Virus record (IMG/VR): IMGVR_UViG_3300045747_000505
Direction: 5' to 3' (one strand)
Length of the DNA stretch: 64,000 bases
Source of the DNA: a virus
Taxonomy: Duplodnaviria > Caudoviricetes
Shown: positions 1 through 64,000 of the stretch, piece by piece
Layout of the letters: each line of letters begins with the position of its first letter
Numbering within the stretch: the first letter of the stretch is position 1
Notes under the pieces: model-generated
Told to the model about the DNA's origin: nothing
The model's database searches: none
What the model saw: the letters and a program-made list of their open reading frames with translations, nothing else
Made by a program: the position numbers and the translations under genes

Positions 1-2332
1 TGCGCGGGTAGACGGAGCCGTCGGTGATCTGCGTTTCAGCGATGGAGATGGTTGTGTTGGTCACGCCAGTGACGCGACCCGTGAGGTCAGTCGTGAGGAC
101 CGGAACAGACGATGCGGAGCCGTAGGTGCCGGCGGCGCCTACGTTGGTGAGGCTCGCCGTGAGCGTGTTGCCGGCGTCGTCATAGGTGACGGTCACGCCG
201 TTGGAGCCGCTGAGGAAGGCGCCAACCGTGTCTTGAGTTGCCTCAGTGAAGTCAGTGATGACGGAGGCTGGGAATGAGATGCTGACCTCTTGAGCGGCGG
301 TGATGCGACCCTTGCCGTCGACGGTGAACTGACCGACCTTGGTGGCGGTGCCGAAGGTGCCGACGTTCGTGTTGACGGTTGGCAGCGTGGCGGTGATTGC
401 GGTGGTGCCAGAGCCAGAGACGTCGCCAGAGATGGTGATGGTCTCGTTGGTGGTGAGAAAGGTCGAGGTGTCGAGCGTCCAGGTATCCGCCGCAGTCTTC
501 TTGAGCAGACCGCTTGTGCCAGCCAGAGCGGCGATGGCTGTCAAGTCAGCGTCAAGTGGCTGAGCGTCGGTGATGCCCCAGCCAGCGAGCGTGGTTGCAC
601 GACGATCTGACAGGACCTGAACTGCGACGGTGCCGGCCGTGTTCATGACGAAGTGCAGCACCTCGTCGACGCTCATCTGATAGTTGGCACCACCGAGCAG
701 GCGAATGCTCGAGTTATGCGAAAGCGTGGTTTGGCCGTTCGAGCTGCGAACGTAGAATTCCTGGTTCGAGATGCCATTGGCGAAGCTGGTCACCGTGGTT
801 GCAGATGCGTTGCCGAATGTCAACAGACGCACGCCCTTGATGCTTGGCGTTGCGGTGAGCGATGACTCGCTGTTGCCGGTGGAAGCGAGGGCTAGATTGG
901 CAATCTGAATGAACTGGCCGGTGGCATCCAAGCGCAGGCGCTTGGTGGCATCTTCGGTCTCGATGTACAGGTCGTCGGTGTTGCCGTTGGTGAAGATGCT
1001 CCAAACCGAGGCGTCGGTGTTGTCAAGGAAGCGAACCTTCTTGCCATTCCAAAGAGCGATATCTTGTGAGAACTGAGCGCGAACGTTGGGCAGACCGAAC
1101 TTCGGCATGTCATCGCGGTCACCAACCATCACGACACCGCGGAAGTGACTTGACACAGCCTGATAGTCGCGAATGAATGTCCAATCAACACCACCGTCAT
1201 TGACCGTGCCAGTAGCGTGTGATGGCAGCGTGGCGCCAGTGGTGCCGGTGGAGGCAGCTTGATAGAGGTGGAAAGAGCCAAGGCAATAATCACCGGTGGT
1301 GATTGACATGCCAGTGCGCCAGCCGCCCTTCATTGGAGTGCGCCAAGCCGAGTCGCTGTAGTCGAAATAGTGGAGGTGCAGTGGGGTGGCGCTTCCAGCG
1401 GCACCGTCAGAGAAGCCGAACTGCATTGTTGGGAAGACGCCAAACTGGTTGGTGACACCCTTCATGCCGATGACGCCGATACCATTCGTGCCAGTTGTGG
1501 TGGCTGCGTCAGCAGCGTCGTAGGTCTTCGTGAAGAAGTTGAGAATGCGATAGCCGAGGGCGCCGTCAGCGTCATACGGGTCAAGCATCAGGTCGAGCTT
1601 TGAGGCGGTGCCGGTCACGTAGCCGTTTGGCTCGATGTGGACGCGGGTGGCTTGCGTGGCACGCGCATCGCGCACGAGCAGGTGACCACCACCGGCTTGA
1701 GTTGACTTGCCAATGCCGACGTTGGATGAGATGAGACGATTGCCAGCAACGTCGAGCACCGTGATGGCATTCGGGATTGTCACGGCTGAAAGGTCGAGCG
1801 AGCTGCCCTTCGGATTGACGATGCCACCAGCGCTGCTCAGCGAGGTCATGGCGGCTGTCCAAGCCGTGGCAGCGGAGCCTGAGGAGGTCAGCGTCCCGAA
1901 AGTCTTGAGATTGACCAAGCCGAGAATGTCCTCGACTGCGGTGGTGAAGTCATTGACCTGAGTCGACGCGATGTCGATGGTGGTGTTTGTGGCGGTGGTG
2001 ACACGGCCCTTGGTGTCAGTGCTGAACACTGGAACCGCAGAAGCCGAACCGTACGAGCCGCTGGTACCAACCGCTGCCAGCGTCAGGTCGTCTGTACCGC
2101 CGTTGATCGTGCCAGTCACGTCGCCAGTGATGGTGTACGTCGCCGTACCGCCACCGCTGCCAGACACGCTGATCCAGCTTTCGCCGTTGTAGACATAGAG
2201 GGCTTCGTTCGCACCATCGGTGCGGTAGAACAGCTCGCCTTCAGATGGAAGGTCTGGAAAGGCAGTGCCTGACGCGACGGTCATGTTGCTGATTGTGGAG
2301 CCTTCTTGAAGCTGAATGCCGAATGTTTTCAT
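1..2332 (-). CDS. Fibre-like virion structural protein, 3' end off the left edge; contains a CBM5/12-like motif and fibre shaft repeats
   Basis: Read by hand: ATG at 2332 (MKTFGIQLQEGSTIS...), frame open to position 2, so absent from the ORF track. Thr/Gly/Ala-rich; TTLAGWGITDAQPLDADLTAIAAL module shared with 43253-49066; TAAATA promoter upstream. Confidence 0.85.
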   Translation of the reverse strand, partial: MKTFGIQLQEGSTISNMTVASGTAFPDLPSEGELFYRTDGANEALYVYNGESWISVSGSGGGTATYTITGDVTGTINGGTDDLTLAAVGTSGSYGSASAVPVFSTDTKGRVTTATNTTIDIASTQVNDFTTAVEDILGLVNLKTFGTLTSSGSAATAWTAAMTSLSSAGGIVNPKGSSLDLSAVTIPNAITVLDVAGNRLISSNVGIGKSTQAGGGHLLVRDARATQATRVHIEPNGYVTGTASKLDLMLDPYDADGALGYRILNFFTKTYDAADAATTTGTNGIGVIGMKGVTNQFGVFPTMQFGFSDGAAGSATPLHLHYFDYSDSAWRTPMKGGWRTGMSITTGDYCLGSFHLYQAASTGTTGATLPSHATGTVNDGGVDWTFIRDYQAVSSHFRGVVMVGDRDDMPKFGLPNVRAQFSQDIALWNGKKVRFLDNTDASVWSIFTNGNTDDLYIETEDATKRLRLDATGQFIQIANLALASTGNSESSLTATPSIKGVRLLTFGNASATTVTSFANGISNQEFYVRSSNGQTTLSHNSSIRLLGGANYQMSVDEVLHFVMNTAGTVAVQVLSDRRATTLAGWGITDAQPLDADLTAIAALAGTSGLLKKTAADTWTLDTSTFLTTNETITISGDVSGSGTTAITATLPTVNTNVGTFGTATKVGQFTVDGKGRITAAQEVSISFPASVITDFTEATQDTVGAFLSGSNGVTVTYDDAGNTLTASLTNVGAAGTYGSASSVPVLTTDLTGRVTGVTNTTISIAETQITDGSVYPR

Positions 2333-2359
2333 TGTGTTCGCCTATCGATGAGGATGGTC

Positions 2360-2365
2360 TATTTA
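2360..2365 (-). promoter_or_regulatory. T4-type late promoter (TAAATA)
   Basis: ATAAATAG on the minus strand 28 nt upstream of ATG 2332. Confidence 0.7.
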
Positions 2366-2391
2366 TTGGATTCTGATTCTGGGGACAGGCA

Positions 2392-2397
2392 TAAATA
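2392..2397 (+). promoter_or_regulatory. T4-type late promoter (TAAATA)
   Basis: ATAAATAG upstream of GGAG RBS and ATG 2424. Confidence 0.7.
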
Positions 2398-2423
2398 GAA
2401 CACCAACATACCGGAGAACCCCG

Positions 2424-2714
2424 ATGTCGATCCTTCAAGAACTGCTCACAATCCTCGACGAATCCAAGATGGCTGAGAAGCATCAAGACCTGCAAGACGC
2501 CATCTGCGACGAGTTCAACCTCGAGGACACCGACAAGATGGTCGGCAAGATCATGGCCTATCTGACCGACAACGAAGAGGACGACGCGGTCGATGACTTC
2601 CTCTTCAGCCACTTCGAGAAAGACATGCCGTACGGCACGGCGAAGGCTCGCTCTGGCGACCCGAAGAACTGGATCGCCGACCACATGTCGCAGATCTTCA
2701 AGGACAAGTACTAA
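2424..2714 (+). CDS. Acidic hypothetical protein, candidate internal head protein
   Basis: 96 aa; GGAG RBS; late promoter; N-terminus MSILQELLTILDE. Confidence 0.75.
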   Translation: MSILQELLTILDESKMAEKHQDLQDAICDEFNLEDTDKMVGKIMAYLTDNEEDDAVDDFLFSHFEKDMPYGTAKARSGDPKNWIADHMSQIFKDKY

Positions 2715-2717
2715 GTC

Positions 2718-3818
2718 ATGATCACCTTCAAGCAATACCTGCTGCTGGAAGGCGGCAACGTTCAGATCGATGGCACCGAAGCCGAGCGCATCGACCTGAC
2801 GAAGCATGAGCGCAAGGTCGTTGTTGCGAAGGTCGACGCTGGCCTTGCCGCTATCAACAAGGCCTTTCAAAAGCAGATGGGCAAGCCAATCTGGAATGCA
2901 GAGCTGTTCGCCTCGAAGGCGTTTCTGTCTGGCTCAGCGTTCCACTTCTTCAACGGCAAGATTGACGACAAGACCTTCACGAAGGTCAAGAGCTCGGTCG
3001 GCGACATCGACACGCAGGTCGACAAGGAGCTTGACGCTCAGCTCAAGGAATTCCTCACGCAGAACAAGGGCAAGACCTTTGGTCCATTCACGCTCGTCGG
3101 CTTCAAGACCAGCGCTGGTCAGCACATCTCGCTGTGGCATCTCGACGAACCAAGCATCAACATTCAAGTTGACCTTGAGATGGTTGACTTCAATGAGAAG
3201 GGTCATCCGACCGAGTGGAGCAACTTCAGCCACTCAAGCGCTTGGGAGGACATGACGAAGGGCGTCAAGGGCGTCGCGCACAAGTATCTGCTGCGCGCTC
3301 TTGAAGCACCAAGCGTCAAGGATGTTGTCATCAAGGCGAAGACAGCGCGTGGCACCGACAAGGTCGTCAAGAGCTCGACGCACGCGTTCAGCGTGACGCA
3401 CGGGCGTCGTCAGAAGCTGAAGCCAGTCATGGACGAGAACGGCAAGCAGGTCATGGTTGACAAGATGCCGGCGTATCACGAGATGAGCACGAGCGAATCG
3501 AAGGGCACGACGAGCCTCGTCGAGATCTTCACGGCCTACTTTGGCCACGCACCAACTGCGGCTGAGGTCAAGAAGATGGGTAGCTTCACTGGGCTCATCG
3601 ACCTCATCAAGGCGAACCTCGACAAGATCGATTGGCAGAAGATCACCGACGGCTTCGGCAACACGCTGTGGGGTGGTGGCGCTCAAGGTCTGTATCGCGG
3701 TGACCCGGACAAGGACCGTGAGGAGAAGGACTCGATGTTCAAGGTGCTGCTCAAGGACCTCGGAACAAAGGACACCTTCGCCAATCAGCGTGAGGCTTTC
3801 TACAAGGCGTACAAGTGA
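2718..3818 (+). CDS. Pol-beta-superfamily nucleotidyltransferase-like protein
   Basis: 366 aa; LSGS...GDIDTQV and a later QVDLE fit the GS / DxD / third-Asp triad; N-terminus MITFKQYLLLE. Confidence 0.65.
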   Translation: MITFKQYLLLEGGNVQIDGTEAERIDLTKHERKVVVAKVDAGLAAINKAFQKQMGKPIWNAELFASKAFLSGSAFHFFNGKIDDKTFTKVKSSVGDIDTQVDKELDAQLKEFLTQNKGKTFGPFTLVGFKTSAGQHISLWHLDEPSINIQVDLEMVDFNEKGHPTEWSNFSHSSAWEDMTKGVKGVAHKYLLRALEAPSVKDVVIKAKTARGTDKVVKSSTHAFSVTHGRRQKLKPVMDENGKQVMVDKMPAYHEMSTSESKGTTSLVEIFTAYFGHAPTAAEVKKMGSFTGLIDLIKANLDKIDWQKITDGFGNTLWGGGAQGLYRGDPDKDREEKDSMFKVLLKDLGTKDTFANQREAFYKAYK

Positions 3819-4729
3819 TCACCTTCAAGCAATTCCTGCGTGAGGCCAGCGAGGTCGCCACGACCACGCGCAAGTCGATGATGCATCTGCAGGCAATGAA
3901 GCCGGTTGAGTTCGTTCAGTGGGCGCAATCGTTGCACAGCGACTTCAACGGCGTTCTCAAGGACCTGCGCGTCACGCTGAAGGTCGATGGTCTTGGTGCT
4001 CGCTTCGGCAAGGACAAGGACGGTCGCTTCTTCTTCGAGGGCAGTCGCACTGGTCCAGTGTTTGACGCCAAGGCGTTCAGCACCTACGTCTCATCGAAGG
4101 GTGGCAATGAGGAGAGCGTAGCTCGCGCTGGACACTACGACGACATGTTCGACCTGCTCAAGGGTTCGAAGCTGCTGAAGCTCGTGCCGAACAACGCTAA
4201 GGTCGTCTGCGAAATCTTCTACAACCCGATGGCGAAGGATGCTGGCGACGGTCACGTCTCGTTCGTCACGGTGAAGTACGACAAGTCAAAGCTCGGGAGA
4301 GTGATGACGCTCATTCCAATCAGCGTGCTGGACGCCTCATCTGGTGAGGTGCACGCTCAAGCTCGCGCCCTCCTGGACAAGCTCATTGGCGCCTCAACGC
4401 CAGACGTGAAGGTCATCGACGCTCGGCTGAAGGCGAGTGAGATTGACGTGAAGGCGTACATCAAGGACATGCTGAATCTTGGCGACCGTGAGCTCGCCGT
4501 CGTGAAGAGTCTGAAGGCCGCTGACAAGCCAGAGAAGACAGCCTTGCTCGCTGCGATTCAGCAGGCCAAGGACAAGCTTGCCGAGTACCTGTTGAACCAC
4601 AAGGGTATCGTCGGCAAGGACAAGCTCGGCAAGGACATCGAGGGCCTCGTGCTCTCAATCGGCGATCAGCCGATCAAGGTCACGACGCAAGAGTTCAAGG
4701 ACTCTAAGAAGAAGCCTGTCAGTACTTGA
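3815..4729 (+). CDS. ATP-dependent ligase-fold (KxDG) covalent nucleotidyltransferase-like protein
   Basis: 304 aa; motif I TLKVDG, III VCEIFY, IV IEGLVL, V IKV; GTGA overlap with the previous stop; N-terminus MITFKQFLRE. Confidence 0.65.
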   Translation: MITFKQFLREASEVATTTRKSMMHLQAMKPVEFVQWAQSLHSDFNGVLKDLRVTLKVDGLGARFGKDKDGRFFFEGSRTGPVFDAKAFSTYVSSKGGNEESVARAGHYDDMFDLLKGSKLLKLVPNNAKVVCEIFYNPMAKDAGDGHVSFVTVKYDKSKLGRVMTLIPISVLDASSGEVHAQARALLDKLIGASTPDVKVIDARLKASEIDVKAYIKDMLNLGDRELAVVKSLKAADKPEKTALLAAIQQAKDKLAEYLLNHKGIVGKDKLGKDIEGLVLSIGDQPIKVTTQEFKDSKKKPVST

Positions 4730-7700
4730 TGATTGGCAGCAAGGCCACGTTGCGTGGTCGAGTTTCTGTGCCACCAGTGGAATCAGTGGCTGCGGTTGCT
4801 GCGTTGCCGAAGTCTGTTCTATTTGGTGGCAGCACAGTACCGTTGATGTCGTTCATCGAGATTGCAAACGTTCGGGCACCACTAATCGTGTGCGCGTGGG
4901 TCTTGAACAAGTCGCTCTGCCAGCTGCCGATAACGCGTCCAGCATCAACACCACGCCCAAGGTCGGCACCGCGAATGAACTCACCACGCAGGTCTGGAAG
5001 TCCAAAGGTGGTCGAGTTGCCACCGTAGGTGTTGCCAATCGCCGCATACAACGCTGGATAGGACGCTGCGCTAAGCGCAGCACCATCACACACCAAATAG
5101 CCAGCCGGTGCTGAAGTTCCGCCATACCACGAGATCGTACCTGGAACAACTTGTGTAGCCGACAAGGCATTGATCTGCGATTGAAGACTTGTCACTGCCG
5201 CGTTGACCGCTGCAGTAATAGCAGCGCTGACCTGCGTTGGCGTCGAAACTTGATTGTTGGTCCAGTTCGACCCGCTCCACAGCAGACCGTCGCCAACGAC
5301 CTTGTTCGTGACGGCAACGTTCTCAAGGTCCTCGATTGCATCGTGCTGCGCAATGGCGTAGTTCACCTGACCGACAATGCGTGACGCGTCGGTCGTGACC
5401 TTGGCGAGCAGCACGCGAGAGAACGATGACGGCAGCTGCAACCCAGAGACTGTGACGTCAATGAGGCTACGGTCTGCCGCATTGCGAGCCGCATAGATGT
5501 AGTTGTCGGTGTTCGGTTGCAGCACAACAGACTGCGTCGCCATTGTTGAGTAGTAGCCGCCGAGGAAGATTGGGAATGCCGAGAGGTAGGCAACAAGACC
5601 AGTTGCGCTCTCCGTGGTAATCCACACCTCGTAGCGAGTTGCAGAGTGATTGAACCACTGGTCCTCAGTGAGCGGCGCTCCAACACCACGAACGTCGATA
5701 GACGAGCAGAAGAAGGCTGCATCAAAGACGCTGGTGGCTGTGTAGCGGTAGTAGCCGAGGGTAGTGCTGTAGCCGAACGTCGAGCCAGGGTAGCCACCAA
5801 CGTTGCCATACTTGCCTGGTCCAGTGCCAAGCGGCGCAAACTGCGACAGCGTGCCGTAGGTGACAGCGTTGGTGTTGATGTCGAAGCAGCCCCAGTACCA
5901 GAATGTTCCGCCAGTGACGCTGATGGAGAAGTTGAATAGAAAGCGACCATTCCCAGTGAGCAATGGGTGGCCAGACACTATGGTGATTGTGATGTTGTTG
6001 AGGGCGTCACCGCGGCTTGTCTTGCCAGCGTCGATTGGTACTTGAAACATGTTGCCGCTGACAATGGTCCAGTTGCCACCGACGTTCTTTGCCATGTAGG
6101 CCATGCCAGTAGTGTCGCGAACAACAGCCCACCAGACTGGCGTGATAGCATCGCCATTCCACGCCACGCAGTCTTGGTCAACAACGCCGGTCAGAGCGTC
6201 GATTGCCGACGGCACAATTGGCATTGTCACGCCAGTTGAGGTGAAGTTGCGAATCGAGCCGGTTGCTGTGATGGTATAGACGAGGCTGCCGCCATTGCAG
6301 AAGTAGTGTGTCGGCACGCCACCAATCACGACGGTGCCCATGTTACCAGCTCTGAAGTTAGAGTTCACTACGGCAGGCCAGGTAGTTCCAGAGACTGAGC
6401 CTGGATTGATGATTGCACCAGCGCTATCCAGCTTCAGCGTGTCATTGGTCACGCCAGCTTGAACAGATGAGAAGGACGAAGTGTCGAACGTTGTTTGAAC
6501 GTACACGTCGCCGTAGCGAGTGCTGTTCGTCCGCATCAGAATGTTGTTGCCAATGACGTGGCCGTGGTAGGTATAGAGGACCTTCGACCAAGGTGAGCCG
6601 TCTGGAATCGAGATGCCGCCACCAAGCGTGAACTGGCCAGCGAAGTTGGCGTTGCTGTCAAGCGTCTGATAGACGTGGCCAGCGTTGGCCTTGTAGCGAT
6701 AGACGTTATTCGCCGCGAGTGCAGCTGTGAATGAACCCTTGTAGGTGAACCACATGTCGCCAGAGTATTCGTCTGTAATGAGCGAACCGTTGGCGCCGCC
6801 AACGAAGGTAGAAGACATGCCGCCAGTCACGGTGCCCCACGTAGGGTCGCTCAGCATGTTGTAGCGATACGTTCCAGCCTTGGTCGGAATGTTGTTGACA
6901 ACGGTACCGACACCGCTATCAAGCCAAGTGCGTGGAATCGAAAATGAGATGTTGAGCCCGATGCCCTGCCCGATAGCGGCACCAGCGCTGCTGTCATAGG
7001 TGAAGTACGAGTTGAAGAGCTGATGGAATGTTTCGTTGAACGGATTCCAAGTGAAACCGTAGGTAACGCCAAGGCCGCTGTAGTTGATGAGACCAACATT
7101 GTTGTGCGTAAAGTTTGACACGCGGCCTGCGCCGGTCGTGTCAGACATGTCCGCCATCAACAAACTGTCATAGAGGTCAAGTGAGCGCAGCAGCGTCAGC
7201 GCAGCATCGTAGACGTTCAGAATGATTCTGTAGGTGCCGCCAGACGAACCAGTGCAGGTGTGAAGAATGCGGTCTCCACTCACCGTTGGTACTAGACCGA
7301 AGTTCGAGCCAGTGAAGGCGTTGGCAATTGTCGACACGTCGTAGGCAAAAGCCCAATCGTTGCAGTCGGATGACCCGTTGGTCTTGACGATGACGGTGCG
7401 AGTTTTCGTCAGCGGGAAGGCAATGGTGCCGAGCCACAGCACGGCACAGTTGGTGCCCATGTTGGTGATGGCATAGACCTTCTCGGTCTGCAGCGCGAAT
7501 GAGACGCTCACTGGGATGTTGTCATAAACCCAGGCATCGGCGTCAGAGTAGCGGTAGGCGCGATAGCAGAACACTGCGCCGACTGGCGTGTTCGTGTCGT
7601 AGAAGGCAACCTGTTTACCGTGGCGGTCGACCCACGTAAAGGTTCCTGTGTTCCAACGACCCTGTGAGAATGGAAAGTCGGCGTAGACCGGAACCTTGTT

Positions 7701-8531
7701 GTCCTTCAGCGTGCCGGCGAACGGCGAGAAGTTCAGATAGTCAGCGGTGTTGGTTTGAGTTGTGGTCAGCGCATCTGTGATGCCAAAGCCAGCAATCGTC
7801 GTCGGCTTGCTCGTGACATTAGTCCACGTGACGGCGTTAGCTACGCCAGCGGTCGTTGCGAAGGTCACAGATGCTGACACCGTAGAGTGCGCCACGTTCA
7901 GCGATGTGGCATTGACCCAGATTGGTGCGCCAGCGCCAGCCGATGCCAGCACCTGCCAGTTCTGAGCGATGCCGGTGCCTGAGGTTGCTGTGCCAGCCGC
8001 TGTGGTTGCGATGGCTGTTGCCGTTCCGTAGGCGACGCCACCAGCAGTGACGGTCGTGCTGTTCGTACCACCCTTGGCGATGCCGAGCGTGCCACCGATG
8101 CTGTTGATTGCCAGCTCGGCTTCATTGACGCTGAGAGTGAGGTTGAAGTCGGCCGTCGTGCCAGCGACGCTGGTGAAGGTCAGACCATTGCCCTCAAGTA
8201 GCGCTATATTGTTGTAGGCGCCGACCCCAGTACGATTGACAAAACCGAGCTTTGCCTGTGTAGACAAGGCATCCAGATTGACGCTCTGTGGTTCGAAGTA
8301 GGACGAAGCGTGTCCGCCAAGCGTAGCGGCATCTACACCAGCCGCTGTCGCGGTCTCCCACTTGTAGCCAGCCTGCTCACCAATTGTTCCGAAGTTCGAG
8401 TCGCTGGAGAATCGGTGAATGTGAAAGCCTGTGTCCACGCCCTGCGTGACGTAGAAGACCGAACCATCTGGGACCGAACCGGTCGGCGGTAGATTCGGGC
8501 CGTAGTTGACGATGGTGTTTGAGTTGCGCAT
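4719..8531 (-). CDS. Long tail fibre protein with C-terminal tail-collar domain
   Basis: 1270 aa; C-terminal VVPGTISWYGGTSAPAGYLVCDG...LPDLRGEFIRG...ETRPRNVALLPIIKY is a classic tail-collar/tip signature. Confidence 0.9.
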   Translation of the reverse strand: MRNSNTIVNYGPNLPPTGSVPDGSVFYVTQGVDTGFHIHRFSSDSNFGTIGEQAGYKWETATAAGVDAATLGGHASSYFEPQSVNLDALSTQAKLGFVNRTGVGAYNNIALLEGNGLTFTSVAGTTADFNLTLSVNEAELAINSIGGTLGIAKGGTNSTTVTAGGVAYGTATAIATTAAGTATSGTGIAQNWQVLASAGAGAPIWVNATSLNVAHSTVSASVTFATTAGVANAVTWTNVTSKPTTIAGFGITDALTTTQTNTADYLNFSPFAGTLKDNKVPVYADFPFSQGRWNTGTFTWVDRHGKQVAFYDTNTPVGAVFCYRAYRYSDADAWVYDNIPVSVSFALQTEKVYAITNMGTNCAVLWLGTIAFPLTKTRTVIVKTNGSSDCNDWAFAYDVSTIANAFTGSNFGLVPTVSGDRILHTCTGSSGGTYRIILNVYDAALTLLRSLDLYDSLLMADMSDTTGAGRVSNFTHNNVGLINYSGLGVTYGFTWNPFNETFHQLFNSYFTYDSSAGAAIGQGIGLNISFSIPRTWLDSGVGTVVNNIPTKAGTYRYNMLSDPTWGTVTGGMSSTFVGGANGSLITDEYSGDMWFTYKGSFTAALAANNVYRYKANAGHVYQTLDSNANFAGQFTLGGGISIPDGSPWSKVLYTYHGHVIGNNILMRTNSTRYGDVYVQTTFDTSSFSSVQAGVTNDTLKLDSAGAIINPGSVSGTTWPAVVNSNFRAGNMGTVVIGGVPTHYFCNGGSLVYTITATGSIRNFTSTGVTMPIVPSAIDALTGVVDQDCVAWNGDAITPVWWAVVRDTTGMAYMAKNVGGNWTIVSGNMFQVPIDAGKTSRGDALNNITITIVSGHPLLTGNGRFLFNFSISVTGGTFWYWGCFDINTNAVTYGTLSQFAPLGTGPGKYGNVGGYPGSTFGYSTTLGYYRYTATSVFDAAFFCSSIDVRGVGAPLTEDQWFNHSATRYEVWITTESATGLVAYLSAFPIFLGGYYSTMATQSVVLQPNTDNYIYAARNAADRSLIDVTVSGLQLPSSFSRVLLAKVTTDASRIVGQVNYAIAQHDAIEDLENVAVTNKVVGDGLLWSGSNWTNNQVSTPTQVSAAITAAVNAAVTSLQSQINALSATQVVPGTISWYGGTSAPAGYLVCDGAALSAASYPALYAAIGNTYGGNSTTFGLPDLRGEFIRGADLGRGVDAGRVIGSWQSDLFKTHAHTISGARTFAISMNDINGTVLPPNRTDFGNAATAATDSTGGTETRPRNVALLPIIKY

Positions 8532-8560
8532 GTGATTCTTTACAAGTGAAGGTTGCGTCG

Positions 8561-9766
8561 TTAGTTGGCAGGTGGTGGCGGTGTCAGGTCAGCGACGACG
8601 ATGGCGAAGTCTCTGAAGATTGCCGTCACAACAGGGCCTGAAGCGTGAGAGCCGACTGGGTGTTCAGTGAGAACGCACGAGGTGTGAAGCGTGTGCGTGC
8701 CGTCTGGAAGATTCGCAATGGTGATGTCCGGTCGGGCTGTGGTCATTCCAGTCGTTGACACGGTGACACCGCCACCTGCTGAGACGCTGACGTTCCAAAC
8801 GACGGTTGTTCTGACCGCTGTGGCCCGCGAAATGTACGACTCTTCCCAACCACCGAAGGCGTTGACCTCAAGTGGAATGGTTGCTGTCGCCACACCAGCA
8901 CCAGCGCTATCAAGCGAAACTAGACCATACGGCGCACCGCCAACTGCACTGTCGAATGGAATATAGATGTTGCCACGATAGAACGGATTGAAATTGGTTG
9001 TTGCGATAGCCTGACCCCAACGAACAATGACCATGCCGTTTGTGCCATTCTGCGGTGGAAGCGATGGCACTGAGTTTTCACCGCTGCGTCCTTCGCCACC
9101 TGCACCAGCGGCGCCAGTAACCGCATAGCCAGTTTGAACGCTGCCTGTGATTGTGTAACCGTTAATCACCTGACCGTTGCTTCGGCCAACGTTTCGGCTC
9201 TGGTTAACATTGGTGATGCAACCGTCTTGTCCGTTTGGCAGACCAGCGCGGCCATTGCCAAAGGTAAGCCATGGCGCGTGGAATGGAAACTCACCATTGT
9301 TGTCGCCCTGTCCAGTGTTGTTCGCCCAGTCCTCAATGGTGCCCTTGTCACCGTGGCCGCCACCGCCAGACATGCCGCCGCCCCAGCCGCCAGTGGCAAT
9401 GGTCGTCTCGAAGCCTGTGATTCTTGAGGTGCCACCACGACCACCAGTGTAGCGATTGCTGTTCAGCGGATTGAAGATGCCGTCATACGAACCAGAGGCA
9501 CCACCAGAGCCGACCACCACTGAGAGGACTTGTCCTGGCGTCACGGAGATGGTTTGAGTTGAGTAGCCGCCAGAGCCGCCAATACCACCTTGGTGTCCAT
9601 CGCCACCGTCCTTGTGCCCACCACCACCGCCACCACCACCAACGGTTGTAACGTTGAGCGTGGTGTAGCCAGCCGGCACAGTGAATAGGGCGGTGCCTGG
9701 CGCGGTGAAGGTCTGTGTCCCAGGAAGAGCGCGTCCACCACCGAGCAGCGTCTGTTGAACTCCCAT
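8561..9766 (-). CDS. Glycine-rich tail-fibre-associated protein
   Basis: Start reassigned to ATG 9766 (TAATG overlap with upstream stop); TFTAPG..FTVPAG.....VGGGGGGGG glycine-rich domain. Confidence 0.8.
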   Translation of the reverse strand: MGVQQTLLGGGRALPGTQTFTAPGTALFTVPAGYTTLNVTTVGGGGGGGGHKDGGDGHQGGIGGSGGYSTQTISVTPGQVLSVVVGSGGASGSYDGIFNPLNSNRYTGGRGGTSRITGFETTIATGGWGGGMSGGGGHGDKGTIEDWANNTGQGDNNGEFPFHAPWLTFGNGRAGLPNGQDGCITNVNQSRNVGRSNGQVINGYTITGSVQTGYAVTGAAGAGGEGRSGENSVPSLPPQNGTNGMVIVRWGQAIATTNFNPFYRGNIYIPFDSAVGGAPYGLVSLDSAGAGVATATIPLEVNAFGGWEESYISRATAVRTTVVWNVSVSAGGGVTVSTTGMTTARPDITIANLPDGTHTLHTSCVLTEHPVGSHASGPVVTAIFRDFAIVVADLTPPPPAN

Positions 9767-11439
9767 TAGGTGATTCCAGTACCAGAGATAGACCAAGAGT
9801 TTGGACCGAACTTGACGAACGTGACTTGAGCAACATTGCTCAGCGTGAACGTATGTCCAGTGTAGGTGTCGACGCCGACGTGAAGGATTGTCACGCCATT
9901 CGATACTGCGATAGTTGTATTGACGACTGAGGTCATCGAGATGATGGTGCCATTCGGAATGGCGGAGCCAAATCCGGCTGTGGTTTGTGCATCAGTCTGA
10001 AGATACTGTGTTGAAGAGCCGAAGACGTAAATCATGCAGCCGGCATCTGTCGGACGAAGCTCTCGTGAGATGTCCGTTTGAACGATTGGCGTGCGACGAG
10101 CAGAGTCGGCGATGATTGACGGCGGGTTGGTCGCGATCCACGTTGGGATCGCGAGATCAACGTAGCCCATCGTAGCGGCGTCTGTGCTAACAGTCGGCGT
10201 TCCAAGATTCGTAATCTTGTTGGTGCCCATGTTGAGCGCACCGCTCATCGTGTCGCCAGACTTGGCGAGGAAGCTGCTCAGACCAAGCGCTGCCGCCACG
10301 TGAGCGACGCTTGCACGACGAAGATTGCCATCACCAGTGACGCCAACGACGAACTGACCGACTACTGGATTTTCGCTGTCGTAGACGTGCATCTTGAAGT
10401 AGCGAGCTTCGAGGTCGCCAGCTGCAGTGCGAACTGCAACCGTGTTGTTGCTCTCAGTCGTGTCTGGCGAGTTGCCACCAAGCTTTGCCGAATCGCCAAC
10501 AACGAGCGAGGTAGTTGTCCATGACTTTGTCGTGAGACCGTCATCTGAACCCCAGACGCGCGTCGGCTGACCAGACGCGACAGGCGTCCAAGAGAAGGTC
10601 ATGTTGCCAGCACCGCTGGTGATTGATGCAGCGTTGGATGAGACGACCGATGAGACCGTTGCCCAAGTTGGAACGCCGCTGGCATTCGTGATGAGCATCT
10701 GACCGTTGGTGCCAGCAGTGGTGGTGAGCGAGGTGCCTGATGCGGCGTAGACGATGCCGTTCGTCGTCACCGTGGTCATGTTGGTGCCGCCGCGGCTGAT
10801 GCCGAGGGTCCCAGCCGTTCGCGTGTTGAGTGGAATGGACCAAGGGTCGCCGATTGGGTCATTCAGCGTGCTGCGTTGAATGAAGTCAGCAGCGTGCAGA
10901 CCATCAAGCAGGTCAGCGTCAAGCGTCGAGCCATCACCATCATTGCCGGCGTGCCAGACAAGCTGATCAAGAATTCGCAGCTCACCGGCGCGCGTCAACT
11001 TCAACACTGATGACGAGGTCGCGAAGTCATCTGGGCGCGTTTGAATCTGAAAGACACCAGCGTCAGCAACGACCAACCAGTCCTTGCCGTTGAGCGGTTG
11101 ATCAGTCTCAGTGAGACGGATTCCTGGCGACGTTGACGAGATGCGAACACCTGGGGAATTGCCAGGAACGATTGACAGCATGCCAGACATCGGCAGCGAA
11201 CCGTCGCGGGCAACGTAGCTTGAGAGACGTGAGGTCAGCACCCAACCGAATCCAACCTGGTCGCCTACCGAACCGACGTTCGAGTCGCCGACGAATGAAT
11301 AGACGTACAACCCAGGCTCATTTGAGACGCCATCTGGGTCGAACTTCGTCTTGAAGAAGAGAGCGCCGTTCGACAGCGCCGTCGCTGGTGGCAGCAGCGG
11401 ACCATAGTTGATTGGGGCGCCGGAGAACAGTTTGGTCAT
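9766..11439 (-). CDS. Tail fibre/structural protein
   Basis: 557 aa; DADLLDGLH and GTLGISRGGT fibre motifs; N-terminus resembles that of 4719-8531 (NYGP.LPP); late promoter. Confidence 0.85.
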   Translation of the reverse strand: MTKLFSGAPINYGPLLPPATALSNGALFFKTKFDPDGVSNEPGLYVYSFVGDSNVGSVGDQVGFGWVLTSRLSSYVARDGSLPMSGMLSIVPGNSPGVRISSTSPGIRLTETDQPLNGKDWLVVADAGVFQIQTRPDDFATSSSVLKLTRAGELRILDQLVWHAGNDGDGSTLDADLLDGLHAADFIQRSTLNDPIGDPWSIPLNTRTAGTLGISRGGTNMTTVTTNGIVYAASGTSLTTTAGTNGQMLITNASGVPTWATVSSVVSSNAASITSGAGNMTFSWTPVASGQPTRVWGSDDGLTTKSWTTTSLVVGDSAKLGGNSPDTTESNNTVAVRTAAGDLEARYFKMHVYDSENPVVGQFVVGVTGDGNLRRASVAHVAAALGLSSFLAKSGDTMSGALNMGTNKITNLGTPTVSTDAATMGYVDLAIPTWIATNPPSIIADSARRTPIVQTDISRELRPTDAGCMIYVFGSSTQYLQTDAQTTAGFGSAIPNGTIISMTSVVNTTIAVSNGVTILHVGVDTYTGHTFTLSNVAQVTFVKFGPNSWSISGTGIT

Positions 11440-11466
11440 TGGAATCGTCCTGAGGATCGTGTTCTC

Positions 11467-11472
11467 TATTTA
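11467..11472 (-). promoter_or_regulatory. T4-type late promoter (TAAATA)
   Basis: ATAAATAG on the minus strand 28 nt upstream of ATG 11439. Confidence 0.7.
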
Positions 11473-11550
11473 TGCCGTTCAACCAATCTTGAAGTTCGCT
11501 CTCAGCTCGATTCGTGATACAGTACATCAGAACTACGAAAGACATTCGAA

Positions 11551-13302
11551 ATGAGCTACACACCACAGATCCTAGAAGCGTTTGACAAGTTTGGGTTCAA
11601 ACCGCGCGACCGACAGGTCGAACACATTCAACGGATTGTGGGCGCCTTTCTCGATGACGGGATGCGCCATGTCATTTTGTCGGCGCCAACGGGCACGGGC
11701 AAGTCGATCATCGGCGTCGTCACAGCTGAAGTGGTTCACTCAATCAAGAACCCACATCAACCGGCGAATGCCGGTTTCTTGTTGACTGCGACGAACGCAC
11801 TTGGACAGCAATACCACGACTCGTTCTCCAACAAGGATGATCCGCGGGACACCACCTTCCGCTTCATCAAGGGCGCAGGCAACTATGCGTGTTCAGCTCT
11901 TACGACGGATGACGAACCGCAGACTGCCGAGAACTGCTCGCTTCGCCTGTTTCAGAAGACGGGCATGGATCAGCTCATCGCCGAACACTGCAATCGCTGC
12001 GAGTTCCAGACGAACAGAATGCTGCGTGACAAGAGCAGGATGTTGGCGACCAACTACAGCTACTACTTCACCGATCGCCTGGCGATGGAGCTGCTCGCGC
12101 ATCGCACCGTCTGCGTCTTCGACGAAGCGCACCTGCTCAACGACCTCTACACCGATCACTGCGCAGTTCAGTTCACCGAGAAGGGGTTGATGCTGACGGC
12201 GCAGGAGGTCACCGACAATCTGCAGCTTGGTCCCACTGACCTGTTCAAGCAGCTCAAGATGGTGACGAGCCACCTCGCACACGAGAAGATCGACGACAAC
12301 AGCTACATGACCTACGTGCGCGTGCTGGCGGACATCTACACGCAGATCGGCGAGGAGGCGCAGCTTCAGGCGGAGCGCAACGTTCGTCAGCCAGCCAAGT
12401 ACCTCAAGCTGACGAAGCTCAGTCGCAAGTACGTCGGGCGCGCTGGCAAGATCCTCGACCTGCTCGAGCACGAGTACCCACACGTCTTCGAGTACAAGCC
12501 GAAGAATCCGAAGACGGGTCAGGCGGATCACGAGGTCACGGTCAAGCCGATCTTCGTCTCGAGCATGTTCGAGAAGCTCTGCAACGCCGACCACAACCTG
12601 CTCATGTCAGCGACGATCAGCGAGCAGTACGCCAAGCGCACGCTGACGCTGGAGCCGAGCGACAAGGTTCGGCACATTCGCCTTGAACCTCAGTTCCCAC
12701 GTGAGAACAAGAAGGTAGTCTTCTTCAAGCCGATGTCGCTCAACTACACGTCGATGAAGGATCCTGAGACCGTCAAGAAGCTGTGCGGTCACGCCTTTCA
12801 GATCACGAAGCATCACTTCGACAAGGGCGAGCGTGGCATCATTCTGGCGCCGTCGTTCGCCATCGTCGAGTCGATTGCTGGCACGCTGCGCGGTGCGCTG
12901 CCGCGTGGAGTGCGCGTGTTCGAGCACGTGCGTGGTGAGAAGCTTGTTGACTGGGTTGATGCGTTCAAGAGCTACAGCGGCGGTCCCGCCGTGCTGCTGA
13001 CACCATCAGGGTTCGAGGGTCTTGACTTGCCTGGTGAGCTCAGTCGCTTCACGATCATCGTCAAGGCGCCCTTCGCCTCGCTCGGTGATCGGCGCATCAA
13101 GGTCATTCTCGACACCTACCCAGACATCTACTCGCTCACCGCGCTGATGAAGATCGTTCAGGGTGGTGGGCGCAGCGTTCGCTCAATGGAGGACCACGCC
13201 GTGACCTACATGCTCGATCAAGGCATTCAACGGCTGTGGACGGCGAAGAACAACGAGTGGAGCGACGAGTTCGCCACCTCGTTCTCGTCCCAATTGACGT
13301 GA
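11551..13302 (+). CDS. DinG/Rad3-family SF2 helicase
   Basis: 583 aa; APTGTGKS, Cys cluster (YACS..NCS..HCNRC), DEAH, EGLDLPG, KAPF..LGD, QGGGRSVRSMED. Confidence 0.9.
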   Translation: MSYTPQILEAFDKFGFKPRDRQVEHIQRIVGAFLDDGMRHVILSAPTGTGKSIIGVVTAEVVHSIKNPHQPANAGFLLTATNALGQQYHDSFSNKDDPRDTTFRFIKGAGNYACSALTTDDEPQTAENCSLRLFQKTGMDQLIAEHCNRCEFQTNRMLRDKSRMLATNYSYYFTDRLAMELLAHRTVCVFDEAHLLNDLYTDHCAVQFTEKGLMLTAQEVTDNLQLGPTDLFKQLKMVTSHLAHEKIDDNSYMTYVRVLADIYTQIGEEAQLQAERNVRQPAKYLKLTKLSRKYVGRAGKILDLLEHEYPHVFEYKPKNPKTGQADHEVTVKPIFVSSMFEKLCNADHNLLMSATISEQYAKRTLTLEPSDKVRHIRLEPQFPRENKKVVFFKPMSLNYTSMKDPETVKKLCGHAFQITKHHFDKGERGIILAPSFAIVESIAGTLRGALPRGVRVFEHVRGEKLVDWVDAFKSYSGGPAVLLTPSGFEGLDLPGELSRFTIIVKAPFASLGDRRIKVILDTYPDIYSLTALMKIVQGGGRSVRSMEDHAVTYMLDQGIQRLWTAKNNEWSDEFATSFSSQLT

Positions 13303-13330
13303 GTACACGGGGTTCGATTCAGTGTAGAAT
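13303..13330 (+). promoter_or_regulatory. Sigma70-like early promoter, GTACACGGGGTTCG class
   Basis: GTACAC-N16-TAGAAT; same 14-mer and spacing as 60671. Confidence 0.6.
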
Positions 13331-13336
13331 CACCCC

Positions 13337-13537
13337 ATGACATTACGCTTCAATCCCGTCGATCTCACTTTCAATCGCAGTTGGGGTGGCGGGTATGAAC
13401 CGCGTGATGAACTGCCTTTCAACACAACCAAGGATCCTAAATGGTCATTCGCACTCGAGACTCAGCCGAACTCATCACTGAACCCATTCACGCCTCGGAC
13501 AATCCCCGAGGTAGTCGAACCCACCTCGTTCGACTGA
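13337..13537 (+). CDS. Possible leaderless small protein; overlaps the next ORF
   Basis: ATG 6 nt after TAGAAT; 66 aa; 97-nt out-of-frame overlap with 13441-13770. Confidence 0.35.
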   Translation: MTLRFNPVDLTFNRSWGGGYEPRDELPFNTTKDPKWSFALETQPNSSLNPFTPRTIPEVVEPTSFD

Positions 13538-13770
13538 CCGACGAGCAGGTCGACCTCATCGGCGCGTTCGCCGCGCTGACCGGAATGGGCCAAGGCCTCT
13601 ATCAGCAGGCGATGAGCGGCTTCCACGACATTCTGGAGTCGATCACCGACGATCCGGACTACCCACTCTACGCGTGCGACGTCGTTCAACTGACCGTCGA
13701 CTACCACTCGGCCGATGGGCACACGCTCTATCAGGTCATCGCCACCGACTGCATCACGATCAACGTATGA
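13441..13770 (+). CDS. Hypothetical protein
   Basis: 109 aa; AAGGA RBS; ATGA coupling to the next gene. Confidence 0.6.
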   Translation: MVIRTRDSAELITEPIHASDNPRGSRTHLVRLTDEQVDLIGAFAALTGMGQGLYQQAMSGFHDILESITDDPDYPLYACDVVQLTVDYHSADGHTLYQVIATDCITINV

Positions 13771-13997
13771 ACCTCTTTCCTATCCCTGAAGACGTCGCCT
13801 ACGAGCTCGGTCGCACTGACATCGACTACGACTGCGACGATGTGCCACGGCTGAACCGTGTCTGCAAGCTCTGCGGTGCCGACGGCCTGATGTGGGTTCG
13901 GCATGAGCTCGAGGCTGGCAGCGGCTGGGTCCTCGCCTACTCGTACGGTCCGCTCGCCAACAAGCTGCACGCCTGCGAATCGAAGTACCGCCCATGA
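13767..13997 (+). CDS. Small putative Zn-binding protein
   Basis: 76 aa from ATG 13767; CKLC...HAC; ATGA overlaps at both ends. Confidence 0.7.
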   Translation: MNLFPIPEDVAYELGRTDIDYDCDDVPRLNRVCKLCGADGLMWVRHELEAGSGWVLAYSYGPLANKLHACESKYRP

Positions 13998-14497
13998 GCT
14001 ACGCCACTCTGACCGAAGCGCAGCAGCGCAAGTTCGCCAAGCGGCTGGTGATGCGGCGCAGCGCTCACGTCGAGTGGGTTCGCGAGGGCTACATCGACGA
14101 GTGGCGCGACATTCTGATCGTTGGTGATCAGCCTGGACCACGCGCTCCGGACAACGTCGAGTATCATCACACGCCGTTCTACTCGAAGCTCTACAGCGGC
14201 GGGTGGTTGAACGAGCAGCTCGTGCTGAACGACATCGCTGAAGATCGACTGATGTGGATCAACTCCGCCAGCAAGGCCGGCTACCCAGCGCCGCCCGACA
14301 TTCTCAAGGCCAAGAAGTGGACCGCCGTCATCGCCCTCGGCAACAACGCCTATCACTGGGTGCATCTGCACGGCATGGTCGAGGCCATCAAGGTCTCGCA
14401 CCCACAGTTCCACAAGCGGTTCAAGGCCGCCGAGCGCTACGTCCTCCTCGACGTGCTTGAAGGTCTAACCAAGGTGCAGGTCGAAGCCGTCGGCTAA
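13994..14497 (+). CDS. Hypothetical protein
   Basis: 167 aa; ATGA coupling; typical codon usage. Confidence 0.75.
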   Translation: MSYATLTEAQQRKFAKRLVMRRSAHVEWVREGYIDEWRDILIVGDQPGPRAPDNVEYHHTPFYSKLYSGGWLNEQLVLNDIAEDRLMWINSASKAGYPAPPDILKAKKWTAVIALGNNAYHWVHLHGMVEAIKVSHPQFHKRFKAAERYVLLDVLEGLTKVQVEAVG

Positions 14498-14499
14498 GG

Positions 14500-14508
14500 T
14501 GATACAAT
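14500..14508 (+). promoter_or_regulatory. Extended -10 promoter
   Basis: TG-a-TACAAT before GGAGG RBS of the guanylate kinase gene. Confidence 0.5.
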
Positions 14509-14534
14509 GAAGCCTACCACTCAACGGAGGCTTC

Positions 14535-15182
14535 ATGATTCCACAGTTCAATCGTCCCACCCTCGTCACTATCACCGGCCCAACCTGCTCAGGCAAGACC
14601 TTTCTGCGCGAGCGAGCCGAAAGCCGCTACGGTTGGAACCGCATCGTCTCGACCACCACTCGCCCAATGCGAGATGGTGAGGTCGAAGGCGTTGACTACT
14701 ACTTCATCTCTGAAGAGCAGTCGCGCAGCCTCGAAGCTGGTGGCCAGCTTGCTGAGCTCGTCGAGTTTCGTGGTGTTCGCTACGGCGTGACCGTCGCTGA
14801 GATGCACACCAAGTTCAATCGCGGCAACGCCGTCGCCACCGTCATTCTTGAGCCGAACGGCCTCGTTCAGTACCGCAAGCTCTGTCAAGAGCAGGGCGTC
14901 GACGTCTTCTCGATCTATGTGCACGTGGTCGAGGAGCAGCTGCTCGGTCGGCTACACTGGCGCGCGATGGCCGACGAGGAGCTTCGGTCGCCTGAGAACA
15001 TCGCCGGCATTCGCAAAGCCTACGAGGATCGCAAGAACTCGATCAAGGGCGAGGAGCGTCGTTGGCTCAACACCAACATCTGGAATGCGATCGTGCCAGG
15101 CGACGACGTCTTCAAGGCGATGGACATGATCGAGCTCGGCATTCAGTGGCACAATCGTCGCAACGAACAAGTCGCAGCCTAA
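14535..15182 (+). CDS. gmk: Guanylate kinase
   Basis: GPTCSGKT P-loop; VSTTTRPMRDGEVEGVDYYFIS signature; YG motif. Confidence 0.9.
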   Translation: MIPQFNRPTLVTITGPTCSGKTFLRERAESRYGWNRIVSTTTRPMRDGEVEGVDYYFISEEQSRSLEAGGQLAELVEFRGVRYGVTVAEMHTKFNRGNAVATVILEPNGLVQYRKLCQEQGVDVFSIYVHVVEEQLLGRLHWRAMADEELRSPENIAGIRKAYEDRKNSIKGEERRWLNTNIWNAIVPGDDVFKAMDMIELGIQWHNRRNEQVAA

Positions 15183-15191
15183 GGAGACACC

Positions 15192-15815
15192 ATGATCAAC
15201 GTTGACCTCGCCCGTACTTGCATCACCAAGCAGCTCGCCGCTCTTGACCGCCTCTACTCGGTCATCACCACCGACACCTACGCCGAGCTGCTTGAGGTCG
15301 TCATCAACACGGCTGGCTACACCTCTCGCAATCTGCTCATCGCTGGCGTTGGCAAGAACGCCGCCGTCGCCTCCAAGGTCGCCGACACCTTCTCAAGCCT
15401 GGGCATCCGAGCCTTTGCGCTCAACGTTTCGCATTTGGGTCACGGTGACTACGGTCGCATCGGCGTGCAGGACGCCATCATTCACCTGTCGCGCTCTGGC
15501 AAGACGCGCGAGATGCTTGAGGCCATCGAGCACATCAAGCTCATTCGTCCGTGGTGCTATCAAGCGCTGGTGCACTGCAACCCGCAGATCTACAAGCCAG
15601 CGCACCTCAACCTCGAGCTCTGCCTTGGCAGAGTCGAGGAGGCCGACGAGCACGGGCTCGCACCAACCTCAACGACAACGGCGCTCCTCTGCCTGATGGA
15701 TACAATAGCAGTTCAGGCCAGTCATGATCTCGCCTTCACACGGCTTGACTTTTTGAAGAACCATCCAGACGGAGCGCTCGGCGCCCTGTTGAAGGCCGAG
15801 CAGGAGGCATCATGA
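15192..15815 (+). CDS. SIS-domain sugar-phosphate isomerase (KdsD/GutQ arabinose-5-phosphate isomerase-like, no CBS domains)
   Basis: GVGKN, H.GHGD.G, SRSGKT.E, LAPTSTT..L..MD.IA, DF..NHP.G.LG. Confidence 0.85.
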   Translation: MINVDLARTCITKQLAALDRLYSVITTDTYAELLEVVINTAGYTSRNLLIAGVGKNAAVASKVADTFSSLGIRAFALNVSHLGHGDYGRIGVQDAIIHLSRSGKTREMLEAIEHIKLIRPWCYQALVHCNPQIYKPAHLNLELCLGRVEEADEHGLAPTSTTTALLCLMDTIAVQASHDLAFTRLDFLKNHPDGALGALLKAEQEAS

Positions 15816-15986
15816 TTTGCATCAAGTGCGGGAAGTCGATGTTCGAGATTTGTGGATTCCTTACTCGCGTGAATGACAAGGGCGAGAACGGTATCTGGGA
15901 ATGCAGTCCGTCGTGCAATGCTGAGCTCACACAAGAGCAAGCGCTGCTTGCTGCAATCGAAGGACCTGAGCAGGAGGCATCATGAT
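15798..15986 (+). repeat. 19-bp exact direct repeat GAGCAGGAGGCATCATGAT (15798-15816 and 15968-15986)
   Basis: Both copies read directly; each holds RBS + ATGA junction. Confidence 0.9.
15812..15985 (+). CDS. Small Cys-rich (Zn-ribbon-like) protein
   Basis: 57 aa MICIKCGKSMFEICG...WECSPSC, read by hand (below track cutoff); GGAGG RBS; ATGA overlaps. Confidence 0.7.
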   Translation: MICIKCGKSMFEICGFLTRVNDKGENGIWECSPSCNAELTQEQALLAAIEGPEQEAS

Positions 15987-16167
15987 CTACGCAACACTAG
16001 AGACCGAGCACGGCGAGCGCAGCGTTCACCTCATTCACGGGAACGCCGAGATCGGCATCATCTCGAACGAAGGCGGTGAGTACGCGTTCTACGCGCACGA
16101 CACCACCCCACTCACGATTGACCTGCTCGAGTGCATCATCAACTTTCTACGGACACTCAACGTATGA
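15982..16167 (+). CDS. Hypothetical protein
   Basis: 61 aa; GGAGG RBS; ATGA coupling. Confidence 0.7.
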   Translation: MIYATLETEHGERSVHLIHGNAEIGIISNEGGEYAFYAHDTTPLTIDLLECIINFLRTLNV

Positions 16168-17819
16168 CCCACCTCGTTATCGTCGCCGGCGGCCTCGCCT
16201 CTCGACTGGCGCCGCTCACCAACTACATGCCGAAATTCTTCGTGAACATCGGCAAGGAGACCGGCTACGTCGAGATGCTGCGCTACTGGACGTCGCAGAT
16301 CGACTTTCACTGGCCTGATTCGACAGACCTCACCGAGGACGAGATCGCTGAGTTTCGCGCCAACACGCCGACGCTCACCGTCATCGTGCACTCGAAGTAC
16401 GTGTCGATGGTCGCCGAGTATCACAAGATCTACTTTCCGAAGCTGCCACTCCTCATCAAGACGGTCGACGAAGCCAACGGCTCAGCACACGCCATTCTCT
16501 CGACGTGCTCGCACCTCGACGGCAAGCCAGTGCTGTTCACGTGGTGTGACGTCATTCCAGTCGACCCACTGCCGGTCTTCGACCTTGGTGAGATGTACCA
16601 CGGCTCCAACGTCGTCTTCACCAACTACAACGCCTCCAATCGCTACGAGCTCGTGCGCACTGGCAAGGGCTGGGCTGACGTCAAGCCAGCGCTGAGCCCA
16701 ATCGAGCGTGGCGGCATCTTCGGCCTGTACTACGTCGACAAGTTCCGCACCAATGCCGACTTCAAGCCAGGTCAGGACTTCGTCGAGGTCATCGAGCAGT
16801 ATGGTCCCATTCGCGAGCATCGCCTCGACCGCATCGTCGACTTCGGCGACCTGCCAAAGCTCGAGCGCGTGCGCGACACCGCTGACGCTGGTCGCAGCTT
16901 CAACAGCATCGAGTTCGTCGGCGACTACGTGAAGAAGACGGCGCTCAACGAGCAGGGCATGAAGGTCATTGGCGGCGAGCTGCTGTGGTATCGCAAGCAC
17001 GCCGAGATGGTGCCGAACCCAGACAATCGCCTGCCAGTGCCGAAGGTCTGGATCTCGCCGGACGAGGACAGTCTGTTCATGACGCGTGCCAAGGGTACGC
17101 CGATCTGGCAAGCGTGGCCGAAGCTGAGCCCAGTCGATCGCCTTCACGTGCTGACGCAGCTCGTTGGCGCCAGTGAGCGCACGTTCGAGGCGACCGAGTT
17201 CGACGTACGGCTTGATCGTGCGCTGACAGACGTGCGCATCGAAACGCTGACCAAGCTGCAGAATCGCTACAACGAGATTCGCGGCATCATCGACGCCTTC
17301 GGTCCAGTCAGCATGGTCAACGGCGTTCGCCTCACGCACTCGCCAGAGCAGATGTTCACGCTGCTGCACGCCGCGCTTGAAAGCTTCTACACGAGGACGC
17401 CAGCATCGTATGGTTTGATTCACGGTGATCTGCAGCTCAGCAACTCGCTGGTCGATCTTGAGACGATGAAGGTCTCCATCATCGATCCACGCGGCTACTT
17501 CGGCGAGACGAAGGTCGTCGGGCTTCAAGACTACGATCGCGCCAAGCTGTTCTACTCACTGTCGGGCTACGACACGTTCAACTACGACCGCAAGTTCTGC
17601 ATCAACAAGGTTCTCGACGAGATCGAGTTTGACATTCGGCCGCTGGACTTTGAAGGCATCGAGGACTTCGTACAGGCGAACTTTGGTCTTGAGCACGAGC
17701 TGTGGCTGGCGGTGATTTGGATCGCGCTTGGTCAGTACATCAAGAACGATCCGATCAAGGCGATCGCCGCGCACTATCACGGCATGACCCTTGGCGAGAA
17801 GGTTCTCGCTAGCCTATGA
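16164..17819 (+). CDS. Sugar-phosphate nucleotidyltransferase fused to an APH/choline-kinase-like domain
   Basis: ATG 16164; N-terminal AGGLASRLAPLT..PK and WCD (NTP-transferase); C-terminal IHGDLQLSN and IIDPRG (APH-like kinase). Confidence 0.85.
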   Translation: MTHLVIVAGGLASRLAPLTNYMPKFFVNIGKETGYVEMLRYWTSQIDFHWPDSTDLTEDEIAEFRANTPTLTVIVHSKYVSMVAEYHKIYFPKLPLLIKTVDEANGSAHAILSTCSHLDGKPVLFTWCDVIPVDPLPVFDLGEMYHGSNVVFTNYNASNRYELVRTGKGWADVKPALSPIERGGIFGLYYVDKFRTNADFKPGQDFVEVIEQYGPIREHRLDRIVDFGDLPKLERVRDTADAGRSFNSIEFVGDYVKKTALNEQGMKVIGGELLWYRKHAEMVPNPDNRLPVPKVWISPDEDSLFMTRAKGTPIWQAWPKLSPVDRLHVLTQLVGASERTFEATEFDVRLDRALTDVRIETLTKLQNRYNEIRGIIDAFGPVSMVNGVRLTHSPEQMFTLLHAALESFYTRTPASYGLIHGDLQLSNSLVDLETMKVSIIDPRGYFGETKVVGLQDYDRAKLFYSLSGYDTFNYDRKFCINKVLDEIEFDIRPLDFEGIEDFVQANFGLEHELWLAVIWIALGQYIKNDPIKAIAAHYHGMTLGEKVLASL

Positions 17820-18593
17820 TCACATGAAGCCGAGGGCTTCAGCGTTGAAGATGACTGCGCCGTGACTGGCAAGCGGATCGAGATACACGAACTGCTTGCC
17901 GCGCATGGCGAAGTTGTCCTCAGCGAAGTCAAGAGTGCCGCCGTGCTTCTTTGCGATGATGGCTATCTCCTTGAGCAGCCAAGCCGCTTTACCGGTCTCC
18001 TCGCTGACCTGCGAGATGTAGCGCATGAAGTCGAACTTGAGATTGCGCAGCTTCGAGTGCGCGTCAAGCACTACGGCAATGTTCTTGCTGTAGTTGTTGT
18101 CGAGCAAACCCTTCTCTGCGAGATCGCCAACGTATGAGGCGTCGAGCGTGTTCGCCACGTGCAGCGGAACGTTCGCAGCCTTGGCGGCTTCGGTCAGCGC
18201 AGCGAGAGCTGGATTGTGATTGAAGATCGACCAGTATGGAATGGCGTTGGTCTGGCTCAGCTTCTCCATCTGAACGTACTTGAGACGATTGCCAACCTTC
18301 TCACGAGCCTTGTCGCTGACCTTGAAGAACAGCGGCATCGTCTTGATCTTCGTGTAGTACTTCGGCAGCTCTGGCACCTTGGGATTGGCACGGCAGTAGT
18401 CGACCCACGCGTCGAAGCATGGGTCGTAGAGCCAGAACTTGTAGACGATCGTGCCGTTCGTGACGGCAACGGCGTTCGCGCCCGCACCCAGATAGCGCAG
18501 CTTACCCTTGCCCTGCCCGTCGAAGAGCTCATCGACGATGTCTGAGGCTGATTTGTCGGCGTACTTCTTGACGCCTAGAAGTTCTGTGAGCAT
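17820..18593 (-). CDS. Protein-kinase-fold (PKL) protein
   Basis: 257 aa; Gly loop LGAGANAVA, beta3 VYK, hinge MEKL, catalytic DFAEDN (DxxxxN), LDP; own late promoter. Confidence 0.7.
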   Translation of the reverse strand: MLTELLGVKKYADKSASDIVDELFDGQGKGKLRYLGAGANAVAVTNGTIVYKFWLYDPCFDAWVDYCRANPKVPELPKYYTKIKTMPLFFKVSDKAREKVGNRLKYVQMEKLSQTNAIPYWSIFNHNPALAALTEAAKAANVPLHVANTLDASYVGDLAEKGLLDNNYSKNIAVVLDAHSKLRNLKFDFMRYISQVSEETGKAAWLLKEIAIIAKKHGGTLDFAEDNFAMRGKQFVYLDPLASHGAVIFNAEALGFM

Positions 18594-18615
18594 GCTGAAC
18601 CTGAGTTGATTTTTC

Positions 18616-18621
18616 TATTTA
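18616..18621 (-). promoter_or_regulatory. T4-type late promoter (TAAATA)
   Basis: GTAAATAG on the minus strand 23 nt upstream of ATG 18593. Confidence 0.65.
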
Positions 18622-18626
18622 CAGAC

Positions 18627-18690
18627 AAGCGTAACAGACGAGGGACTGTTACGCTTTCGGGCAACCTGAAATCTAAAAGCGTGATAGAAT
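18627..18690 (+). promoter_or_regulatory. GTAAC/GTTAC inverted repeat + extended -10
   Basis: AAGCGTAACAG-N8-CTGTTACGCTT; TG-a-TAGAAT at 18685, 37 bp after GTTAC. Confidence 0.7.
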
Positions 18691-18719
18691 GGACACATCC
18701 AATCAAAAGGAACCCAATC

Positions 18720-19112
18720 ATGGCCCGCAAAACAGTCGCTCAACAACGTCAAGAAGAAGCCGCTCAACGCCTCGCCGAGTTTCAAGAGCTCGAGAAGACG
18801 CTGCCCAAGCAGCTCTTCGACCTTCAAGTGCGCGCCTCGAGGCTCAACTGGCTCACGATGCTGACGCTGTCCCCAGTTGGATACACCGTCGAGTTCCTCA
18901 ATGGAACGCACGACTCGCTGCTCACCGTCGAGATGCCACTGCGAATGGGAGACACCGAGCAGTGGCAGCTGGACGCCGTCGCCAACGTGCTGAAGACTCG
19001 CGAGGACGAGCTGGCTGAAGAAGCTGCCCGTCGCGAGCTGGCCAACACGGCTCTCGCCAAGCTGACCAAGGAAGAGCGCGCCGCACTGCGCCAACACTCC
19101 CACTTCCTCTGA
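18720..19112 (+). CDS. Hypothetical protein
   Basis: 130 aa from ATG 18720; AAGGA RBS. Confidence 0.75.
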   Translation: MARKTVAQQRQEEAAQRLAEFQELEKTLPKQLFDLQVRASRLNWLTMLTLSPVGYTVEFLNGTHDSLLTVEMPLRMGDTEQWQLDAVANVLKTREDELAEEAARRELANTALAKLTKEERAALRQHSHFL

Positions 19113-19199
19113 ACCGCACACAATTCCTTATTTGCCTACTAATGCTATTAGAAGTGCGCTGAGTGGTGTTAGTACGGCATCTCCTTTCATAGGGTGAAA

Positions 19200-19508
19200 A
19201 TGATCAATCTGAATCAGAAACCTGCCGAGGTCTTCAACCTCAAAGAAGGCGATCATGTCCTGCTCAATGGGATAGAATGCGTCATGTACTGTCAAGAGCT
19301 GACCAACGAGATCTTCTTCTCGACTGCGGACTCGCGCTTGGCTGAGTATCAAGCGCTTTGGGCTCACGGCGAGGGCCACAGTACTCGCTACACCGACTAC
19401 GTCCGCCACGCTCGCATCGGACGCCCTGCCGTCAATTCGCGCGCCGAGTTTCATCAAGCGCTGCTCAACGACCAAGTCGTCATCGACCCGCCGTTCATCG
19501 GCATCTAA
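19200..19508 (+). CDS. Hypothetical protein
   Basis: About 102 aa; AGGGTG upstream. Confidence 0.65.
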   Translation: MINLNQKPAEVFNLKEGDHVLLNGIECVMYCQELTNEIFFSTADSRLAEYQALWAHGEGHSTRYTDYVRHARIGRPAVNSRAEFHQALLNDQVVIDPPFIGI

Positions 19509-19517
19509 GGATTCCAC

Positions 19518-19964
19518 ATGTCTCTCCTCATTCGCATCAAGGCTGACCAACTTCAGGCTCGCAAGGGCAAGATGACCATGGTTGCCGCTCTGCTCACGAC
19601 CCTCATCGGCGAAGCCGAAGCCATCGGCAAGAACGCCGGCAACCGTGCCACGACCGATGACGAGGTCCTGGCCCTCATCGCCAAGTTCATCAAGAATCTC
19701 GACGAAACGATTCGTCTGCTTCCCGACACCGACGAGCGCAAGCTGTCGGCGATCTGTGAGCGCACCTGCCTCATGCAGTACCAGCCACGGCAGCTGACCG
19801 AGGCCGAGCTGAAGGACCACGTGCGCGCCATTCACGCCGGCCTGCTCGGCATGCAAGCCAAGGCTTCGATGGGCGACATCATAGGCGTGCTCAAGTCGCG
19901 CTTCGGCGGTCAGTACGACGGCAAGCTCGCTTCGGCCATCGTCAAGGCGGAGCTGGCATCATGA
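19518..19964 (+). CDS. GatB/YqeY-domain protein
   Basis: IKAD...ARK, LL..E, D.EVLALI.K.IKN..E, Y.PRQL.E.EL, MG..IG.LK....G..DGK.AS. Confidence 0.85.
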   Translation: MSLLIRIKADQLQARKGKMTMVAALLTTLIGEAEAIGKNAGNRATTDDEVLALIAKFIKNLDETIRLLPDTDERKLSAICERTCLMQYQPRQLTEAELKDHVRAIHAGLLGMQAKASMGDIIGVLKSRFGGQYDGKLASAIVKAELAS

Positions 19965-20176
19965 GATTTCACGACATCACCGGTCAGGGCATGATCGACG
20001 TTGACGAGATCGCCTTCGTCGGCGTCGTGCTGACCGACGAGCGGACCTACATCAACTGGCCGTACTCCATCGTGATTCGCCTGCGCGCCACCGACTCGAT
20101 CATTCTGTCCTTCAAGGACAAGGGCGACGCAATCGAGGCCCGCCGAAGCCTTATCACAGCCTGGGGTGATGTATGA
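19961..20176 (+). CDS. Hypothetical protein
   Basis: 71 aa; ATGA coupling at both ends. Confidence 0.7.
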   Translation: MRFHDITGQGMIDVDEIAFVGVVLTDERTYINWPYSIVIRLRATDSIILSFKDKGDAIEARRSLITAWGDV

Positions 20177-21696
20177 AGTTCGAGTTCGACCGTGTTCTGA
20201 ACACCTCACTGAAGGTGTACTCGCAGCTCTACGTCGGCATTCGGCCGTACGCCGAGGGTCAAGCCACCGACCGTGCGCCGCTCGCCTTCGCCACGCCGTA
20301 CGAGAACACCGCCGCCGGCAAGAAGCGGCAGGACTCCGTGAACAGCTGGAACCGTGAGCAGATTCGCGAGGACAACAAGTGGGTCTACAAGAACGGCATC
20401 ACCAAGATCGTCGACAACAAGCCGCGCGGTGGCTTTCGCATCACCGATGACGTCAAGCGCGTCTACTGGGGTGGCGGCAACGTCGTGTTTCGCGTCGAGG
20501 ACCCAGACGGTTGGGAGGTCGAGATTCAATCGTCCAACCTCATGGCGCTGATTCAGGTCAGCGGCATCAACGAGGGTGGCCTCATCCCCGGCTACTGCAT
20601 GTGGGGTCGTGATTCGACCGGCAAGAACATTCTGCTGCATGAGCGCAGCGACGAGTACAAGAACGCCATTCTGGCTGCCGAAGCCGTGGCCAAGCCGAAG
20701 CAGCTCGGCGTCGGTGGTCGTGAGCTCGGCAGCGTGTATCGTCTCAAGGACGGTCAGGCTGGCGCCTACCTCGGCAAGGTCTGGGTTGTGCCTGAGCGCT
20801 ACGCCGACGACTACGACACTCGCTATCGCAGCGAAGCCATTGGCATGCGCGGTGTCGGCAAGTTCATCGCCAAGGACCTTCAAGGTGAAACGGCGATGTT
20901 CGACGTCGAGCTGCACGGCTCTGGCTACAACAGCGACAAGATTCTCGGCGAGCCCGAGCAGTTCGAAGCCGTTCGCATCGTCAGCGACGACAGCGAGACC
21001 GTTCGCCTCTACAAGAAGGCCTATCTCATCGAGCTGATTCAATCGAAGCTGTTCGACCTCACCCCCGAGACCGCCGCCGACTGGGCCAATCAACACAAGC
21101 TCGAGTGGGCTGGCGGCGGTCGCAACGACAGCCCGCGCTGGTGCTTCGCGACGAAGCCGGAGAAGCCCGTCTACGATCTGGCGCCAGTGTCCGAGCAGCT
21201 GGTTCAGCTGGCCATCGACAAAACCATTGAAGTCCAGCGCCGCTCTCGTGGCTACGCCTACAACGGCGTCAACACTCGCTGGATTCCGAATAGGCCATCC
21301 TACGGCCTGGCCAACATCGTGCAGAAGGTCGATGGGCAGCTCGTCAGCGACGTGCTGACCTGCACTCGGCCGAACGTGCTGATCCAGAGCGAGCTTCATC
21401 AGCTTCACAAGGACGGCTACTCACACGAGAACGACGTGCTCTACGGCCTGCCGTTCTTCATCATCAAGGACGGTACTGGCACTCGTCAACTCCGTGCTCG
21501 CCACGTCTGGAACGGTCGCGACAATCGTCAGCGCCCGATCTCCTACTACGGCGCAATGCCGACGCCGGTCATCGCGCAAGGCACGCAGCGCATGCCGCTG
21601 CTCCCAAGCTTCAGCACCGAGGAGCTCCTCACCGACTACCTCGAAACCCACTACAAGCACGACCTCTTTCAGGTCATCGTCAAGGATTCAGCATGA
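20173..21696 (+). CDS. Large hypothetical protein
   Basis: 507 aa; strong coding bias; GGGGTG RBS. Confidence 0.8.
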   Translation: MKFEFDRVLNTSLKVYSQLYVGIRPYAEGQATDRAPLAFATPYENTAAGKKRQDSVNSWNREQIREDNKWVYKNGITKIVDNKPRGGFRITDDVKRVYWGGGNVVFRVEDPDGWEVEIQSSNLMALIQVSGINEGGLIPGYCMWGRDSTGKNILLHERSDEYKNAILAAEAVAKPKQLGVGGRELGSVYRLKDGQAGAYLGKVWVVPERYADDYDTRYRSEAIGMRGVGKFIAKDLQGETAMFDVELHGSGYNSDKILGEPEQFEAVRIVSDDSETVRLYKKAYLIELIQSKLFDLTPETAADWANQHKLEWAGGGRNDSPRWCFATKPEKPVYDLAPVSEQLVQLAIDKTIEVQRRSRGYAYNGVNTRWIPNRPSYGLANIVQKVDGQLVSDVLTCTRPNVLIQSELHQLHKDGYSHENDVLYGLPFFIIKDGTGTRQLRARHVWNGRDNRQRPISYYGAMPTPVIAQGTQRMPLLPSFSTEELLTDYLETHYKHDLFQVIVKDSA

Positions 21697-22214
21697 GCCA
21701 CAACTTTCGCCTCTACACCTTCGTCGCCGGTCTGTACCTCAGCGAGCTTCAGAAGGGTCTGCAGACCGCTCACGTGGTCGGCGAGCTGCACACGCTCTAT
21801 CGCTCGTACAGCGGTGCTGAAGAACGCGAGACGGCCATTCTCGACGAGTGGGCCGAGCTCGACAAGACCATCATCATTCTGTCGGCTGACAACCAGGCTG
21901 GTGTGCTGAACGCCTTCAACATGTTCGCCCCAGTCGCCATGGCCTCGCTGCGACTGCCGATGGCCCTGTTCTACGAGGACAAGGAGTCGATGAACGGCAT
22001 GGCCACGGCCTGCGGTGTCATCGTGCCGCAAGTCCTGTGGGACGTGACCTTCACGCCGTCGCAGTCGTTCTCTGGAGCTGAGGGCAAGATGCCAAGCTGG
22101 AAGCCCGCCTTCTACCAGCACATTCCGACCAACGGCGACCCGACCATCATCTACGGCGAGGGCTCTGACGAGTTCTCCTTCTGCAAGCTCCTCAAATCCT
22201 ACAGGTTCGCATAA
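21693..22214 (+). CDS. Peptidyl-tRNA hydrolase type 2 (PTH2)-like protein
   Basis: L....LS..QKGLQTAH.....W...DKTIIIL....FYE....G..TA.G pattern parallels PTH2 (GK.AAQ.AH..W...K.VL..T). Confidence 0.5.
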   Translation: MSHNFRLYTFVAGLYLSELQKGLQTAHVVGELHTLYRSYSGAEERETAILDEWAELDKTIIILSADNQAGVLNAFNMFAPVAMASLRLPMALFYEDKESMNGMATACGVIVPQVLWDVTFTPSQSFSGAEGKMPSWKPAFYQHIPTNGDPTIIYGEGSDEFSFCKLLKSYRFA

Positions 22215-22606
22215 TGCTTCGTCTCTCACAGCTCATCGCCTCCCTTCAGGCGTGTCAACAGATGTACGGCGACGTCGAGGTCATGAAGAATGATTTCGAG
22301 GACGGCATCATCCCTATTGCGCCACACGTCGAGTATCGGCGCGTGGCGCTCGATCTCGCCAACGGCAAGACCTCTGAGCTGCTCAGCGCCGCGGACTACT
22401 TCATGGCGCACGACGCGGTGCAGAATCACAACCACACTGTGACCGAGATTCAAGAGATCGTGGACAACTGGGAGATGCTGGGCGCCGAGCTGCGCGGCGT
22501 CTTCACCGATCCCAAGGAGCTCATGGACATGCACATGGTCGCCCACTGGCGGAACATCGCCATCGTGCAGGCCTGGGACAACTCGCCAGTCGTGCTGGTT
22601 CTGTAA
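22214..22606 (+). CDS. Hypothetical protein
   Basis: 130 aa; TAATG coupling. Confidence 0.7.
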   Translation: MLRLSQLIASLQACQQMYGDVEVMKNDFEDGIIPIAPHVEYRRVALDLANGKTSELLSAADYFMAHDAVQNHNHTVTEIQEIVDNWEMLGAELRGVFTDPKELMDMHMVAHWRNIAIVQAWDNSPVVLVL

Positions 22607-22651
22607 CAGCCGGCAATCGTTACACCTGAACCAACGATTGTGTGGTACAAT
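22602..22651 (+). promoter_or_regulatory. TGTAAC-N11-GTTACA element + extended -10
   Basis: Left arm contains the upstream TAA; TG-g-TACAAT at 22646 (27 bp, shorter spacing than the other copies). Confidence 0.6.
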
Positions 22652-22657
22652 GCAGAC

Positions 22658-22900
22658 ATGCAATCGGAGCTTCAAGTGACCAAAGACCAAAAGGCCAAGC
22701 TGTTCTTCTACGCGATCACGATCGTCGCCTTCCCTGGCTTTCTGATCCTGCTCGCCTTGATGCTGATCAACCCGTTCTGGTTTCGCCAGGACATGATTCA
22801 GTGGCTCATTCGCCTCTCGAAGCGCTTCGCCACCTATCGGCGCGAGACGGTCGAGGACATTCGTCGTGGTTACGTTCTCTTCGTGGACTGCTCAAAATGA
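22658..22900 (+). CDS. Small membrane protein, probably leaderless
   Basis: Hydrophobic LFFYAITIVAFPGFLILLALMLI; ATG 6 nt after the -10. Confidence 0.7.
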   Translation: MQSELQVTKDQKAKLFFYAITIVAFPGFLILLALMLINPFWFRQDMIQWLIRLSKRFATYRRETVEDIRRGYVLFVDCSK

Positions 22901-23106
22901 AACTTTTCCTCGCCACCTTTCGCCTCGAGCACAATCCCTACATGGGCCGGACCCGTGTTGACAAGGAGGTGTCCATGCGGCTGATCTGGGCCGCCAGCGA
23001 CGACGAGGCGGAGAAGAAGCTGTACGCTGCACTGGAGAAGCCGGCGCGCCCTGGCGACGACTCTACGTACGTCAAGGACCTGGACATCAACGAGGCCATT
23101 TCGTAA
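22897..23106 (+). CDS. Hypothetical protein
   Basis: 69 aa from ATG 22897 (ATGA overlap). Confidence 0.7.
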   Translation: MKLFLATFRLEHNPYMGRTRVDKEVSMRLIWAASDDEAEKKLYAALEKPARPGDDSTYVKDLDINEAIS

Positions 23107-23177
23107 CATGTCCATGGTAGGTAACATGGACATGTTACACTTTCGCCTGAGCCAGGATGCTCAGGCTGAAGTATAAT
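23103..23177 (+). promoter_or_regulatory. 14-bp GTAAC/GTTAC inverted repeat + TATAAT
   Basis: GTAACATGTCCATG-N8-CATGGACATGTTAC; TATAAT at 23172, 38 bp after GTTAC. Confidence 0.75.
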
Positions 23178-23204
23178 GACTCACCGTCAACCAAGGACCC
23201 AATC

Positions 23205-23786
23205 GTGATCGCACAAGACATCACCACCAAGAAGTTCATCGCCGTCTTCCCGCTCAGCCAGATCTGCGCTCAGTGGAAGGGCTACGTCATCGACGCCGCC
23301 GGCACCATCTACTCGAACCGTCAGACGAAGGACCCCAAGACCGTCAAGAAGATGCTCGGGACTCGGGTCTACGGCTCCAGTCAGCGCAACTTCACGCTGA
23401 ACAAGGTCAACCACCGTGGTGACCGTGTGCTGGCTCAAGCCAAGCGCGCCTCGACCTGGGTCAGGGAAACCGACCCGAAGCAGCTGGAGGTGCCGGAACT
23501 GCCGGCCGAAGCCAAGCCGCAGTGGCCGTTCCCGACCGACAAGGCGCAGAGCGATGCCTACCTCGGCAAGAAGCAGGACGTTCTGCAAGCCGTCAAGGAC
23601 CGTGGCCACGTCATCGCCTCCATCACCGAGGGCAAGCTGACCTTCGGTGCCGAGCCGAAGATTCACTCGACTCTGAAGTCCGTCGACGAAGAGGTCGCTC
23701 GTCTGGCCAAGCTGATGCCCGGCACCGTCTTCGTCAAGCTGCTCATCACCGGTGCCGTCGTCGCCGGTGGCCTGACCCACCTCTGA
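23205..23786 (+). CDS. Hypothetical protein
   Basis: GTG start after AAGGA; 193 aa. Confidence 0.75.
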   Translation: MIAQDITTKKFIAVFPLSQICAQWKGYVIDAAGTIYSNRQTKDPKTVKKMLGTRVYGSSQRNFTLNKVNHRGDRVLAQAKRASTWVRETDPKQLEVPELPAEAKPQWPFPTDKAQSDAYLGKKQDVLQAVKDRGHVIASITEGKLTFGAEPKIHSTLKSVDEEVARLAKLMPGTVFVKLLITGAVVAGGLTHL

Positions 23787-23803
23787 ATCCAGGAGTCGTC
23801 AAC

Positions 23804-24379
23804 ATGTACCAATCCGCATCAATCGCTGGCAAGCTGTCCGGCTCCGATCGTCTCGGCCTGGGTGCTGCCCGCTCCGCCGAAGCCGCGCCAAGCTGGGCTC
23901 GTCCTGGTCAGGCCGCTCGCTGGGCAGCGGCCGCTCCCAAACCGTTGCCCGAGTGGGTCAGCGGTCCCGAGTTGACCGAGGCCGACAAGCCGCTGATGGA
24001 TCCCGCCGAGCAGATCCTCGACATCGCGCTGGCCGGCTCCGCCATGCTCGCTGACGTCTGGCGCGTCAAGACGATCGACGCCATCAACGACACCATCGAC
24101 AAGTTCCTGCGGCCGAAGAGCAACGAGTTCTTCAAGTTTCACGACCACGGCACTCGTGAAGGTCTCATCATGACGAAGATGAAGGCCGTCCCACCAGGCG
24201 GTCGTGTCATCATCGCCCCGCACCGCGCGTTCTCCATGGGCGGCCCCAATGACGTGGACCGTGGGTTGGTCGTCATGGGCGGCCTCGGTCAACACGCCGA
24301 GGTGAACTCGTTTCGTCGAGAGATGATCGAGGAAACGTTCTACGATCTGGCCAGCGCGCCGTATTCGACCGGCTACTGA
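23804..24379 (+). CDS. Hypothetical protein
   Basis: AGGAG RBS; 191 aa from ATG 23804. Confidence 0.75.
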   Translation: MYQSASIAGKLSGSDRLGLGAARSAEAAPSWARPGQAARWAAAAPKPLPEWVSGPELTEADKPLMDPAEQILDIALAGSAMLADVWRVKTIDAINDTIDKFLRPKSNEFFKFHDHGTREGLIMTKMKAVPPGGRVIIAPHRAFSMGGPNDVDRGLVVMGGLGQHAEVNSFRREMIEETFYDLASAPYSTGY

Positions 24380-24382
24380 GTC

Positions 24383-24444
24383 GTTACACCTTCCACGGGT
24401 TGTTACACTTTACCGGTGTACAACCCGTCAGGGTATGGTAGAAT
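24383..24444 (+). promoter_or_regulatory. Two GTTACAC boxes + extended -10
   Basis: GTTACAC at 24383 and 24402; TG-g-TAGAAT at 24439 (37 bp after the second box). Confidence 0.65.
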
Positions 24445-24469
24445 GGTCTCACCAACCGAGAACCTCACC

Positions 24470-24742
24470 ATGCGCCTCATCCTCTCCTTCAACGTCTCCG
24501 ACGACTGCACGTTCTCCTACACGGAGACGGTGCCGATCGAAGCCGAATCACCCGAAGCGGCAATCGTCGAGTTCGAAGAGCAGTGCACCGCCGCCAAGGC
24601 TCGGTGTGAGAAGTCCTGGTTCGACGGTGAGTTCACCGCCTTTGGTCGCACGTTCGACACGACCAACTTCTACTCTGGCGGTCTGATTCAGCTGCCATCC
24701 ATTCAAACCTTCGACGAGTGGTTCGAAGCCAACAAGGAATAA
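24470..24742 (+). CDS. Hypothetical protein
   Basis: 90 aa from ATG 24470. Confidence 0.65.
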   Translation: MRLILSFNVSDDCTFSYTETVPIEAESPEAAIVEFEEQCTAAKARCEKSWFDGEFTAFGRTFDTTNFYSGGLIQLPSIQTFDEWFEANKE

Positions 24743-24744
24743 TC

Positions 24745-25005
24745 GTGAAGCACGAACCCGCACCCTACCGCCGCGTTCGGCAGCAGGAATCCTGGCTCTC
24801 GCCGCTCCATCACCCGCCGACGCCCAGCACCGTGTACTGGATCTCGTACGGCGACCTGCTCGGTCACGATGACCGCATGCAAGCCTACTACACGGCTGGT
24901 TGTGAGTGGCGTCGGATCCGTATCAACGGCGACGGCACTCGCGAGCTCGGTCCCAAGCTGACTCGAACCCAAGGCCTCGTCTACCTGACCCTGCTCATCG
25001 CGTGA
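24745..25005 (+). CDS. Hypothetical protein
   Basis: GTG after AAGGA; 86 aa. Confidence 0.55.
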   Translation: MKHEPAPYRRVRQQESWLSPLHHPPTPSTVYWISYGDLLGHDDRMQAYYTAGCEWRRIRINGDGTRELGPKLTRTQGLVYLTLLIA

Positions 25006-25055
25006 GACGTCCCGCAGGCCGTGATAAGATACGACCTGACAACTCCATCAAAGCC

Positions 25056-27035
25056 ATGATCAAATCCAATCAGAAGTCCGTCGAGCAAAAGTACAAGAAG
25101 CTCTCAGAGGTCGAGCACGTTCTGCTTCGACCTGGGCGCTACATCGGCTCCATCACGCCGCACACCGCCGTTGAGTGGGTGCCGGCTGACCAAGCAACGC
25201 GCATGGTCCAGCGTGAGGTCACGTACAACCCTGGCTTTCTGAAGATCTTCGACGAGATCATCACGAACTCGTCAGACCACAGCAAGACGGCGGAGGGCAA
25301 GCACCTTGACGTCATTCGTGTGGATGTTGATCAGGCCACCGGCGAGATCACCGTCTACGACAACGGCGGCATCCCCGTCGTCAAGCACTCCGAGTACGAG
25401 CAGTGGATTCCGGAGATGATCTTCGAACTTCGCGCTGGCTCCAACTTCGACGACGAAGACCAAGCTCAGCTCGCTGGCCAGAACGGCGAGGGTGCCGCGC
25501 TGACCTGCATCTTCTCGACCAAGTTCCGCATCGAGACGTGCGACGGCAAGAACCGCTTTCTGATGACGCTCACCGACAACAGTCAGGGTGGGCGCGATCC
25601 CAAGGTCAACAAGACCGACCAAGCCGGCTTCACGCGCATCACCTACCGTCCTGACTTCGAGAAGCTCGGCTTGCCCGGCATCGATGACAGCAACTTCGCA
25701 ATGCTGTACGCTCGCACGGTCGAGGTCGCCGCCACCAACACGCACCTCAAGGTCTACTTCAACGGCAAGCGGATCATGACCCGCTCGTTCAAGGACTACA
25801 TCGAGCTGTTCACCGACGGCGCCGAGTACGCGTTCGACGAGGGCGACGCCTTCAAGGTCGGCGTGGCCAAGTCTGTCGATGGCTTTCAGCACACGTCCTT
25901 CGTGAACACGTCGAAGACCAAGATCGGCGGTACGCACATTCACTACATCATCAATCAGATCGTCGACGGTCTGCGCGGTGCGCTCGAGAAGAAGGCCAAG
26001 GTCAAGATCGCGCCGGCCGACATTCGCAATCACCTGCACCTGTTCGTCGACGCCACCATCGTCAATCCGCGCTACTCGTCGCAGACGAAGGACGAGCTCA
26101 TCACCGAGCCGAGCGCCTACGGCCGTGGCTGGAAGTGCCCCGACAAGCTCGTGCAGAAGATTCTGAAGACGGACATCGTTCAGTCGGTGCTCGACTGGGT
26201 CGAGGCGAAGAAGGTCCTCGAGGACATGAAGGCGGTCAAGGCCGCTGGCAAGGAGATTGGCAAGGCCGACCCACGCAAGATCGAGAAGTTCTCCGACGCC
26301 GCCGAGCGCAATCAACGCATCAAGTGCATTCTGTTCCTCTCAGAAGGTGACTCGGCTGCCAAGTCCATTCAAGGCGGTCGCGGCAACAATCCGTACATCG
26401 GCTCGTTCCCACTGAAGGGCAAGCCGGCCAACGTTCGTGAGAAGGACGTCATCAAGGTCCTCGGTCTCGATCGCGAGAAGAAGGACAAGGACGGCAAGGT
26501 TCAGCCGAACGAGATTCAGAAGATTCTGACCATCATCGGCCTGAAGATCGGCACGCCGGTCACCTCGCTCGATCAGCTCCGCTTCGGCAAGGTAGCGATC
26601 GCCTCCGACGCCGACGTCGACGGCTTTCACATCTGCGGCCTCCTCATGAACATGTTCGACCGCTTCTGGCCTGAGCTGTTCACCCTCGGCTTCGTCCACA
26701 TTCTGCGGACCCCTGTCGTGGTCGTCACGCTGAAGGACAAGACCACGCTCGAGTTCTTCACCGAGCGCGAGTACAAGGACTGGGAAGCCAAGAGCGGCGC
26801 CAAGACCAAGGGCTGGACGATGAAGTACTACAAGGGTCTGTCGACGTGGAGCACGAAGCAGTTCGGCGCCTTCCTCGGCGACCTCGAGAAGTACCTCTAT
26901 CGCATCGAGCACATCGACGGCGAGGATGACGAGGCGATCGACCTGGCTTTCAACTCTCAGCGCGCCGACGACCGCAAGGTCTGGCTCGAAACGCCCGCCG
27001 CTGAGTTCGATGACTTTGTGACGGAGACAGCATGA
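25056..27035 (+). CDS. Type II DNA topoisomerase large subunit (T4 gp39+gp60 fused, GyrB/ParE-like)
   Basis: GHKL motifs EIITNSSDH, DNGGIP, GSNFDD, GQNGEG; TOPRIM EGDSA, PLKGK, DADVDG; YYKGL. Confidence 0.95.
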   Translation: MIKSNQKSVEQKYKKLSEVEHVLLRPGRYIGSITPHTAVEWVPADQATRMVQREVTYNPGFLKIFDEIITNSSDHSKTAEGKHLDVIRVDVDQATGEITVYDNGGIPVVKHSEYEQWIPEMIFELRAGSNFDDEDQAQLAGQNGEGAALTCIFSTKFRIETCDGKNRFLMTLTDNSQGGRDPKVNKTDQAGFTRITYRPDFEKLGLPGIDDSNFAMLYARTVEVAATNTHLKVYFNGKRIMTRSFKDYIELFTDGAEYAFDEGDAFKVGVAKSVDGFQHTSFVNTSKTKIGGTHIHYIINQIVDGLRGALEKKAKVKIAPADIRNHLHLFVDATIVNPRYSSQTKDELITEPSAYGRGWKCPDKLVQKILKTDIVQSVLDWVEAKKVLEDMKAVKAAGKEIGKADPRKIEKFSDAAERNQRIKCILFLSEGDSAAKSIQGGRGNNPYIGSFPLKGKPANVREKDVIKVLGLDREKKDKDGKVQPNEIQKILTIIGLKIGTPVTSLDQLRFGKVAIASDADVDGFHICGLLMNMFDRFWPELFTLGFVHILRTPVVVVTLKDKTTLEFFTEREYKDWEAKSGAKTKGWTMKYYKGLSTWSTKQFGAFLGDLEKYLYRIEHIDGEDDEAIDLAFNSQRADDRKVWLETPAAEFDDFVTETA

Positions 27036-27376
27036 GCTCAGCGGGACACTACATTGGACGTGACGACACGTCGGCAGAACCAACCAGGAAGCCGCTAGGG
27101 ATTGAGGGAGCACGGGATGGTGTTCTCAGTGTCGACCGCCTGAGCAAGCTCCCTGCCGTCGAACACCTGGCCGTCCTCGTCGAGAAGCCGTTCTCAGGAC
27201 CCGACGGCTACGGTGGAACCGAGTACGGTCACCTGCTCGAGTACCTCGCCTTCGAAAGTGAAAAAGCCCTCGAGGGCTGGATCCTCGCCGCCACCAAGCG
27301 GAACGATGTGTTTCGCATTCTTCGCACGAAGAAGCTAAGTTACACTGTTCACGCGTCAATCTCACTCGAAGCGTGA
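27032..27376 (+). CDS. Hypothetical protein inserted between topoisomerase subunits
   Basis: 114 aa; GGAG RBS; ATGA overlap. Confidence 0.7.
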   Translation: MSSAGHYIGRDDTSAEPTRKPLGIEGARDGVLSVDRLSKLPAVEHLAVLVEKPFSGPDGYGGTEYGHLLEYLAFESEKALEGWILAATKRNDVFRILRTKKLSYTVHASISLEA

Positions 27377-27382
27377 TATAAT
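27339..27382 (+). promoter_or_regulatory. GTTACAC box + extended -10, leaderless promoter for the gp52-like gene
   Basis: GTTACAC 27339; TG-a-TATAAT 27377 (38 bp); ATG 6 nt later. Confidence 0.7.
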
Positions 27383-27388
27383 CCTACC

Positions 27389-28768
27389 ATGGCACGAATC
27401 ATCAAAACCGACCACGGTCACACGACTCGCCGACGCATTCGCGTTCGCGATTATTTCAATTCGAGCGTCAAGACGTTCTCGCTGCACGACAACGTTCGCT
27501 CCATTCCACTGCTCACCGACGGCATGAAACCGTCGCAGCGCAAGTCCATCTGCGGCGCCCTGTCACGTGGCGAGACCGCTGGTGAGCTGCAGCTCGAACG
27601 GCTGGCTTCACTCATTGCCGCTCACACCGACTACCACCACGGCGCCGCGTCGCTCGTCGGCACCATCGTGGGCATGGCCAACGACAAGATGCCGGGCATG
27701 AACAACATCAACCTGTTCGTTCCGTCCGGTCAGTTCGGCTCTCGTCTCACCTCCGAGCCAGGCGCTGGTCGGTACATCTTCACCTATCTCAGCCCGTACT
27801 TCCGCGAGCTGTTCCGCAAGGACGACGACTGCATTCTCGATCCCATTCTGGTCGACGGCGAGAAGATCGAGCCGCACACCTACATTCCGCTGCTCCCGAT
27901 GTCGCTGGTCAACGGCGCGTCAGGCACCGGCACGGGCCATGGTTGTGAGATCTTCAGCTACCATCCTGAGAAGCTGCGCGACGCCATTCTGTCCGTGCTC
28001 GCCGGCCGAAAGCTGAAGCCGATGGGGCTGACGCCCTGGTTCCGTGGCTATCACGGCACCGTTGCTCGCAACCCTGAGACCAATCAGGTCACGACCACCG
28101 GCACGATCGAGATCGTCAACTCGACGACCATTCGCATCACCGAGCTGGCGCTTGGCGTCTACCTCGACTCGTACAAGAAGGTCCTCAACGACCTCGAGGA
28201 GGAAGAATTCATTCGGTCGTACGACGACGCTTCAACCGAGGATGGCTTCCACTTCACGTGCACCGTGCCGCGCTCGACCACAGCGCTCGACGAGGCCACG
28301 CTGCTCAAGAAGTTCAAGCTCATCGGTCGTGGCACCGAGAACTACACGCTGTGGAACACCGAGGGCACACTGCAGAAGTTCGACTCGCCCGAGGCGATCA
28401 TTGAAGCGTTCGTCCCATGGCGCCTCGCTCGCTACGAGGACCGTCGTCAGAAGCACATCGCTGATACGCGCGAGGCGATTCGCCTGCAGTCCGAGATTGT
28501 TCGCTTCATCCGCTTCTATCTGGCGAACACCAAGGTGTTCAAGGACACCGGCCGCGCCGACCTGATCGCCCTGCTGCTGTCGAAGAACTTCGTCGACTAC
28601 GATCGCCTGCTCTCGATGCCGATCTGGAACCTGACGAAGGACAAGATCGCCGAGCTCGAGCGAAAGCTGACCGACCTCAAGGCGCAGCTCGCCGCCCTCG
28701 AAGCCGACACGGCGAACGACATGTACGCTCGTGAGCTCAAGGCCTTCAAGTACAAGGAACGTCTGTGA
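27389..28768 (+). CDS. Type II DNA topoisomerase medium subunit (T4 gp52, GyrA/ParC-like)
   Basis: DGMKPSQRK, YHHG..SL, GQFGSR, catalytic AGRYI, LVNGASGTGTG. Confidence 0.95.
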   Translation: MARIIKTDHGHTTRRRIRVRDYFNSSVKTFSLHDNVRSIPLLTDGMKPSQRKSICGALSRGETAGELQLERLASLIAAHTDYHHGAASLVGTIVGMANDKMPGMNNINLFVPSGQFGSRLTSEPGAGRYIFTYLSPYFRELFRKDDDCILDPILVDGEKIEPHTYIPLLPMSLVNGASGTGTGHGCEIFSYHPEKLRDAILSVLAGRKLKPMGLTPWFRGYHGTVARNPETNQVTTTGTIEIVNSTTIRITELALGVYLDSYKKVLNDLEEEEFIRSYDDASTEDGFHFTCTVPRSTTALDEATLLKKFKLIGRGTENYTLWNTEGTLQKFDSPEAIIEAFVPWRLARYEDRRQKHIADTREAIRLQSEIVRFIRFYLANTKVFKDTGRADLIALLLSKNFVDYDRLLSMPIWNLTKDKIAELERKLTDLKAQLAALEADTANDMYARELKAFKYKERL

Positions 28769-28947
28769 TCATCGCTGCAGTCCTCATCGTCTGGCTCATC
28801 GTCTCGATCATCTGGTCAACCTACATGCCGGTGCCGCCGGCTCACAGTTGGCGCGCCGACGCAGAGCTTCTCATCTGCCTGCCGTCCATTCTGCTGATCG
28901 TCCTGCTCTTCTGGGTCCTCACCCTCCTCCGCCGCTTCCCCAAATAA
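28765..28947 (+). CDS. Small two-helix membrane protein
   Basis: 60 aa with two hydrophobic stretches; GTGA overlap. Confidence 0.6.
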   Translation: MIIAAVLIVWLIVSIIWSTYMPVPPAHSWRADAELLICLPSILLIVLLFWVLTLLRRFPK

Positions 28948-28950
28948 ATA
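28945..28950 (+). promoter_or_regulatory. Possible late promoter (TAAATA)
   Basis: AATAAATA overlapping the stop, 5 nt before ATG 28955. Confidence 0.45.
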
Positions 28951-28954
28951 AGCC

Positions 28955-29440
28955 ATGGCACTCTCACTTCAAACCTTCGGCTCAGCACCTGCGGCGATCT
29001 ACCTCGTCGAGCTGTTGAACGAGCGCAACAACGAGCGGTTGACACGCAAGGTCAGCCGCACGCTCTCCAATCAGCGTGAGGTTCTGAAGGACCTGACGTG
29101 CGCTCACCTGTGCGGCGTCATGTCGCTGTCGTCCTTCTGCGCGCTGCTCGAGCTGATGTCCAAGAACAATCAGGCCGAGGTGACCAAGGCGATCGCCACT
29201 GAGGATCAGTTCATCGCGAACCTCGTCGTCAACGTTCTCGAGGGTGGCGTCAAGGCTTGGAAGCGGCGCGCTCAAGAGGCGGCTCGTCAGCGCAGCACGA
29301 TCGCTCGCAAGACTCCAGCCGGCCAGTCCGTCGAGGACCCGTTGGCCAACTGGTTGGACGATGAGAAGACTCCGGCCGACCTGATCAAGCGTTCAAAGGC
29401 CTATCTTGCGCGCAAGGGCAAGAAGGACACTCTCTACTAA
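28955..29440 (+). CDS. Hypothetical protein
   Basis: 161 aa. Confidence 0.7.
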   Translation: MALSLQTFGSAPAAIYLVELLNERNNERLTRKVSRTLSNQREVLKDLTCAHLCGVMSLSSFCALLELMSKNNQAEVTKAIATEDQFIANLVVNVLEGGVKAWKRRAQEAARQRSTIARKTPAGQSVEDPLANWLDDEKTPADLIKRSKAYLARKGKKDTLY

Positions 29441-29446
29441 GACACC

Positions 29447-30307
29447 ATGGCTCAAGACTACTACGCAACTCTCGGCCTCGACAAGAACGCCAACGACGAG
29501 GACATCAAGAAGGCCTATCGCCGGCTCGCCTCAAAGCATCACCCAGACAAGGTGCCTGAGGCTGAGAAGGCTTTCGCCACGGCGAAGTTCAAGGAGATCT
29601 CCACCGCGTATGACACGCTGAGCAACGCGGCCAAGCGACAAGCGTACGACAACCCACAGGCTCGTGGCTTTGACCGCAGCGACATGGAGGACATTCTCAA
29701 CGCGATGCGCGCCGCTCACGGACAGCGAGCGCAGGAGATGTACGCCATCGTTGTGACCATCTCGCTGAAGGACGCCTACACTGGCAAGACGCTCAATCTG
29801 AACCTCAACGGTTCGTCCGACTCCGTCGACCTGCCCGCTGGCGTTCCGCACCTCGCTCAAGGCCAGTACACGTCGAAGAACGGCAAGCTCGTCAACATCA
29901 CGGTTCGCATTCAGTCCGAGCCGTTCGCGATGAAGCCGATTCAAGAGGCGACGCGCATCGTCAACGCCGCCGGCAATGCCTTCACTGGGTCGATCGACAC
30001 CGGCGACCTCGAGCTGCGCGTTGACATCGACGCGCTCGACCTCATCATCGGCAAGTGGATCAAGGTCACCGACTTCCTCGGCGAAGAGCTACAGGTTCGC
30101 GTGCCGGGTGGCTTCAACCAGAGCAATCGTCTCAAGGTCAAGGGCAAGGGCTACGTTCACTGGTCGATCGAGAAGGCCGCAGCCGAGCCGCATCGCGCTG
30201 ACCTCTTCGTGCGCATCAACCCAATCTTCTCGCCGATCAGCAAGCTGAACAAGGACCGAGTTCAAGAGCTGCACGACGCGGTGTTCCCCAAGGAGAAGAC
30301 CGAGTGA
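29447..30307 (+). CDS. J-domain co-chaperone (DnaJ/CbpA-like, no Zn finger)
   Basis: DYY..LGL..NA....[16 protein letters not shown]; C-terminal GDL....D, LKVKGKG, DLFV. Confidence 0.9.
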
Positions 30308-30882
30308 CGCTTCAGCTGTCATATGGTGGTCTGCACACCGTCATCTCTGGCGGTCAAACTGGCGCCGATCAGGGTGGACTGCTCGCTGCTTGGCAGCACT
30401 GCGTCAAGACGGGCGGCACGGCGCCAGGTCGCTATCAGACGCAGAACGGTCCCAACCTGCTGCTTCGAACGCTTGGTCTCACCGCCGTCGGCACCTACGC
30501 CTCGCGCACCAAGGTCAACGTTCGTGATGCGGATGCGACCGTCATCATCGCCTACAACCCCGCCTCACCTGGCACGGCGCTGACCGTTGGTGCCTGCGTC
30601 GCGCTCAACAAGCCCTATTTGATCCTCGACGTTCGTGGCAACGTCAACATCGAGCTCGGCATCGATGAGGGCGACCGTTGGACGCTGATTCAACCACACT
30701 GCGTGGCTCTCTACGACTTCTGCATCAAGCACGGTGTGCTCATCCTCAACGTTGCCGGCAATCGAGAGATCCTCGCCATCGACAAGACCGTCACTCCAAT
30801 CGTGACCTCCATCGCTGAGGACATCGTCTTCGGCGCGCTTGAGCTCCTTCGACAGGACGATTTGCTCATTTTCAAACCGTAA
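30304..30882 (+). CDS. SLOG-superfamily protein (molybdenum-carrier-like / circularly permuted YpsA)
   Basis: [35 protein letters not shown]. Confidence 0.85.
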
Positions 30883-30885
30883 ATA
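30880..30885 (+). promoter_or_regulatory. T4-type late promoter (TAAATA)
   Basis: Overlaps the stop of 30304-30882, 22 nt before ATG 30907. Confidence 0.6.
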
Positions 30886-30906
30886 CACGAGCACTACAGC
30901 TCGCGC

Positions 30907-31794
30907 ATGGATTACTACACGACCCTTGGTCTGTCCAAGACCGCCACCCCTCAAGAGATCACGAGAGCTTATCGCAGACTGGCGATGAAGCATCACCCTG
31001 ATCGTAATGAGGGGTCTAAGGTTGCTGAGGAGAAGTTCAAGGAGATCAAGCAAGCCTACGAGACGCTGAGCGATGATGCCAAGCGACGGGCGTACGACAG
31101 CAAGCCCGCGTCATCAACCTCATCGTTCTCGCCTAGTCAGAAGTGGTCGCCACCAGAGTCGGCGTTCAAGGGCTACTACAACGAGAAGACGCGCGGCAAG
31201 CAGTGGATGAACGACGCACCGCCAGTGCGTCCGCCGGTGACCGTTCGTGCAATGCCGTCTGGCGACAGGCATCAGGTCGCGCGCGTCAGCATCGCCGAAG
31301 CGTATCGCGGGTTCAACTGTCTAGTTCAAGTTGGTCCTCGCATTCACAACATCAAGGTTCCCGCTGGCGTTCCACACGGGCTGACGTTCGAGATCGGTGG
31401 CGACACCGTGATGATTCTCTTTCAAGCGAATCAGTACTCGCCAACGCCGTACTCAACGTCGCCAAAGTCCATCGAGATCAACAAGGCAACCAATCAACCA
31501 TCGATCGTTCGCCGTTGCGGTCCACTCTATCTGATGCACACCATCGAGGAGCGAATGTCTGGTCGTTGGAAGCCCCCGCTGCCAACCAGCGTCACGCTCA
31601 CCGACTTTCTCGGTGAGTCCTTCAGCGTCAAGGTTCCACTTGGACTCTCGTCGGACCAGATTCGAACCCCAATCGAGGTTCCACGCCGTGGGTACGTCGA
31701 TTGGTATTCAGACGAGGCGCGCTGCGCCACCACCCGATCCCCACTCTTCGTCACTCTCAACCTTGTTGAGAAGTCCTTCGACACCTTCGCGTGA
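30907..31794 (+). CDS. Second J-domain co-chaperone
   Basis: DYY.TLGL.KTA....[16 protein letters not shown]; shares TDFLGE motif with 29447-30307. Confidence 0.9.
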
Positions 31795-31800
31795 TACAAT
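31792..31800 (+). promoter_or_regulatory. Extended -10, leaderless promoter
   Basis: TG-a-TACAAT; ATG 5 nt downstream; no SD. Confidence 0.6.
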
Positions 31801-31805
31801 ACACT

Positions 31806-32348
31806 ATGTCTACAAAACGCTCCGTCTACCTTTCATACCTCCTTCGGCACAAGCCCGAGACCGCTCACCTGACCCTCGACAAGGATGGTTGGTGCGACCT
31901 GAAGCAGCTGCTCGCCAACACGGACTTCACTCTTGAAGAGCTCGAGGACATCGTTGCCAAGGATGCCAAGCAGCGCTACTCCTTCTGGCCGGCGGCGTTG
32001 GCCAGCGCGCCGACTCACATTCGCGCCAATCAAGGGCACAGCACGACCGACGTCAAGCTGACCTTCACGAAGGCGGTGCCGCCGATCGTCCTCTACCACG
32101 GGTCCGACGCGCGCGTGATGCCAACCATTCTGAAGGATGGGTTGAAGGCGATGAACCGTCATCACGTGCACCTCTCCGCAGACCTTGAGGTCGCCAAGTC
32201 CGTTGGCGGTCGACGCAAGCGCGGCTTCGTTGTCTACGAGGTCAACGCCAAAGCGATGCTGGCGGACGGCATCGAGTTCTTCATCTCCGACAATGGCGTG
32301 TGGCTCGTCGACGCCGTTCCAGCAAAGTACCTGACGAAGACTTTGTAA
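31806..32348 (+). CDS. kptA: RNA 2'-phosphotransferase (Tpt1/KptA)
   Basis: LSYLLRH, LDKDGW, KQRY, IRANQGHS, LYHG, R.HVHLS, S.NGVWL. Confidence 0.95.
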   Translation: MSTKRSVYLSYLLRHKPETAHLTLDKDGWCDLKQLLANTDFTLEELEDIVAKDAKQRYSFWPAALASAPTHIRANQGHSTTDVKLTFTKAVPPIVLYHGSDARVMPTILKDGLKAMNRHHVHLSADLEVAKSVGGRRKRGFVVYEVNAKAMLADGIEFFISDNGVWLVDAVPAKYLTKTL

Positions 32349-32404
32349 CGGCGTTACAAATCGTCCTAAAAGATTGCTCCAGCCCGCCCAATTTGTGATA
32401 TGAT
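32342..32404 (+). promoter_or_regulatory. TTTGTAACG-G-CGTTACAAA palindrome + extended -10
   Basis: Perfect 9-bp inverted repeat containing the kptA stop; TG-a-TATGAT at 32399 (46 bp, atypical spacing). Confidence 0.6.
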
Positions 32405-32520
32405 ACACGTATCGGTGATAAGCTTTAGGTCTTAAGTGACGCGCAAGTTTATCATTGGCGGTAAGTCGAGAATCCAACCACTCGTCATATCTGCTAAACC
32501 TGGTTGGGTTAGGATCAGTC

Positions 32521-34800
32521 ATGAAAACCTCCCTCGCTGGCGAATTCGCCGGCAAACAAATCTCCGTCACCCTGAGCGCCACAAACCCTGGTGGCTTCTC
32601 CGTGGTTCCGTCTTTGCAAGACCAACCATCACCAAACCTCATTGTCGGGTTCGACGACAAGGTGACCTTCAATGGGAAGGACCTTCGTCTTGAGATCACC
32701 CCAGACTCAGTAGGGGTGAAGGTCGTGGACAACGGTCTCAAGAAGAACACCGTCACCGTCACCACCCCGAATGGCGACAAGAAGACCTTCGACGTCAAGA
32801 AGAACTCGAAGCCGACTCTGGACTTCGGCCCGCTTCAAGGCGTCCTCCCAGGCGTCCTGATGGACGACTTCCCGTTCGACGTCACGGCTGTCGCTGGTGC
32901 TGTTGCTGAGGTTCTTCCGGAAGAAAAGCCGAACACGTTCGAGCAGAACTGCTGCGTCATCTATCTGACTTCAAAGTCAGCCACCGAAATTCATACGCTG
33001 AGCCTAAAGCGGTTCCTCGGCGGCACCATTTCGCACCCAGAGATCGATGGTGTCAGAGTCGACTACTTCAATCAACAGACGAACTTTCTGCTCGACACCA
33101 TGATGTCGGCCGGTGCCATCGACCGTTTGATCGCCATTGTCAAGAAGGCGGTACACGACCTTGGGTGCCGATCACTGTTCATAATGGCCGACGAAGCCCA
33201 CGTTGCCAGCGGCGTTGATCATCAGCTTGGGAAGGTGCTGGCACACTTCAACTTCGTTTCGACGAACGGCGGGACCATTACCGTCGACGGCATCGAGGTT
33301 TCGCTGCGAATCATTGCCACTACCGCTACACCGACAACGAAAATTTCTCACGCTCTCGGCCTCAAAACCCCGATCATGCACGTGTACACCGAGCCAGGTG
33401 AAGGCTACTTTGGTGTCGACAAGTTGTTTGCCGGCAATCGCTTCGTCGAAGCCGATAAGGCGCTGACCCCGGCTGCTCTTGCCGAAATCCTGTTGGCTCA
33501 TCCTGGGTATAAGAAGGACGGCATCATCGTGCTGCGCCTTCCATCGAAGGCGCGAAAGAACAAGGACTTTGCCAAGGAGCTTAGGACTGCGCTCGGTGGT
33601 CAACACGCGATCGATGAGTTCGATTCGAAGCGGAACAATCTGAAGGAGTTCGACGAGTACGTATCCGAAGGGATCGAAGCTCGTGGTCGCGGTGCGATCG
33701 TTCTGCTCAAGGACGGTTTCAGTGCCGGCTTCACGCTCAGCTCAACCAAGCTCATCGCCTGTTGGGTCGACCTTTACTACAACGCCTTCGAAGCTCAGTG
33801 CCAATCCGTTGGCCGCATTTTTGGTTACGGGAAGACCAACGACACCTTCCCAGTGATCACAACGCGCCACGGGCTCGAACGGTACCAAGAGATCATCGTC
33901 AAGCATCGTCTTGCCCAAATCCCAAGTGTCAACGTGACGTTGAGCACGGCGAAGCGCAAGGCGTCGCAATCGCGGTTCAAGTTCGCGGCCAAGGCTCAAT
34001 ACGAAATTGGCACGCTGAAAGACTTCCAGGAAGACTTTCGGCGCCGCCACGAAGTGTGGCCAGCCGCGCTGGTGGACGGAGAGACGAACAGCGATTCGGA
34101 ATACCACGTTTGCGGATGGACGCAGCAGAACATTTCAGACACGCTGCATCGTCCAACGCATGGCATCCAGCTGCGCGCGTTCGACCTTAGTGTCCCTGGT
34201 GTCGCCAATGACGCGGAGCTCGAGAAGGCCGATTGCCCGAAGTGGTTCAACAAGGATGGCTCTCCTTTGCCGAGCGCCTTGCCAGACGGCCGCAAAGGAC
34301 CAAAGGAACCAGAAGCTTACTTCAATAGCTTCGTAGCGCTCCGCAAGAAGTACAAGGACCAGATGGCCGAGGGCAAAACCTTCATCTGGGCCTCCACCAA
34401 GTTGAACACCGTGGTCAGCGCTTTCGATGCCAACGAGGAAAAGACCGGCAAGCCTCTTCCTACTGGGATTGGTCCTCCGGACAGAAATCCCTCAAGCACG
34501 AACGATGAGGACTGCGTCCCGAACGTGTTCTTCACGGGAGATCCAGAGCCTTGGATCGTCGAGCTGGTGAAGTACGTTCGGTTGCAGCTCAACGGGCTTT
34601 ATGCAACCAACCCGAAGCCAACTGATCCGATCTACGAGACCACGATCGAGCCTGTCGCAAAGCTGCTTAGCGCCATTCACACCGGCGAGGAGTCGACGAT
34701 CCTGCTCACGGCTCAGATGCAGGCCGGCAAGACAGGTATAATGATCCTTCTCATGCACTGTCTGCCGCGCTTCATCAATCACACAGCCAGGATCAAGTAA
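32521..34800 (+). CDS. SF2 helicase/ATPase-like protein with Walker A at the C-terminus
   Basis: 759 aa; DEAH (33190), TATPT, SAGFTL, QSVGRIFGY (about 33800); AQMQAGKT only at about 34710. Confidence 0.7.
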   Translation: MKTSLAGEFAGKQISVTLSATNPGGFSVVPSLQDQPSPNLIVGFDDKVTFNGKDLRLEITPDSVGVKVVDNGLKKNTVTVTTPNGDKKTFDVKKNSKPTLDFGPLQGVLPGVLMDDFPFDVTAVAGAVAEVLPEEKPNTFEQNCCVIYLTSKSATEIHTLSLKRFLGGTISHPEIDGVRVDYFNQQTNFLLDTMMSAGAIDRLIAIVKKAVHDLGCRSLFIMADEAHVASGVDHQLGKVLAHFNFVSTNGGTITVDGIEVSLRIIATTATPTTKISHALGLKTPIMHVYTEPGEGYFGVDKLFAGNRFVEADKALTPAALAEILLAHPGYKKDGIIVLRLPSKARKNKDFAKELRTALGGQHAIDEFDSKRNNLKEFDEYVSEGIEARGRGAIVLLKDGFSAGFTLSSTKLIACWVDLYYNAFEAQCQSVGRIFGYGKTNDTFPVITTRHGLERYQEIIVKHRLAQIPSVNVTLSTAKRKASQSRFKFAAKAQYEIGTLKDFQEDFRRRHEVWPAALVDGETNSDSEYHVCGWTQQNISDTLHRPTHGIQLRAFDLSVPGVANDAELEKADCPKWFNKDGSPLPSALPDGRKGPKEPEAYFNSFVALRKKYKDQMAEGKTFIWASTKLNTVVSAFDANEEKTGKPLPTGIGPPDRNPSSTNDEDCVPNVFFTGDPEPWIVELVKYVRLQLNGLYATNPKPTDPIYETTIEPVAKLLSAIHTGEESTILLTAQMQAGKTGIMILLMHCLPRFINHTARIK

Positions 34801-34803
34801 CTT

Positions 34804-35736
34804 ATGAAATCACCGATCGTCATCATGACATGGCAACGTGCCAGTCTTGCGCAACAGAAGACTTGGGCCCGCATTCCTGATGACCTTCGGTCGCTGGTGC
34901 GCTTCGCTTGCCGCGAGGACGAAGCGCCGTTCTTCGAGAGCCTGCAACGGCCGTATGGCACGAAGCCATTCGTTCTCCCGTCCCACGTCGCTTCGATGAA
35001 GGAAACTCGTCAAGCGATCTGGGACCACTTCAACAACACCGACGAGTTCTGGTGCCAAATCGACGACGACACGAAGAAGTTCCTGAAGCTCGACTACCAT
35101 TGGCAAGATCCTGAAGAGCGCGAGAAGCGTCGGAAGCCGTGGGACGAAGGTGATGCACCACAGCAGCGCCTGTACGAGATTCATGCCAAGCCTCGCCATC
35201 AGCACAGCTTCGATGGCCTTGAGGCGATGTTCGATCGCTGCATCGATGTGCTGAAGTCGAACCCGTACATCGGCACGGTCTCACCACGGCAGACGTTCAA
35301 GATGGCGTCGCCGAAGACGCCGCTTGGTGATTTTGGCAAGACGATCAGCAACGATCCCAACTTCCTCGGCTCGGCCGAGCTGTGCGTCGGCTTCAATGCC
35401 TTCTGCTCCGAGCGCAATCTCAAGCTGAACTACGAGTTCAAGTGGAACTACTGCGGTGACACCGGCATGATCTACCGGATGCTGAGCCAGGGCTATGACA
35501 CCGTGTACCTTCGTGACTACACGATCGATCAAGATCGTCCGACCAAGGGTGCGACCTGGCGCAAGAGCTCTGTCGAAGAGTTCCGACAGTTCCGTGAAGA
35601 ATACCCCAACTACTTCCGAGACGAGAAGAAGATCGACGATGCAGTTCAATCGTCAGACCAACCACAGAAGGGTTGGAAGATGCTGCGGTCGAAGCTGCTG
35701 AAGGATGCTCGCAAGCGTCTTCAGATCGTCGTCTGA
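34804..35736 (+). CDS. Glycosyltransferase resembling T2/T6 beta-glucosyl-hmC-alpha-glucosyltransferase (TET-associated GT-A family)
   Basis: IVIMTWQR, REDE, TRQAIWD, WCQIDDDT and later GD..M...ML..GY fit that family. Confidence 0.7.
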   Translation: MKSPIVIMTWQRASLAQQKTWARIPDDLRSLVRFACREDEAPFFESLQRPYGTKPFVLPSHVASMKETRQAIWDHFNNTDEFWCQIDDDTKKFLKLDYHWQDPEEREKRRKPWDEGDAPQQRLYEIHAKPRHQHSFDGLEAMFDRCIDVLKSNPYIGTVSPRQTFKMASPKTPLGDFGKTISNDPNFLGSAELCVGFNAFCSERNLKLNYEFKWNYCGDTGMIYRMLSQGYDTVYLRDYTIDQDRPTKGATWRKSSVEEFRQFREEYPNYFRDEKKIDDAVQSSDQPQKGWKMLRSKLLKDARKRLQIVV

Positions 35737-35769
35737 ACCGAGAAAGTTTAGATTGTCCGGTTGATCTGG

Positions 35770-35778
35770 TGTTACAAT
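35770..35778 (+). promoter_or_regulatory. Extended -10 promoter for thyA
   Basis: TG-t-TACAAT; AAGGA RBS before ATG 35814. Confidence 0.55.
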
Positions 35779-35813
35779 CGGATCATCAATCAGCAACTGA
35801 CAAGGACAATCGA

Positions 35814-36731
35814 ATGAACACTTGGGAAAATCAATACCTCGATCTCGTCGAGAACATTCTGGTGATCGGCGACGATCGCACAGATCGCACTGGCACGGGC
35901 ACTCGTGCCGTGTTTGCTCGCACTCTTGACATCGATGTGTCGCGCAACTTTCCGCTGCTCACGACGAAGAAGATGCCGATCAAGTCGGTGGTCTCCGAGC
36001 TGATCTGGTTTCTGGAGGGTTCGACCGACGAGCGCCGGCTGTGTGAGATTCACCACGGCACTCGCGACGCCTCCAAGACGACCATCTGGACCGCCAACGC
36101 GCAGGCCGACTACTGGAAGCCGAAGGCCAAGTTCGACGGCGACCTCGGCGAGGTCTATGGCAAGCAGTGGCGCAGCTGGCCGACGTACGAGCGCGCGACC
36201 ATCGTCGGCTCTGAAGGCGACGTCATCGAGATACCCTATTTCGTCGAGGGTAAGCCGATCGATCAGCTGGCTGAAGCCATCAGAAAGATTCGCACCAACC
36301 CAGTCGATCGTCGCATCATGGTCTCAGCGTGGAACGTCGCCGCCATGAATCAGGTCGCGCTGCCGCCGTGCCACTACTCGATGCAGTTTTTCGTTGACAG
36401 CGGTCGTCGTCTGTGCCTGCTCTGGAATCAGCGCAGCGTCGACACTGGGCTTGGATTGCCGTTCAACATCGCCTCGTACGCGCTGCTGCTCTCGATGGTG
36501 GCGCACGTCACCGGCTGCGTTCCGTATCGCCTCATCGCCAACCTCGGCGACACGCACATTTACAGCGACCACATCGAGCCGATGTCACATCAGATCACGC
36601 GCCAGCCAATGACGCCGCCGACGCTCTGGCTGAACCCTGACGTGAAGGAGATCGACGACTTCACGATGGACGACATTCGCATCGATGGCTACGTCTCGCA
36701 CGACGCCATTCCGATGAAGATGAGCACCTGA
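35814..36731 (+). CDS. thyA: Thymidylate synthase (classical, dUMP-specific Asn retained)
   Basis: DRTGTGT, FPLLTTKK, ELIWFL.G, LPPCH, QRSVD.GLGLPFNIASY, GDTHIY. Confidence 0.97.
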   Translation: MNTWENQYLDLVENILVIGDDRTDRTGTGTRAVFARTLDIDVSRNFPLLTTKKMPIKSVVSELIWFLEGSTDERRLCEIHHGTRDASKTTIWTANAQADYWKPKAKFDGDLGEVYGKQWRSWPTYERATIVGSEGDVIEIPYFVEGKPIDQLAEAIRKIRTNPVDRRIMVSAWNVAAMNQVALPPCHYSMQFFVDSGRRLCLLWNQRSVDTGLGLPFNIASYALLLSMVAHVTGCVPYRLIANLGDTHIYSDHIEPMSHQITRQPMTPPTLWLNPDVKEIDDFTMDDIRIDGYVSHDAIPMKMST

Positions 36732-36733
36732 TC

Positions 36734-37054
36734 ATGGGCCACTACGCTGTTGACTTTCAGTGCGACGTCTGTGGCCAACTTCGCTGCGCATGCCCACCAA
36801 AGCCTGATCCTCAGGCTCACTGGTTCATGGTCAACAGCGGCGACTTCACCGTGCACAAGGTCTCCGACTTCATTGAGAAGAATCGAGCCGACCCGATGTG
36901 CAACATGCGCGTCATGACAGCGCAGCGCTACAAGACTCGCAAGGAGGCTGAGGTCGCTGCCGAATCGCTCTTCACTGGCTCCATCGAGCTGATGAAGGAT
37001 CGTCTCAAGACCCTGCGCCGCAAGGGTCGAACCAAACCCTGGGAATCGAAATGA
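36734..37054 (+). CDS. Hypothetical protein with N-terminal Cys cluster
   Basis: CDVCGQLRCAC; 106 aa. Confidence 0.7.
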   Translation: MGHYAVDFQCDVCGQLRCACPPKPDPQAHWFMVNSGDFTVHKVSDFIEKNRADPMCNMRVMTAQRYKTRKEAEVAAESLFTGSIELMKDRLKTLRRKGRTKPWESK

Positions 37055-37521
37055 TGTATCAAACTGGACACCTGCTTGACGAGGTCAAGACGGGCGTCAT
37101 TCTACAGCAGGTCAACGCGCAGGGCAAGATGGCCTCTGGCTTCGCCAAGGCGATTCGTGACAAGTGGCCGAGCGTCTGGGAGAACTACAGCCGGCTCGTG
37201 ACGCCTGGCGATGATGCTCACACCTTTCGTCACCTCGGCAAGGTCATTCTCGTTGAGGTTGAGGACGGTCTCTACGTCGCCAATCTGGTCGGGCAGCACT
37301 TCTACGGGCGTGATCCCAACGTGCGCTACACGTCCTACGACGCGCTCGACGACGCGCTGCATCGTCTCCGCTCGTGGATCGACAACTCGACCATCAGCAC
37401 CGAGGAGATTCATCACCCGCTGATCGGCTGTGGTCTCGGCAATGGTCAGTGGAGCGTCGTGGAGGCGCTCATTCGAAACAATCTCGGTGATCGCACAACT
37501 CTCTGGACGCAACCCACCTGA
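37051..37521 (+). CDS. Macrodomain (ADP-ribose binding/hydrolase, Poa1p/T4 Tk.4-like)
   Basis: QQVNAQGKMASGFAKAIRDKWP, VANL.GQ..YG, P.IGCGLG.G.W..V. Confidence 0.9.
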   Translation: MMYQTGHLLDEVKTGVILQQVNAQGKMASGFAKAIRDKWPSVWENYSRLVTPGDDAHTFRHLGKVILVEVEDGLYVANLVGQHFYGRDPNVRYTSYDALDDALHRLRSWIDNSTISTEEIHHPLIGCGLGNGQWSVVEALIRNNLGDRTTLWTQPT

Positions 37522-37526
37522 CGATG

Positions 37527-37532
37527 TAAATA
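37527..37532 (+). promoter_or_regulatory. T4-type late promoter (TAAATA)
   Basis: GTAAATAGG 26 nt before ATG 37558. Confidence 0.7.
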
Positions 37533-37557
37533 GGTGAAGCACTCGACTCACCGCACT

Positions 37558-39258
37558 ATGGCCCTCATCTCCACACTTTCAGAAGCCTCAGGGCACGACA
37601 TCGCAAGCCTGAAGAAGGTCATGCAGAAGGATCCCCGCGTCAAGCAGATCTTTCAGAAGGCGCTTGACGTTGACGACCTTGAGAACAAGGTTCAGTTCCT
37701 CGCGACGCTGAAGTTCTTTCTGCTGAACAATCGCAACGTCATTGACTTCGTGGAGGGTCGCACCTACATCAAGGACATGAGCAAGACCTCGCTGAAGAAG
37801 TTCCGCGAGCTGAAGCCTGATGACTTGACGCAGGCGAAGCTCGACGAGCTGCGCGAGTTCGTTGCCGATCTGTTCCGTGAGCACGGCACCGTCGAGAAAT
37901 CTGGCGTCTCAGCCACCGCTCGCAAGGCGCTGGTTGACTGGGCGAACGGCAACGGGCGCTGGTTCAACCTGTCGAAGCCGATTCAGCAGGAGCTGCTCTC
38001 AGTGCCTGGCATTCGCCCAGACAAGAAGATCGTTCTCTATCGTGGTCTGCTCTTCGGCAATCACGATCTGAAGGAACGCAAGCGCTACGACGGACAGCTC
38101 GAGGTCGGGCACGGTCTGAAGTTTCTGCGCTCAGTTCGCAACGGCGGGCGCGTCGTTGACCTTGAGTGGGACCGTCCAAGCTCGTGGTCGACGAGCCGTG
38201 AGGTCGCCGAGAAGTTCGCTCGCTTCGCGCCAGCCGGCTCCAACTTCTCCGCCACGCTACAGTGGCTGTCTCGTGATGGCAAGATCGACGGCGACCTCGG
38301 CTTCATCGTCTCGATGCTCGTCGATCCAAAGGACATCCTCATCGACATGAATCGTCTTCAGACCGCTGCTCACCTACAGCACGGCAATGAGGGCGAGATC
38401 ATCGTCGCGCCTGGCACCTACACCTGCCGCGTCAACACGAAGTACACGAAGGCTGGTGAGGTTGATCCTACCGCCTCCGTCAAGGGCGACGAGAAGATGA
38501 CTGAGCTCGCCTCAACCGTCAAGGACTTCGCAACGGGCTGGTCGCACAAGATTGATACGGATCTGCAGCATGGTAATTGGGGTCTTGCTGATGCCGATCG
38601 TGCGCTGAAGGACGGCAACATTGAGCACCTCAAGAAGCTCATCGCGCCTGGCTTCAAGGACAAGCTCATCGCTGACACAGACGATCTGCAAACGTTCTAC
38701 CGCGACCACATCAAGGGTCTCACGGACGACGAGGTCGAGACCGCTGTCGCTCACGCCGACCACGGCAAGGTCGCTGCATGGATCAGTGAGCTGCGCAAGA
38801 CGGCGAACACCTCGCTGCGCCACAAGGACTTTGTGACGAAGGACAACTTTCGTGGCGATGCCAAGCATGGCGACGCCAAGGGTCATCACATTCGCGATTC
38901 GTACAATGGCTGGCTGTCGAAGGACATCAAGGGCATCAAGTACGGCGTGCGCTTCACCGACCGTGGCGAGGGTGCTGTCTTCGGCAATTTGATGAAGGCC
39001 TTCGTCAAAGACGAGAGTGGCGATTGGAATCGCCGAAGCAAGGTCGATCAGCAGAAGGCGCTCGACAAGCTCATCCCAGCATTCTTCAAGCAGATGGGTC
39101 TCTCTGAACCTGAGGACAAGGACGCCGCGATTCAGAAGATGGGGCTTGCACTTCTCACCGCTGAGCGCAATGCTCGCATGATTGACAATCTCGCACACGC
39201 TCGCACCGAGCTCGACAAAGCGCTGGGCACCATCCCAGACACCGACACCGACAACTGA
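37558..39258 (+). CDS. ADP-ribosyltransferase-domain protein (R-S-E clade, T4 Alt-like role)
   Basis: LYRG (38035), SSWSTSREVAEKFA (38179), NEGEIIV (38389); late promoter; N-terminus MALISTLSE. Confidence 0.75.
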   Translation: MALISTLSEASGHDIASLKKVMQKDPRVKQIFQKALDVDDLENKVQFLATLKFFLLNNRNVIDFVEGRTYIKDMSKTSLKKFRELKPDDLTQAKLDELREFVADLFREHGTVEKSGVSATARKALVDWANGNGRWFNLSKPIQQELLSVPGIRPDKKIVLYRGLLFGNHDLKERKRYDGQLEVGHGLKFLRSVRNGGRVVDLEWDRPSSWSTSREVAEKFARFAPAGSNFSATLQWLSRDGKIDGDLGFIVSMLVDPKDILIDMNRLQTAAHLQHGNEGEIIVAPGTYTCRVNTKYTKAGEVDPTASVKGDEKMTELASTVKDFATGWSHKIDTDLQHGNWGLADADRALKDGNIEHLKKLIAPGFKDKLIADTDDLQTFYRDHIKGLTDDEVETAVAHADHGKVAAWISELRKTANTSLRHKDFVTKDNFRGDAKHGDAKGHHIRDSYNGWLSKDIKGIKYGVRFTDRGEGAVFGNLMKAFVKDESGDWNRRSKVDQQKALDKLIPAFFKQMGLSEPEDKDAAIQKMGLALLTAERNARMIDNLAHARTELDKALGTIPDTDTDN

Positions 39259-39282
39259 TTCCCTCTCCAACCAAGCACCACT

Positions 39283-39591
39283 ATGGGCGAACACCTGAAC
39301 ACCAAGAAAGATCCCTCCAAGCACCACAAGCGTGGTTTCTCCGAGGGCGTAGACGTCGTCACGCAGCGCAAGTCGAAAGCGTCCTTCAAGAACTACCTTC
39401 AGGATCTGGAGGACGACCTCATGAATGAGGAGCTCGCGGCGAACGAAGAGTGGATCATCGAGAAGCTCGTGGAGGGTGAGTGGGTTCGTGCTGACGACTT
39501 CTCAAGCCCGAGCGTCGACCACGCTGAGTATCACATGGTGATGATGGCAGGCATCGATGACATCGACCAGTACCGCGTCACGCTAGGTTGA
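39283..39591 (+). CDS. Hypothetical protein
   Basis: 102 aa; basic N-half, acidic C-half. Confidence 0.7.
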   Translation: MGEHLNTKKDPSKHHKRGFSEGVDVVTQRKSKASFKNYLQDLEDDLMNEELAANEEWIIEKLVEGEWVRADDFSSPSVDHAEYHMVMMAGIDDIDQYRVTLG

Positions 39592-39609
39592 GTTCTATCG
39601 GGAGCGACA

Positions 39610-39615
39610 TAAATA
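39610..39615 (+). promoter_or_regulatory. T4-type late promoter (TAAATA)
   Basis: ATAAATAGG before the structural operon starting at 39640. Confidence 0.7.
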
Positions 39616-39639
39616 GGAGACATTCTGTGGATCCTATTT

Positions 39640-40125
39640 ATGTACGTTGTCCCGCTAGCAGGCGATCGCATCACCAATAAGAACGGACTGCCCTTCAAGG
39701 TCGTCTCGTTCACCAACTACAAGAAAGAAGGCCCAGCGGTTATCGCTGAGCCTTTGGGGGGTGGCGAGTCTGAGACGGTGCTGTTCACTGAGATCGACGA
39801 GCTGAACGGGCAGAAGCCACGCTTCATCAAGGACGACAAGGCCTTCAAGGTCTTCGAGATCGACGGCGTGCTTGATCGTGAGTGGGACCTACCACAGCCA
39901 GGTGATAAATTTTCAAGCGGCGATCGATCCTACAAGCTCGTGCGCTTGAAGCTGCACGTCAAGGATGAGCTCAGCCGTGGCTTGATTCTCGTTTCGACGA
40001 GCGACGAGGCTGATGGCACAGTCGATTTGGTGCTTGGCAACATCGACGCCATTGACGGAGCTCGCTTCGCGAAGGCCAAGTTCCTCGCCTACTACTCAGA
40101 CTATCGTGAGAAGGGTACAGCATGA
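39640..40125 (+). CDS. Hypothetical late protein
   Basis: 161 aa. Confidence 0.7.
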   Translation: MYVVPLAGDRITNKNGLPFKVVSFTNYKKEGPAVIAEPLGGGESETVLFTEIDELNGQKPRFIKDDKAFKVFEIDGVLDREWDLPQPGDKFSSGDRSYKLVRLKLHVKDELSRGLILVSTSDEADGTVDLVLGNIDAIDGARFAKAKFLAYYSDYREKGTA

Positions 40126-40340
40126 AGCTGCTGGACAACATCGAAAAGCACCCGTATCAGGGCTACACCCTTGAGCACGGCATCGAGCGCATTCGCGTGA
40201 AGGTCCCGCTGCGAAGCTCTCGAGCCTTCGAAGCTGCCATCGCCGAAGCAATCGCTGAGGGAGCTCCAACCAAATCAACGCTGCTTGAGATCGTCGCCAA
40301 TCACGGCGGATCACAACGGTCAGCTAAGCGGAGCGTCTGA
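40122..40340 (+). CDS. Hypothetical late protein
   Basis: 72 aa; ATGA and TGATG coupling. Confidence 0.65.
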   Translation: MKLLDNIEKHPYQGYTLEHGIERIRVKVPLRSSRAFEAAIAEAIAEGAPTKSTLLEIVANHGGSQRSAKRSV

Positions 40341-41686
40341 TGGCCACTCAACTCTTTTCCAACAATGCCGTCTCGCTCCTTGCTGCTCCAATAGCAGCAA
40401 CGGACACGATGATGACCGTGATGACCAATCACGGCACCCTGTTCCCACAACCAACGAACGACGGCTCTGACTACTTTCTGATCACGCTTGAGGATCAGAC
40501 TGGGACCTATCGAGAAATCATTCGTGTTCGCGCTCGCTATGGTGACACGTTCACGGACATTCAACGTGGACAAGAAGGCTCTACACAACGGGCGTGGAGC
40601 GCATCTGCTGGTAGCGACACGCTCGTCGACCATCGTATCACTGCCGAGACGATGCGACTGGCGATGCAGCTTCCGCTACCGCCAGTGTCGCCGTCTGGTG
40701 GCATTCAAGGCGTCACGGTTCAGGATGAAGGTGTTGTTCTCCCAGCGCTCGCAACGACGCTGAACTTCGTCGGCACCAACGTTAGCGTCACTGGCAACGG
40801 CGCCACGAAGACCGTTACCATCGCTGGCACTGGCGGAACCGGACCAGCCGGCCCTACTGGGCCTATGGGTCCCGAAGGTCCAGCCGGTCCTGCCGGTCCG
40901 TCTGGTATTCAAGGCGTCACGCTTCAGGAGGAGGGCGTTGCGCTCTCCACTCTGGCAACGACGCTGAACTTCGTTGGTCCGAACGTCACGGTCACCGGTG
41001 CTGGTGCTACGAAGACCGTCACGATTGACGCCTACTCTGGTCCATCAGGCATTCTTGGCATTGAGGTTCAAGACGAGAGCGTTCCAATCGCTGGGCTGGC
41101 TACGAAGCTGGACTTCGCTGGCGCTGGTGTCAGCGTTGTGGACAACGGCAACACCAAGACCATCGTCATTCCAGGCGCAACGGCAGGCATTCAAGGCATC
41201 ACGGTCGAGGATGAGGGCGTTGCTCTTGTCAATCCAGCCGTCGGGCTGAACTTCACTGGTGCAGGCGTCACGGTCACTGGCTCTGGCGCCACGAAGATAG
41301 TCAACATTCCTGGCGGTGGCAGCACTGGTACGGCGTGGATCAACGGTGCTTCTGCCGGTCCTACAGAGGTCGACGTTGGTTGGACGCTGCCAATCAGCTC
41401 GGTGACCTACTCGCAGTTCAACCGTGGCTTCAAGTTCTTCGTCACCATCGTGATGCCTGCGAATGGCAGAACGATGACGTGCGAGGTTGCCGTCACCGTG
41501 ACCGGCGACATCAGCGCCAACGCAGAAACAGCAGACTGGACGACCTACGCCGTCGTTGGACCTCGCCTGCTCGGATCAATTGGTTGCTCGCTCAACACGG
41601 TTTCTAACACGCTGCATCTGACGTGGACGAACAACGAGGCGCTCACAACGCAAGTGATGTGCACACGAATTCAGCACGCTTTGTGA
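40340..41686 (+). CDS. Virion fibre/whisker-like protein with short collagen segment and four 41-aa repeats
   Basis: N-terminal FSNNA.S.L...RGQEG domain; (GXY)n at about 40830-40908; GI.G....DEG...LNF.G..V.V.G.G.TK repeats. Confidence 0.8.
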   Translation: MATQLFSNNAVSLLAAPIAATDTMMTVMTNHGTLFPQPTNDGSDYFLITLEDQTGTYREIIRVRARYGDTFTDIQRGQEGSTQRAWSASAGSDTLVDHRITAETMRLAMQLPLPPVSPSGGIQGVTVQDEGVVLPALATTLNFVGTNVSVTGNGATKTVTIAGTGGTGPAGPTGPMGPEGPAGPAGPSGIQGVTLQEEGVALSTLATTLNFVGPNVTVTGAGATKTVTIDAYSGPSGILGIEVQDESVPIAGLATKLDFAGAGVSVVDNGNTKTIVIPGATAGIQGITVEDEGVALVNPAVGLNFTGAGVTVTGSGATKIVNIPGGGSTGTAWINGASAGPTEVDVGWTLPISSVTYSQFNRGFKFFVTIVMPANGRTMTCEVAVTVTGDISANAETADWTTYAVVGPRLLGSIGCSLNTVSNTLHLTWTNNEALTTQVMCTRIQHAL

Positions 41687-41694
41687 CCTTCAGA

Positions 41695-41700
41695 TAAATA
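41695..41700 (+). promoter_or_regulatory. T4-type late promoter (TAAATA)
   Basis: ATAAATAC before AGGAG and ATG 41755. Confidence 0.7.
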
Positions 41701-41754
41701 CACACGAACCCCATCCCGCGCCCGGCTTTGGGCAACAATTCTTAGGAGATACAA

Positions 41755-43161
41755 ATGGCACTCTCAATGTTCCGCATCGAACGTGGTCTTGACCTCGACA
41801 ACTCAGTCCAGTACCTGCAAGGCAACGTCGCCCCAGGCGCAGCTGGTGATACCGCTGCCGCTCCGGTCGGCTCCGTCTATACCGACAACGTCACTGGTCA
41901 GCTCTACACGAAGATCGCAGCCGGCACTGGCCTCGACAAGTGGCAGAAGATGGCGTCTGAGACGTACGTCGACAATGCCCTCGGTGCTACCGTTTCTTGG
42001 CGTGAACCAGTCATCGTTCGCGACAACGTCGCTTCGTCGCTGCCAACCGGCACGGCAACGCAACCAATCGTCGTTGATGGCGTCTCGGTCAGCAACGGCC
42101 AACGCGTGCTGTTCTCGGCAATCGTCGGCGGCAATGGCAAGAACATCTACGTCTACAATCAGGCCACTGGCGCCTTCGTTGAAGACGTCAATCCAGAAAC
42201 GAACGGTGACGCCGTCTACGTCGACAGCGGTACCGCTGCTGGCAAGACCTTCATCTACAACGGCGCTGACTGGGTTCAGTCTGACCAATCGTCCCTCGAC
42301 GAGCTCGGCTACATCCGTGCCTTCATCGGCAAGAACGCTGCCGGCAACGACGTCCCTGGCTACACCTCGACCAACTTCGTCGTTCAGTCGTCTGACCTCG
42401 AAACCGCTGTCTCCGCTCTCGACCTCGAGCTCGGTGCCAACGTCGCGCTCGGCAACTACATCGATCCGGCTGCCAAGATCAACGCCAACATTCAGTCACT
42501 TGACACCGCCATCGGCGCCAACGTCACGACTGGTGGCTTCATCGCTGCTGCGAACAAGGTCCAAGGCAACATTCAGGCAATCGACACTCACCTCGGCGTG
42601 AACTTCGTCGTCGGCAACTACATCGGCGCCGGTCAAACCGTCTCTGGTGCTGTCACCGCTCTCGACGTGGCGATTGGTCCAAACGTTGTCGACGGCAACT
42701 GGATCCTCGCTGCCAACAAGGTTCAGCAGAACGTTCAAGCACTTGACGCCGAGATCGGTGCCAACGTCACGAACGGTGGCTACATTCTCGCCGCCAACAA
42801 GGTCAACGCCAACATTCAGTCGCTCGACGCAGCGATGACCAAGGCGACACAGCAAACTGCCGTCACCAACGTCACCTCCGTTCAGAACATCGACGTCCTC
42901 CCAGTCGGCGTCACCGCTGCCAAGTGGTTCGTCCGTGTCGAGCTCATCTCTGACCTGACCCGCGTCTACGCCACTGAAGTCTACGCTGTCACCGATGGCA
43001 CGGCTTCTGACTACACTCGCTACGGCACGCTCGTCCTCGGCACCGCCATCCCAGGCCTGGTCGTCTCGGTCGACGTCGACGGCACTGGCGCTCTGCGTCT
43101 CCGTGCTGCTGCCACCGGCGCTGTCAACGTTGTCGCTCGCCGCGCTTCAGTCATCGCCTAA
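41755..43161 (+). CDS. Virion structural protein with five 27-aa repeats
   Basis: LD..IGANV..G.YI.AANK...NIQ repeats at about 42415-42835; AGGAG RBS; own promoter and terminator. Confidence 0.8.
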   Translation: MALSMFRIERGLDLDNSVQYLQGNVAPGAAGDTAAAPVGSVYTDNVTGQLYTKIAAGTGLDKWQKMASETYVDNALGATVSWREPVIVRDNVASSLPTGTATQPIVVDGVSVSNGQRVLFSAIVGGNGKNIYVYNQATGAFVEDVNPETNGDAVYVDSGTAAGKTFIYNGADWVQSDQSSLDELGYIRAFIGKNAAGNDVPGYTSTNFVVQSSDLETAVSALDLELGANVALGNYIDPAAKINANIQSLDTAIGANVTTGGFIAAANKVQGNIQAIDTHLGVNFVVGNYIGAGQTVSGAVTALDVAIGPNVVDGNWILAANKVQQNVQALDAEIGANVTNGGYILAANKVNANIQSLDAAMTKATQQTAVTNVTSVQNIDVLPVGVTAAKWFVRVELISDLTRVYATEVYAVTDGTASDYTRYGTLVLGTAIPGLVVSVDVDGTGALRLRAAATGAVNVVARRASVIA

Positions 43162-43181
43162 GCGTTCTTCGCTTCGCCAAT

Positions 43182-43213
43182 GAAAGGGCTCATTCGGGAG
43201 CCCTTTCTGTTTT
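43182..43213 (+). terminator. Rho-independent terminator
   Basis: GAAAGGGCTC-attcgg-GAGCCCTTTC followed by TGTTTT. Confidence 0.85.
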
Positions 43214-43218
43214 CTGAA

Positions 43219-43224
43219 TAAATA
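43219..43224 (+). promoter_or_regulatory. T4-type late promoter (TAAATA)
   Basis: AATAAATAGG right after the terminator, before GTG 43253. Confidence 0.7.
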
Positions 43225-43252
43225 GGACATCACTCCTACTCGGAAGCAGCAC

Positions 43253-46200
43253 GTGGCAAATTTCGACCTCGCATTTCAGCCAGAGAATGGCATCAACCTC
43301 GACGGGCTCGTCGGCATCTTCACCGGCATCATTGACCCGTCAATCGTTGGTGAGGCGGCGCCAATCGGCTCGCTCTACCTCAGCACCTCTGGTCGCCTCT
43401 ATCAGAAGGTCACCGCGCTCGATACAGGGTGGATGGTCTTCTCACAAGGTCTTGGCGAAGCGCTGAAGATCTCAGCGACCGACACGACGGCTGGCTACCT
43501 CAACACGAAGCTGCTGACCTCAGCAGCGCTGACCAAGACGGTCGGCAATGCTGGTGCTAACGAGACGCTCACGCTTGATCTAGCAAGCGTCGGCACCGCT
43601 GGCACGTATCGCTCGGTCACGACGAACTCCAAGGGTCAGGTCACCGCTGGTACCAATCCAACGACCCTTTCCGGCTACGGCATCACCGACGCGCAGCCAC
43701 TGGCTACGAACCTTACGGCGCTCGCTGGCGTCGCAACAACAGGACTCTATGTTCGTCAAACTGCTGGTGGCACAACTATCACTCGCACAATCGTCGGCAC
43801 GACGAACCAGATCAACGTACTTGCTGGCGACGGCGTCAGCGGAAACCCGACGCTCTCATTCTCATCGACCGTTCTGTTTCCAGGCACGACTGGCATTCGA
43901 CCGCCAAGCGGCACCACGGCTCAGCGCGTTGCCACCGCCTCGTACCTGCGCTTCAATACAACCACGGCAGCGCTCGAGTACTACAACGGCACCACGTGGG
44001 TCTCACTCGTCGCCTCCACTGGCGGCACAGTCACCTCCATCAGCACGGTAGCGCCAACTGAAGGTCTCACAATCACTGGCGGTCCAATCACCGCGGCTGG
44101 CACGCTGACCTTCACGCTTGCCAACGATCTCGCCGCTCTTGAGAGCATCGCAACCACTGGCTTCAGCGCTCGCATCGGCACGGACACTTGGGCGGCGCGC
44201 AACCTCACTGGCACGCTCGACCGTCTCGAAATCACAAACGGTGCTGGCGTCGCTGGTGACCCAACCTTCGACATCGCCTCTACCTACGCGGGTCAATCGT
44301 CCATCATCACGCTCGGCAACATCACGACTGGCTCTTGGGCTGCGACGACGATTGACATTGGTCACGGTGGCACGGGTCGCACCAGCATCGGCGGCGCCAA
44401 CACTGTCCTCGGCGTAAACACGACCGCCACAGCTCTTGAGTACAAGGTCATCGTTGGCGGTACTGGCATCAGCGTCTCACCAACTGCCAATCAACTACAG
44501 ATCACCAACAGCGGCGTCACATCGGTGACTGGCACGACCAATCAGGTCAACGTCTCTGGCAGCACCGGCTCCATCACGTTCTCGCTGCCACAGTCGATCG
44601 CTACGACGTCCACGCCAACGTTCGCGCAGGTTACCGTTGCAGCTGATCCAGCTGCACCGTTGCAGCTCGCTACCAAGCAGTACGTTGACAACGCTGTTCA
44701 AGGTCTCGATGCCAAGCAGTCGGTCGCCGCTGCGACCACGACGAACATCACGCTGAGCGGTGAGCAGACGATCGACAACGTGGCGCTCGACACGGGTGAT
44801 CGTGTCCTCGTCAAGAACCAGACGACCGCTTCACAGAACGGTATCTACGTTGTTTCGTCCGGTGCGTGGACTCGCGCACTCGATCTCGACACCTGGGCTG
44901 AGGCTGTTGACGCCTTCACCTTCGTCGAGGGTGGCATCGCTCTGGCTGGCACTGGGTGGATTGCCAACGGCTCCCGCACTGGCACCATCGACACCACCGC
45001 GATGCCGTGGGTTCAGTTCTCACAGGCAGGCGTCGTCAACGCCGGCGGTGGTCTCACGCAGTCGGGCACGACCATCAGTCTGTCACCAGTCGGCACCGCC
45101 GGCACGTACAACGACGTTACAACGAACGCCTACGGTCAGGTCATCAGTGGCACGAACCAACCATACCTCACCGCCAATCAGAACATCACGCTTCAGGGCG
45201 ATGTCACCGGTGTTGGCAACACGCTCATCACCACCGCGCTCTCGGCAACCGGCGTGGCGCCTGGCACCTACAAGTCGGTGACCGTCGATGCCAAGGGTCG
45301 CATTGGCGCCGCCACGAATCCAACCACGCTCGCTGGCTACGGCATCACCGACGCGCAGCCAATCAACGCCTATCTGACGGCGCTGTCTGGTCTGGCGACC
45401 AACGGCATCGTCATTCGCTCTGGCAACACGACCACGACTCGCACCATCGACGCTGGCTCCACGAAGGTCTCGGTCAACTTCGCCGATGGCGTCGCTGGCA
45501 ATCCAACGATCGACGTCGTCGAAGCCAACCTTGCGCTGAACAACATCAGCGGCACGCTTGCGGTCAGCAAGGGCGGCACTGGTCTCAGCGCCGTCAATGG
45601 CGCCAACACGCTGCTTGGTGTCAACGCTTCATCGAACGCGCTTGAGTACAAGGCGCTCACTGGCACCGGCATCACCATCACGCACTCACCGGCTGGCATC
45701 AACTTCACCACCATCAACAACGGCACCGTCACCTCTGTCGCAGCGACTGGAAGCACGGGTCTGACGGTTGGCGGCACGCCAATCACCAGCGCTGGCACGC
45801 TGACCTTCACGCTCAGCACGGAACTTCAGGCGCTCTCTGGTCTTGCCACGCTCGGCTTCGTGTCGCGCACCGCCGCCAACACCTACGTCACGCGCTCGGT
45901 GGTCAGCGGCAACGCTACCATCAGCATCTCGAACCCAGCCGGCTCAGCTGGCAACGTCAGTCTTGACCTCGCCACCGTCGGCACCGCTGGCACCTTCAAG
46001 TCAGTCACGACCGACATCTACGGTCGCGTCACCTCTGGCACGAATCCAACAACGCTCGCCGGCTATGGCATCACCGATGCCGCACCGAACACGCTCGCCT
46101 ACCTCACGGTCGGTTCTGAGCCGACGCTGACCAATGAGCGCCGTCTTGCTGGCACGACCAGCCAGATCACGCTCGCCGACAATGGCGCCAACTCAACGCT

Positions 46201-49066
46201 TGTCATTGGACTCGCAGCCGACGCCGTGCTTCCAGGCACTGGCTCAGTCACCGTTCCGGCTGGTACTACGGCTCAGCGAACTCCAGCGCCAGCCGTTGGC
46301 GCGTCTCGCTTCAACACCGACCTGCTCGCCATCGAGTATTGGGACGGTTCGACGTGGCAACCAGTTGGTCGTCAGACGTTCGTTGATGCGAAGTTCCCAA
46401 TGGGTTTCTACGACCGTCTTGGCGAATCAACGCTCGCCGTCGTCGCTGGCACTCGCACCTTCACCATCACGCCGATTGGCGCTCACTTCACGTACTACCA
46501 CTCTGGTACGCGCATCGAGAAGACGACCGCCGAGAGCGTGGTCTGGCCAAACTCAAGCGGCATGTGGTACTTCTCGTACAGCGCCGCTGGCGTGCTCACC
46601 GCGTCTGGCTCGTTCTACGACCTCGCAACGCAGGTCCCAGCCGCCAATCTGTACTGGGACGCGACCAATCAGAAGATTCTGACCTTCGCCGACGAGCGCC
46701 ACGGCGCTACGATGGACTGGGCAACGCACCAGTACCTGCACCTCACCGTCGGTCCGAAGTACTACAGCGGTCTTCAGCTCGGCAACTACACGACGGCCGG
46801 CACTGGCACGGCAGCGGCTGACGCTGAGCTCAGCCTCACCAGCGGCGTGCTGTTCGACGAAGACCTGCGCATTGCCATCACGCACTCCGCGACGCCAACG
46901 AGCGCCAACGAGCAGAACCTGACGCCAATCGCTCAGATCCCAGTCTTCTATCGCATCGGCGCTGGCGTTGCGAACTGGCAGGGCGACACGGCTAGCAACT
47001 TCCCAATCAAGTTCGGCACCGCCCGCGCTCGCTACAATCTGAACACCGCTGGCACTTGGTCGCTGGCTGATGTGGGTGAGGGCGAGTACCTTGCAATGTG
47101 GGTCTTCGCCTCGAACGGCTACACGGACCCGGTCTTTGCGATGATGGGTCAGCGCACTGACACAACGCTGCAGAACGCCATCGACAACAACCTGTTCAGC
47201 ACGATGGACTTCGGTGCGCACGTCTCTGCTGAGTCCAAGCTGCTGTACCGTCTCATCTACCAGACGAGCTCCGCCTACACGAACGCCGTCAAGGCTCGAC
47301 TGGTCGATGTGCACGACATGCGCACCACGACCGAGCTGACAATTGCTGCGACCTCGCTCGTTGACCACAGCGACCTGGCTGGTCTCAACGGCGATGACCA
47401 TATTCAGTATGTCCACCTTGCCAACGTTCGCACCATCTCGGCTCAGCACATCTATCAGCCGATTACTGCAGCTGCACCATTCGCTCTTGGCGCCAACGCT
47501 CAAGGTCAGCTCGTCACAGGCTTCAACGCTGACACCGTCGATGGCCTGCACGCAGCCTCGTTCCAAGCGGCCGATGCTGACCTCACCGCCATCGCTGCGC
47601 TGACTGGCACCGGCATCGCTGTTCGCACTGCCGCTGACACGTGGACGACGCGCACTCTCGTAGCGCCTGCCGCTGGTCTGACCATCGCCAATCCAGCCGG
47701 CATTGCCGCTGGTCCGACCTTCGCGCTCGCTGATGACCTGAACGCCCTTGAAGCGCTCGCCACCACTGGTCTCGCCGTTCGCACTGGCACCTCCGCCTGG
47801 ACGACGCGCACGCTCGTCGCTGGCACTGGCATCACCATCGCCAACACTGATGGTGTTGCTGGCAACATCACCATCTCTGCGCCTGGCGGCTCTGGAGTTA
47901 CGTCGGTCGCTCTCGCCCTACCGTCCATCTTCACGGTGTCTGGTTCGCCGATCACCACGACTGGTACGCTGACTGGCACTCTCGCCACGCAGGCGCAGAA
48001 GACCGTCTTCGCTGGTCCTACGTCTGGCGTCAACGCCGCACCAACGTTCCGTACTCTGGCGCTCGCCAACGACCTCAGCGACGTCGTGGTCACCACGCCA
48101 ACCGTCGGTCAGGTCCTCGCCTACGACAACACGACATCCAAGTGGGTCAACGCTGGTGCCGTCGGCACGAGCGCTGCTGGTCTCATAGGCGCTGGTCAGG
48201 CTGGTGCCGCCGCTTGGACGCTGTCCTCTGGCACTCGCTACTTCGCCGACTTCACCCACGGGCTTGGCACGACCAACGTCGTCATCACCGTCTACGACAC
48301 GGCGACGAACGCCGTCGTCATTCCAGACAGCATCATTCTGACGACCACGACCACGGTCCGTGTCACAGTCATCGGCAACACTCGCACGCTTCGAGTCGTC
48401 GTTGTTGCCAACGGCAACTCTGTCACCATCGGTGGTGGAGGTGGAGGTGGCAACGTCGCCATCGCCAAGGATGGCGCGACGGTCGTCGCAACGGCATCGA
48501 CCATCAACTTCCGTGGTGCGCCAATCACGGTGGCTGACGCTGGTGCTGGCACTGCAAACGTAACGATTGGCGCTCGCTACTCGTTCATGGCGCACTCGCT
48601 TGACACACCGAACACCGCTGACTACGCCGTCAACGCAATCGCCGCAGCCACAACCGACCCGACCTCCACCTCACTGAGCGTTCGCTCGTTCAGCAACACG
48701 GTCGAGCAGGGCGTCGCGTTTCAGGTCTCCATTCCGGCGAACGCAACGACGATGACGCTCAAGATTCGTGGTCGCGCTGCGACAGCCCCTGGTGCTGTCA
48801 ACGTCGTTCAACCTCGCCTCTACTCGCGCGTCATTCCAAACAACGCCGCGATGGGCGCCTGGTCTGCAGCGTTCGAGCTGAACAACATCTCCATTCCAAC
48901 GAACGCGTTCTTTCAGTATTCGACGCAGACCATTCCGCTGACGACACTTGGCATCACCGCTGACAGTCTCTATCAGTTCGAGCTGACACGGCGCATCACT
49001 GGCGTGACTGGCACTAACCTCGCCTCAGCCTTCTATATGGTTGAGCTAATCTGTGAGTTCAGCTAA
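43253..49066 (+). CDS. Very long fibre-like virion structural protein
   Basis: 1937 aa; Thr/Gly/Ala-rich; repeated GT..SVT.D..GR.T.GTNPTTL.GYGITDA units; ATKQYVD; DRVLVKNQT..SQNGIYV. Confidence 0.88.
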   Translation: MANFDLAFQPENGINLDGLVGIFTGIIDPSIVGEAAPIGSLYLSTSGRLYQKVTALDTGWMVFSQGLGEALKISATDTTAGYLNTKLLTSAALTKTVGNAGANETLTLDLASVGTAGTYRSVTTNSKGQVTAGTNPTTLSGYGITDAQPLATNLTALAGVATTGLYVRQTAGGTTITRTIVGTTNQINVLAGDGVSGNPTLSFSSTVLFPGTTGIRPPSGTTAQRVATASYLRFNTTTAALEYYNGTTWVSLVASTGGTVTSISTVAPTEGLTITGGPITAAGTLTFTLANDLAALESIATTGFSARIGTDTWAARNLTGTLDRLEITNGAGVAGDPTFDIASTYAGQSSIITLGNITTGSWAATTIDIGHGGTGRTSIGGANTVLGVNTTATALEYKVIVGGTGISVSPTANQLQITNSGVTSVTGTTNQVNVSGSTGSITFSLPQSIATTSTPTFAQVTVAADPAAPLQLATKQYVDNAVQGLDAKQSVAAATTTNITLSGEQTIDNVALDTGDRVLVKNQTTASQNGIYVVSSGAWTRALDLDTWAEAVDAFTFVEGGIALAGTGWIANGSRTGTIDTTAMPWVQFSQAGVVNAGGGLTQSGTTISLSPVGTAGTYNDVTTNAYGQVISGTNQPYLTANQNITLQGDVTGVGNTLITTALSATGVAPGTYKSVTVDAKGRIGAATNPTTLAGYGITDAQPINAYLTALSGLATNGIVIRSGNTTTTRTIDAGSTKVSVNFADGVAGNPTIDVVEANLALNNISGTLAVSKGGTGLSAVNGANTLLGVNASSNALEYKALTGTGITITHSPAGINFTTINNGTVTSVAATGSTGLTVGGTPITSAGTLTFTLSTELQALSGLATLGFVSRTAANTYVTRSVVSGNATISISNPAGSAGNVSLDLATVGTAGTFKSVTTDIYGRVTSGTNPTTLAGYGITDAAPNTLAYLTVGSEPTLTNERRLAGTTSQITLADNGANSTLVIGLAADAVLPGTGSVTVPAGTTAQRTPAPAVGASRFNTDLLAIEYWDGSTWQPVGRQTFVDAKFPMGFYDRLGESTLAVVAGTRTFTITPIGAHFTYYHSGTRIEKTTAESVVWPNSSGMWYFSYSAAGVLTASGSFYDLATQVPAANLYWDATNQKILTFADERHGATMDWATHQYLHLTVGPKYYSGLQLGNYTTAGTGTAAADAELSLTSGVLFDEDLRIAITHSATPTSANEQNLTPIAQIPVFYRIGAGVANWQGDTASNFPIKFGTARARYNLNTAGTWSLADVGEGEYLAMWVFASNGYTDPVFAMMGQRTDTTLQNAIDNNLFSTMDFGAHVSAESKLLYRLIYQTSSAYTNAVKARLVDVHDMRTTTELTIAATSLVDHSDLAGLNGDDHIQYVHLANVRTISAQHIYQPITAAAPFALGANAQGQLVTGFNADTVDGLHAASFQAADADLTAIAALTGTGIAVRTAADTWTTRTLVAPAAGLTIANPAGIAAGPTFALADDLNALEALATTGLAVRTGTSAWTTRTLVAGTGITIANTDGVAGNITISAPGGSGVTSVALALPSIFTVSGSPITTTGTLTGTLATQAQKTVFAGPTSGVNAAPTFRTLALANDLSDVVVTTPTVGQVLAYDNTTSKWVNAGAVGTSAAGLIGAGQAGAAAWTLSSGTRYFADFTHGLGTTNVVITVYDTATNAVVIPDSIILTTTTTVRVTVIGNTRTLRVVVVANGNSVTIGGGGGGGNVAIAKDGATVVATASTINFRGAPITVADAGAGTANVTIGARYSFMAHSLDTPNTADYAVNAIAAATTDPTSTSLSVRSFSNTVEQGVAFQVSIPANATTMTLKIRGRAATAPGAVNVVQPRLYSRVIPNNAAMGAWSAAFELNNISIPTNAFFQYSTQTIPLTTLGITADSLYQFELTRRITGVTGTNLASAFYMVELICEFS

Positions 49067-49776
49067 TGGCTATTCAAACCGTCGGCGCCGACAGTCACCT
49101 GCGCTCAAGTCAGACAATGAGTCTGTCTGCAACTTCTGCCTTCTCAATCACCTGCTGGATTAGCGCCAACTGGAACTCTGGTGGTCGACGCTCGTTCGTC
49201 GGCATCTACGGACCTGCGACTGACGTTGCGCTTGGCGCCCCAGTCACAGCTGTTCAGATTGGTTCCAGCCTTGGAACCAATGACCTAACCTGCTGGACTT
49301 GGGGTGGTGGTACGCTCGTCGGCACCGCAACAGGAGCGATGGCTGCTTACAACAACGTGTGGACGCACATCGTCTACACATTCGACGGAACGACGCATCG
49401 TCTCTATCGTGATGGCGTGCTGTTGGCTTCGCAAGCTGCGGTTCAGCTCGCCGGCTTTCTCAATCAAATCTACATCAACGGCTATCCAGGCGGAACTACC
49501 GGCGAGGTTGACGCTTTCCAAGCCGACCAGTACGCGATCTATCGCAGGACCCTGTCTGCCGATGAGGTGCTGACAATGGCTTCGTGCTACGGAACTCGCC
49601 ACGGCATCAACAACGCAATCGCTCGCTTCGAGTTCGACGGTGGCGTAGGAACGGTGTCGAACGAGCTCGACCTTACTGGCAATGGACACCATCTGACCTT
49701 TACTGGCGCCGGCACCGCCCCGTCGTATTCCTACATAAATACGATAGCAAGCTCCAACATTAGGCGAGTCCAATGA
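49066..49776 (+). CDS. LamG/concanavalin-A-like domain structural protein
   Basis: FSITCWI, WTHIVYTFDGTTHRLYRDG, IYRRTLSADEV. Confidence 0.85.
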   Translation: MAIQTVGADSHLRSSQTMSLSATSAFSITCWISANWNSGGRRSFVGIYGPATDVALGAPVTAVQIGSSLGTNDLTCWTWGGGTLVGTATGAMAAYNNVWTHIVYTFDGTTHRLYRDGVLLASQAAVQLAGFLNQIYINGYPGGTTGEVDAFQADQYAIYRRTLSADEVLTMASCYGTRHGINNAIARFEFDGGVGTVSNELDLTGNGHHLTFTGAGTAPSYSYINTIASSNIRRVQ

Positions 49777-50639
49777 CGACAGAAGTTCTCGGCAAATACT
49801 CCTTTTCTCAGGTTCCTGACGTCGCCGGCAGTGACCTGATGCTGAACACGGGCGGTGTTCCATCGATGTCGAGCGGCACGACCGCGGCTCGTCCTGCAGC
49901 TGGAACCGCCGGCACTCTGTACGTTGACACCACTGCGAACATTCTCTATCGTGACAACGGCTCTGCCTGGGTTGCGATCGGCGCAGGCTCGACGCTGACG
50001 GGCACGGCAAGCGAAATCACAGTCATCGGCACCGTCATCTCACTCGCAGCGGATCCGATTCTGCCTGGCACTGGCGCCTTTCAACCGCCAACTGGAACGA
50101 CAGCGCAGCGCCCCGTTGCGCCGGCAGCAGGCTTCTCTCGCTTCAACACGACGCTTGGCTACACTGAAGAGTACAATGGGGCTAGCTGGCGCCCTGCCGG
50201 CGGCCAGCTGATTCAGCACGTAGAAGGCTCAATTCCAGCTTCGACCGGTGCAACAGCGATTCCACTTGACAACACAGTCCCGCTCTCAACCGAGGGTTCG
50301 CAGATTTGGACGTACACGTTCACGCCGACGTCAACGACCTCGAAGCTGTACATCACCTTCTCGCTGTCGCACTCGAACTCGAACACATCGACGACGAACC
50401 TCTGCACGCTCTTCGCTGGCACGACGCTCATCGGCGCACAAGCTGCTCGTATCGTCGCCAACAACGCACTTGGTATGATGTCAATGCACGTCGTGTACGC
50501 ACCAGGTTCAACGGCACCAGTCACCATCTCAGCTCGCTTCGGTGGCAGCACGACGACTACTTGGTATGTCAATCAGACCAACAATGCTACGCTCGGTGGA
50601 GCGCTCGCCTCCGAATTCACCATTCAGGAATTTGAATAA
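49773..50639 (+). CDS. Tail-fibre-like protein
   Basis: P.GTTAQRP...G..RFNTT...EEYNG module shared with 43253-49066; TAAATA at 49736 upstream. Confidence 0.8.
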   Translation: MTTEVLGKYSFSQVPDVAGSDLMLNTGGVPSMSSGTTAARPAAGTAGTLYVDTTANILYRDNGSAWVAIGAGSTLTGTASEITVIGTVISLAADPILPGTGAFQPPTGTTAQRPVAPAAGFSRFNTTLGYTEEYNGASWRPAGGQLIQHVEGSIPASTGATAIPLDNTVPLSTEGSQIWTYTFTPTSTTSKLYITFSLSHSNSNTSTTNLCTLFAGTTLIGAQAARIVANNALGMMSMHVVYAPGSTAPVTISARFGGSTTTTWYVNQTNNATLGGALASEFTIQEFE

Positions 50640-51157
50640 TGCTCAAGATCGCAATTCCATCCTACGTTGAACTTCTCGGAGCGCGTGTTCCGCCTGTTGT
50701 CGTCACCACGATTGGTGATGGCAGCGACTACGACACGCTCGTTTGGCAAGCTGGCCCTCCAATCCCGCCGAAGGCTGAGCTCGACGCGGCTCGCCTAGTC
50801 GAAGCGAAGCATCGCCAGTGGTTGGCCATTCAAGGCGTTCGCGACTATCTGCGCGGCAACGGTGTTCAGGTGGGTGCCAACTGGTTTCACTCAGACGACT
50901 CATCGCGCATTCAGCAGCTTGGCCTCGTCATGTTCGGCTCTAACATGCCAGGCGGCATCATGTGGAAGACGATGGGTGGTGCCTTCGTGCTGATGACGCC
51001 AGCGCTTGCAATGTCAATCTTCACTGGTCATGCGCAGCATGACACGATCATCTTCTCGATCGCGGAGCAGAAGAAGACCGCAGTCAATGCACTTACGACC
51101 CTACAAGAAGTAGGCGAGTTCGATCACGACTCTGGCTGGCCAGCAACGTTTACATAA
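50639..51157 (+). CDS. DUF4376-like tail-fibre-associated protein
   Basis: RD.....GV.VG..WF.SD..SRIQ..GL......WKT....FV.MT. Confidence 0.75.
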   Translation: MLKIAIPSYVELLGARVPPVVVTTIGDGSDYDTLVWQAGPPIPPKAELDAARLVEAKHRQWLAIQGVRDYLRGNGVQVGANWFHSDDSSRIQQLGLVMFGSNMPGGIMWKTMGGAFVLMTPALAMSIFTGHAQHDTIIFSIAEQKKTAVNALTTLQEVGEFDHDSGWPATFT

Positions 51158-51168
51158 GGAGCATCATC

Positions 51169-51789
51169 ATGAACATTTTTCAGCGTATTGAGCGAGGCGT
51201 TGCACTCACCATTGGCAAGGTCCACTGGCGAGGAAAACGCCTGCTCGACGCGAAGCAGATTGACGAGGTCACGGCACGACTGGCGAAGGACCACTACATT
51301 CTGCTGTCTCATCGCAGCAATCACCTCTCGACCTTCTTCATTGGGCTGGCTTCGTTCCTGCTCACTGGCAAGTGGGCGTACTGGACGCACGCGCTGATGA
51401 ACCTGGAAAATGAAGTCTCGAGCGAAGCAGACTTCCGTTTCATCGAAGCTGTTGGCACCGGCGTCAAGTACACGGGCGTCAACGGCGTGCTAGACGTGCA
51501 GGGTCTCGTGCTGCTGCGCCCGAAGAACATGACCATCGACCGTTGGACGACCGTGCTTGACAAGGCTCGCACTAATCTTGGCAAGCCGTACGATACGCTG
51601 TTCGATCTGAGCAATGATCAGGCGTTGAGCTGCGTTGAGCTCGTTCGCTCCGCGCTGCAAAGCGAGCCGACCTACTGGCAGGACTTCGCTCACTTCGAGG
51701 AGATGATCGCAGCCAAGAAGAACCTCACCCCAGAGATGTTCTACAACTGCCCTGACTTCGTCGTCGAGTACGAGGTTCGCAACAAGTAA
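51169..51789 (+). CDS. Permuted papain-like NlpC/P60 (YiiX/YaeF-type) hydrolase
   Basis: WTHA near the N-terminus, then GKPYD..F.....LSCVELV (His before Cys = permuted order). Confidence 0.8.
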   Translation: MNIFQRIERGVALTIGKVHWRGKRLLDAKQIDEVTARLAKDHYILLSHRSNHLSTFFIGLASFLLTGKWAYWTHALMNLENEVSSEADFRFIEAVGTGVKYTGVNGVLDVQGLVLLRPKNMTIDRWTTVLDKARTNLGKPYDTLFDLSNDQALSCVELVRSALQSEPTYWQDFAHFEEMIAAKKNLTPEMFYNCPDFVVEYEVRNK

Positions 51790-51792
51790 CCT

Positions 51793-52140
51793 ATGTCAAT
51801 CAACGCTTGCACGCTCAATCGCGCCACGGTGGATACGTTCTGCTCGCCTCGGCGCGCGATCGTGTTTGCCAAGCTGGTTGATGAGCTGCATCCTGTCTAC
51901 CCACCGCAGGCTACCGCAAGCAAGACGCACCTCGGCTACGCACCGTATCGTGATGAGGAAGATGATCGTCCAACGCTCAAGTTCGAGCAGCCGATCATCA
52001 CCGTCCACGTCGACATTCTCGGCTTCTCTGGCTCCGACACGCAGGACATCTCTGGTGCGCAGCTTGACTTCGTCACCGTCACTGACTTCGAGCACGTCGG
52101 CGCAATCGACGTTTCGATCACAGACATAACCTTCGACTAA
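51793..52140 (+). CDS. Hypothetical protein
   Basis: 115 aa in the structural operon. Confidence 0.7.
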   Translation: MSINACTLNRATVDTFCSPRRAIVFAKLVDELHPVYPPQATASKTHLGYAPYRDEEDDRPTLKFEQPIITVHVDILGFSGSDTQDISGAQLDFVTVTDFEHVGAIDVSITDITFD

Positions 52141-52143
52141 TCT

Positions 52144-52932
52144 ATGCTGACTGCTGGACAATCATCAACCGTCGCCTTCGCCGTCAACGTGATGGGCACC
52201 TCCGCTGATCCGAGCGTTCGCGTCATTCTTGCCGCGCACCCAGAGCTCAGCTTTCCAGCGACGAAGGACGGCGACAAGTGGTCGACTCACCTCGCCATTC
52301 CGGCTACGCTCGCGCCTGGGTCCTATGACCTGCGCGTTGAGGTTATGCTCAACGGGCGCCTGTTCACTCCGATTCGCAAGAAGGTCGAGGTCAGCGCTGC
52401 TGCACCATCGAACGAACCGTTGCCGAAGGTCGAAGCACCGGCGGAGGCGAAGGTCGAGGCGAAGGTCGAGGCGAAGGTCGAGGCGAAGGCAACCGCAGTG
52501 CCGAACCCAATCGTTGCACCGCCGAAGACGCAGGTCATCGCCCCAAAGAATTCTCTGTTCGTTCAGGTGACTCAGACCAAGCAGCAGCCAACCGCACCGT
52601 CGGTCTCGTATCCTAAACTTCGGTCGTTCGAGAGTATCAACAGTGATACTATTGGTGTTGAGCCAATTGAGCTTGCTGAAGCGCCTGAGCTAACTGGGCT
52701 GGCGGCAATTGTTGAGCGGGGTCCTCGAAAGATTTACTCCGTTCACACGCCGTTGCCACGAAAAGCACAGGTTTCTGAAGGACCAATTACCGTTCGCATC
52801 AGCGAAATTGATTCAATCACCGCACATACTTCGGTTCGCACGCTTGAAGCAGCGCCAGTTATTCGGGCTCAGAAGCCGATTCATAATTCAACCCTAGTGA
52901 AGCTCGTCAAAGAAGACGTGTTTTACGAATAA
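52144..52932 (+). CDS. Hypothetical protein: beta-rich N-domain plus Pro/Ala/Lys linker with EAKV repeats
   Basis: 262 aa. Confidence 0.7.
   Translation: MLTAGQSSTVAFAVNVMGTSADPSVRVILAAHPELSFPATKDGDKWSTHLAIPATLAPGSYDLRVEVMLNGRLFTPIRKKVEVSAAAPSNEPLPKVEAPAEAKVEAKVEAKVEAKATAVPNPIVAPPKTQVIAPKNSLFVQVTQTKQQPTAPSVSYPKLRSFESINSDTIGVEPIELAEAPELTGLAAIVERGPRKIYSVHTPLPRKAQVSEGPITVRISEIDSITAHTSVRTLEAAPVIRAQKPIHNSTLVKLVKEDVFYE
52444..52489 (+). repeat. 12-bp tandem repeat GAGGCGAAGGTC x3.8 (EAKV)
   Basis: Exact copies at 52444, 52456, 52468 and a partial copy at 52480. Confidence 0.95.
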
Positions 52933-52941
52933 GGATATCAA

Positions 52942-53139
52942 ATGAAAGTATTCAGTGACGCCGCCGTTTCGAAGGACTACGTTGATGCAGCAGCCACTGC
53001 TGCAGTTGCAACATCGTCGACCGTTATTGACGCTGTCGACGCCAAGCAAACGCTGCAAATCAAGCAGCTGCGCAATATCGTCGCCTTGTCCTTTGTTCTG
53101 AACCTCGTCATCACGCTGACGCTCAAGTTCCTCGTGTAA
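52942..53139 (+). CDS. Small protein with C-terminal transmembrane helix
   Basis: AAGGA RBS; IVALSFVLNLVITLTLKFLV. Confidence 0.7.
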   Translation: MKVFSDAAVSKDYVDAAATAAVATSSTVIDAVDAKQTLQIKQLRNIVALSFVLNLVITLTLKFLV

Positions 53140-53197
53140 CGACGCTTCGGTGTCGTTACACTTTAGTCCTACAGATTCCTGTAGGCTGATGTATAAT
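53134..53197 (+). promoter_or_regulatory. 12-bp GTAAC/GTTAC hairpin (TTCG loop) + TATAAT
   Basis: GTGTAACGACGC-TTCG-GTGTCGTTACAC then TTT; TATAAT at 53192 (37 bp); ATG 6 nt later. Confidence 0.75.
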
Positions 53198-53203
53198 GGC
53201 ACC

Positions 53204-53668
53204 ATGGACACCGATACCTACACCCTCCTGGAGTCAGAAGTCAACGACTGGCTGGCATACGCTTCCGTCACCCCGTACGATGCGCAATCGCGCGCCAAGT
53301 ACAAGGCGATTCGTGAGCGCATCTGCATGCTGTTCCGCGACTATCGTGCCGCTCACGTCGCCAACTGCAAGGTCACCGAGCTGCCCGAGCGCATCGTTCA
53401 GGTCAGCGAACGGACTCTCCGGCACATCGCCACCTGTCGCGCCAAGGAAGAGCAGGACAAAGAGGACCTGCGCAAGGAGCTTCTTGACAAGCTCACCCGC
53501 GCCAGTCGCGAGGCGCTCGTCAACCTCATCTGGGATCAGAAGGAAGACTACATTCGCGGCTTCGACTCGGTCACCGAAGGTGTCAGCGCCTGGGACTGCC
53601 TCATCGACTCCATTCGCTACGGCTACATCACTCGCGACAACCTCGCCCATCACGGCATCACCATCTGA
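53204..53668 (+). CDS. Hypothetical protein, probably leaderless
   Basis: 154 aa from ATG 53204. Confidence 0.75.
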   Translation: MDTDTYTLLESEVNDWLAYASVTPYDAQSRAKYKAIRERICMLFRDYRAAHVANCKVTELPERIVQVSERTLRHIATCRAKEEQDKEDLRKELLDKLTRASREALVNLIWDQKEDYIRGFDSVTEGVSAWDCLIDSIRYGYITRDNLAHHGITI

Positions 53669-53675
53669 GAACATC

Positions 53676-53819
53676 ATGAAGATCGTCGTCCCAAATCTGA
53701 AGCCACGCAACCACCTGGTTGTGCTGGTCAAGTTCCGTAAGGCCGGCGCTCACAAGGTCGGCAACGTCCGTCAACGTCAGCAACGTGAGCTTCGCGCTCA
53801 CCTGAAGGAGACTCAATGA
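53676..53819 (+). CDS. Small basic protein
   Basis: 47 aa MKIVVPNLKPRNHLV...RKAGAHK; ATGA coupling to the next gene. Confidence 0.65.
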   Translation: MKIVVPNLKPRNHLVVLVKFRKAGAHKVGNVRQRQQRELRAHLKETQ

Positions 53820-54073
53820 GAGTTTACCGGTCCAGCCAGGACTTCGCTGAACGGCTGCACGAGCGCCGCTACCTGGCGAAGTACCGTTGGCACTACGAGC
53901 GCCAACACAAGGCCATGGAGCATCCGCGCGTCTGCGTCCGCTTCGTCAAGGGCCACGTCTACGTCGGCTGCCAGTCCGGCCACCGTCGGCAAGAATCCCG
54001 CTACCGTCGCTCGCTCGAGCGCTGCGCCAACGACCGTCGCAATCGCGACTACGAGAACAAGTATGAATCCTGA
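53816..54073 (+). CDS. Arg-rich hypothetical protein
   Basis: 85 aa; GGAG RBS. Confidence 0.6.
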   Translation: MRVYRSSQDFAERLHERRYLAKYRWHYERQHKAMEHPRVCVRFVKGHVYVGCQSGHRRQESRYRRSLERCANDRRNRDYENKYES

Positions 54074-54356
54074 CTTCAGCCCAGACAACCACAACGCTGC
54101 CACCGCCATGCGAGCGGTGATCGAGCGGCAAGAAGCCGAAGCCAGGCTCGAAGTGGCAGAGCGCAACATTCGCGTCGCGCTCGTCAACATCGACGCTCGA
54201 CTGCCGACGCTCTACAAGGCGCAGGGCACCTTCAACGCCATGCGTGAACTGGCCCGAACACCCGATCAGAAGGTCGCCTCTGACGCGCTGGTCTCTTTCG
54301 CTGCCGCCTACGTCGACATGCTGGAAGGGCTTCGCAAGGAACTGACGAAGGTGTAA
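54063..54356 (+). CDS. Hypothetical protein
   Basis: 97 aa. Confidence 0.7.
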   Translation: MNPDFSPDNHNAATAMRAVIERQEAEARLEVAERNIRVALVNIDARLPTLYKAQGTFNAMRELARTPDQKVASDALVSFAAAYVDMLEGLRKELTKV

Positions 54357-54414
54357 CGATGGACGAGGGCGTTACACTTTGGCTTGAGCAGATTCCCCAG
54401 GATCAGGGTATAAT
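54351..54414 (+). promoter_or_regulatory. GTGTAACG-N11-CGTTACAC inverted repeat + TATAAT
   Basis: Contains the upstream TAA; TATAAT at 54409 (38 bp). Confidence 0.75.
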
Positions 54415-54445
54415 GACTCATCGTCACGCTGATACTGATTCTGAT

Positions 54446-54697
54446 ATGCACTGCCTCAACACCGCCCGCCGCGTCAGCTTCGCTGAATTTGTCGCGACCA
54501 CCACCCAGTTCATCTCGATGGTGCCTTCACTGCCGATCGACGATGCCGAGCGCATCTACGCCGTCATCAATCGGGACTACCTCAACACCACCTGCACCGA
54601 CAGCGATGAACCTCGCGCCGCTAGTCTGCTTCGCTGCGCTGCCGATGCCGTGTGCATCGCCGGTGGTCACGCTCCCCTCTTCAACTCCTTCGAGTGA
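54446..54697 (+). CDS. Hypothetical protein
   Basis: 83 aa from ATG 54446; start uncertain. Confidence 0.6.
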   Translation: MHCLNTARRVSFAEFVATTTQFISMVPSLPIDDAERIYAVINRDYLNTTCTDSDEPRAASLLRCAADAVCIAGGHAPLFNSFE

Positions 54698-54700
54698 ATC

Positions 54701-54940
54701 GTGGTTTCAAACCTTTCACTTCTTTCACCTGAAGCGTTTCGCGATCTCGTCGGCATGATCCTCGAGGCAGAGCGCGAGGCACGCGGAGGCCTGAAGACTT
54801 CGACGATGCATCAGCTCGAAAAGTGGCTGATCACAGGCGCCGCCCTGCACAACCCTTGGACTGACGAGCAGCTCCGTGAACTGCGCTTCACCGGTCTCAT
54901 GACCCTCGTCTACCGTCGCGTCCGTGACCAGGGCGTGTAA
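54701..54940 (+). CDS. Hypothetical protein
   Basis: 79 aa. Confidence 0.6.
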   Translation: MVSNLSLLSPEAFRDLVGMILEAEREARGGLKTSTMHQLEKWLITGAALHNPWTDEQLRELRFTGLMTLVYRRVRDQGV

Positions 54941-54984
54941 CGGTTACAACTTTTCCTACCACGGATTCAGGTTCGTGGTATAAT
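54936..54984 (+). promoter_or_regulatory. TGTAAC-G-GTTACA palindrome + extended -10
   Basis: Contains the upstream TAA; TG-g-TATAAT at 54979 (36 bp). Confidence 0.75.
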
Positions 54985-55009
54985 GGTCGCATACCAACGA
55001 AGGATCCCA

Positions 55010-56134
55010 ATGTTCCCGACCATCAACCATCTCAACGACCTGCTCCCGTACATTCAGGACAACCCGCAAATCCGGGTGAAGGTCGAGCCGAACGGCATGA
55101 CCGTCGTGTGCTACATGCTGCAAGACGAGGACACCTTCTCGGGTGCCAACGCCGACTTCGCTGCCGAGTGCCGTGGCATCACCTTTCACCAGAATGGCAA
55201 GATCGCTGCTCGTACCCTCCACAAGTTCTTCAACGTTGGTCAGGAAGACAGCACCCGTCCGGAGAACATCGACTGGACCAAGGTCGTTCGCATCATGGAC
55301 AAGCGTGATGGTTCGATGATCACTCCGGTCCTGGTCGGCGGTCTCGTGAAGTGCAAGACCAAGAAGTCGTTCGACACCAAGGAAGCGGCGCTGGCCGATT
55401 CGCTGGTGCGCGCTGATCCGGCGAAGCTGCAGTGGGTGAACGATCTGCTGCTTTGCGGCTACACCCCGACCTTCGAGGTGACCTCGCCGTCGCTGCCGAT
55501 CGTGCTGCTCTACGACAAGGACGAGCTGACCCTGCTTCACATTCGCTCGAACCGCACCGGTCGCTATCTGGACGAGGACGAGGTCAAGGCGTTCAAGCCG
55601 CCGTTCCCAATGGTCGAGAACGTGATGCAACGGTTCGTCGATGAGGCCACTGGCCTGGTCGACTGGGCGCTGCTGAAGGAAGCTGCTGAGGTCGCCACTG
55701 GTGTCGAGGGCTGGGTCATCCAGTTCGAGAACGGCGACATGGTCAAGCTGAAGACTCAGTGGTACTGCGACCTGCATCACTCGGTGACCTTCACCCGGTG
55801 GCGTGACATCGCCCGCTCGGTGGTTGCGGACCAGTCCGACGACTTGAAGGGCGCGTTCGCGATGACCGGTCGTTCGATCGAGCCGATTCTGACCGTCGAG
55901 CGTGGCATCAAGGGCAAGATCGAAACCGCCAAGATGGCGGTGAAGGAGATCGTGTTGCTGGGCGTCGTGACCGAGAAGGACGTCAAGGCCATGGCCATGG
56001 AGTACAAGTCGCACCCGATGTTCGGTCAGATCATGCGCGCCTTCCGTGGTCAAGAGATCAACTGGATGGAGTGGTACGAGAAGTTCCACCTCGACACTGA
56101 TTGGTCGCTGCTGGTTGTTGGAGATGAAGCATGA
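55010..56134 (+). CDS. RNA ligase 1 (T4 Rnl1 family)
   Basis: ECRGITF, HKFFNVGQ, motif I KRDGS, TFE, EGWVI, KLKTQWY. Confidence 0.9.
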   Translation: MFPTINHLNDLLPYIQDNPQIRVKVEPNGMTVVCYMLQDEDTFSGANADFAAECRGITFHQNGKIAARTLHKFFNVGQEDSTRPENIDWTKVVRIMDKRDGSMITPVLVGGLVKCKTKKSFDTKEAALADSLVRADPAKLQWVNDLLLCGYTPTFEVTSPSLPIVLLYDKDELTLLHIRSNRTGRYLDEDEVKAFKPPFPMVENVMQRFVDEATGLVDWALLKEAAEVATGVEGWVIQFENGDMVKLKTQWYCDLHHSVTFTRWRDIARSVVADQSDDLKGAFAMTGRSIEPILTVERGIKGKIETAKMAVKEIVLLGVVTEKDVKAMAMEYKSHPMFGQIMRAFRGQEINWMEWYEKFHLDTDWSLLVVGDEA

Positions 56135-56460
56135 GCTATCGTGAACGCTCCCACTGGCTCCTCCTCACGCAGGAGGAGCTGAACGCCAAGCCGACTCGCG
56201 AGCTGCTCGCCATCCTGCAGTGGGCGCGGTACGTGCCGAAGTGCTCTTGCGGTCAGATGCTCGGTGACTGCGACGGTGGTCTCACGAAGGACGAGCTCGA
56301 TCGCGTCGAGCAGCGCTTCGCTCTGAAGATTAGAACCAAGACTGCGCTAAATACCCTGTACGGCAGTCTGGTTCGTGAACACGTGCCAGGTCGTGCAGAG
56401 GGCAAAAAGATCCGTCGTGATCGTCAGGCTCGAAAGGAACGCAAGCAGCTGGAGTACTGA
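56131..56460 (+). CDS. Hypothetical protein
   Basis: 109 aa; CSCG...C; ATGA coupling. Confidence 0.7.
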   Translation: MSYRERSHWLLLTQEELNAKPTRELLAILQWARYVPKCSCGQMLGDCDGGLTKDELDRVEQRFALKIRTKTALNTLYGSLVREHVPGRAEGKKIRRDRQARKERKQLEY

Positions 56461-56461
56461 G

Positions 56462-56638
56462 ATGATTGTAGATGCCCACACCGTTGTTGATGACCTGTTC
56501 GAGTTCCTCTACCAAGAGCGTGACGAGCTGAACGCTGGGCACGCTGAGTCGCGCGAGGAGATGGTGCATCGACACAAGGAAGTTGGCATCATCCTCACCG
56601 AGCTGAAGCGCCTCATCGCACTACACACCACTGAGTGA
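56462..56638 (+). CDS. Small hypothetical protein
   Basis: 58 aa MIVDAHTVVDDLF...; GGAG upstream. Confidence 0.6.
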   Translation: MIVDAHTVVDDLFEFLYQERDELNAGHAESREEMVHRHKEVGIILTELKRLIALHTTE

Positions 56639-56640
56639 TC

Positions 56641-56868
56641 ATGAAACACGAAGTTGAAGAAGCGCAGCGGTTGCTGCAACCAATGCTTGACCTGTTCGGC
56701 GGTGCCGATGGTGGCGTTGCGTTCGCCAAGCTTCGGCACGGATTCCTGCCGGACATCATCAGAGTGCACACCGAGAAGTCAACCCAAACGTCGGAGGACT
56801 TTCTGCGAATGGTCGAGCAGTTCTCAAGGCTTTGCCAGCTGATGCTGGACCAGAGCAAAAAGGGTTAG
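56641..56868 (+). CDS. Hypothetical protein
   Basis: 75 aa. Confidence 0.6.
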   Translation: MKHEVEEAQRLLQPMLDLFGGADGGVAFAKLRHGFLPDIIRVHTEKSTQTSEDFLRMVEQFSRLCQLMLDQSKKG

Positions 56869-57077
56869 AGCGACGAACCCAGATTGCGCTCGATCAGCGC
56901 ATCGATCTTCTCCAACGACTGCTTCAACACCAACCCGATCTGAGGATGGGAGCGAAACGCCCACGCCTTTTCTTGCAGCTGGGATCGAACATCGACCAGC
57001 TGCATAGGGGTAAGGGTCTCCCAAGTGTTCGCTGGCGGGATCGGCTTGGTGGCTTCGTCGACGTACTGAATTGACAT
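56865..57077 (-). CDS. Small late protein
   Basis: 70 aa; AGGAG RBS; TAAATA at 57102-57107 (minus); N-terminus MSIQYVDE. Confidence 0.7.
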   Translation of the reverse strand: MSIQYVDEATKPIPPANTWETLTPMQLVDVRSQLQEKAWAFRSHPQIGLVLKQSLEKIDALIERNLGSSL

Positions 57078-57101
57078 AGGCTGCTCCTGAGTTTGACTGA
57101 C

Positions 57102-57134
57102 TATTTATGTTCGTTCAACGGCGGACTATAAATA
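57102..57134. promoter_or_regulatory. Divergent pair of T4-type late promoters
   Basis: TAAATA on minus (57102-57107) and full TATAAATA on plus (57127-57134). Confidence 0.75.
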
Positions 57135-57166
57135 GAATCAGAACAACACTTACCGCGAGCACTTAC

Positions 57167-57541
57167 ATGGCGTTCACTCTTCTTCAGCAAGTCTCCGTCT
57201 TCGAAGGTCAAGGACCTGTCTCGGTCAAGCTCACCCTTGGCGAGATCATTCGCGACGGTAAGGTCACGAACCCTTATCAAATCTACGTGCTCTCGTGGTT
57301 GTCCGAGTTCTTCAAGAACGGGCAGAAGTCAGCTGCCCTTCAGCTCGAGATGCCAGTCTCGATTGGCAGCAACGCGACAAATACCGAAGTCATCGACAGT
57401 CTCAAGAAGATGTCGCCTGCCGACCAAGTTCACCTTGCCCAGTACCTCAGTGATTGCATAGATGCCGGCGAATCGGCGGTGCACGACGCGAAGTCGACCA
57501 TTGTGGATTGGATGAAGTTCGTTCTGCACAAGCAGAAGTAA
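57167..57541 (+). CDS. Late hypothetical protein, candidate internal head protein
   Basis: 124 aa from ATG 57167; MAFTLLQQVSVFE. Confidence 0.7.
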   Translation: MAFTLLQQVSVFEGQGPVSVKLTLGEIIRDGKVTNPYQIYVLSWLSEFFKNGQKSAALQLEMPVSIGSNATNTEVIDSLKKMSPADQVHLAQYLSDCIDAGESAVHDAKSTIVDWMKFVLHKQK

Positions 57542-57707
57542 AGAATTCACGTCGAGTAATCGACCTCTGAAAGCCGACGCTGGTCAATCCTACAAATAGT
57601 GAATCGCTATTGCGACTCAAGCACTCTCCTCAGACCAGCCCGTTCGGTAACTCGCGCCTCGACTAACGTCGAGGTATTCCGTCCTCCCTGTTTTCGTAGG
57701 AGAAATA

Positions 57708-58502
57708 ATGGGAAGAAGACTCGCACTGGCATCAAAGCAAAAGTATCCACAAGACTCTAAGTCTGCTCAACTTCACGAGGGAAAAGCTATTCGACTGCGC
57801 AACAATCCAACCCCACAATCGGCCTCTCAAGAGTACTACCTTGAGTCGCTGAACAATGCCGATGTCACAATCGGAACAGGGCCAGCCGGCTCTGGCAAGT
57901 CCTTTCTGGCGATGTCCGTCGCCGTCAAGAAGCTCCTCGATGGAGACGTCCAGCGGGTCGTGATCACACGGCCAATCGTTGAGGCGGGTGAATCACTTGG
58001 CTTTCTGCCAGGCACCTTCGAGGAGAAAATCTCTCCGTACCTCCTCCCACTGCTCGATGCGCTGCAGGACCTAGTCGGTCCGACGATGGCGAAGAAACTC
58101 CTCGACGAGAAGAAGATCGAGTTTGCTCCGTTGGCGTACATGCGCGGTCGCACGTTCAACAACTGCTACGTCATTCTTGACGAGGCGCAGAACACGACCA
58201 TTGAGCAGATGAAGCTGTTCCTGACCCGCATCGGCAACTACTCGCGGTTCGCTGTGAATGGTGATGCAAGTCAGACGGACCTTCGTGGAGTGCCGGAGAC
58301 TGGACTTGAGTGGGCAGTACGAAAGCTGCGTGGTCGCATGGAAGGGATCAACGTGATCGAGTTTAGCCATAGCGACGTCGTCCGCTCCGAGGTGCTGAAG
58401 CGCATGCTGAAGTATCTCGACGCGCCGGATGAGCGTGTTGTGCGCGAGCCGCGAGCCGCTCGCGCCACCGGTGGTGTGAAGCCTGCTATCTTCGCAGGCT
58501 AA
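57708..58502 (+). CDS. phoH: PhoH-family ATPase
   Basis: GPAGSGKS, TRP.VE..E.LGFLPG, YMRGRTF, LDEAQN, GD..Q.DL, DVVRS. Confidence 0.95.
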   Translation: MGRRLALASKQKYPQDSKSAQLHEGKAIRLRNNPTPQSASQEYYLESLNNADVTIGTGPAGSGKSFLAMSVAVKKLLDGDVQRVVITRPIVEAGESLGFLPGTFEEKISPYLLPLLDALQDLVGPTMAKKLLDEKKIEFAPLAYMRGRTFNNCYVILDEAQNTTIEQMKLFLTRIGNYSRFAVNGDASQTDLRGVPETGLEWAVRKLRGRMEGINVIEFSHSDVVRSEVLKRMLKYLDAPDERVVREPRAARATGGVKPAIFAG

Positions 58503-58520
58503 GGAGCCCGCCGCACCTTT

Positions 58521-58546
58521 GAAGGGACCCTTGTGGTCCCTTTTTT
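58521..58546 (+). terminator. Rho-independent terminator
   Basis: AAGGGACC-cttgt-GGTCCCTT followed by TTTT. Confidence 0.85.
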
Positions 58547-58549
58547 GCG

Positions 58550-58555
58550 TAAATA
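58550..58555 (+). promoter_or_regulatory. T4-type late promoter (TAAATA)
   Basis: Immediately after the phoH terminator, before a structural gene. Confidence 0.65.
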
Positions 58556-58621
58556 CATTTGCGCTTTGTTAGACAGTCGGCCTTAAGCGCGTCCATTATC
58601 CCCAGCCGACGAGGAGTCATC

Positions 58622-60655
58622 ATGAGCTACACATTCAACTACACAAACGCCGCGCTGAACAACAAGGCACCATTCAGCGTTGCCGTCGGCACGCTTGACA
58701 CGACCACCACGGACTTGACCTTCACCGGCAAGGGCGCTGCGAACTTTGGTCAAGCACAGCAAACCAATCTTCTTCGCCTGCTTGAGAACTTCGCCAACAC
58801 GACCGAACCGACTCACGCCACCATCGGTCAGCTCTGGTATGACTCGTCTGAACGCACTCTCAAGGTCTGCACGCAGTCCACGCCGACCAAGGTCTGGCAA
58901 GAGCTGAATGGCGTTCAAGTCACGGACATTGGTGAGCCAGCACCTGGCACCGTGTCGCTTCCACCGCTGCTCGGTGACATGTGGCTTCAGCGCACTGGCA
59001 CTGGCTCTGGCTATCTCTACGTCTTCACTGGGCTCGGACGCTATCCAACGACGGCAACTACCATCGGCGGCTGGGAGCAGATTTGGCCCGCCGTTGAAGT
59101 CTACGCTGGACGCGACGAGTATGACTCGATGCGTCAGCTGCTTGACATGCTCTGCGGCGTCGGTGTCTCGACCTACGGGTCTGGAGCCATTGGGCACTCG
59201 ACCAGCGCGTCAAACCTGACTGACTTCGCAGCACTCGACCTCGACCTGCGCACCAAGTACAAGGCGCTCGGTGTCGATGCCAACGTGCTGTACTCGCCGA
59301 ACTCCGAGCTTGGCATCAGCGAGCAGGACATCAGCAAGACGCTCTTCTACTTCAACGATGCGAACACCTCTGGCGACGGTTACCTCAGCGGACCTGACGT
59401 TGGTGGCTACCCATCGCTGACCTCAGCCGGTTCATTCCTTCTCGATGGTGTCGTCACCGCCGTAGCTGCGCAAACTCCAATCTGGCACAGTCAGCAGGTT
59501 GATGGTGGCTACATCATGTACGACGGCACCAACGCGCTGGTCGCCACGAACGTTGGTGCTCTCACGGCTGACTACTTCGTCGTTCAGCAGCTGCCGACTG
59601 GTCAGTGGCAGTATGACAACAACACAACGTGGGTCAACTTCACGCCAGCTGCCAATCAGCTCATCATCGGCACCATCACGTCTGGTCTCGACAACAACTC
59701 GCTCAGTCCAGTCGACATCGTCGCAATCGTCTGGGCGCACGCTGTACCGTTGGTGGTCGCTCGTCCGAAGTACGAACATCTGAAGGTCGAGCCGAACTCA
59801 CAGGACTGGGACGCTCTGCTCTCAGTCGTGAAGTACGCGCTCAGCCGTCTTGACCTGCCAGCTGGTTTCACTCGCACCGTCAGTCAGCTGCCGTTCGTCT
59901 GCGACGGTCGTCAGGTGCCAGCATCGCTTCAAGGTCTCGCCACCACCGACGTTCGCTATCCATCGCCAGCTCGTCGAGCCGGTCGTCGTGGTTCATCCGT
60001 TGGTCTTGGACAATCATTCGCTGAGACCATCAACGCATTGAACGTTGCCATCGACAATCGCTTCTCGCTGCGTGGCATCAACGGCGCCTCTGGCACGAAC
60101 ACCACGCTGCTCTCGACAGCCAGCATCGACACTGGGCTCACCGCAACTGGCGCGCCAACCGTCGTTGGCGTCACAACGGATGCAACGTTCCGACTTTCAT
60201 TCGCGTCCGATGACCAGCTGATGCGCTGGCTTGGTGCTGGCTCCGCCATTCGCTTTGCCTTCACGCACACTGGTGGCGCTAGCCCAGGCGACACGAACCT
60301 GCGCACGCTGTTCAGCAGCGGTCTGTACGTCATCACCGCTGACCGAGTCCGCGTCTTCGACAGTACCGCCTCGCTGCACGCCACTCAGGCAACCGTGGGC
60401 ATGGGGCTGTGGAATGCTACAGCCGGTGGTCAGCAGCTCGCTACGTACACCAACGGCGCTACGCTGACGGTCTTTGCCGCCGTGTCTCGAACAATTGGTT
60501 CGGTCTATTTCGATATCACCTTCGTCCTCACTCCAAATGGTGCGGTTGCTGGTTCTTTGTCGACCGTGATTACTTTGGTTCAAGACCACGAAAATAGCGG
60601 CGCAGTTTACCCAATTTTGACCAACGCAAATCTGACCGCAACGAATAGTTTCTAA
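58622..60655 (+). CDS. Baseplate/tail-fibre-type structural protein
   Basis: 677 aa from ATG 58622 (GAGGAG RBS); LL.LLENFA...P....GQLWYD...LKV N-terminal module. Confidence 0.75.
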   Translation: MSYTFNYTNAALNNKAPFSVAVGTLDTTTTDLTFTGKGAANFGQAQQTNLLRLLENFANTTEPTHATIGQLWYDSSERTLKVCTQSTPTKVWQELNGVQVTDIGEPAPGTVSLPPLLGDMWLQRTGTGSGYLYVFTGLGRYPTTATTIGGWEQIWPAVEVYAGRDEYDSMRQLLDMLCGVGVSTYGSGAIGHSTSASNLTDFAALDLDLRTKYKALGVDANVLYSPNSELGISEQDISKTLFYFNDANTSGDGYLSGPDVGGYPSLTSAGSFLLDGVVTAVAAQTPIWHSQQVDGGYIMYDGTNALVATNVGALTADYFVVQQLPTGQWQYDNNTTWVNFTPAANQLIIGTITSGLDNNSLSPVDIVAIVWAHAVPLVVARPKYEHLKVEPNSQDWDALLSVVKYALSRLDLPAGFTRTVSQLPFVCDGRQVPASLQGLATTDVRYPSPARRAGRRGSSVGLGQSFAETINALNVAIDNRFSLRGINGASGTNTTLLSTASIDTGLTATGAPTVVGVTTDATFRLSFASDDQLMRWLGAGSAIRFAFTHTGGASPGDTNLRTLFSSGLYVITADRVRVFDSTASLHATQATVGMGLWNATAGGQQLATYTNGATLTVFAAVSRTIGSVYFDITFVLTPNGAVAGSLSTVITLVQDHENSGAVYPILTNANLTATNSF

Positions 60656-60670
60656 CCAGCATTATTCGGT

Positions 60671-60728
60671 GTACACGGGGTTCGTTTTACTCTATAATGA
60701 GCCATCGCTTCGAGAAAGCGAACCCCGT
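60671..60728 (+). promoter_or_regulatory. GTACACGGGGTTCG-class promoter bracketed by a perfect 10-bp inverted repeat
   Basis: GTACAC-N16-TATAAT; ACGGGGTTCG (60675) / CGAACCCCGT (60719). Confidence 0.7.
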
Positions 60729-60752
60729 TAATCCAAACTAGAGGAGCAGATT

Positions 60753-61019
60753 TTGATCCCAACCCGTGCACCCGTTATCGCCACCGGTCAACTCTTTCTC
60801 AACGAGGCTCTCAACGAATACCTCATAGTGACCAAAAATGTTCGAGGTCAAATCTATTACGCTGGACCTGGCTTTCGTGGTTTCTCGGAGGACAATAGCT
60901 TCGTCGAGCGTTTTCAACCCGTGGATCCGGCTGACGTCGAGCCGACAGAACTTCGGACGCTGATCGAGTTCTGCCCAATTGGCACTCGCGCTGCGACCGG
61001 CTATATTGCAAAGGACTAA
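60753..61019 (+). CDS. Hypothetical protein
   Basis: TTG start after GAGGAG; 88 aa. Confidence 0.7.
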   Translation: MIPTRAPVIATGQLFLNEALNEYLIVTKNVRGQIYYAGPGFRGFSEDNSFVERFQPVDPADVEPTELRTLIEFCPIGTRAATGYIAKD

Positions 61020-61024
61020 ATCAA

Positions 61025-61501
61025 ATGGCTATTATCTCAACACGAATGCTTGGCGAGGGAACTGACGAACAGTTTCTCAAGGAGCTTCGAGACGAAATTC
61101 AACTCCGCGCCAATCGAGTTCTCGGCGCCAACGCCATTCAAATCACCACAGATAAGGTCGATTTGATGTCGTCGCTGTCCGGCCTGATCGAAGGTTACGA
61201 GAACGCGACCATGACGATGCTGAGCGATATTCGTGGCTACCAGCTCACCAACGCCATCATGCAGGTCGAGCTGTCTCAAGCGGCAGCGACGATTCGCGCT
61301 TTGACCGCCGTTCCATACGATGCCGCCCTTGATTCGGCGGTGACCGAGTTCATGGACGTGCTGACGTCAACGGTTAATGGTGCCAGCATGTCGCCGGACA
61401 ATACTGTCGTCTTCGATGGGCGTCAAACGATTGGCAAGGGTGATTTGAAACCCGTGCTGCGTGAAGCCATCACGCGCTGGATCGATCAGCGCCTTTCGTA
61501 A
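61025..61501 (+). CDS. Hypothetical protein
   Basis: 158 aa; AAGGA RBS. Confidence 0.75.
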   Translation: MAIISTRMLGEGTDEQFLKELRDEIQLRANRVLGANAIQITTDKVDLMSSLSGLIEGYENATMTMLSDIRGYQLTNAIMQVELSQAAATIRALTAVPYDAALDSAVTEFMDVLTSTVNGASMSPDNTVVFDGRQTIGKGDLKPVLREAITRWIDQRLS

Positions 61502-61558
61502 CAAGCTCAGGATCGTTACACTTTAACCGGTGGCGATCCACCGAATCGAGTGTATAAT
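61498..61558 (+). promoter_or_regulatory. GTAAC-N12-GTTAC element + TATAAT
   Basis: Contains the upstream TAA; TATAAT at 61553 (38 bp). Confidence 0.7.
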
Positions 61559-61582
61559 GGTCCTACCAACCAAGGATACCAA

Positions 61583-62014
61583 ATGACACTCGACGATCTT
61601 CAAGCCCTGCTCCTGGACCAAGATGCTTTTCGTCGTGCACTCCGTCGTGATGACGTGGTCGCCCTGCTCAAAGGCCAGTTCCGCGAAGGTCGCCTGCCGA
61701 ACATTCATCAGGTGACCTTCCCCAACGGGAGCCAGCTGCGCATCAAGTTCTTCGACACGGTCAAGCGCCTCTTCAACGCCAAGAATGTCGAGCTCATCGG
61801 CAAGGAATCCTTCCTGTCCTACATGGAGATCAGCGTGCTGCCCGTCGGCAGCAAGGGCTACTTCTACACCACGGACGTGAGCCAAATCGTCTGGGGCATG
61901 TCACAGACCAAGGCTCGTGTCAAGCACGAAGCCGCCGTGGCTGCCATTCGTGACTTCGCCACCTCGCTCGACATCACGCCGACCTGGACCACGACCTACA
62001 CCGAGAACTATTGA
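61583..62014 (+). CDS. Hypothetical protein
   Basis: 143 aa; AAGGA RBS. Confidence 0.75.
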   Translation: MTLDDLQALLLDQDAFRRALRRDDVVALLKGQFREGRLPNIHQVTFPNGSQLRIKFFDTVKRLFNAKNVELIGKESFLSYMEISVLPVGSKGYFYTTDVSQIVWGMSQTKARVKHEAAVAAIRDFATSLDITPTWTTTYTENY

Positions 62015-62016
62015 TC

Positions 62017-62235
62017 ATGAATGCACGAATTTACGCCTTCGCTTGGTCGCTGATCATCGTCGGTCTCAGCATTGCCGTCTTCATCTGGTACGACAATGTC
62101 GGAGAAGCCTTCAATGCCTTCCACTTCGTCATCGACGGCATGTTCTCGCTGTCCGCTCTCTGGGCAGCTGGCTTCGGTGCCTTCATGATTCACGAGACCA
62201 GCCGCCCGAGCTCGATTCAGTCAATCGCTCGGTAA
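62017..62235 (+). CDS. Small two-helix membrane protein
   Basis: Two hydrophobic segments. Confidence 0.65.
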   Translation: MNARIYAFAWSLIIVGLSIAVFIWYDNVGEAFNAFHFVIDGMFSLSALWAAGFGAFMIHETSRPSSIQSIAR

Positions 62236-62237
62236 CC

Positions 62238-64000
62238 TTAGGTGCGCTGGTAGTACAGCGTGACCTTGAGACCCTTGGCACCAGCGCCAGCCGCTGCGAT
62301 GTCAAGGGTAAACTCTGCATCGTCGGCGATCGTCGTAGTGATAAGCGTCGTTGCTGCAGCAGCGGTGGTGCTTGTCTTCTCAGCTGCATCAATGGTCAGC
62401 TTGGCAACTCCAAGAATTGAAGTGCCATTGACCTTGACGTCCACCGAGGTCGTGCCCGTGCCAGCGCTCGAAAGACCTGCACGCGGAATCTGATAGAGCG
62501 TCATCGCGTACGGCGCACGGAAGGTAACCTTCGCGGTGCCCGTGCTCAATGCCGTCGTCTCATCGCTGAGCGCAATGACCATGAACTCGCCGCTGTCCTT
62601 CCAGACCGGTGATGCTGCACCGGCAGAGGTAAGCACTTGACCCGTGGTACCAGTTGCCGTGCCAGTTGCGCCGAAGCTGACGCCGCCAGTTGATGTGACG
62701 CGCATCTTTTCGGTGCTACCAGCAACGAACGAAACGTAGCCAGCTTGACCAAGAATGGCGTTGCCTGAGGTGTCAAGCGAAAGCGTTGGCGCTGTAGTAC
62801 CCGCCGAGCTATAACCAAGACGAACAGCTGCCGTTGAGCTGCGCAGCACGAGGTCACCAGCAAGCGTGCCAGTGAAGTGTTGAGCAGCAACGCCGGTCAC
62901 ACCAATGACCGCTTCAGCCGCAGCGCGACCAAGGTCAAGCCAAGATGCCACCGCTGTGGTAGAGCGAATCGCGACGGCAGCACCAGCGGCTGTGCCCGTG
63001 AAGGTGGTGGTCGGTGCTGTGTAGACACCGTTGCCAGCAGCAAGAACGCCACCAGCACCAACAATCTGAATTGTTCCAGTTGAGCCAGCGGTTGAAAGAC
63101 CACCAGGCATTGACGTCCACGCCGGTGCCGTGGTTGCGCCAGTTGACATCAGCACTTGACCCGACGTGCCAGTGGCGGTGCCGCCTGTGCCAACAGACCA
63201 TGCGCCATTTGCAAGAACGCGTAGGCGTTCGGTGGTGCCAGTCTTGACCATCAACGCAGACGAGTTGAGCGTCAGCGTGTCAGCGACGTTGGTAGTGATG
63301 GTCGTGTTGCTCGCGGTGCCGCCAAGCAGCAGCGTCGAGGTGCTGGTCACCCAAGCCAGATTGGCAGAGAATGCCGTCGCGCTGCCTGCTGATTGGAATG
63401 GGATTTGGCTGGCTGCACCGCCGAGAAGGTTGGTTGCCGTTGAAGCGCTGACAGTACCCCATGATGAGTTGATGCCGTCAGTGGTCAGCACCTTGCCAGA
63501 GTTGCCCGACTGTGCCGGTAGCACTGAGTCAGGCGTGATGGTTGACCACACCGCTGCCGTACCGTTCGTGATGAGCGCTTTGCCGGCGTTGCCGACTTGC
63601 GACGGTAGCAGCGTTGAAGCTGAGATGGCAGCCCAAGAGCTGTTGGTGCCATCTGACGTCAGGAACTGCGTAGCGTGTCCGGCTTGTGCCGGCAGAATCG
63701 CGTTGGCTGAGAATGCAGTCCAAGAGATTGTCGTGCCGTCTGTGCCAAGATACTTGCCGCTGTTGCCAGTGATTGCTGGCAACACGTTGGACGCTGAAAC
63801 AGTGGACCAAGATGAGTTCGTACCGTCGGTGGTCAAAACCTTGTTGGCATTGCCAGCTTGAGACGGCAGCAAACCAGTCAACGCAGCCGAAGCGGTTGTA
63901 GCGCCGGTACCACCAGATGCGATGTTGAGCGTGCCACCGAGCGTCAGCGTGCCAGTCGTGGTAATTGGACCACCAGCGAGCGTGAGACCTGTCGTGCCAC
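62238..64000 (-). CDS. Tail-fibre-like protein, 5' end beyond the right edge; five 29-aa repeats
   Basis: Frame open from 63998 (GTTGLTLAGGPITT...); LP.Q.GN.GK.L.TDG...SW repeats; TTERLRV and GQVLTS fibre motifs. Confidence 0.85.
   Translation of the reverse strand, partial: GTTGLTLAGGPITTTGTLTLGGTLNIASGGTGATTASAALTGLLPSQAGNANKVLTTDGTNSSWSTVSASNVLPAITGNSGKYLGTDGTTISWTAFSANAILPAQAGHATQFLTSDGTNSSWAAISASTLLPSQVGNAGKALITNGTAAVWSTITPDSVLPAQSGNSGKVLTTDGINSSWGTVSASTATNLLGGAASQIPFQSAGSATAFSANLAWVTSTSTLLLGGTASNTTITTNVADTLTLNSSALMVKTGTTERLRVLANGAWSVGTGGTATGTSGQVLMSTGATTAPAWTSMPGGLSTAGSTGTIQIVGAGGVLAAGNGVYTAPTTTFTGTAAGAAVAIRSTTAVASWLDLGRAAAEAVIGVTGVAAQHFTGTLAGDLVLRSSTAAVRLGYSSAGTTAPTLSLDTSGNAILGQAGYVSFVAGSTEKMRVTSTGGVSFGATGTATGTTGQVLTSAGAASPVWKDSGEFMVIALSDETTALSTGTAKVTFRAPYAMTLYQIPRAGLSSAGTGTTSVDVKVNGTSILGVAKLTIDAAEKTSTTAAAATTLITTTIADDAEFTLDIAAAGAGAKGLKVTLYYQRT

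Follow-up and report, generated by a model that had tools for sequence, protein, structure and literature searches.

The capsid-targeting sequence (CTS) of bacteriophage T4 has been described for Alt and a handful of small internal proteins. In IPIII, the 10 N-terminal residues are enough to direct a protein to the head, with residues 4 and 7 serving targeting and residues 8 and 10 serving processing, and gp21 cleaves after L/I-x-E (reviewed in PMC9026906). According to the T4 genome record, IPII and IPIII start with MKTYQEFIAE/A (the slash marks the cut; IPIII continues with AS) and IPI starts with MKTFKEF. Polyvalent proteins are likewise predicted to travel with the DNA and use MuF/portal fusions, as set out by Iyer, Burroughs, Anand, de Souza and Aravind (2017, PMC5512222). 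Among viral repair enzymes, ASFV Pol X and ASFV DNA ligase form a fill-and-seal pair. T4 Rnl1 works with Pnkp in tRNA repair. The accessory domains of such enzymes are an OB domain in DNA ligases and capping enzymes and family-specific domains in Rnl1-Rnl5.

A 64-kb stretch of viral DNA (referred to as the window) was analysed, in which all features described here lie on the plus strand. ORF A (2718-3818, 366 aa) and ORF B (3815-4729, 304 aa, GTG start) share a GTGA overlap, the GTG of B (3815-3817) lying over the TGA of A (3816-3818). This overlap and the 18 identical bases at both starts had already been noted in a first-pass annotation, which took the two ORFs for a late two-gene operon. 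The operon actually consists of three genes with starts at 2424, 2718 and 3815, the first of which (2424-2714) codes for a 96-aa acidic protein with a pI of 4.3. The proposed late expression agrees with a T4-type late promoter-like motif, CATAAATA, at 2390-2397, 27 nt upstream of the first gene. The window contains 11 copies of ATAAATA where 0.33 are expected (33-fold enrichment), and every copy is intergenic and upstream of genes. These promoter-like motifs support late transcription of the operon 2424-4729 from a putative T4-type promoter. Neither A nor B has a strong Shine-Dalgarno sequence, and translation of B is coupled to that of A. The N-terminus of the 96-aa protein is leader-like (MSILQELLTILDE, an aliphatic variant with an L-D-E end); Pfam and PHROGs family searches gave no match for this protein, and no conservation of it upstream of A was found in other loci. 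No head genes, including a gp21 homolog, were found within the window, and a search for DNA similarity to known phages gave no match. The sequencing runs containing the window's DNA were wetland and pond metagenomes, with no RNA run among those listed.

The 18-mer TGATCACCTTCAAGCAAT is present in exactly two copies in the 64 kb, at 2719 and 3816. Because it stands at both gene starts, A and B both begin with M/V-ITFKQ-[YF]-L. Aligned with the IPII/IPIII start, the leader of A (2718-2750) reads MITFKQYLLLE/GGN and that of B (3815-3844) reads (M)ITFKQFLRE/AS. As in IPI, IPII, IPIII and Alt, the N-terminal leader comprises 10-11 residues with aromatics at positions 4 and 7 (F4, Y7 in A and F7 in B) and an I/L-x-E at 8-10 (L8, E at 10 or 11). 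The L/I-x-E protease site is L-L-E11/G in A and L-R-E10/A in B. Prohead-protease cleavage is predicted after E11 of A, and mature A would therefore begin with the invariant GGN; in B it is predicted after E10, giving the mature start ASEV. Residues 1-12 of A are disordered in the structure model. An h-x-E immediately precedes GGN in 60 of 66 A homologs, and leaderless homologs, which occur in cultured T4-like phages, begin at the predicted mature ends (MGGN in A, before the T-x-R-K block in B). A T4-CTS-like start pattern is expected by chance at about 6e-7 per ORF start. Even a relaxed pattern matched real gene starts in the window only at 2424, 2718 and 3815, that is, in three consecutive genes. 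The A/B leader matches a T4-type capsid-targeting sequence with a putative gp21 site.

A scan of IMG/VR for MITFKQ[FY][LF] yielded at least 119 loci. Leader-bearing ORFs of at least 60 aa numbered at least 135 and fell into 49 clusters when clustering was done after removal of the first 12 residues; of 141 tagged ORFs, 121 have Glu as residue 10. The tagged families include Acb1 anti-CBASS, Zeta/AAA_33 kinase, CTP_transf_like, NTP_transf_2, Amidoligase_2 and DUF6267. The leader is conserved at the peptide level over the 49 unrelated clusters with different codon usage and, on this sequence comparison, is a widespread modular tag and not a local duplication. The identical starts had initially been read as a copied targeting leader. 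The targeting part of this reading stands in view of the match to the T4 tag, whereas the local-copy part does not, given the 49 unrelated ORF clusters. Since identical codons are expected at P about 0.07, given the same peptide and the codon bias of the phage, the DNA-level identity of the two starts adds little. At this P value a recent duplication or gene conversion is compatible with the shared 18 nt, though not needed to account for it. The same tag is now seen on two catalytic proteins of uncharacterised families and, in uncultured relatives, on dozens of further families. Should it work as in T4, it would provide a simple sequence rule for proteins delivered at infection by large T4-like phages, and the delivered protein class would include counter-defence factors.

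An A homolog is encoded by gene 1-56 of Campylobacter phage vB_CcoM-IBB_35 (29% identity, E 1e-32), and its product was detected in purified virions by ESI-MS/MS with 17% coverage (PMC3322345, Table S2). This detection concerns the 29%-identical A homolog only and not B. In Campylobacter phage CP220, a close relative of IBB_35 and like it a Firehammervirus, the A homolog begins with MKLSELMFILE/GGN. A gp21-type protease (PF03420) scored above the Pfam cut-off in 5/5 long related contigs tested. Mature A and mature B are basic (pI 8.8 and 9.25) and thus comparable with the T4 internal proteins (pI 8.9-9.5), with which they also share predicted late expression and a hypervariable cargo behind a conserved tag; as in Alt, the cargo is an enzyme. 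In contrast to the T4 internal proteins, which are packaged, packaging in this phage is a prediction. A further difference is that neither a Pol-beta nucleotidyltransferase nor a ligase-type fold is known as a T4 head protein. Moreover, two coupled tagged genes are found here, and relatives fuse them into polyproteins with internal cut sites.

From the GS, GDID and D motifs of A and the KVDG, E, EGLV and K motifs of B, the first-pass annotation had proposed a Pol-beta fold and a ligase/capping fold without an obvious OB-fold, respectively. Structure models of A and B were compared with known structures and both fold calls held; the motifs are invariant in about 45 homologs of each protein. The model of A is of high confidence (pLDDT about 92). 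Invariant in 45 sequences are S71-G72-S73 (2928-2936), corresponding to the G[GS] motif of Pol-beta nucleotidyltransferases, G95-D96-I97-D98 (3000-3011), a metal-binding DxD, and D152-L-E154 (3171-3179) on the third carboxylate strand. A thus has the hG[GS], the DxD (D96/D98) and the third carboxylate (D152/E154) characteristic of the Pol-beta superfamily. The model, Foldseek, VIA and the invariant motifs agree that A is a predicted Pol-beta-superfamily nucleotidyltransferase, with a PolX-like palm and thumb at residues about 13-291 followed by an extra C-terminal helical domain.

The best Foldseek matches of A were pol lambda and pol beta (probability 1.0, with a TM of only 0.3-0.4). By VIA, Pol mu matched with Z 7.8-8.3 over 170-188 residues (4.0 A at Z 7.8/170 residues) and ASFV Pol X with Z 7.2 over 160/178 residues (rmsd 3.5). 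Fold matches up to Z 7-8.3 were obtained with TUT7, TUT1, GLD-2, OAS and PolX. PolX, the terminal uridylyltransferases (aligned over the palm only) and the OAS/CD-NTase enzymes are tied in Z. Family X polymerases give the longest structural matches, covering palm and thumb. A shares with them the GS, GDxD and third-carboxylate motifs, and its modelled palm plus thumb resembles theirs. However, A does not belong to the PolX subfamily by sequence and DNA-binding modules: it gave no Pfam match at E up to 1, PolX models included, and no match among PDB sequences in single-sequence or profile searches; neither an 8-kDa lyase domain nor helix-hairpin-helix fingers were detected in A, and its C-terminal domain is additional. 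The modelled likeness of A to PolX is modest. The only PHROGs match of A was phrog_19290, annotated as 'unknown'.

The structure model of B, also of high confidence (pLDDT about 92), shows one nucleotidyltransferase domain that includes a helical insert, and it lacks an OB or any further accessory domain. Ligase motif I is represented by K56-V-D-G (3980-3991) with the predicted AMP-accepting lysine, motif IV by E276-G-L-V (4640-4651) and motif V most likely by K288 (4676-4678). K56, D58, G59, E276, G277 and K288 are invariant, and so are E75 and E133 (about 45 homologs), of which E133 is among the ligase-motif residues. B thus carries the KxDG and motifs III, IV and V of covalent nucleotidyltransferases on a ligase fold. 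All of its best 44 VIA matches are ligase or capping enzymes, and these matches are restricted to the nucleotidyltransferase domains of the targets. Naegleria RNA ligase matched with Z 11.2 over 195 residues at 3.5 A; for Naegleria Rnl5, T4 Rnl2/trypanosome REL1 and T4 Rnl1 the nucleotidyltransferase-domain Z values were 11.2, 9.6, 9.0 and 8.9. Model, VIA and invariant motifs agree that B is a predicted nucleotidyltransferase domain of the ligase/capping superfamily, with RNA ligases as its nearest matches. With these enzymes it has in common the invariant KxDG of motif I, the motif III glutamate, the EG of motif IV and the motif V lysine. It differs from them in having no sequence-level relation and none of the accessory domains that define Rnl1-Rnl5; B lacks any nucleic-acid-clamping accessory domain, motif IV is without its lysine, and motif V has one lysine, the second being absent. 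Sequence searches with B gave only chance-level Pfam hits, no PHROGs family and no PDB match (single sequence and profile). The B family comprises only 365 representatives, and every listed source is a metagenome or a phage.

Loci related to A and B were found with an alignment query; a search with the single protein A had found none. B lies immediately behind A or forms one protein with it in 78 of the 80 related loci, which agrees with the expectation that the pair would be conserved in relatives. Yet two cultured phages with complete genomes, Vibrio phage SRILMA and Campylobacter phage CP220, have A and no detectable B, and A-B coupling is therefore not obligate. Fusions of the type A-B(-HIGH nucleotidyltransferase-...) account for about 45 of the 80 loci and encode proteins of 677-2135 aa, to which a HIGH-motif nucleotidyltransferase, a further NTP_transf_2, an amidoligase or lysozyme/LysM domains are appended. 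A search for the HIGH-motif third domain in the window found none. An origin of the fusions as artefacts of another genetic code was rejected, as the ORFs are open under table 11. Campylobacter phages carry A on its own, and Xanthomonas phage X1 encodes, besides leaderless A, B and a cytidylyltransferase. The 334-aa gene that separates the A and B homologs in X1 contains a KVDG motif and showed no profile similarity to A or B. Split forms carry the leader on both genes. The 36 distinct fused A-B proteins, on the other hand, have a single N-terminal leader and in no case a leader at the junction (0/36), where [ILVM]-x-E is kept in 31 of them, often as ES[IL]xEA. Split and fused forms constitute a natural experiment on the use of the tag and the cut site. 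Complex prediction for mature A and B gave a score of 0.00, which is evidence neither way.

The joining of A, B and further catalytic domains in single proteins, and their predicted travel with the DNA, resemble the polyvalent proteins. The window's A and B are distinct from polyvalent proteins in that they are separate genes, each with its own tag, and not multi-domain proteins. In addition, no ligase association of this kind is reported in the searched passages of PMC5512222, and delivery of A and B is proposed to follow the T4 route of CTS and protease instead of MuF/portal fusion.

Because both proteins begin with the head-loading tag of T4, A and B are probably packed into the virion and injected. 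We consider it probable, on balance, that they are head-packaged, protease-trimmed and injected cargo and form an enzyme pair that extends and seals nucleic acids. The inferred parts of this model are that both proteins are packaged, cut and injected in this phage, what they act on and in which order they react. According to it, 2424-4729 would be a cargo operon that a T4-related jumbo phage transcribes late. The leader would bring newly made A and B into the scaffolding core of the prohead, where a gp21-type prohead protease would cleave at the L-x-E of the leader, between E11 and G12 in A and between E10 and A11 in B. The basic mature proteins would remain amid the packaged DNA, enter the host with it and be active ahead of any phage gene expression. 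A, with a palm and thumb like those of minimal family X polymerases, would add or fill in nucleotides, and B, as a lysine-adenylating ligase-type enzyme, would seal ends. Their adjacency or fusion in almost every uncultured relative makes consecutive action on nucleic-acid ends the most likely mode. The first-pass annotation had offered capping, CCA repair with ligation, AMPylation or signal synthesis as candidate chemistries. The structural models lean towards a PolX-like fill or extend step and a ligase-type seal step, reminiscent of the pairing of Pol X and DNA ligase in ASFV. The target might be phage DNA, or host or phage RNA, damaged at entry. The third, HIGH-motif nucleotidyltransferase of the relatives is left unexplained by a simple fill-and-seal scheme.

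If true, a polymerase-like and ligase-like pair would be a new kind of phage virion cargo and a new candidate means of countering defences or protecting the genome. It would also give a first functional context to phrog_19290 and to a ligase branch without a Pfam or PHROG family. More tentatively, T4-related jumbo phages in general might inject a pre-assembled extend-and-seal kit that mends defence damage to incoming DNA or RNA before phage expression. This kit would consist of the PolX-like and the ligase-type enzyme, in relatives together with the HIGH-motif nucleotidyltransferase, and the 10-residue tag would flag a very large set of injected enzymes, most of it unexplored (at least 49 ORF clusters, Acb1 among them). 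We regard this wider picture as possible but doubtful.

Tagged and injected A and B might have a task other than nucleic-acid repair. Their targets for nucleotidylation might be host proteins or small molecules, or they might produce or use up nucleotide signals or cofactors; in either case they would serve as effectors of host takeover or counter-defence like T4 Alt or Acb1. Such a role fits the other families that carry the tag, which include Acb1, a Zeta-toxin-like kinase, an amidoligase and an NMNAT-like CTP_transf_like domain. It also fits the domains appended in fused relatives (HIGH-motif nucleotidyltransferase, NTP_transf_2, amidoligase). The palm of A also matches OAS, cGAS-like, CD-NTase, MenT and AbiEii enzymes at Z 5-7.6, B has no domain for clamping nucleic acids, and Pol-beta nucleotidyltransferases of polyvalent proteins are classed as protein modifiers by Iyer et al. 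(2017, PMC5512222). However, the longest structural matches of A are polymerases with palm and thumb, the strong matches of B are without exception polynucleotide ligases or capping enzymes, and both mature proteins are basic like DNA-associated internal proteins. An effector function is rather unlikely, and nucleic-acid ends remain the preferred candidate substrate of the pair.

Alternatively, the shared N-terminus could be an element of translation initiation or folding, or a tag for another late compartment, and A and B would then be cytoplasmic late enzymes that repair RNA or tRNA, for instance, in the manner of T4 Rnl1/Pnkp. Some cultured T4-like phages have homologs that lack the leader, so the tag is dispensable for enzyme function; the lack of strong Shine-Dalgarno sequences, the translational coupling of B and the presence of a T4 Rnl1 homolog in the same phage point in the same direction. 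Against this stand the match at all four critical positions of the experimentally defined T4 tag, the position of the x-E leader end directly before the conserved mature N-terminus, the retention of the cut site in fused forms that have lost the leader, the A homolog among virion proteins and the conservation of the peptide, not the codons, across unrelated clusters. This possibility appears improbable. Packaged A and B may also work within the head itself, for example by sealing or filling nicks and gaps in DNA during packaging, and the head-targeting evidence is identical to that for the injection model. Core proteins of T4 are in the head before DNA entry (PMC9026906), and a PolX-like and ligase-like pairing would suit the repair of nicks and gaps. 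We rate action in the capsid as very improbable: nucleotide substrates and ATP would be needed inside the head, and the known CTS cargo of T4, namely the internal proteins and Alt, acts after ejection (PMC9026906). Some of the fused relatives moreover contain lysozyme and LysM domains, as ejected proteins typically do.

The window derives from an uncultured T4-related phage (G+C 58%) whose DNA is present in wetland and pond metagenomes; protein A is recorded on a contig of approximately 273 kb. T4-like genes within the window are those for both topoisomerase II subunits, a homolog of Rnl1/gp63 and a thymidylate-synthase-like gene. ORF A (2718–3818, + strand, 366 aa) and ORF B (3815–4729, + strand, 304 aa, GTG start), called in the first-pass annotation, are both real and overlap at GTGA. 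They are preceded by the first gene of the operon (2424–2714, + strand), which encodes a very acidic 96-aa protein (pI 4.3) whose N-terminus, MSILQELLTILDE, looks like an aliphatic form of the A/B-type leader. This protein showed no family match, is not kept beside A at other loci and may be a DNA-mimic-type or inhibitor protein that is packaged. The operon is flanked by tail-fibre-like genes on the opposite strand, divergent upstream and convergent downstream. The sequence CATAAATA lies 27 nt 5′ of the first ATG of the operon, and its ATAAATA motif fits a T4-type late promoter. The motif occurs 11 times in the window compared with 0.33 expected (positions 2360, 2391, 11467, 28944, 39609, 39635, 41694, 43218, 49735, 57102 and 57128), always upstream of genes and in two cases at divergent pairs; these copies are probably the late-promoter set of the phage.

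Neither A nor B matched Pfam families or PDB sequences, profile searches included, and A belongs to phrog_19290, whose function is unknown. AlphaFold models built on alignments of metagenomic homologs (more than 200 for each protein) reached a pLDDT of 92.6 (A) and 92.3 (B), poor order being limited to the first 10–12 residues. A is modelled as a Pol-beta nucleotidyltransferase core with invariant S71-G72-S73, D96-x-D98 and D152-x-E154, which bears out the fold previously read from its GS, DxD and third-carboxylate motifs. Nearly every top Foldseek match was a family X polymerase (pol lambda, beta, mu or TdT; probability 1.0, TM 0.3–0.4). In VIA-align, A matched Pol mu with Z 7.8–8.3 over 170–188 residues and ASFV Pol X with Z 7.2 over 160/178 residues; terminal uridylyltransferases equalled that Z over the palm alone (approximately 95–100 residues). 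Due to these low TM values and the tie in Z, we call A PolX-like in predicted architecture only and do not assign it to PolX.

The best 44 structural matches of B all belong to the ligase/capping superfamily, headed by the RNA ligases Naegleria Rnl5 (Z 11.2, 195 residues, 3.5 Å), REL1 (9.6), T4 Rnl2 (9.0) and T4 Rnl1 (8.9). Together with the invariant K56-x-D-G, E133, E276-G and K288 and a model in which an OB or other accessory domain is absent, this confirms the suspected ligase/capping fold without an OB domain. The B family is small and distinct, with 365 representatives among 1.84 billion. The Rnl1/gp63 homolog (54983–56134, + strand; phrog_562, E 4.5e-67) means that the phage owns a canonical RNA ligase besides B.

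Within the window, the 18-mer TGATCACCTTCAAGCAAT was found only at the starts of ORF A and ORF B. T4 IPII and IPIII begin with MKTYQEFIAE/A and IPI with MKTFKEF (T4 genome record; slashes mark cleavage points). These first 10 residues alone can bring a foreign protein into the head of T4; positions 4 and 7 serve targeting, positions 8 and 10 processing, and gp21 cleaves after L/I-x-E (PMC9026906; cleavage confirmed in PMC12991175). The N-termini of A (MITFKQYLLLE/GGN) and B (MITFKQFLRE/AS) agree with the T4 tag at all four positions; per ORF, such a start has a chance probability of approximately 6e-7. Most homologs of A and of B, two unrelated families, keep the leader, and those without it start precisely where the mature proteins are predicted to begin: A homologs of Xanthomonas phage X1 and Vibrio start with MGGN, and the X1 B homolog begins just ahead of the conserved T-x-R-K block.

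Scanning IMG/VR for DNA encoding MITFKQ[FY][LF] yielded at least 119 loci, with at least 135 tagged ORFs of at least 60 aa that formed at least 49 clusters after removal of the first 12 residues. Among the matches listed, Glu occupied position 10 in 121 of 141 tagged ORFs, and the tagged families included Acb1 (anti-CBASS), Zeta-toxin/AAA_33 kinase, a cytidylyltransferase-like enzyme, NTP_transf_2, Amidoligase_2 and DUF6267. Thus, of the copied targeting leader initially proposed, the targeting tag stands; the leader is a widespread modular tag rather than a local copy, and the identical codons at the two starts are only mildly surprising (P ~0.07). At one locus, an Acb1 phosphodiesterase (L015:534-1022, + strand; Pfam E 3e-17) bears the same MITFKQYL.E leader, so this known counter-defence enzyme may be delivered pre-made by some phages. 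The T4 Acb1 gene (57B) adjoins ipI. By hhalign (probability 93%), leader-tagged DUF6267 proteins (L099:3426-4667 and relatives) match B from the leader up to and including motif I, whereas in the ESM Atlas a DUF6267 cluster shows a TM of ~0.5 to A.

A profile search of IMG/VR with A gave 80 loci, 78 of which have a B homolog directly downstream or in the same ORF. The complete genomes of CP220 and of Vibrio phage SRILMA have A alone, so the coupling suggested by the first-pass annotation holds as a frequent but not an obligate one. A and B are fused in approximately 45 of the 80 loci, in proteins of 677–2135 aa, which usually run on into a HIGH-motif (GHxGH) cytidylyltransferase-like domain not found in the window. 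What follows towards the C-terminus differs between fusions (NTP_transf_2, amidoligase, DUF6934, or LysM plus lysozyme). The loci L139:5761-11979, L175:9986-14791 and L151:11068-13017 encode giant fusions in which A-B and the HIGH-motif nucleotidyltransferase are followed by a second NTP_transf_2, Amidoligase_2 and DUF6934 or by LysM and phage lysozyme, and another form in which B is joined to DUF6267. The A and B homologs of phage X1 are separated by a 334-aa gene (L001:7032-8036) that contains GKKVDGER, resembling ligase motif I, in the absence of profile similarity to A or B, and a cytidylyltransferase gene follows B.

A hydrophobic-x-E motif immediately precedes GGN in 60/66 distinct A ORFs. 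At the A/B junction, the leader was found in none of 36 distinct fusions and [ILVM]-x-E in 31 of them, often as ES[IL]xEA. This pattern is expected if a single tag carries each polypeptide into the prohead, where the enzymes are afterwards parted by the protease; split genes, as in the window, would each require their own tag. A gp21-type protease (PF03420) scored above the Pfam cut-off in 5/5 long related contigs tested.

In purified virions of Campylobacter phage vB_CcoM-IBB_35, ESI-MS/MS identified 38 proteins (PMC3322345, supplementary tables), one of which, at 17% coverage, is the product of gene 1-56, the homolog of A (39251-40417, 44.4 kDa; tblastn 29% identity, E 1e-32). In phage CP220, a close relative, the A homolog begins with MKLSELMFILE/GGN. 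In their mature forms, both A (pI 8.8) and B (pI 9.25) are basic, as are the T4 internal proteins (8.9–9.5). The window contains no head genes. The A and B module is a real, non-chance feature, and it is quite probable that both proteins are packaged as CTS-targeted head cargo, which would be delivered in the way of Alt and the T4 internal proteins.

The modelled PolX-like and ligase-type neighbours suggest extension or filling, then sealing, of DNA or RNA ends, and the enzyme pair recalls both the Pol X and ligase of ASFV and phage RNA-repair ligases. The third, HIGH-motif domain of relatives and the company of other leader-tagged enzymes mean that the pair may instead nucleotidylate proteins or small molecules, or act in nucleotide signalling. 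The fused architecture is in the style of polyvalent proteins (PMC5512222). CTS-targeted head cargo is known already; a coupled Pol-beta-type and ligase-type cargo, as predicted here, would be new, and the literature searched contained no paper tying a capsid-targeting sequence to such cargo and no mention of DUF6267. Three points are added by the present analysis: the published mass-spectrometric detection of an A homolog in virions, the split-versus-fused leader pattern in numbers and the occurrence of A without B in complete cultured genomes.

Elsewhere in the window, at 34804–36731 (+ strand), a weak glucosyltransferase-like gene (phrog_842) adjoins a thymidylate-synthase-family gene, which hints at hypermodified DNA. 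Two neighbouring genes (29447–30307 and 30907–31794, + strand) have an N-terminal phrog_14336 domain (unknown function) in common; they are probably paralogs. A 1937-aa protein (43253–49066, + strand) with the late-promoter motif in front of its gene repeatedly matched PHROGs of head-decoration and structural proteins.

Follow-up and report, generated by a model that had tools for sequence, protein, structure and literature searches.

Background

Middle promoters of phage T4 carry a MotA box, (a/t)(a/t)(a/t)TGCTTtA, which is centred at -30, lies 11–13 bp from the -10 hexamer and is used together with AsiA. Phage promoters that use response regulators of the host are known as well, namely the pho boxes of cyanophages and the Spo0A boxes of phi29 and Nf. 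In integrons, on the other hand, the attC site is an imperfect palindrome of 57–141 bp with R''/L''–L'/R' cores, which needs IntI and bounds promoterless cassettes.

In T4-like phages, the promoter-early stem-loop (PeSL) has been defined as a further kind of element (Arbiol et al. 2010, PMC2839356; Comeau et al. 2014, PMC4122927). The use of a host response regulator by a phage promoter is described in PMC2731898. The hexamer GTTACA is a half-site of the response regulators OmpR, RisA and RstA (PMC5438342, PMC11019879, PMC4117788): the OmpR motif is KWWGTTACAT, with the repeat GTTACATTTTGTTACAT (PMC5438342), the RisA consensus is GTTACA (PMC11019879) and the RstA box is TACATNTNGTTACA (PMC4117788).

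Here we analysed a window of 64,000 nucleotides from a virus of the Caudoviricetes (IMG/VR record IMGVR_UViG_3300045747_000505), in which a GTTAC element recurs at the junctions of gene blocks. We consider it likely that these elements are compact, self-contained expression units of an uncultured freshwater lytic jumbo phage.

Ten units on one strand of the window

The ten GTTAC sites of the original prediction are all genuine, lie on a single strand and are far beyond chance. The pattern GTAAC-N0-30-GTTAC matched 9 times, at 8 loci and always at a predicted site, where shuffled sequences gave an expectation of 0.30; GTTAC-N28-34-TANAAT gave 8 matches, on the + strand only, against 0.02 expected. 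A relaxed scan of both strands of the window, with at most 3 mismatches in the 10-bp box and three distance classes, returned no further sites. The units are as follows.

Unit 1, 18627–18722, + strand: arm AAGCGTAAC from 18627; box GTTACGCTTT at 18648; -10 TAGAAT at 18685–18690; AAGGA in a 29-nt leader; ATG at 18720, first gene a 130-aa ORF without a family; upstream gene on the opposite strand; RNA hairpin of -15.7 kcal/mol (z -5.3).
Unit 2, short class, 22602–22660, + strand: TGTAAC at 22602, its TAA being the stop of gene 22214–22606; box GTTACACCTG at 22619; -10 TACAAT at 22646–22651, at a distance of 27; leaderless ATG at 22658; weak hairpin of -3.8 kcal/mol (z -0.5).
Unit 3, 23103–23207, + strand: outer GTAAC at 23103 (stop of gene 22897–23106) and inner GTAAC at 23121; box at 23134; -10 TATAAT at 23172–23177; GTG at 23205 (193 aa); 14-bp stem of -23.6 kcal/mol (z -6.9); additional spacer hairpin of -16.6 kcal/mol (p = 0.003).
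Unit 4, 24383–24472, + strand: direct GTTACA copy at 24383, 19 bp ahead of the box at 24402; TGTACA as -35-like hexamer; -10 TAGAAT at 24439–24444; ATG at 24470 (90 aa).
Unit 5, 27339–27391, + strand: box GTTACACTGT at 27339, with no arm, immediately abutting the TAA stop of the neighbour frame of gene 27032–27376; -10 TATAAT at 27377–27382; gene of the topoisomerase II medium subunit, starting at a leaderless ATG (27389).
Unit 6, atypical and doubtful as a promoter, 32342–32404, + strand: palindrome TTTGTAAC-GGC-GTTACAAA, its TAA being the stop of the Tpt1/KptA gene; divergent box flank; TATGAT 46 bp downstream; next gene start near 32521; hairpin of -5.4 kcal/mol (z -2.4).
Unit 7, 53134–53206, + strand: GTGTAAC arm, its TAA being the stop of gene 52942–53139; 12-bp stem with TTCG loop and one G-T pair, -19.5 kcal/mol (z -6.5); box at 53155; -10 TATAAT at 53192–53197; leaderless ATG at 53204 (154 aa); additional spacer hairpin of -13.3 kcal/mol (p < 0.004).
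Unit 8, 54351–54448, + strand: GTGTAAC arm, its TAA being the stop of gene 54063–54356; box at 54371; -10 TATAAT at 54409–54414; ATG at 54446 (83 aa); hairpin of -12.3 kcal/mol (z -4.5), its stem including the CTTT of the box.
Unit 9, 54936–55012, + strand: tight palindrome TGTAAC-G-GTTACA, its TAA being the stop of gene 54701–54940; box at 54943; -10 TATAAT at 54979–54984; AAGGA leader; ATG at 55010 of a T4 Rnl1-type RNA ligase gene; negligible hairpin of -0.9 kcal/mol.
Unit 10, 61498–61585, + strand: GTAAC arm, its TAA being the stop of gene 61025–61501; box at 61515; -10 TATAAT at 61553–61558; AAGGA leader; ATG at 61583 (143 aa); weak hairpin of -3.2 kcal/mol.

From the start of GTTAC to the start of the -10 hexamer, the distance is 36 at 54943, 37 at 18648, 24402 and 53155, and 38 at 23134, 27339, 54371 and 61515, in exact agreement with the predicted 36–38 bp in eight of ten sites; the outliers are 22619, at 27 (TACAAT), and 32353, at 46 (TATGAT). 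The inverted GTAAC arm was likewise found in eight of ten, the exceptions being 24402, which has the direct copy instead, and 27339, which has neither, and the stems had the same lengths of 5–14 bp that had been reported. As for the missing TTGACA, a canonical two-hexamer sigma-70 scan gave no -35 at the four sites within 43000–62500. In place of a -35, the window phage often has a site-specific palindrome.

Across 30 sites, conservation extends to bases outside the search pattern, with the box consensus GTTACAyTTT: GTTAC is followed by A in 28/30, then by C in 23/30 and by T in 20/30, 25/30 and 25/30. A G stands four bases ahead of the -10 hexamer in 22/30 sites, and the seventh base past it is A, again in 22/30, often the A of a leaderless ATG. 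An ATG opening an ORF of at least 40 codons was found at the sixth or seventh base past the -10 hexamer in 10 of 33 units, which places the putative transcription start there; the box accordingly falls at -49 to -40, rarely at -39 to -30.

A putative promoter class conserved in related phages

Five related phage contigs show the same regularity, the distance from GTTAC to TAnAAT being 36–38 in 31 cases, 26–27 in 3 and 55–57 in 6, the last group representing a direct upstream copy, with no case on the opposite strand. The same architecture, with TGTACA as a -35-like hexamer, was detected in at least seven contigs (G001, G002, G003, G004, G006, G009, G010 and L130), and the G+C content of the related contigs sharing it ranges from 43 to 60%. 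Between the window and G001, units are conserved at orthologous genes, namely those of the topoisomerase II medium subunit and the RNA ligase, and the tight palindrome TGTAAC-G-GTTACA also precedes the orthologous RNA ligase gene in both G001 and L130. The box is retained without an arm at 24402 and 27339 in the window, at 8/8 sites of G009 and at most sites of G003.

Since the same architecture recurs in related jumbo-phage contigs, the box is most likely a conserved promoter element and an activator site, and the core of the units would be a family of promoters. A second box type, NAACCT, occupies the same slot at other promoters, which argues for class-specific factors. Two ways of bringing the box into the position of a -35 were discarded: in the short class, a box acting as the -35 hexamer would leave a spacer of 20–21 bp, and with extrusion of a spacer hairpin the residual distances were inconsistent. 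The phage also has a separate late promoter class (TATAAATA-like/ATAAATAG).

By megablast, 20 kb had no match among isolated phages, and protein searches found distant relatives only, with topoisomerase II 49% identical to that of Xanthomonas jumbo phages, plus PhoH matches. Matches to the Tpt1 gene reached 42–50% and were scattered across many phyla. In a literature search on phage promoters and GTTACA together, none of the papers listed mentions GTTACA.

Accessory cassettes at the units

Relative to G001, two additional cassettes led by units are present in the window (53204–54940, 5 genes), flanked precisely by the unit that follows gene 52942 and the RNA ligase unit, and 22214–25005 shows the same unit-bounded pattern, at a protein identity between the window and its relatives of only about 60% and with breakpoints not resolved to the base. 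In every relative examined, the stretch that separates the tail module from the RNA ligase carries unrelated cargo, and in G003 and G009 the units are clustered in certain regions. Of the first genes behind units, 7/10 have neither a homologue in four relatives nor a Pfam family; first genes lack a homologue somewhat more often only (7/10 vs 21/54 of other genes). One variable block, 56131–57077, has no unit.

The part of the original prediction by which the elements border and shuffle accessory modules thus gains support from synteny, the units bounding modules that were gained or lost, but not in its site-specific, attC-like form, as the relatives yielded neither an integrase nor an HUH enzyme. 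Phage_integrase (PF00589) was absent from the complete G003 and from G001, G002 and G004, with controls positive in 14/14 genomes, and the Y1 HUH transposase domain was absent from the complete G003 and three other relatives, with positive controls. The units may instead offer patches for homologous exchange.

It is possible, though on the unlikely side, that this is their primary role, with 60–90-bp repeats acting as homology patches or structure-specific sites according to the PeSL mini-circle model, and with any promoter being secondary. The extra window genes flanked by units on both sides, the unrelated cargo next to the RNA ligase and the clustering in G003 and G009 all point this way, and PeSL exchange has been demonstrated experimentally in T4-like phages (PMC2839356). 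However, contiguous identity between units is short, only about 10–12 bases plus the -10 hexamer, and beside the lack of a recombinase in the relatives, RNA ligase searches of metagenomes and viral sequences found no near-identical strain with other cassette content, the best relative being 75% identical. Contigs of four DNA runs, compared with 44001–64000, were short pieces, and among the joints listed none was at a unit, a result that speaks neither for nor against breakpoints there. The strict spacing to the -10 hexamer and the leaderless ATG also speak against a primarily recombinational role, as transcription explains them and recombination does not.

Candidate readers of the box

The elements had also been proposed to be activator boxes analogous to that of MotA, combined with a terminator hairpin. 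An activator-type box combined with a hairpin where the preceding gene ends agrees best with the data, since the sequence of the box and its distance to the -10 hexamer are kept without the hairpin and in distant relatives, since a class shifted by a helical turn exists, and since the same slot can be taken by a second box type; the analogy to MotA is loose, though, and the terminator part of the proposal is weak. The GTTACA box, then, probably recruits an activator.

The match to the OmpR-type sites consists of the 6-bp core GTTACA (with its TACA core) and the T-rich 3′ flank, and we treat this resemblance as a lead, not a result. Dimers of this kind normally require tandem half-sites spaced by 10–11 bp, and such a second half-site was not seen, there being no conserved AC/TACA 10–11 bp to either side of the box; further copies of the box lie at 6–9, 16–20 or 15 bp. 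The OmpR-type domain Trans_reg_C was not detected in the complete G003 or the near-complete G009, so that any OmpR-type reader would need to come from the host. The complete G003 gave no match to sigma-70 region 2, and the MotCF domain had no match in G003, G001 or G002 in a search that matched no control genome either. In 185,579 genomes of bacteria and archaea, GTTACA-N9-TGTACA-N16-17-TANAAT gave 116 single hits, mostly in AT-rich taxa, and since this is about the number estimated for chance, a general host promoter type was rejected. That this phage clade drives its accessory cassettes through a site read by an OmpR/RisA/RstA-type regulator of the host's envelope-stress response, with the box doubling as the 3′ arm of the stem, is a speculative proposal that we regard as unlikely. 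Were it true, the phage would offer a clear example of many viral genes connected to a stress circuit of the host, with the swappable genes expressed according to the physiological state of the host cell.

The separation of arm and box, with a full range of 6–31 bp, is bimodal, at 6–9 and 16–20 bp, a pattern more in keeping with a second protein-binding site on the DNA than with an RNA stem. Perhaps, then, the GTWAC copies (box, upstream copy and TGTACA) form an operator array of repressor or silencer sites for timed shut-off, with the arm as second operator. The upstream copies at these two distances, about one helical turn apart and in either orientation, would suit such an array, as would the tight palindromes that are conserved at orthologous sites despite poor folding, and OmpR binding has been reported in head-to-tail or head-to-head arrangement (PMC4117788). 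Yet a site at -49 to -40 leaves the polymerase unoccluded, the poor -35 points to activation, the site-specific complementarity in the interior of several units cannot serve a common protein, and G009 has no second copy; shut-off by an operator array is therefore distinctly improbable.

Stop codons and predicted hairpins

The claim that the TAA stop of the upstream gene is the TAA of GTAAC in seven units was borne out, for 7/8 arms and 7/7 codirectional cases (GTAAC at 22603, 23103, 32345, 53136, 54353, 54937 and 61498); the arm at 18631 has no codirectional upstream gene. A TAA stop lies within GTAAC in 7/7 and 6/6 cases near units, and elsewhere in 3/26, 3/24 and 13/170.

Hairpins are strong at 4/8 sites (-12 to -24 kcal/mol, z below -4.4) and marginal or negligible at 3/8 to about half of the window sites and at many sites in relatives. 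Complementarity of the stem interior exceeded that of shuffles in 5/14, and one compensatory change was identified, an A-to-G in the box at 18648 paired by a C in the arm. Flanked G-U pairs numbered about 4 against 0–1 for A-C, a comparison of RNA stem with DNA palindrome that has few informative positions. At most three U follow a hairpin, with no free U-tract, and in the strong stems at 18627 and 54351 the CTT/CTTT of the box lies inside the stem. No unit hairpin passed a canonical terminator scan. Elsewhere the phage uses canonical terminators, ahead of late promoters, and G009 has them at the same position in 2/8 units. Being strong at only about half of the sites and without a free U-tract, the hairpin would at best be a leaky terminator or a 3′-end stem.

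It might be asked whether GUUACACUUU and the stems are signals at the RNA level only, for processing or stability in polycistronic transcripts, with TAnAAT being incidental. The UUCG tetraloop and the G-U pairs in strong stems, together with the overlap of the stop codon, are what speaks for it; this reading is very improbable all the same, as the distance to TAnAAT is constant within 1 bp over unrelated spacers and phages, an A or ATG stands at the seventh base past the -10 hexamer, and the box is conserved without a stem. Least credible of all is the integron-like form of the original prediction, in which the GTAAC...GTTAC hairpins serve as short sites of the attC type that a tyrosine or HUH recombinase would cut at G/TT, because the likeness is superficial (inverted AAC...GTT cores over a stop codon, variable stems), no such enzyme was found in the relatives searched, every cassette has its own putative promoter, and the hairpins are too heterogeneous, with negligible stems in 3/8, armless units in 2/10 and arms missing in 8/8 units of G009.

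Proposed working of a unit

A unit would begin with the end of the preceding gene, its TAA usually within the GTAAC arm, followed by the GTTACAyTTT box at about -49 to -40, a -35 that is weak or missing, and the TAnAAT hexamer with a G four bases upstream. Transcription would start at the A seven bases past the -10 hexamer, and translation either at the same A, as a leaderless ATG, or past an A/C-rich leader of about 20 nt with an AAGGA ribosome site. A host polymerase of the sigma-70 type would use the -10 hexamer and, because the -35 is poor, would need the help of a protein that binds the box from one side of the helix; candidates are an OmpR/RisA/RstA-type response regulator of the host and a phage protein that has escaped recognition. 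In a transcript reading through from the preceding gene, the GTAAC arm may pair with the box and form a stem-loop right at the stop codon, most likely a leaky terminator or a 3′-end stabiliser that would insulate the cassette. As the units have one orientation and recur at the borders of accessory genes, they would mark points of cassette gain and loss, and may promote these by homologous exchange, as in PeSL.

This offers a testable promoter grammar for huge phages known from metagenomes only, consisting of the box, two helical phases, the -10 hexamer and the leaderless start. It could be used for telling early/middle genes from late (ATAAATAG) genes, for correcting start codons and for finding cassette borders.

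Comparison with known systems

The units share with attC sites the inverted AAC...GTT cores, the variable interior and the position at cassette borders. They differ in an arm separation of 6–31 bp, in an arm that is dispensable, in having a putative promoter for each cassette, and in that no integrase was found in the relatives.

With T4 middle promoters they have in common a good -10 hexamer without a usable -35, a class-specific upstream box and a separate late class, whereas the box itself, GTTACAyTTT rather than TGCTTtA at -30, is unrelated in sequence and lies 36–38 bp, rarely 26–27 bp, ahead of the -10 hexamer.

Sites of OmpR, RisA and RstA resemble the units in that GTTACA, with a T-rich stretch behind it, lies just upstream of a weak -35, and in that several copies occur per promoter, direct or inverted; the units, in contrast, have no second half-site 10–11 bp away, and their upstream flank is not T-rich. 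The pho and Spo0A boxes put phage genes under a two-component regulator of the host via its site, a likeness that for the units is one of sequence resemblance only, and they are found at one or few promoters, whereas the units would form a genome-wide class.

PeSLs are the closest known kind. Like them, the units place a stem-loop directly upstream of a promoter of the sigma-70 type, followed by a ribosome site and start codon: a -10 hexamer and a start are present in 10/10 units and the arm in 8/10, with an AAGGA leader or a leaderless ATG. Both occur in many copies and one orientation, fronting small orphan genes in variable regions, and both have a conserved sequence at the base of the stem and adjoin insertions, deletions and replacements between related phages, as the cassettes at 53204–54940 and 22214–25005 do relative to G001. 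The differences are that the window phage is not T4-like, yet has late promoters of the T4 type and topoisomerase II; that PeSL promoters have a good -35 and an AT-rich upstream region, whereas the units have a fixed box and a poor -35; that in the units the box is the 3′ arm of the stem and the 5′ arm holds the stop codon; and that the units are often leaderless, with stems that are often weak and, where the stem-loop of a PeSL is an effective terminator, termination that is only putative. We thus class the units as a variant of the PeSL-type promoter-terminator cassette, which would extend the idea of portable promoters with hairpins as joints of accessory-gene shuffling beyond the T4-like phages.

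Identification of the repeated units

The window derives from a large lytic phage and contains genes for both topoisomerase II subunits, a helicase and a 1937-aa tape-measure-like protein; between 11.5 and 62 kb, the + strand carries almost every gene. All ten GTAAC...GTTAC sites of the original prediction were present, and we refer to them as units 1 to 10 (starting near 18627, 22602, 23103, 24383, 27339, 32342, 53134, 54351, 54936 and 61498); a relaxed scan of the window detected no additional unit. The pattern GTAAC-N0-30-GTTAC gave 9 matches at 8 loci in the window (0.30 expected), and GTTAC-N28-34-TANAAT gave 8 matches, on the + strand every time (0.02 expected). The distance between GTTAC (the box) and the -10 was indeed fixed at 36–38 bp at eight sites, the exceptions being 22619 (27 bp) and 32353 (46 bp), and the TAA stop of the upstream gene fell within the inverted GTAAC (the arm) at 7 of the 8 arm-bearing sites, the eighth having no codirectional upstream gene.

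An alignment was made of 30 units, taken from the window and four related contigs. Outside the search pattern, GTTAC was followed by A (28/30), C (23/30) and then T-T-T (20, 25 and 25 of 30), so that the box consensus is GTTACAyTTT, often with AG next. A G four bases upstream of the -10 and an A at the 7th base past it were each found in 22 of the 30. An ORF-opening ATG was located at the 6th or 7th base past the -10 in 10 of 33 units, including the one before the topoisomerase II medium subunit gene, a position that is difficult to account for unless transcription begins at this point and yields leaderless messages. The predicted transcription start is that A, which would place the box at about -49 to -40.

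Leaderless ATGs behind units
Window 22658, 27389, 53204
G001 (related jumbo-phage contig) 3757, 12082, 48949, 52952, 73337
G003 (related jumbo-phage contig) 320788

In the remaining units, AAGGA stands in a leader of about 20 nt. For a phage whose promoters are sigma-70-like, leaderless genes are unusual, and they may be a clue to the lineage of the host. Wetland and pond samples contained 59–95% of the k-mers. In one wetland run, a diverged strain with about 90% identity across 52600–53553 carried a 6-base insertion, GACACC, at window position 53206, duplicating codons 2–3 of the leaderless gene directly behind unit 7.

The original prediction had recorded no recognisable TTGACA, and a canonical two-hexamer scan missed all four units in the scanned half of the window. 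The relatives have a TGTACA hexamer 16–17 bp before the -10; in the window only unit 4 retains it, and several other units have a site-specific palindrome in the spacer, where the relatives have TGTACA.

Palindromes in the -35/spacer region of window units
23145–23166
27344–27373
53168–53185
54957–54976
61521–61536

Spacer folding had a mean z of -1.9 in the window (p ≤ 0.033 in 4/8), -0.55 in G001 and -0.06 in G003; the palindromes of G001 were much the weaker, and G003 lacks them and has instead TGTACA and a CCTGG/CAGGAT-like spacer motif. Two other promoters without the GTTACA box, at 13303–13335 and 60667–60698, have in common GTACACGGGGTTCG (the -35-like TGTACA and a conserved spacer start) with TAGAAT or TATAAT as -10, and may form a further small class.

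Conservation of the units in related phages

IMG/VR was scanned for the box with its -10, and the matches were mostly single chance ones, in addition to contigs confirmed as relatives by protein similarity. Full scans of the relatives' records showed the unit repeated, in one orientation only, with 9 pattern matches in G001 (93 kb), 11 in G003 (342 kb, complete with terminal repeats), 8 in G009 (350 kb) and a few in each of G002, G004, G006 and G010; none was found in G007 (251 kb, estimated 70% complete). Over five contigs, the distance from box to -10 was 36–38 bp in 31 cases, 26–27 bp in 3, with the box one helical turn nearer the -10, and 55–57 bp in 6, which represent a direct copy 19 bp upstream of the main box; the opposite strand gave 0. 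Orthologous genes with a unit in both the window and G001 were those of the topoisomerase II medium subunit and the RNA ligase. As the G+C content of these phages is 43–60%, the motif is maintained by selection rather than by base composition.

The box as a putative activator site

Units 4 and 5, all eight G009 units and most G003 units have no arm, yet their box is at the unchanged distance. The box is thus an element of the promoter, beyond any part it has in a hairpin. It fits a putative transcription-activator site, as had been hypothesised, in four features: its position directly upstream of a weak -35, a spacing fixed within 1 bp although the spacer sequences are unrelated, the existence of a class displaced by one helical turn, and a second, unrelated box, NAACCT, which occupies the same slot at other promoters. 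The second box, (C/G/T)AACCT located 36–39 bp before TAnAAT, was found 19 times forward and 4 times reverse (four distance bins; window, G001, G003 and G002). Its window copies overlap the 3′-terminal parts of the ORFs upstream, so that certain start codons, such as that of gene 19194, probably have to be reassigned. In addition, a separate late class, ATAAATAG, was represented by 11 copies, of which 8 are intergenic and two follow canonical terminators. The phage thus has at least three promoter classes, the GTTACA class being one of them.

Other promoter-associated motifs
(C/G/T)AACCT box starts: window 15665, 19236, 31759, and about 17 sites in G001, G003 and G002
T4-like late-promoter motif (C/A/T)ATAAATAG(A/G), intergenic, before structural and other genes: window 2390(+), 2367(-), 11474(-), 39608(+), 41693(+), 43217(+), 57127(+), 57109(-)

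Copies of the late motif are back-to-back at 2367/2390 and 57109/57127. The one at 43217 is preceded by a textbook intrinsic terminator (43182–43207), and a related GTAAATAC in the gap 58503–58621 by a GC-rich hairpin with a T run.

The arm, the stop codon and the hairpin

TAA stops near units were in GTAAC context in 7/7 cases in the window and 6/6 in G001, against 3/26, 3/24 and 13/170 elsewhere, so the stop overlap is specific to the units. Three window genes, at 34797, 51786 and 62232, end in G-TAA-C with no unit behind them, which is the background rate (3/26 TAA stops). In armless units, such as unit 5, the stop codon abuts the box itself. The general rule is extreme packing, with the unit starting at the stop codon.

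The predicted site-specific stems were confirmed in part: 4 of the 8 window hairpins were strong (-12.3 to -23.6 kcal/mol, z -4.4 to -6.9) and one was intermediate, but three were marginal. When only the interior was shuffled and the arms were fixed, 5 of 14 longer hairpins across the phages folded better than chance, indicating that real structure is selected at a subset of sites. The unit 7 hairpin has a UUCG loop and one G-U pair, and unit 1 shows a compensatory change (G in the box where others have A, with C in the arm); together they point to the + strand transcript as the molecule that folds.

Alternatively, the arm may be a second operator acting at the DNA level. This reading gains some weight from the arm-to-box distances, which are bimodal (6–9 and 16–20 bp, almost none between), and from the hardly foldable tight palindromes retained at the orthologous ligase promoter of three phages. 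A terminator hairpin, as originally proposed, lacks the classical features: at most 3 U follow the stem, the CTT/CTTT of the box is buried in the stem at units 1 and 8, no unit hairpin passed the terminator scan, and the phage uses textbook terminators elsewhere. A terminator-like role is nevertheless favoured by the armless G009, in which canonical terminators immediately precede the box at 2 of 8 units.

Gene cassettes and recombination

Collinear loci were those of the window, G001 and G003, plus five further loci. The order in the G001 ligase region is tail-end gene, small gene, unit and ligase; in the window it is small gene, unit 7, three genes, unit 8, two genes, unit 9 and ligase (T4 Rnl1-type, 55010). 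The stretch from the homologue of 21693 to the topoisomerase large subunit gene holds 2 units and 3 genes in G001, and 3 units and 7 genes in the window, with only one gene shared. The slot before the ligase held unrelated cargo in every relative examined. The predicted bordering of accessory modules thus applies to the window's extra genes, which are flanked by units, but not to the variable block 56131–57077, which has none. Homologues in four relatives were lacking for 7 of the 10 first genes behind units and 21 of 54 other genes, which is a trend only.

RNA-repair and chaperone-type cargo was identified at 14535–15815, 19518–19964, 29447–32348, 55010–56134 and 57708–58502, and encodes guanylate-kinase-like, SIS-domain, YqeY, two DnaJ and circularly permuted YpsA (SLOG) proteins, Tpt1/KptA RNA 2′-phosphotransferase, T4 Rnl1-type RNA ligase and PhoH.

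The suggested likeness to attC recombination sites fails, since no integrase was found in the relatives searched, the size differs from that of integron attC, the arm is dispensable and the cassettes carry promoters. Neither a tyrosine recombinase nor a Y1 HUH protein was found in the relatives searched, so any exchange at the units would use general phage recombination, as proposed for the promoter-early stem-loop cassettes (PeSLs) of T4-like phages (PMC2839356).

Candidate readers of the box

The hexamer GTTACA forms the core of the OmpR motif of E. coli, KWWGTTACAT, whose repeat is GTTACATTTTGTTACAT (PMC5438342), and of the Bordetella RisA ChIP-seq consensus (PMC11019879), and forms part of the RstA box (PMC4117788); it was not found in the literature retrieved for this motif in phages. 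The phage box has both this core and the T-rich 3′ flank in common with these sites; however, OmpR-type dimers use a tandem half-site at 10–11 bp, which the phage box does not have. Searches detected neither an OmpR-type winged helix in G003 and the near-complete G009 nor a sigma-70 region 2 protein in the complete G003. Promoter activity is inferred, and a reader of the OmpR/RisA/RstA type is a candidate, the most interesting lead rather than a finding.

Comparison with known systems

A PeSL combines an early promoter with a neighbouring stem-loop; such composites recur in front of orphan genes in the hyperplastic regions of T4-like phages, adjoining indels (PMC2839356, PMC4122927). They are the closest described kind to our units and follow the same logic, although what the stem does, and any exchange between units, are presumed here. 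The G009 arrangement, with terminators before the box, matches the PeSL layout. Unlike PeSLs, the units belong to a phage lineage that is not T4-like, and their putative promoter relies on a fixed upstream box, present in two helical phases, rather than on a good -35; this box also forms the 3′ side of the stem, whose 5′ arm holds the stop codon, and one third of the unit starts are leaderless.

Follow-up and report, generated by a model that had tools for sequence, protein, structure and literature searches.

A circularly permuted SF2 helicase-type NTPase in a giant freshwater phage, probably a motor for DNA glycosylation

Introduction

Circular permutation is seldom seen in natural P-loop motors, and several non-permuted SF2 systems offer partial parallels to the phage protein described here. 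In kinetoplastids, JBP2 fuses a TET/JBP thymidine hydroxylase to a SWI2/SNF2 ATPase and likewise pairs an SF2 motor with an enzyme that acts on DNA in the hydroxymethyl-pyrimidine/glucosyl (base J) pathway; the likeness is one of logic, the motor belonging to another, non-permuted SF2 family and the partner being a dioxygenase rather than a glycosyltransferase. The Z1-associated SF2 ATPases of restriction-like systems, a family with normal motif order, share the short motifs Q.GKT and GR.FGY with the phage protein, whereas the phage locus has no nuclease partner. The HsdR/Res motors of type I and III restriction, RecQ and the DEAD-box helicases also have the two-RecA fold (Foldseek E 1e-6 to 1e-5) at 12–14% identity, a likeness of fold only, and are non-permuted.

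The closest described system is the GREB1 module, reportedly defined in a 2013 paper by Iyer et al., whose authors may already have noted phage versions of it. The topology is known there, as Pfam PF20692 is named "circularly permuted SF2 helicase found in GREB1": in animal GREB1 and GREB1L and in the GREB1-like proteins of protists, as in the phage protein, a Walker A strand-loop-helix lies behind motif VI and near the end of the module. In GREB1, a TAGT-related glycosyltransferase is described as lying behind a permuted SF2 helicase (PMC7968844, PMC6163654), and the helicase is described as catalytically inactive (PMC7968844). Glycosyltransferases of DNA-hypermodifying viruses have also been reported beside thymidylate-synthase homologues and helicases (bioRxiv 10.1101/2023.12.21.572611).

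Here we describe a helicase-type motor from a giant freshwater phage (Duplodnaviria; Caudoviricetes) whose ATP-binding loop stands at the very end of the protein instead of at the front. The gene was found in a 64,000-nucleotide stretch of DNA, hereafter the window, from IMG/VR record IMGVR_UViG_3300045747_000505. As judged from its motifs and homologues, the protein is a genuine circularly permuted SF2 ATPase with an intact catalytic set.

Reading Frame and Motif Order

The open reading frame (32521–34800, + strand, as are all features below) consists of 759 codons and a TAA stop, with the translation covering 32521–34797. The ATG at 32521 is the likely start, preferred over a TTG at 32455, with AGGA lying 6 nt upstream. 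Scanning for promoters and terminators around the gene returned nothing above chance.

The initial annotation had read a permuted order of SF2 motifs with a C-terminal Walker A, and the translation, the motif positions and a swapped two-block homology (see below) all bear this out. An N-terminal extension (aa 1–142; 32521–32946), predicted at low confidence to be β-rich (pLDDT 30–50), has neither homologue coverage nor a Pfam match. It is followed by the SF2 core (aa 143–470; 32947–33930), to which the homologues align and which contains RecA2 together with RecA1 minus its first strand, P-loop and helix. Within the core, the motif Ia strand and turn CCVIYLTSKS (aa 144–153; 32950–32979) is the first element past the permutation break, and motif II/Walker B DEAH (aa 224–227; 33190–33201), with its D and E almost unchanged across the family, comes next. 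Motif III TATP (aa 268–271; 33322–33333; A and T invariant or nearly so), motif V SAGFTL (aa 401–406; 33721–33738; A402 and G403 nearly invariant) and motif VI QSVGRIFGY (aa 428–436, arginine included; 33802–33828; Q, G, R and G invariant or nearly so) complete the series.

Some 290–294 residues then intervene before the strand, Walker A and helix. This interval includes the family C-terminal region (aa 471–632; 33931–34416), which has low pLDDT and is collinear with homologues to about aa 513 by BLASTP and phmmer. Residues 600–628 show, by eye only, a likeness to the tail of the homologues. A linker rich in Pro, Gly, Asn and Asp follows (aa 633–669; 34417–34527; pLDDT <50), to which homologues do not align and which differs in length between the window and a divergent relative; it is the junction at which the old C-terminus was joined to the old N-terminus. 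The remainder of the protein (aa 670–759; 34528–34797) is the relocated family N-terminal segment, composed of two helices, strand β1, the P-loop and helix α1. It corresponds to the part of the homologues that precedes motif Ia, is conserved in the divergent relative and is predicted to dock into RecA1. In this segment the strand STILLTA (aa 725–731) leads into Walker A/motif I, AQMQAGKTG (aa 731–739, with Lys737; 34711–34737), whose Q and K are invariant and G and T nearly so in alignment A6, and a helix (aa 740–754) follows. Only 20 residues separate the end of Walker A (aa 739) from the stop. The catalytic SF2 set is thereby complete: the Walker A Lys/Thr, the Walker B DE, motif III and the motif VI Arg.

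The absence of a Walker A on the N-terminal side of DEAH, also noted at the outset, was upheld, as the sole GK there (AGEFAGKQ, aa 6–13) lacks a following Ser or Thr. A relic of the original P-loop segment within aa 1–150, for which LQGVLPG and a helix at 121–131 are suggestive by eye, was considered and rejected (hhalign probability 0.3%).

Normal-Order Homologues and the Break Point

Approximately 50 full-length homologues were retrieved from viral metagenomes, all in the normal order of Walker A, DExH and motif VI. These normal-order SF2 NTPases of giant viruses (Nucleocytoviricota) and phages are hypothetical proteins, in part ResIII-like; ResIII is the most common generic Pfam match of the relatives (27 of 53). 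Compared with the window protein, they retain Walker A at the front rather than at the C-terminal end, and they lack its 142 extra N-terminal residues and its linker.

Each comparison yields two matching blocks in swapped order. With BLASTP, residues 11–90 of homologue P0004 match window residues 670–750 (E 9e-5) and residues 105–474 match 146–508 (E 5e-26), while for P0003 the corresponding pairs are 193–247 with 705–758 and 249–612 with 146–513. Residues 105 onward in P0004 and 249 onward in P0003 lie directly after the post-P-loop helix and align with window motif Ia, placing the permutation break exactly between that helix and the motif Ia strand. From these alignments, the swapped block order is far beyond chance. 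Core identity to the normal-order family is 26–31%, and the Atlas feature score between the two is 0.97. Shared signatures comprise Q.GKTG, a conserved Q and R after motif Ia, DExH, (S/T)ATP, PG.GY(Y/F)G, AG.T and QS.GR..GY.

In a tree whose rows do not include GREB1, the window protein groups with the normal-order proteins on a long branch (core, 2.26 changes per column; median, 0.93). Searches for the permuted protein found no sequence match in PDB, PHROGs, PADLOC or NCBIfam, and no fused or longer form among longer proteins. GenBank phages gave no match to the permuted protein, the neighbouring glycosyltransferase or P0009; IMG/VR and two JGI metagenome scans were likewise empty for the permuted protein and the glycosyltransferase.

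Independent Contigs and a Divergent Relative

That every other family member has the normal order could suggest an assembly artefact that put the halves of an ordinary gene together in the wrong order, and the initial annotation had named normal-order homologues as a possible sign of exactly that. The homologues are indeed normal, yet the permuted order recurs in independent DNA. Two contigs of 6.7 and 7.9 kb, from pond and wetland metagenomes of different studies, cover 32200–35200 with zero differences, each spanning the whole gene and both of its junctions; coverage by runs X3 and X4 is fragmentary. A JGI contig (L001) carries aa 194–759 and the glycosyltransferase gene identically to the window. 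A contig from another sample (L002) holds a divergent relative with 42% identity in the helicase part. Its reading frame is open at the 5′ end of the contig, and its 3′ end displays the same Walker A and helix, a TAA, three nucleotides (CAG) and the ATG of a 310-aa glycosyltransferase gene. Misassembly is contradicted by these contigs and by the identical 3′ layout of L002, and we regard it as hardly credible.

Conservation between the window and L002 is concentrated at the relocated site. A 19-codon P-loop block is 89% identical (pN 0.066 versus pS 0.77), whereas identity over the remaining 94 aligned codons is 33%, and the most conserved block coincides exactly with the Walker A loop and its flanks. 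Synonymous sites are saturated. The permuted order is real in the DNA, conserved and under selection.

The same comparison bears on whether the reading frame might be a decaying, non-functional product of rearrangement, arising from tandem duplication with deletions or from insertion of the glycosyltransferase–thymidylate synthase cassette into a second gene copy. The succession of new N-terminus, core, old C-terminus, linker and old N-terminus is what duplication and truncation would yield, and the gene has the lowest codon adaptation index among its neighbors. The 759-codon frame is nevertheless free of stops, a second, partial copy was not found elsewhere in the window, and a relative whose synonymous sites have diverged to saturation retains the layout, the stop position and a strongly conserved P-loop, making decay very improbable. 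Codon usage had earlier been described as less biased than in neighboring genes and attributed to recent acquisition. The first part holds insofar as the CAI of 0.61 (GC3 0.71) is the lowest of 17 genes compared, but the value lies inside the spread of the other window genes. Recent acquisition does not fit, the codon difference being small and the permuted form old, with synonymous sites saturated between two relatives.

Predicted Fold and Docking of the Relocated Segment

AlphaFold2 renders the core with a pLDDT of about 90 as a two-RecA SF2 helicase core, with Foldseek matches to HsdR, RECQL5, BLM and DEAD-box helicases. Structure prediction had been proposed as a check on whether the C-terminal strand and P-loop complete RecA1, and the answer was divided: a two-chain model docks the P-loop at DEAH, but docking in the whole chain is not readable. 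When the whole chain was folded with alignment A4, the C-terminal segment had a pLDDT below 50 and no readable docking; with alignment A3 its pLDDT rose to 70–90, and DSSP assigned a single bridge at residue 730. In the joint alignments of both fragment kinds, MAFFT placed P-loop fragments on the RecA2 strand and motif V, or tails on the C-terminus, and these two runs therefore do not settle docking.

Folding aa 138–520 together with aa 665–759 as two chains gave ipSAE values of 0.76, 0.73 and 0.75, against 0.00 for the best of three controls, with contact agreement between runs of at least 70% and a partner pLDDT of at least 79. The threshold had been calibrated on solved complexes, of which 58 of 80 passed, and on mismatched pairs, of which 2 of 110 did; because our own alignments were used, these counts apply only roughly here. 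The pass may also reflect the model's memory of SF2 structures, since the pieces belong to one well-known fold. The tightest predicted contacts join residues 726–730 with 264–268 and with 286–289, and the P-loop is predicted to touch 218–226 (DEAH) and 427–436 (motif VI). In this model, the RecA1 sheet most likely takes up the C-terminal strand beside that of motif III, with the following strand of the sheet on its other side.

A protein with a real permutation might still be an ATPase-dead scaffold that binds nucleic acid or holds the glycosyltransferase on DNA without ATP, its C-terminal block serving only folding or partner binding. The reported inactivity of the GREB1 helicase (PMC7968844), a long core branch that would also fit relaxed constraint, and the lack of confident docking in the whole chain speak for such a scaffold. 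Against this, GKT, DEAH, TATP and the motif VI arginine have all been preserved, the block unchanged between the window and L002 is precisely the Walker A loop with its flanks, where pN is far below pS, as given above, and the two-chain model rebuilds a canonical site. We consider a dead scaffold unlikely on balance.

The Glycosyltransferase Neighbor

The helicase stop (TAA, 34798–34800) is followed by a single codon, CTT, and the ATG of the next gene at 34804, so that the two frames are in phase across 34798–34803 with 3 nt between the genes, a spacing shared with L002. This confirms the earlier remark that the gene adjoins a DNA-glycosyltransferase-like gene. The neighbor (34804–35736) encodes a 310-aa glycosyltransferase, probably of TAGT type (GT-A-like), with a DDD motif that is conserved in L002, where the protein is 87% identical. 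Against Pfam PF20691 (TAGT) it scores 26.8 bits (E 6e-6) over profile positions 2–199 of 205, just under the cut-off of 27.5, and it matches PHROG 842 (beta-glucosyl-HMC-alpha-glucosyltransferase) with E 3.3e-13. Further downstream lies a thymidylate-synthase homologue (35811–36731; frame open from 35673, ATG at 35811), which scores as an ordinary thymidylate synthase (PF00303, E 1e-92; NCBIfam TIGR03284, 270.7 bits). The window ORFs scanned yielded no hydroxymethylase or TET/JBP enzyme, and the window contains no tRNA. Alignments by tblastn in which P0003 and P0012 run past the TAA into the first TAGT codons were also followed up; hhalign assigned a probability of 0.2% to the TAGT N-terminus against the core profile, and the read-through is therefore attributed to chance.

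Adjacency could simply reflect dense phage gene packing, with the motor serving replication, recombination, anti-defense, exclusion or a restriction-like function. Normal-order relatives do occur on contigs without a recognizable glycosyltransferase: none was seen beside them in the contexts examined, which are short contigs and little informative, and the ORF that follows the L009 relative bears no resemblance to TAGT. HsdR motors of type I restriction are among the best Foldseek matches, and one language-model (Atlas) neighbor cluster, at rank 46, has Z1 in 54% of its members. That cluster is the sole trace of the Z1 link that the initial annotation had drawn; the window protein has no Z1 domain or defense-system match in Pfam or PADLOC, and the link is unsupported. 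Also against an unrelated motor, the pair and its 3-nt in-frame spacing are kept in L002 although the helicases have diverged to 42% identity, and the only family described with such a topology has the same type of glycosyltransferase, from the same family, as its fusion partner. An unrelated role therefore appears improbable, and the pairing with a DNA-glycosyltransferase-type gene makes the modification-linked motor, one of the functions suggested initially, the best reading.

Relation to the GREB1 Module

From motif order and gene content, the phage pair is most likely a two-gene counterpart, with intact catalytic motifs, of the GREB1 cpSF2–TAGT module. Helicase and TAGT are fused in GREB1, whereas in the phage an in-frame TAA and one codon stand between two genes; the GREB1 module is of eukaryotic origin and is described as inactive. 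The phage protein also lacks the N-terminal zinc-binding region of GREB1; its residues 1–145 contain two Cys and no His. PF20692 recognizes non-permuted relatives of the window protein, matching 14 of 53 normal-order homologues at E up to 0.01 (best E 7.9e-11), but neither it nor any other Pfam model matches the permuted protein, whole or in parts, even at E up to 10. On this profile of 716 positions, the Walker A segment of P0017 falls at 679–708, whereas P0021 aligns with its Ia-to-III part at 76–260, an order that agrees with the topology of the window protein. Because the nearest relatives by sequence and tree have the normal order, an origin of the permutation separate from that of GREB1 is possible.

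Proposed Mechanism

The explanation we favor, with somewhat better than even confidence, is that a viral SF2 (DExH) NTPase has been circularly permuted in nature, with its ATP site rebuilt, and serves as a DNA-tracking or DNA-opening partner of the TAGT-type enzyme. The first unit of RecA domain 1 (two helices, β1, the Walker A loop and α1) would have been cut from the front of the protein and re-attached behind the family C-terminal region through a Pro/Gly-rich linker of ~35 residues, with a new 142-residue N-terminal extension placed before motif Ia. Returned to the RecA1 sheet, as the docking model predicts, the C-terminal strand would bring Lys737/Thr738 together with DEAH, TATP and the arginine of motif VI in an ordinary ATP site. 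The NTPase would be made together with the glycosyltransferase encoded 3 nt downstream, and ATP-driven tracking or opening of DNA would allow the latter to reach modified pyrimidines in phage DNA. ATPase activity, co-operation with the glycosyltransferase and DNA as the substrate are what we infer from this arrangement.

A bolder proposal, offered tentatively and with considerable doubt, is that the pair represents either a free-living active ancestor of the GREB1 module, one stop codon from fusion, or an independent second permutation in the normal-order viral family. Either way, the C-terminal P-loop would put the ATP site beside the glycosyltransferase, with ATP turnover and sugar transfer mechanically coupled.

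Outlook

Close normal-order relatives allow this permutation to be read residue by residue and make its break point, its linker and the N-terminus that was added all visible. The puzzling "dead permuted helicase plus glycosyltransferase" of GREB1 gains a viral counterpart that has all catalytic residues, and with these in place the original job of the module becomes testable in a simple phage or enzyme system. The favored reading of a modification-linked motor raises the question of whether an SF2 motor drives or gates the glycosylation of DNA bases. DNA hypermodification decides the sensitivity of phages to restriction and other defenses, and for phage biology the protein is a candidate accessory factor for such pathways.

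Motif Order and Break Point of the Helicase

The 759-aa SF2 helicase-like protein P0001 is encoded in an ORF at window 32455-34800 (+), with translation most likely starting at ATG 32521, where AGGA lies 6 nt upstream. Its Ia-like strand (aa 144-153), DEAH (224-227), TATP (268-271), SAGFTL (401-406) and QSVGRIFGY (428-436) follow one another in order, and the strand STILLTA (725-731) comes far behind motif VI, leading into the Walker A AQMQAGKTG (731-739), a helix reaching to aa 754 and the TAA stop after aa 759. N-terminal to DEAH there is no Walker A. The initial annotation, which placed the Walker A behind motif VI, was correct in all positional details. P0001 has no match in Pfam, PHROGs, PADLOC, NCBIfam or PDB sequences, nor among GenBank phages. 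A 321-aa ORF on the opposite strand (window 31833-32798, −), which overlaps Tpt1 and the first part of the helicase gene, most likely arises as a side effect of the high G+C content.

P0001 was searched exhaustively with phmmer against 1.84 billion representative proteins, and 59 proteins were retrieved. All full-length homologues carry Q.GKT(G) near the front, roughly 25-30 residues before the Ia strand, with DExH and then motif VI behind it. Pairwise BLASTP of P0001 against two viral metagenome homologues, P0003 and P0004, returned two blocks in swapped order: residues 11-90 of P0004 align with P0001 670-750 (E 9e-5) and residues 105-474 with 146-508 (E 5e-26), and likewise residues 193-247 of P0003 align with 705-758 and residues 249-612 with 146-513. 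The break in P0003, between residues 247 and 249, lies exactly where helix α1, the one behind the P-loop, gives way to the Ia strand. N-terminal segments of 50 relatives align cleanly with the last 95 residues of P0001 as helix, strand, Q.GKT and helix, about 10 of them being significant alone. Residues 1-142 of P0001 have no counterpart among the relatives, nor does the Pro/Gly/Asn-rich stretch 633-669; taken with the swapped blocks, this gives a layout of new N-terminus, Ia-to-C-terminal core, linker and old N-terminal segment. Such a pattern would be expected if the gene had been duplicated in tandem and then truncated at both ends. A relic of the first copy's P-loop was not found in aa 1-150, nor a second partial copy of the helicase gene within the window.

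In the ESM Atlas, the normal-order family consists mostly of giant-virus members. N-terminal extensions of roughly 200 aa occur in the normal-order proteins P0003, P0005, P0020, P0026, P0029 and P0031. EVE domains are proposed readers of modified bases, and residues 96-132, in the long N-terminal domain of another normal-order relative (P0032), give a weak match to this PUA-like domain (18.2 bits, cut-off 23) that serves as a lead only. A distant normal-order relative of 542 aa with a degenerate motif VI was seen within 3000-14000 of the IMG/VR UViG L009, next to genes for a C5 cytosine DNA methylase, a dCMP deaminase and an Asp/Asn hydroxylase-like protein; further neighbors are a weak 2OG-Fe(II) oxygenase and a spermidine-synthase-like gene.

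Conservation of the Permuted Order

The assembly artifact that the initial annotation raised as an alternative is contradicted by contigs from two studies and by two JGI contigs, L001 and L002, making misassembly of the gene extremely improbable. Window 32200-35200 is spanned with zero differences by a 6.7-kb pond and a 7.9-kb wetland Logan contig from different studies, of which one, not both, could be the source of the window. L001 carries aa 194-759 of P0001 plus the next gene, identical. In L002, a divergent relative from another sample, the helicase frame is open at the 5′ end of the contig and finishes with Walker A, helix, TAA and 3 nt before a 310-aa gene. The product of the latter is 87% identical to that of the window's glycosyltransferase (TAGT) gene (dN 0.074, dS 0.95), and the last 113 helicase codons reach 42% aa identity (dN 0.53, synonymous sites saturated). 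Among these codons, the 19 of the Walker A block retain 89% aa identity (pN 0.066, pS 0.77) against 33% for the remaining 94. The permuted order is therefore old and inherited, and the relocated P-loop is under strong purifying selection. The arrangement is real, conserved and under selection, the motifs are intact and the neighbor gene is conserved; that P0001 is a decaying product of rearrangement is very unlikely. Divergence jumps sharply at the helicase/TAGT boundary (window 34420-35736 versus L002 1-1305), which suggests that recombination may have occurred there or that the motor may evolve much faster. Separately, a short contig of higher depth (16.6) in run X3 matches window 32268-32332 near the Tpt1 end; beyond that point its sequence is unrelated, and the region downstream of Tpt1 seems to differ in a related strain.

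Modeled Docking of the C-Terminal Segment

The AlphaFold2 model of the core (aa 143-470, pLDDT about 90) matches ordinary SF2 enzymes in Foldseek, including HsdR, RECQL5, BLM and DEAD-box proteins. Two whole-chain AlphaFold2 runs gave no confident docking of the C-terminal part: with the C-terminus aligned through the L002 fragment only, its pLDDT stayed below 50, and with a mixed fragment alignment it reached 70-90, DSSP assigning only a bridge at residue 730. MAFFT repeatedly paired the strand and P-loop of RecA1 with the strand of RecA2 and motif V, where many relatives read RAGKTL. This mispairing makes the internal RecA1/RecA2 repeat visible and is a pitfall in aligning permuted helicases. 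Because it spoils a single whole-chain alignment, aa 138-520 and aa 665-759 were folded as a pair of chains with separate clean alignments. The resulting score was 0.75 (runs 0.76, 0.73 and 0.75), with 0.00 for the best of three controls; 58 of 80 solved complexes and 2 of 110 mismatched pairs reached this mark in calibration, counts that are only rough for P0001 since custom alignments were used. At least 70% of contacts agree between runs, and the partner has a pLDDT of 79 or more. In the model, strand 726-730 has the motif III strand (264-268) on one side and 286-289 on the other, the canonical strand β1 position, and the P-loop contacts 218-226 (DEAH) and 427-436 (motif VI). Since both chains come from one very familiar fold, the pass may reflect the model's memory of SF2 structures; the model shows that the C-terminal piece fits, and binding is not implied.

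Glycosyltransferase Neighbor and Comparison with GREB1

The glycosyltransferase-like neighbor noted initially is a probable TAGT-type gene (window 34804-35736, +; 310 aa) 3 nt downstream of P0001, matching PF20691 below the cut-off (E 6e-6; 26.8 bits, cut-off 27.5) and PHROG 842 (beta-glucosyl-HMC-alpha-glucosyltransferase; E 3.3e-13), and its product carries a DDD motif. Both genes share one reading phase, with only TAA and one codon between them (window 34798-34806; L002 367-375); being in phase has a one-in-three chance. No hydroxymethylase or TET/JBP enzyme occurs among the window ORFs scanned, and by its scores the neighboring ThyA homologue is an ordinary thymidylate synthase. In published surveys, virus DNA glycosyltransferases adjoin thymidylate-synthase homologues and sometimes helicases (bioRxiv 10.1101/2023.12.21.572611).

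According to PMC7968844 and PMC6163654, which both cite Iyer et al. 2013, GREB1 joins a region that binds zinc to an SF2 helicase that is circularly permuted and catalytically inactive, and carries at its C-terminus a glycosyltransferase akin to the TET/JBP-associated glycosyltransferases (TAGT) of phages. In a Pfam scan, PF20692, the circularly permuted SF2 helicase of GREB1 proteins, matched 14 of 53 P0001 relatives (best E 7.9e-11) and was the sole specific family among their matches, generic ResIII matching 27. On the 716-position PF20692 profile, the Walker A segment of relative P0017 falls at 679-708 and the stretch of P0021 from Ia to III at 76-260, so the GREB1 module shares the topology of P0001 with about the same break point. 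With TAGT 3 nt behind P0001, the window has GREB1's helicase-glycosyltransferase part as two genes. Unlike GREB1, P0001 itself has no PF20692 score and no Cys/His-rich N-terminus, and its nearest relatives are normal-order proteins. P0001 could also be an ATPase-dead scaffold, as in GREB1, but its catalytic residues are all intact whereas the GREB1 helicase is described as inactive, and this reading appears improbable. A quick maximum-likelihood core tree, built without GREB1 sequences, groups P0001, which has a long branch, with P0003-P0012 (SH-aLRT 89-92), and puts P0017, P0021 and P0049, known PF20692 matches, in the other half; the phage permutation and that of GREB1 may represent one event or two.

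Genomic Surroundings

The window is part of a large phage and encodes a tail collar protein, both type II topoisomerase subunits, PhoH, an RNA ligase, Tpt1, a SLOG protein and the ThyA homologue. Window 30304-32348, directly upstream of the helicase gene, encodes a YpsA SLOG protein of circularly permuted type and the RNA 2′-phosphotransferase Tpt1/KptA, and a weak macro-domain protein lies downstream of the gene pair (37051-37521), giving the surroundings an NAD/ADP-ribose theme. Two DnaJ-like genes are found at 29447-30307 and 30907-31794. At 14535-15812 lie a guanylate-kinase-like gene (E 2.7e-13) and a gene with a weak SIS-domain match (24.9 bits, cut-off 25); their 562-aa and 167-aa neighbors have no Pfam match. 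At 43253-49066, a 1937-aa ORF with no Pfam match precedes a concanavalin-like lectin-fold gene and a DUF4376 gene, the products probably being virion or tail-fibre proteins.

Proposed Function and Significance

P0001 probably acts together with TAGT on phage DNA as an active SF2 ATPase of permuted order; we infer docking, ATP hydrolysis, the TAGT partnership and DNA as the substrate. It would track along DNA or open it locally, and in either way would expose hydroxymethyl-pyrimidines, or another acceptor, for glycosylation by TAGT. A motor unrelated to TAGT is unlikely, including the exclusion or Z1 role suggested initially, for which P0001 offers no family evidence. The initial observation is confirmed and its interpretation supported in part: the permutation is real, the gene is paired with one of DNA-glycosyltransferase type, and a modification-linked motor is the best reading. 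The permuted SF2 helicase with TAGT (cpSF2-TAGT) is a kind known since 2013 and present in Pfam. What is new is a phage-borne version split into two genes with motifs intact, in which loss or read-through of the single intervening TAA would give a GREB1-like fused helicase-TAGT, and the close normal-order relatives, which reveal how the permutation arose.
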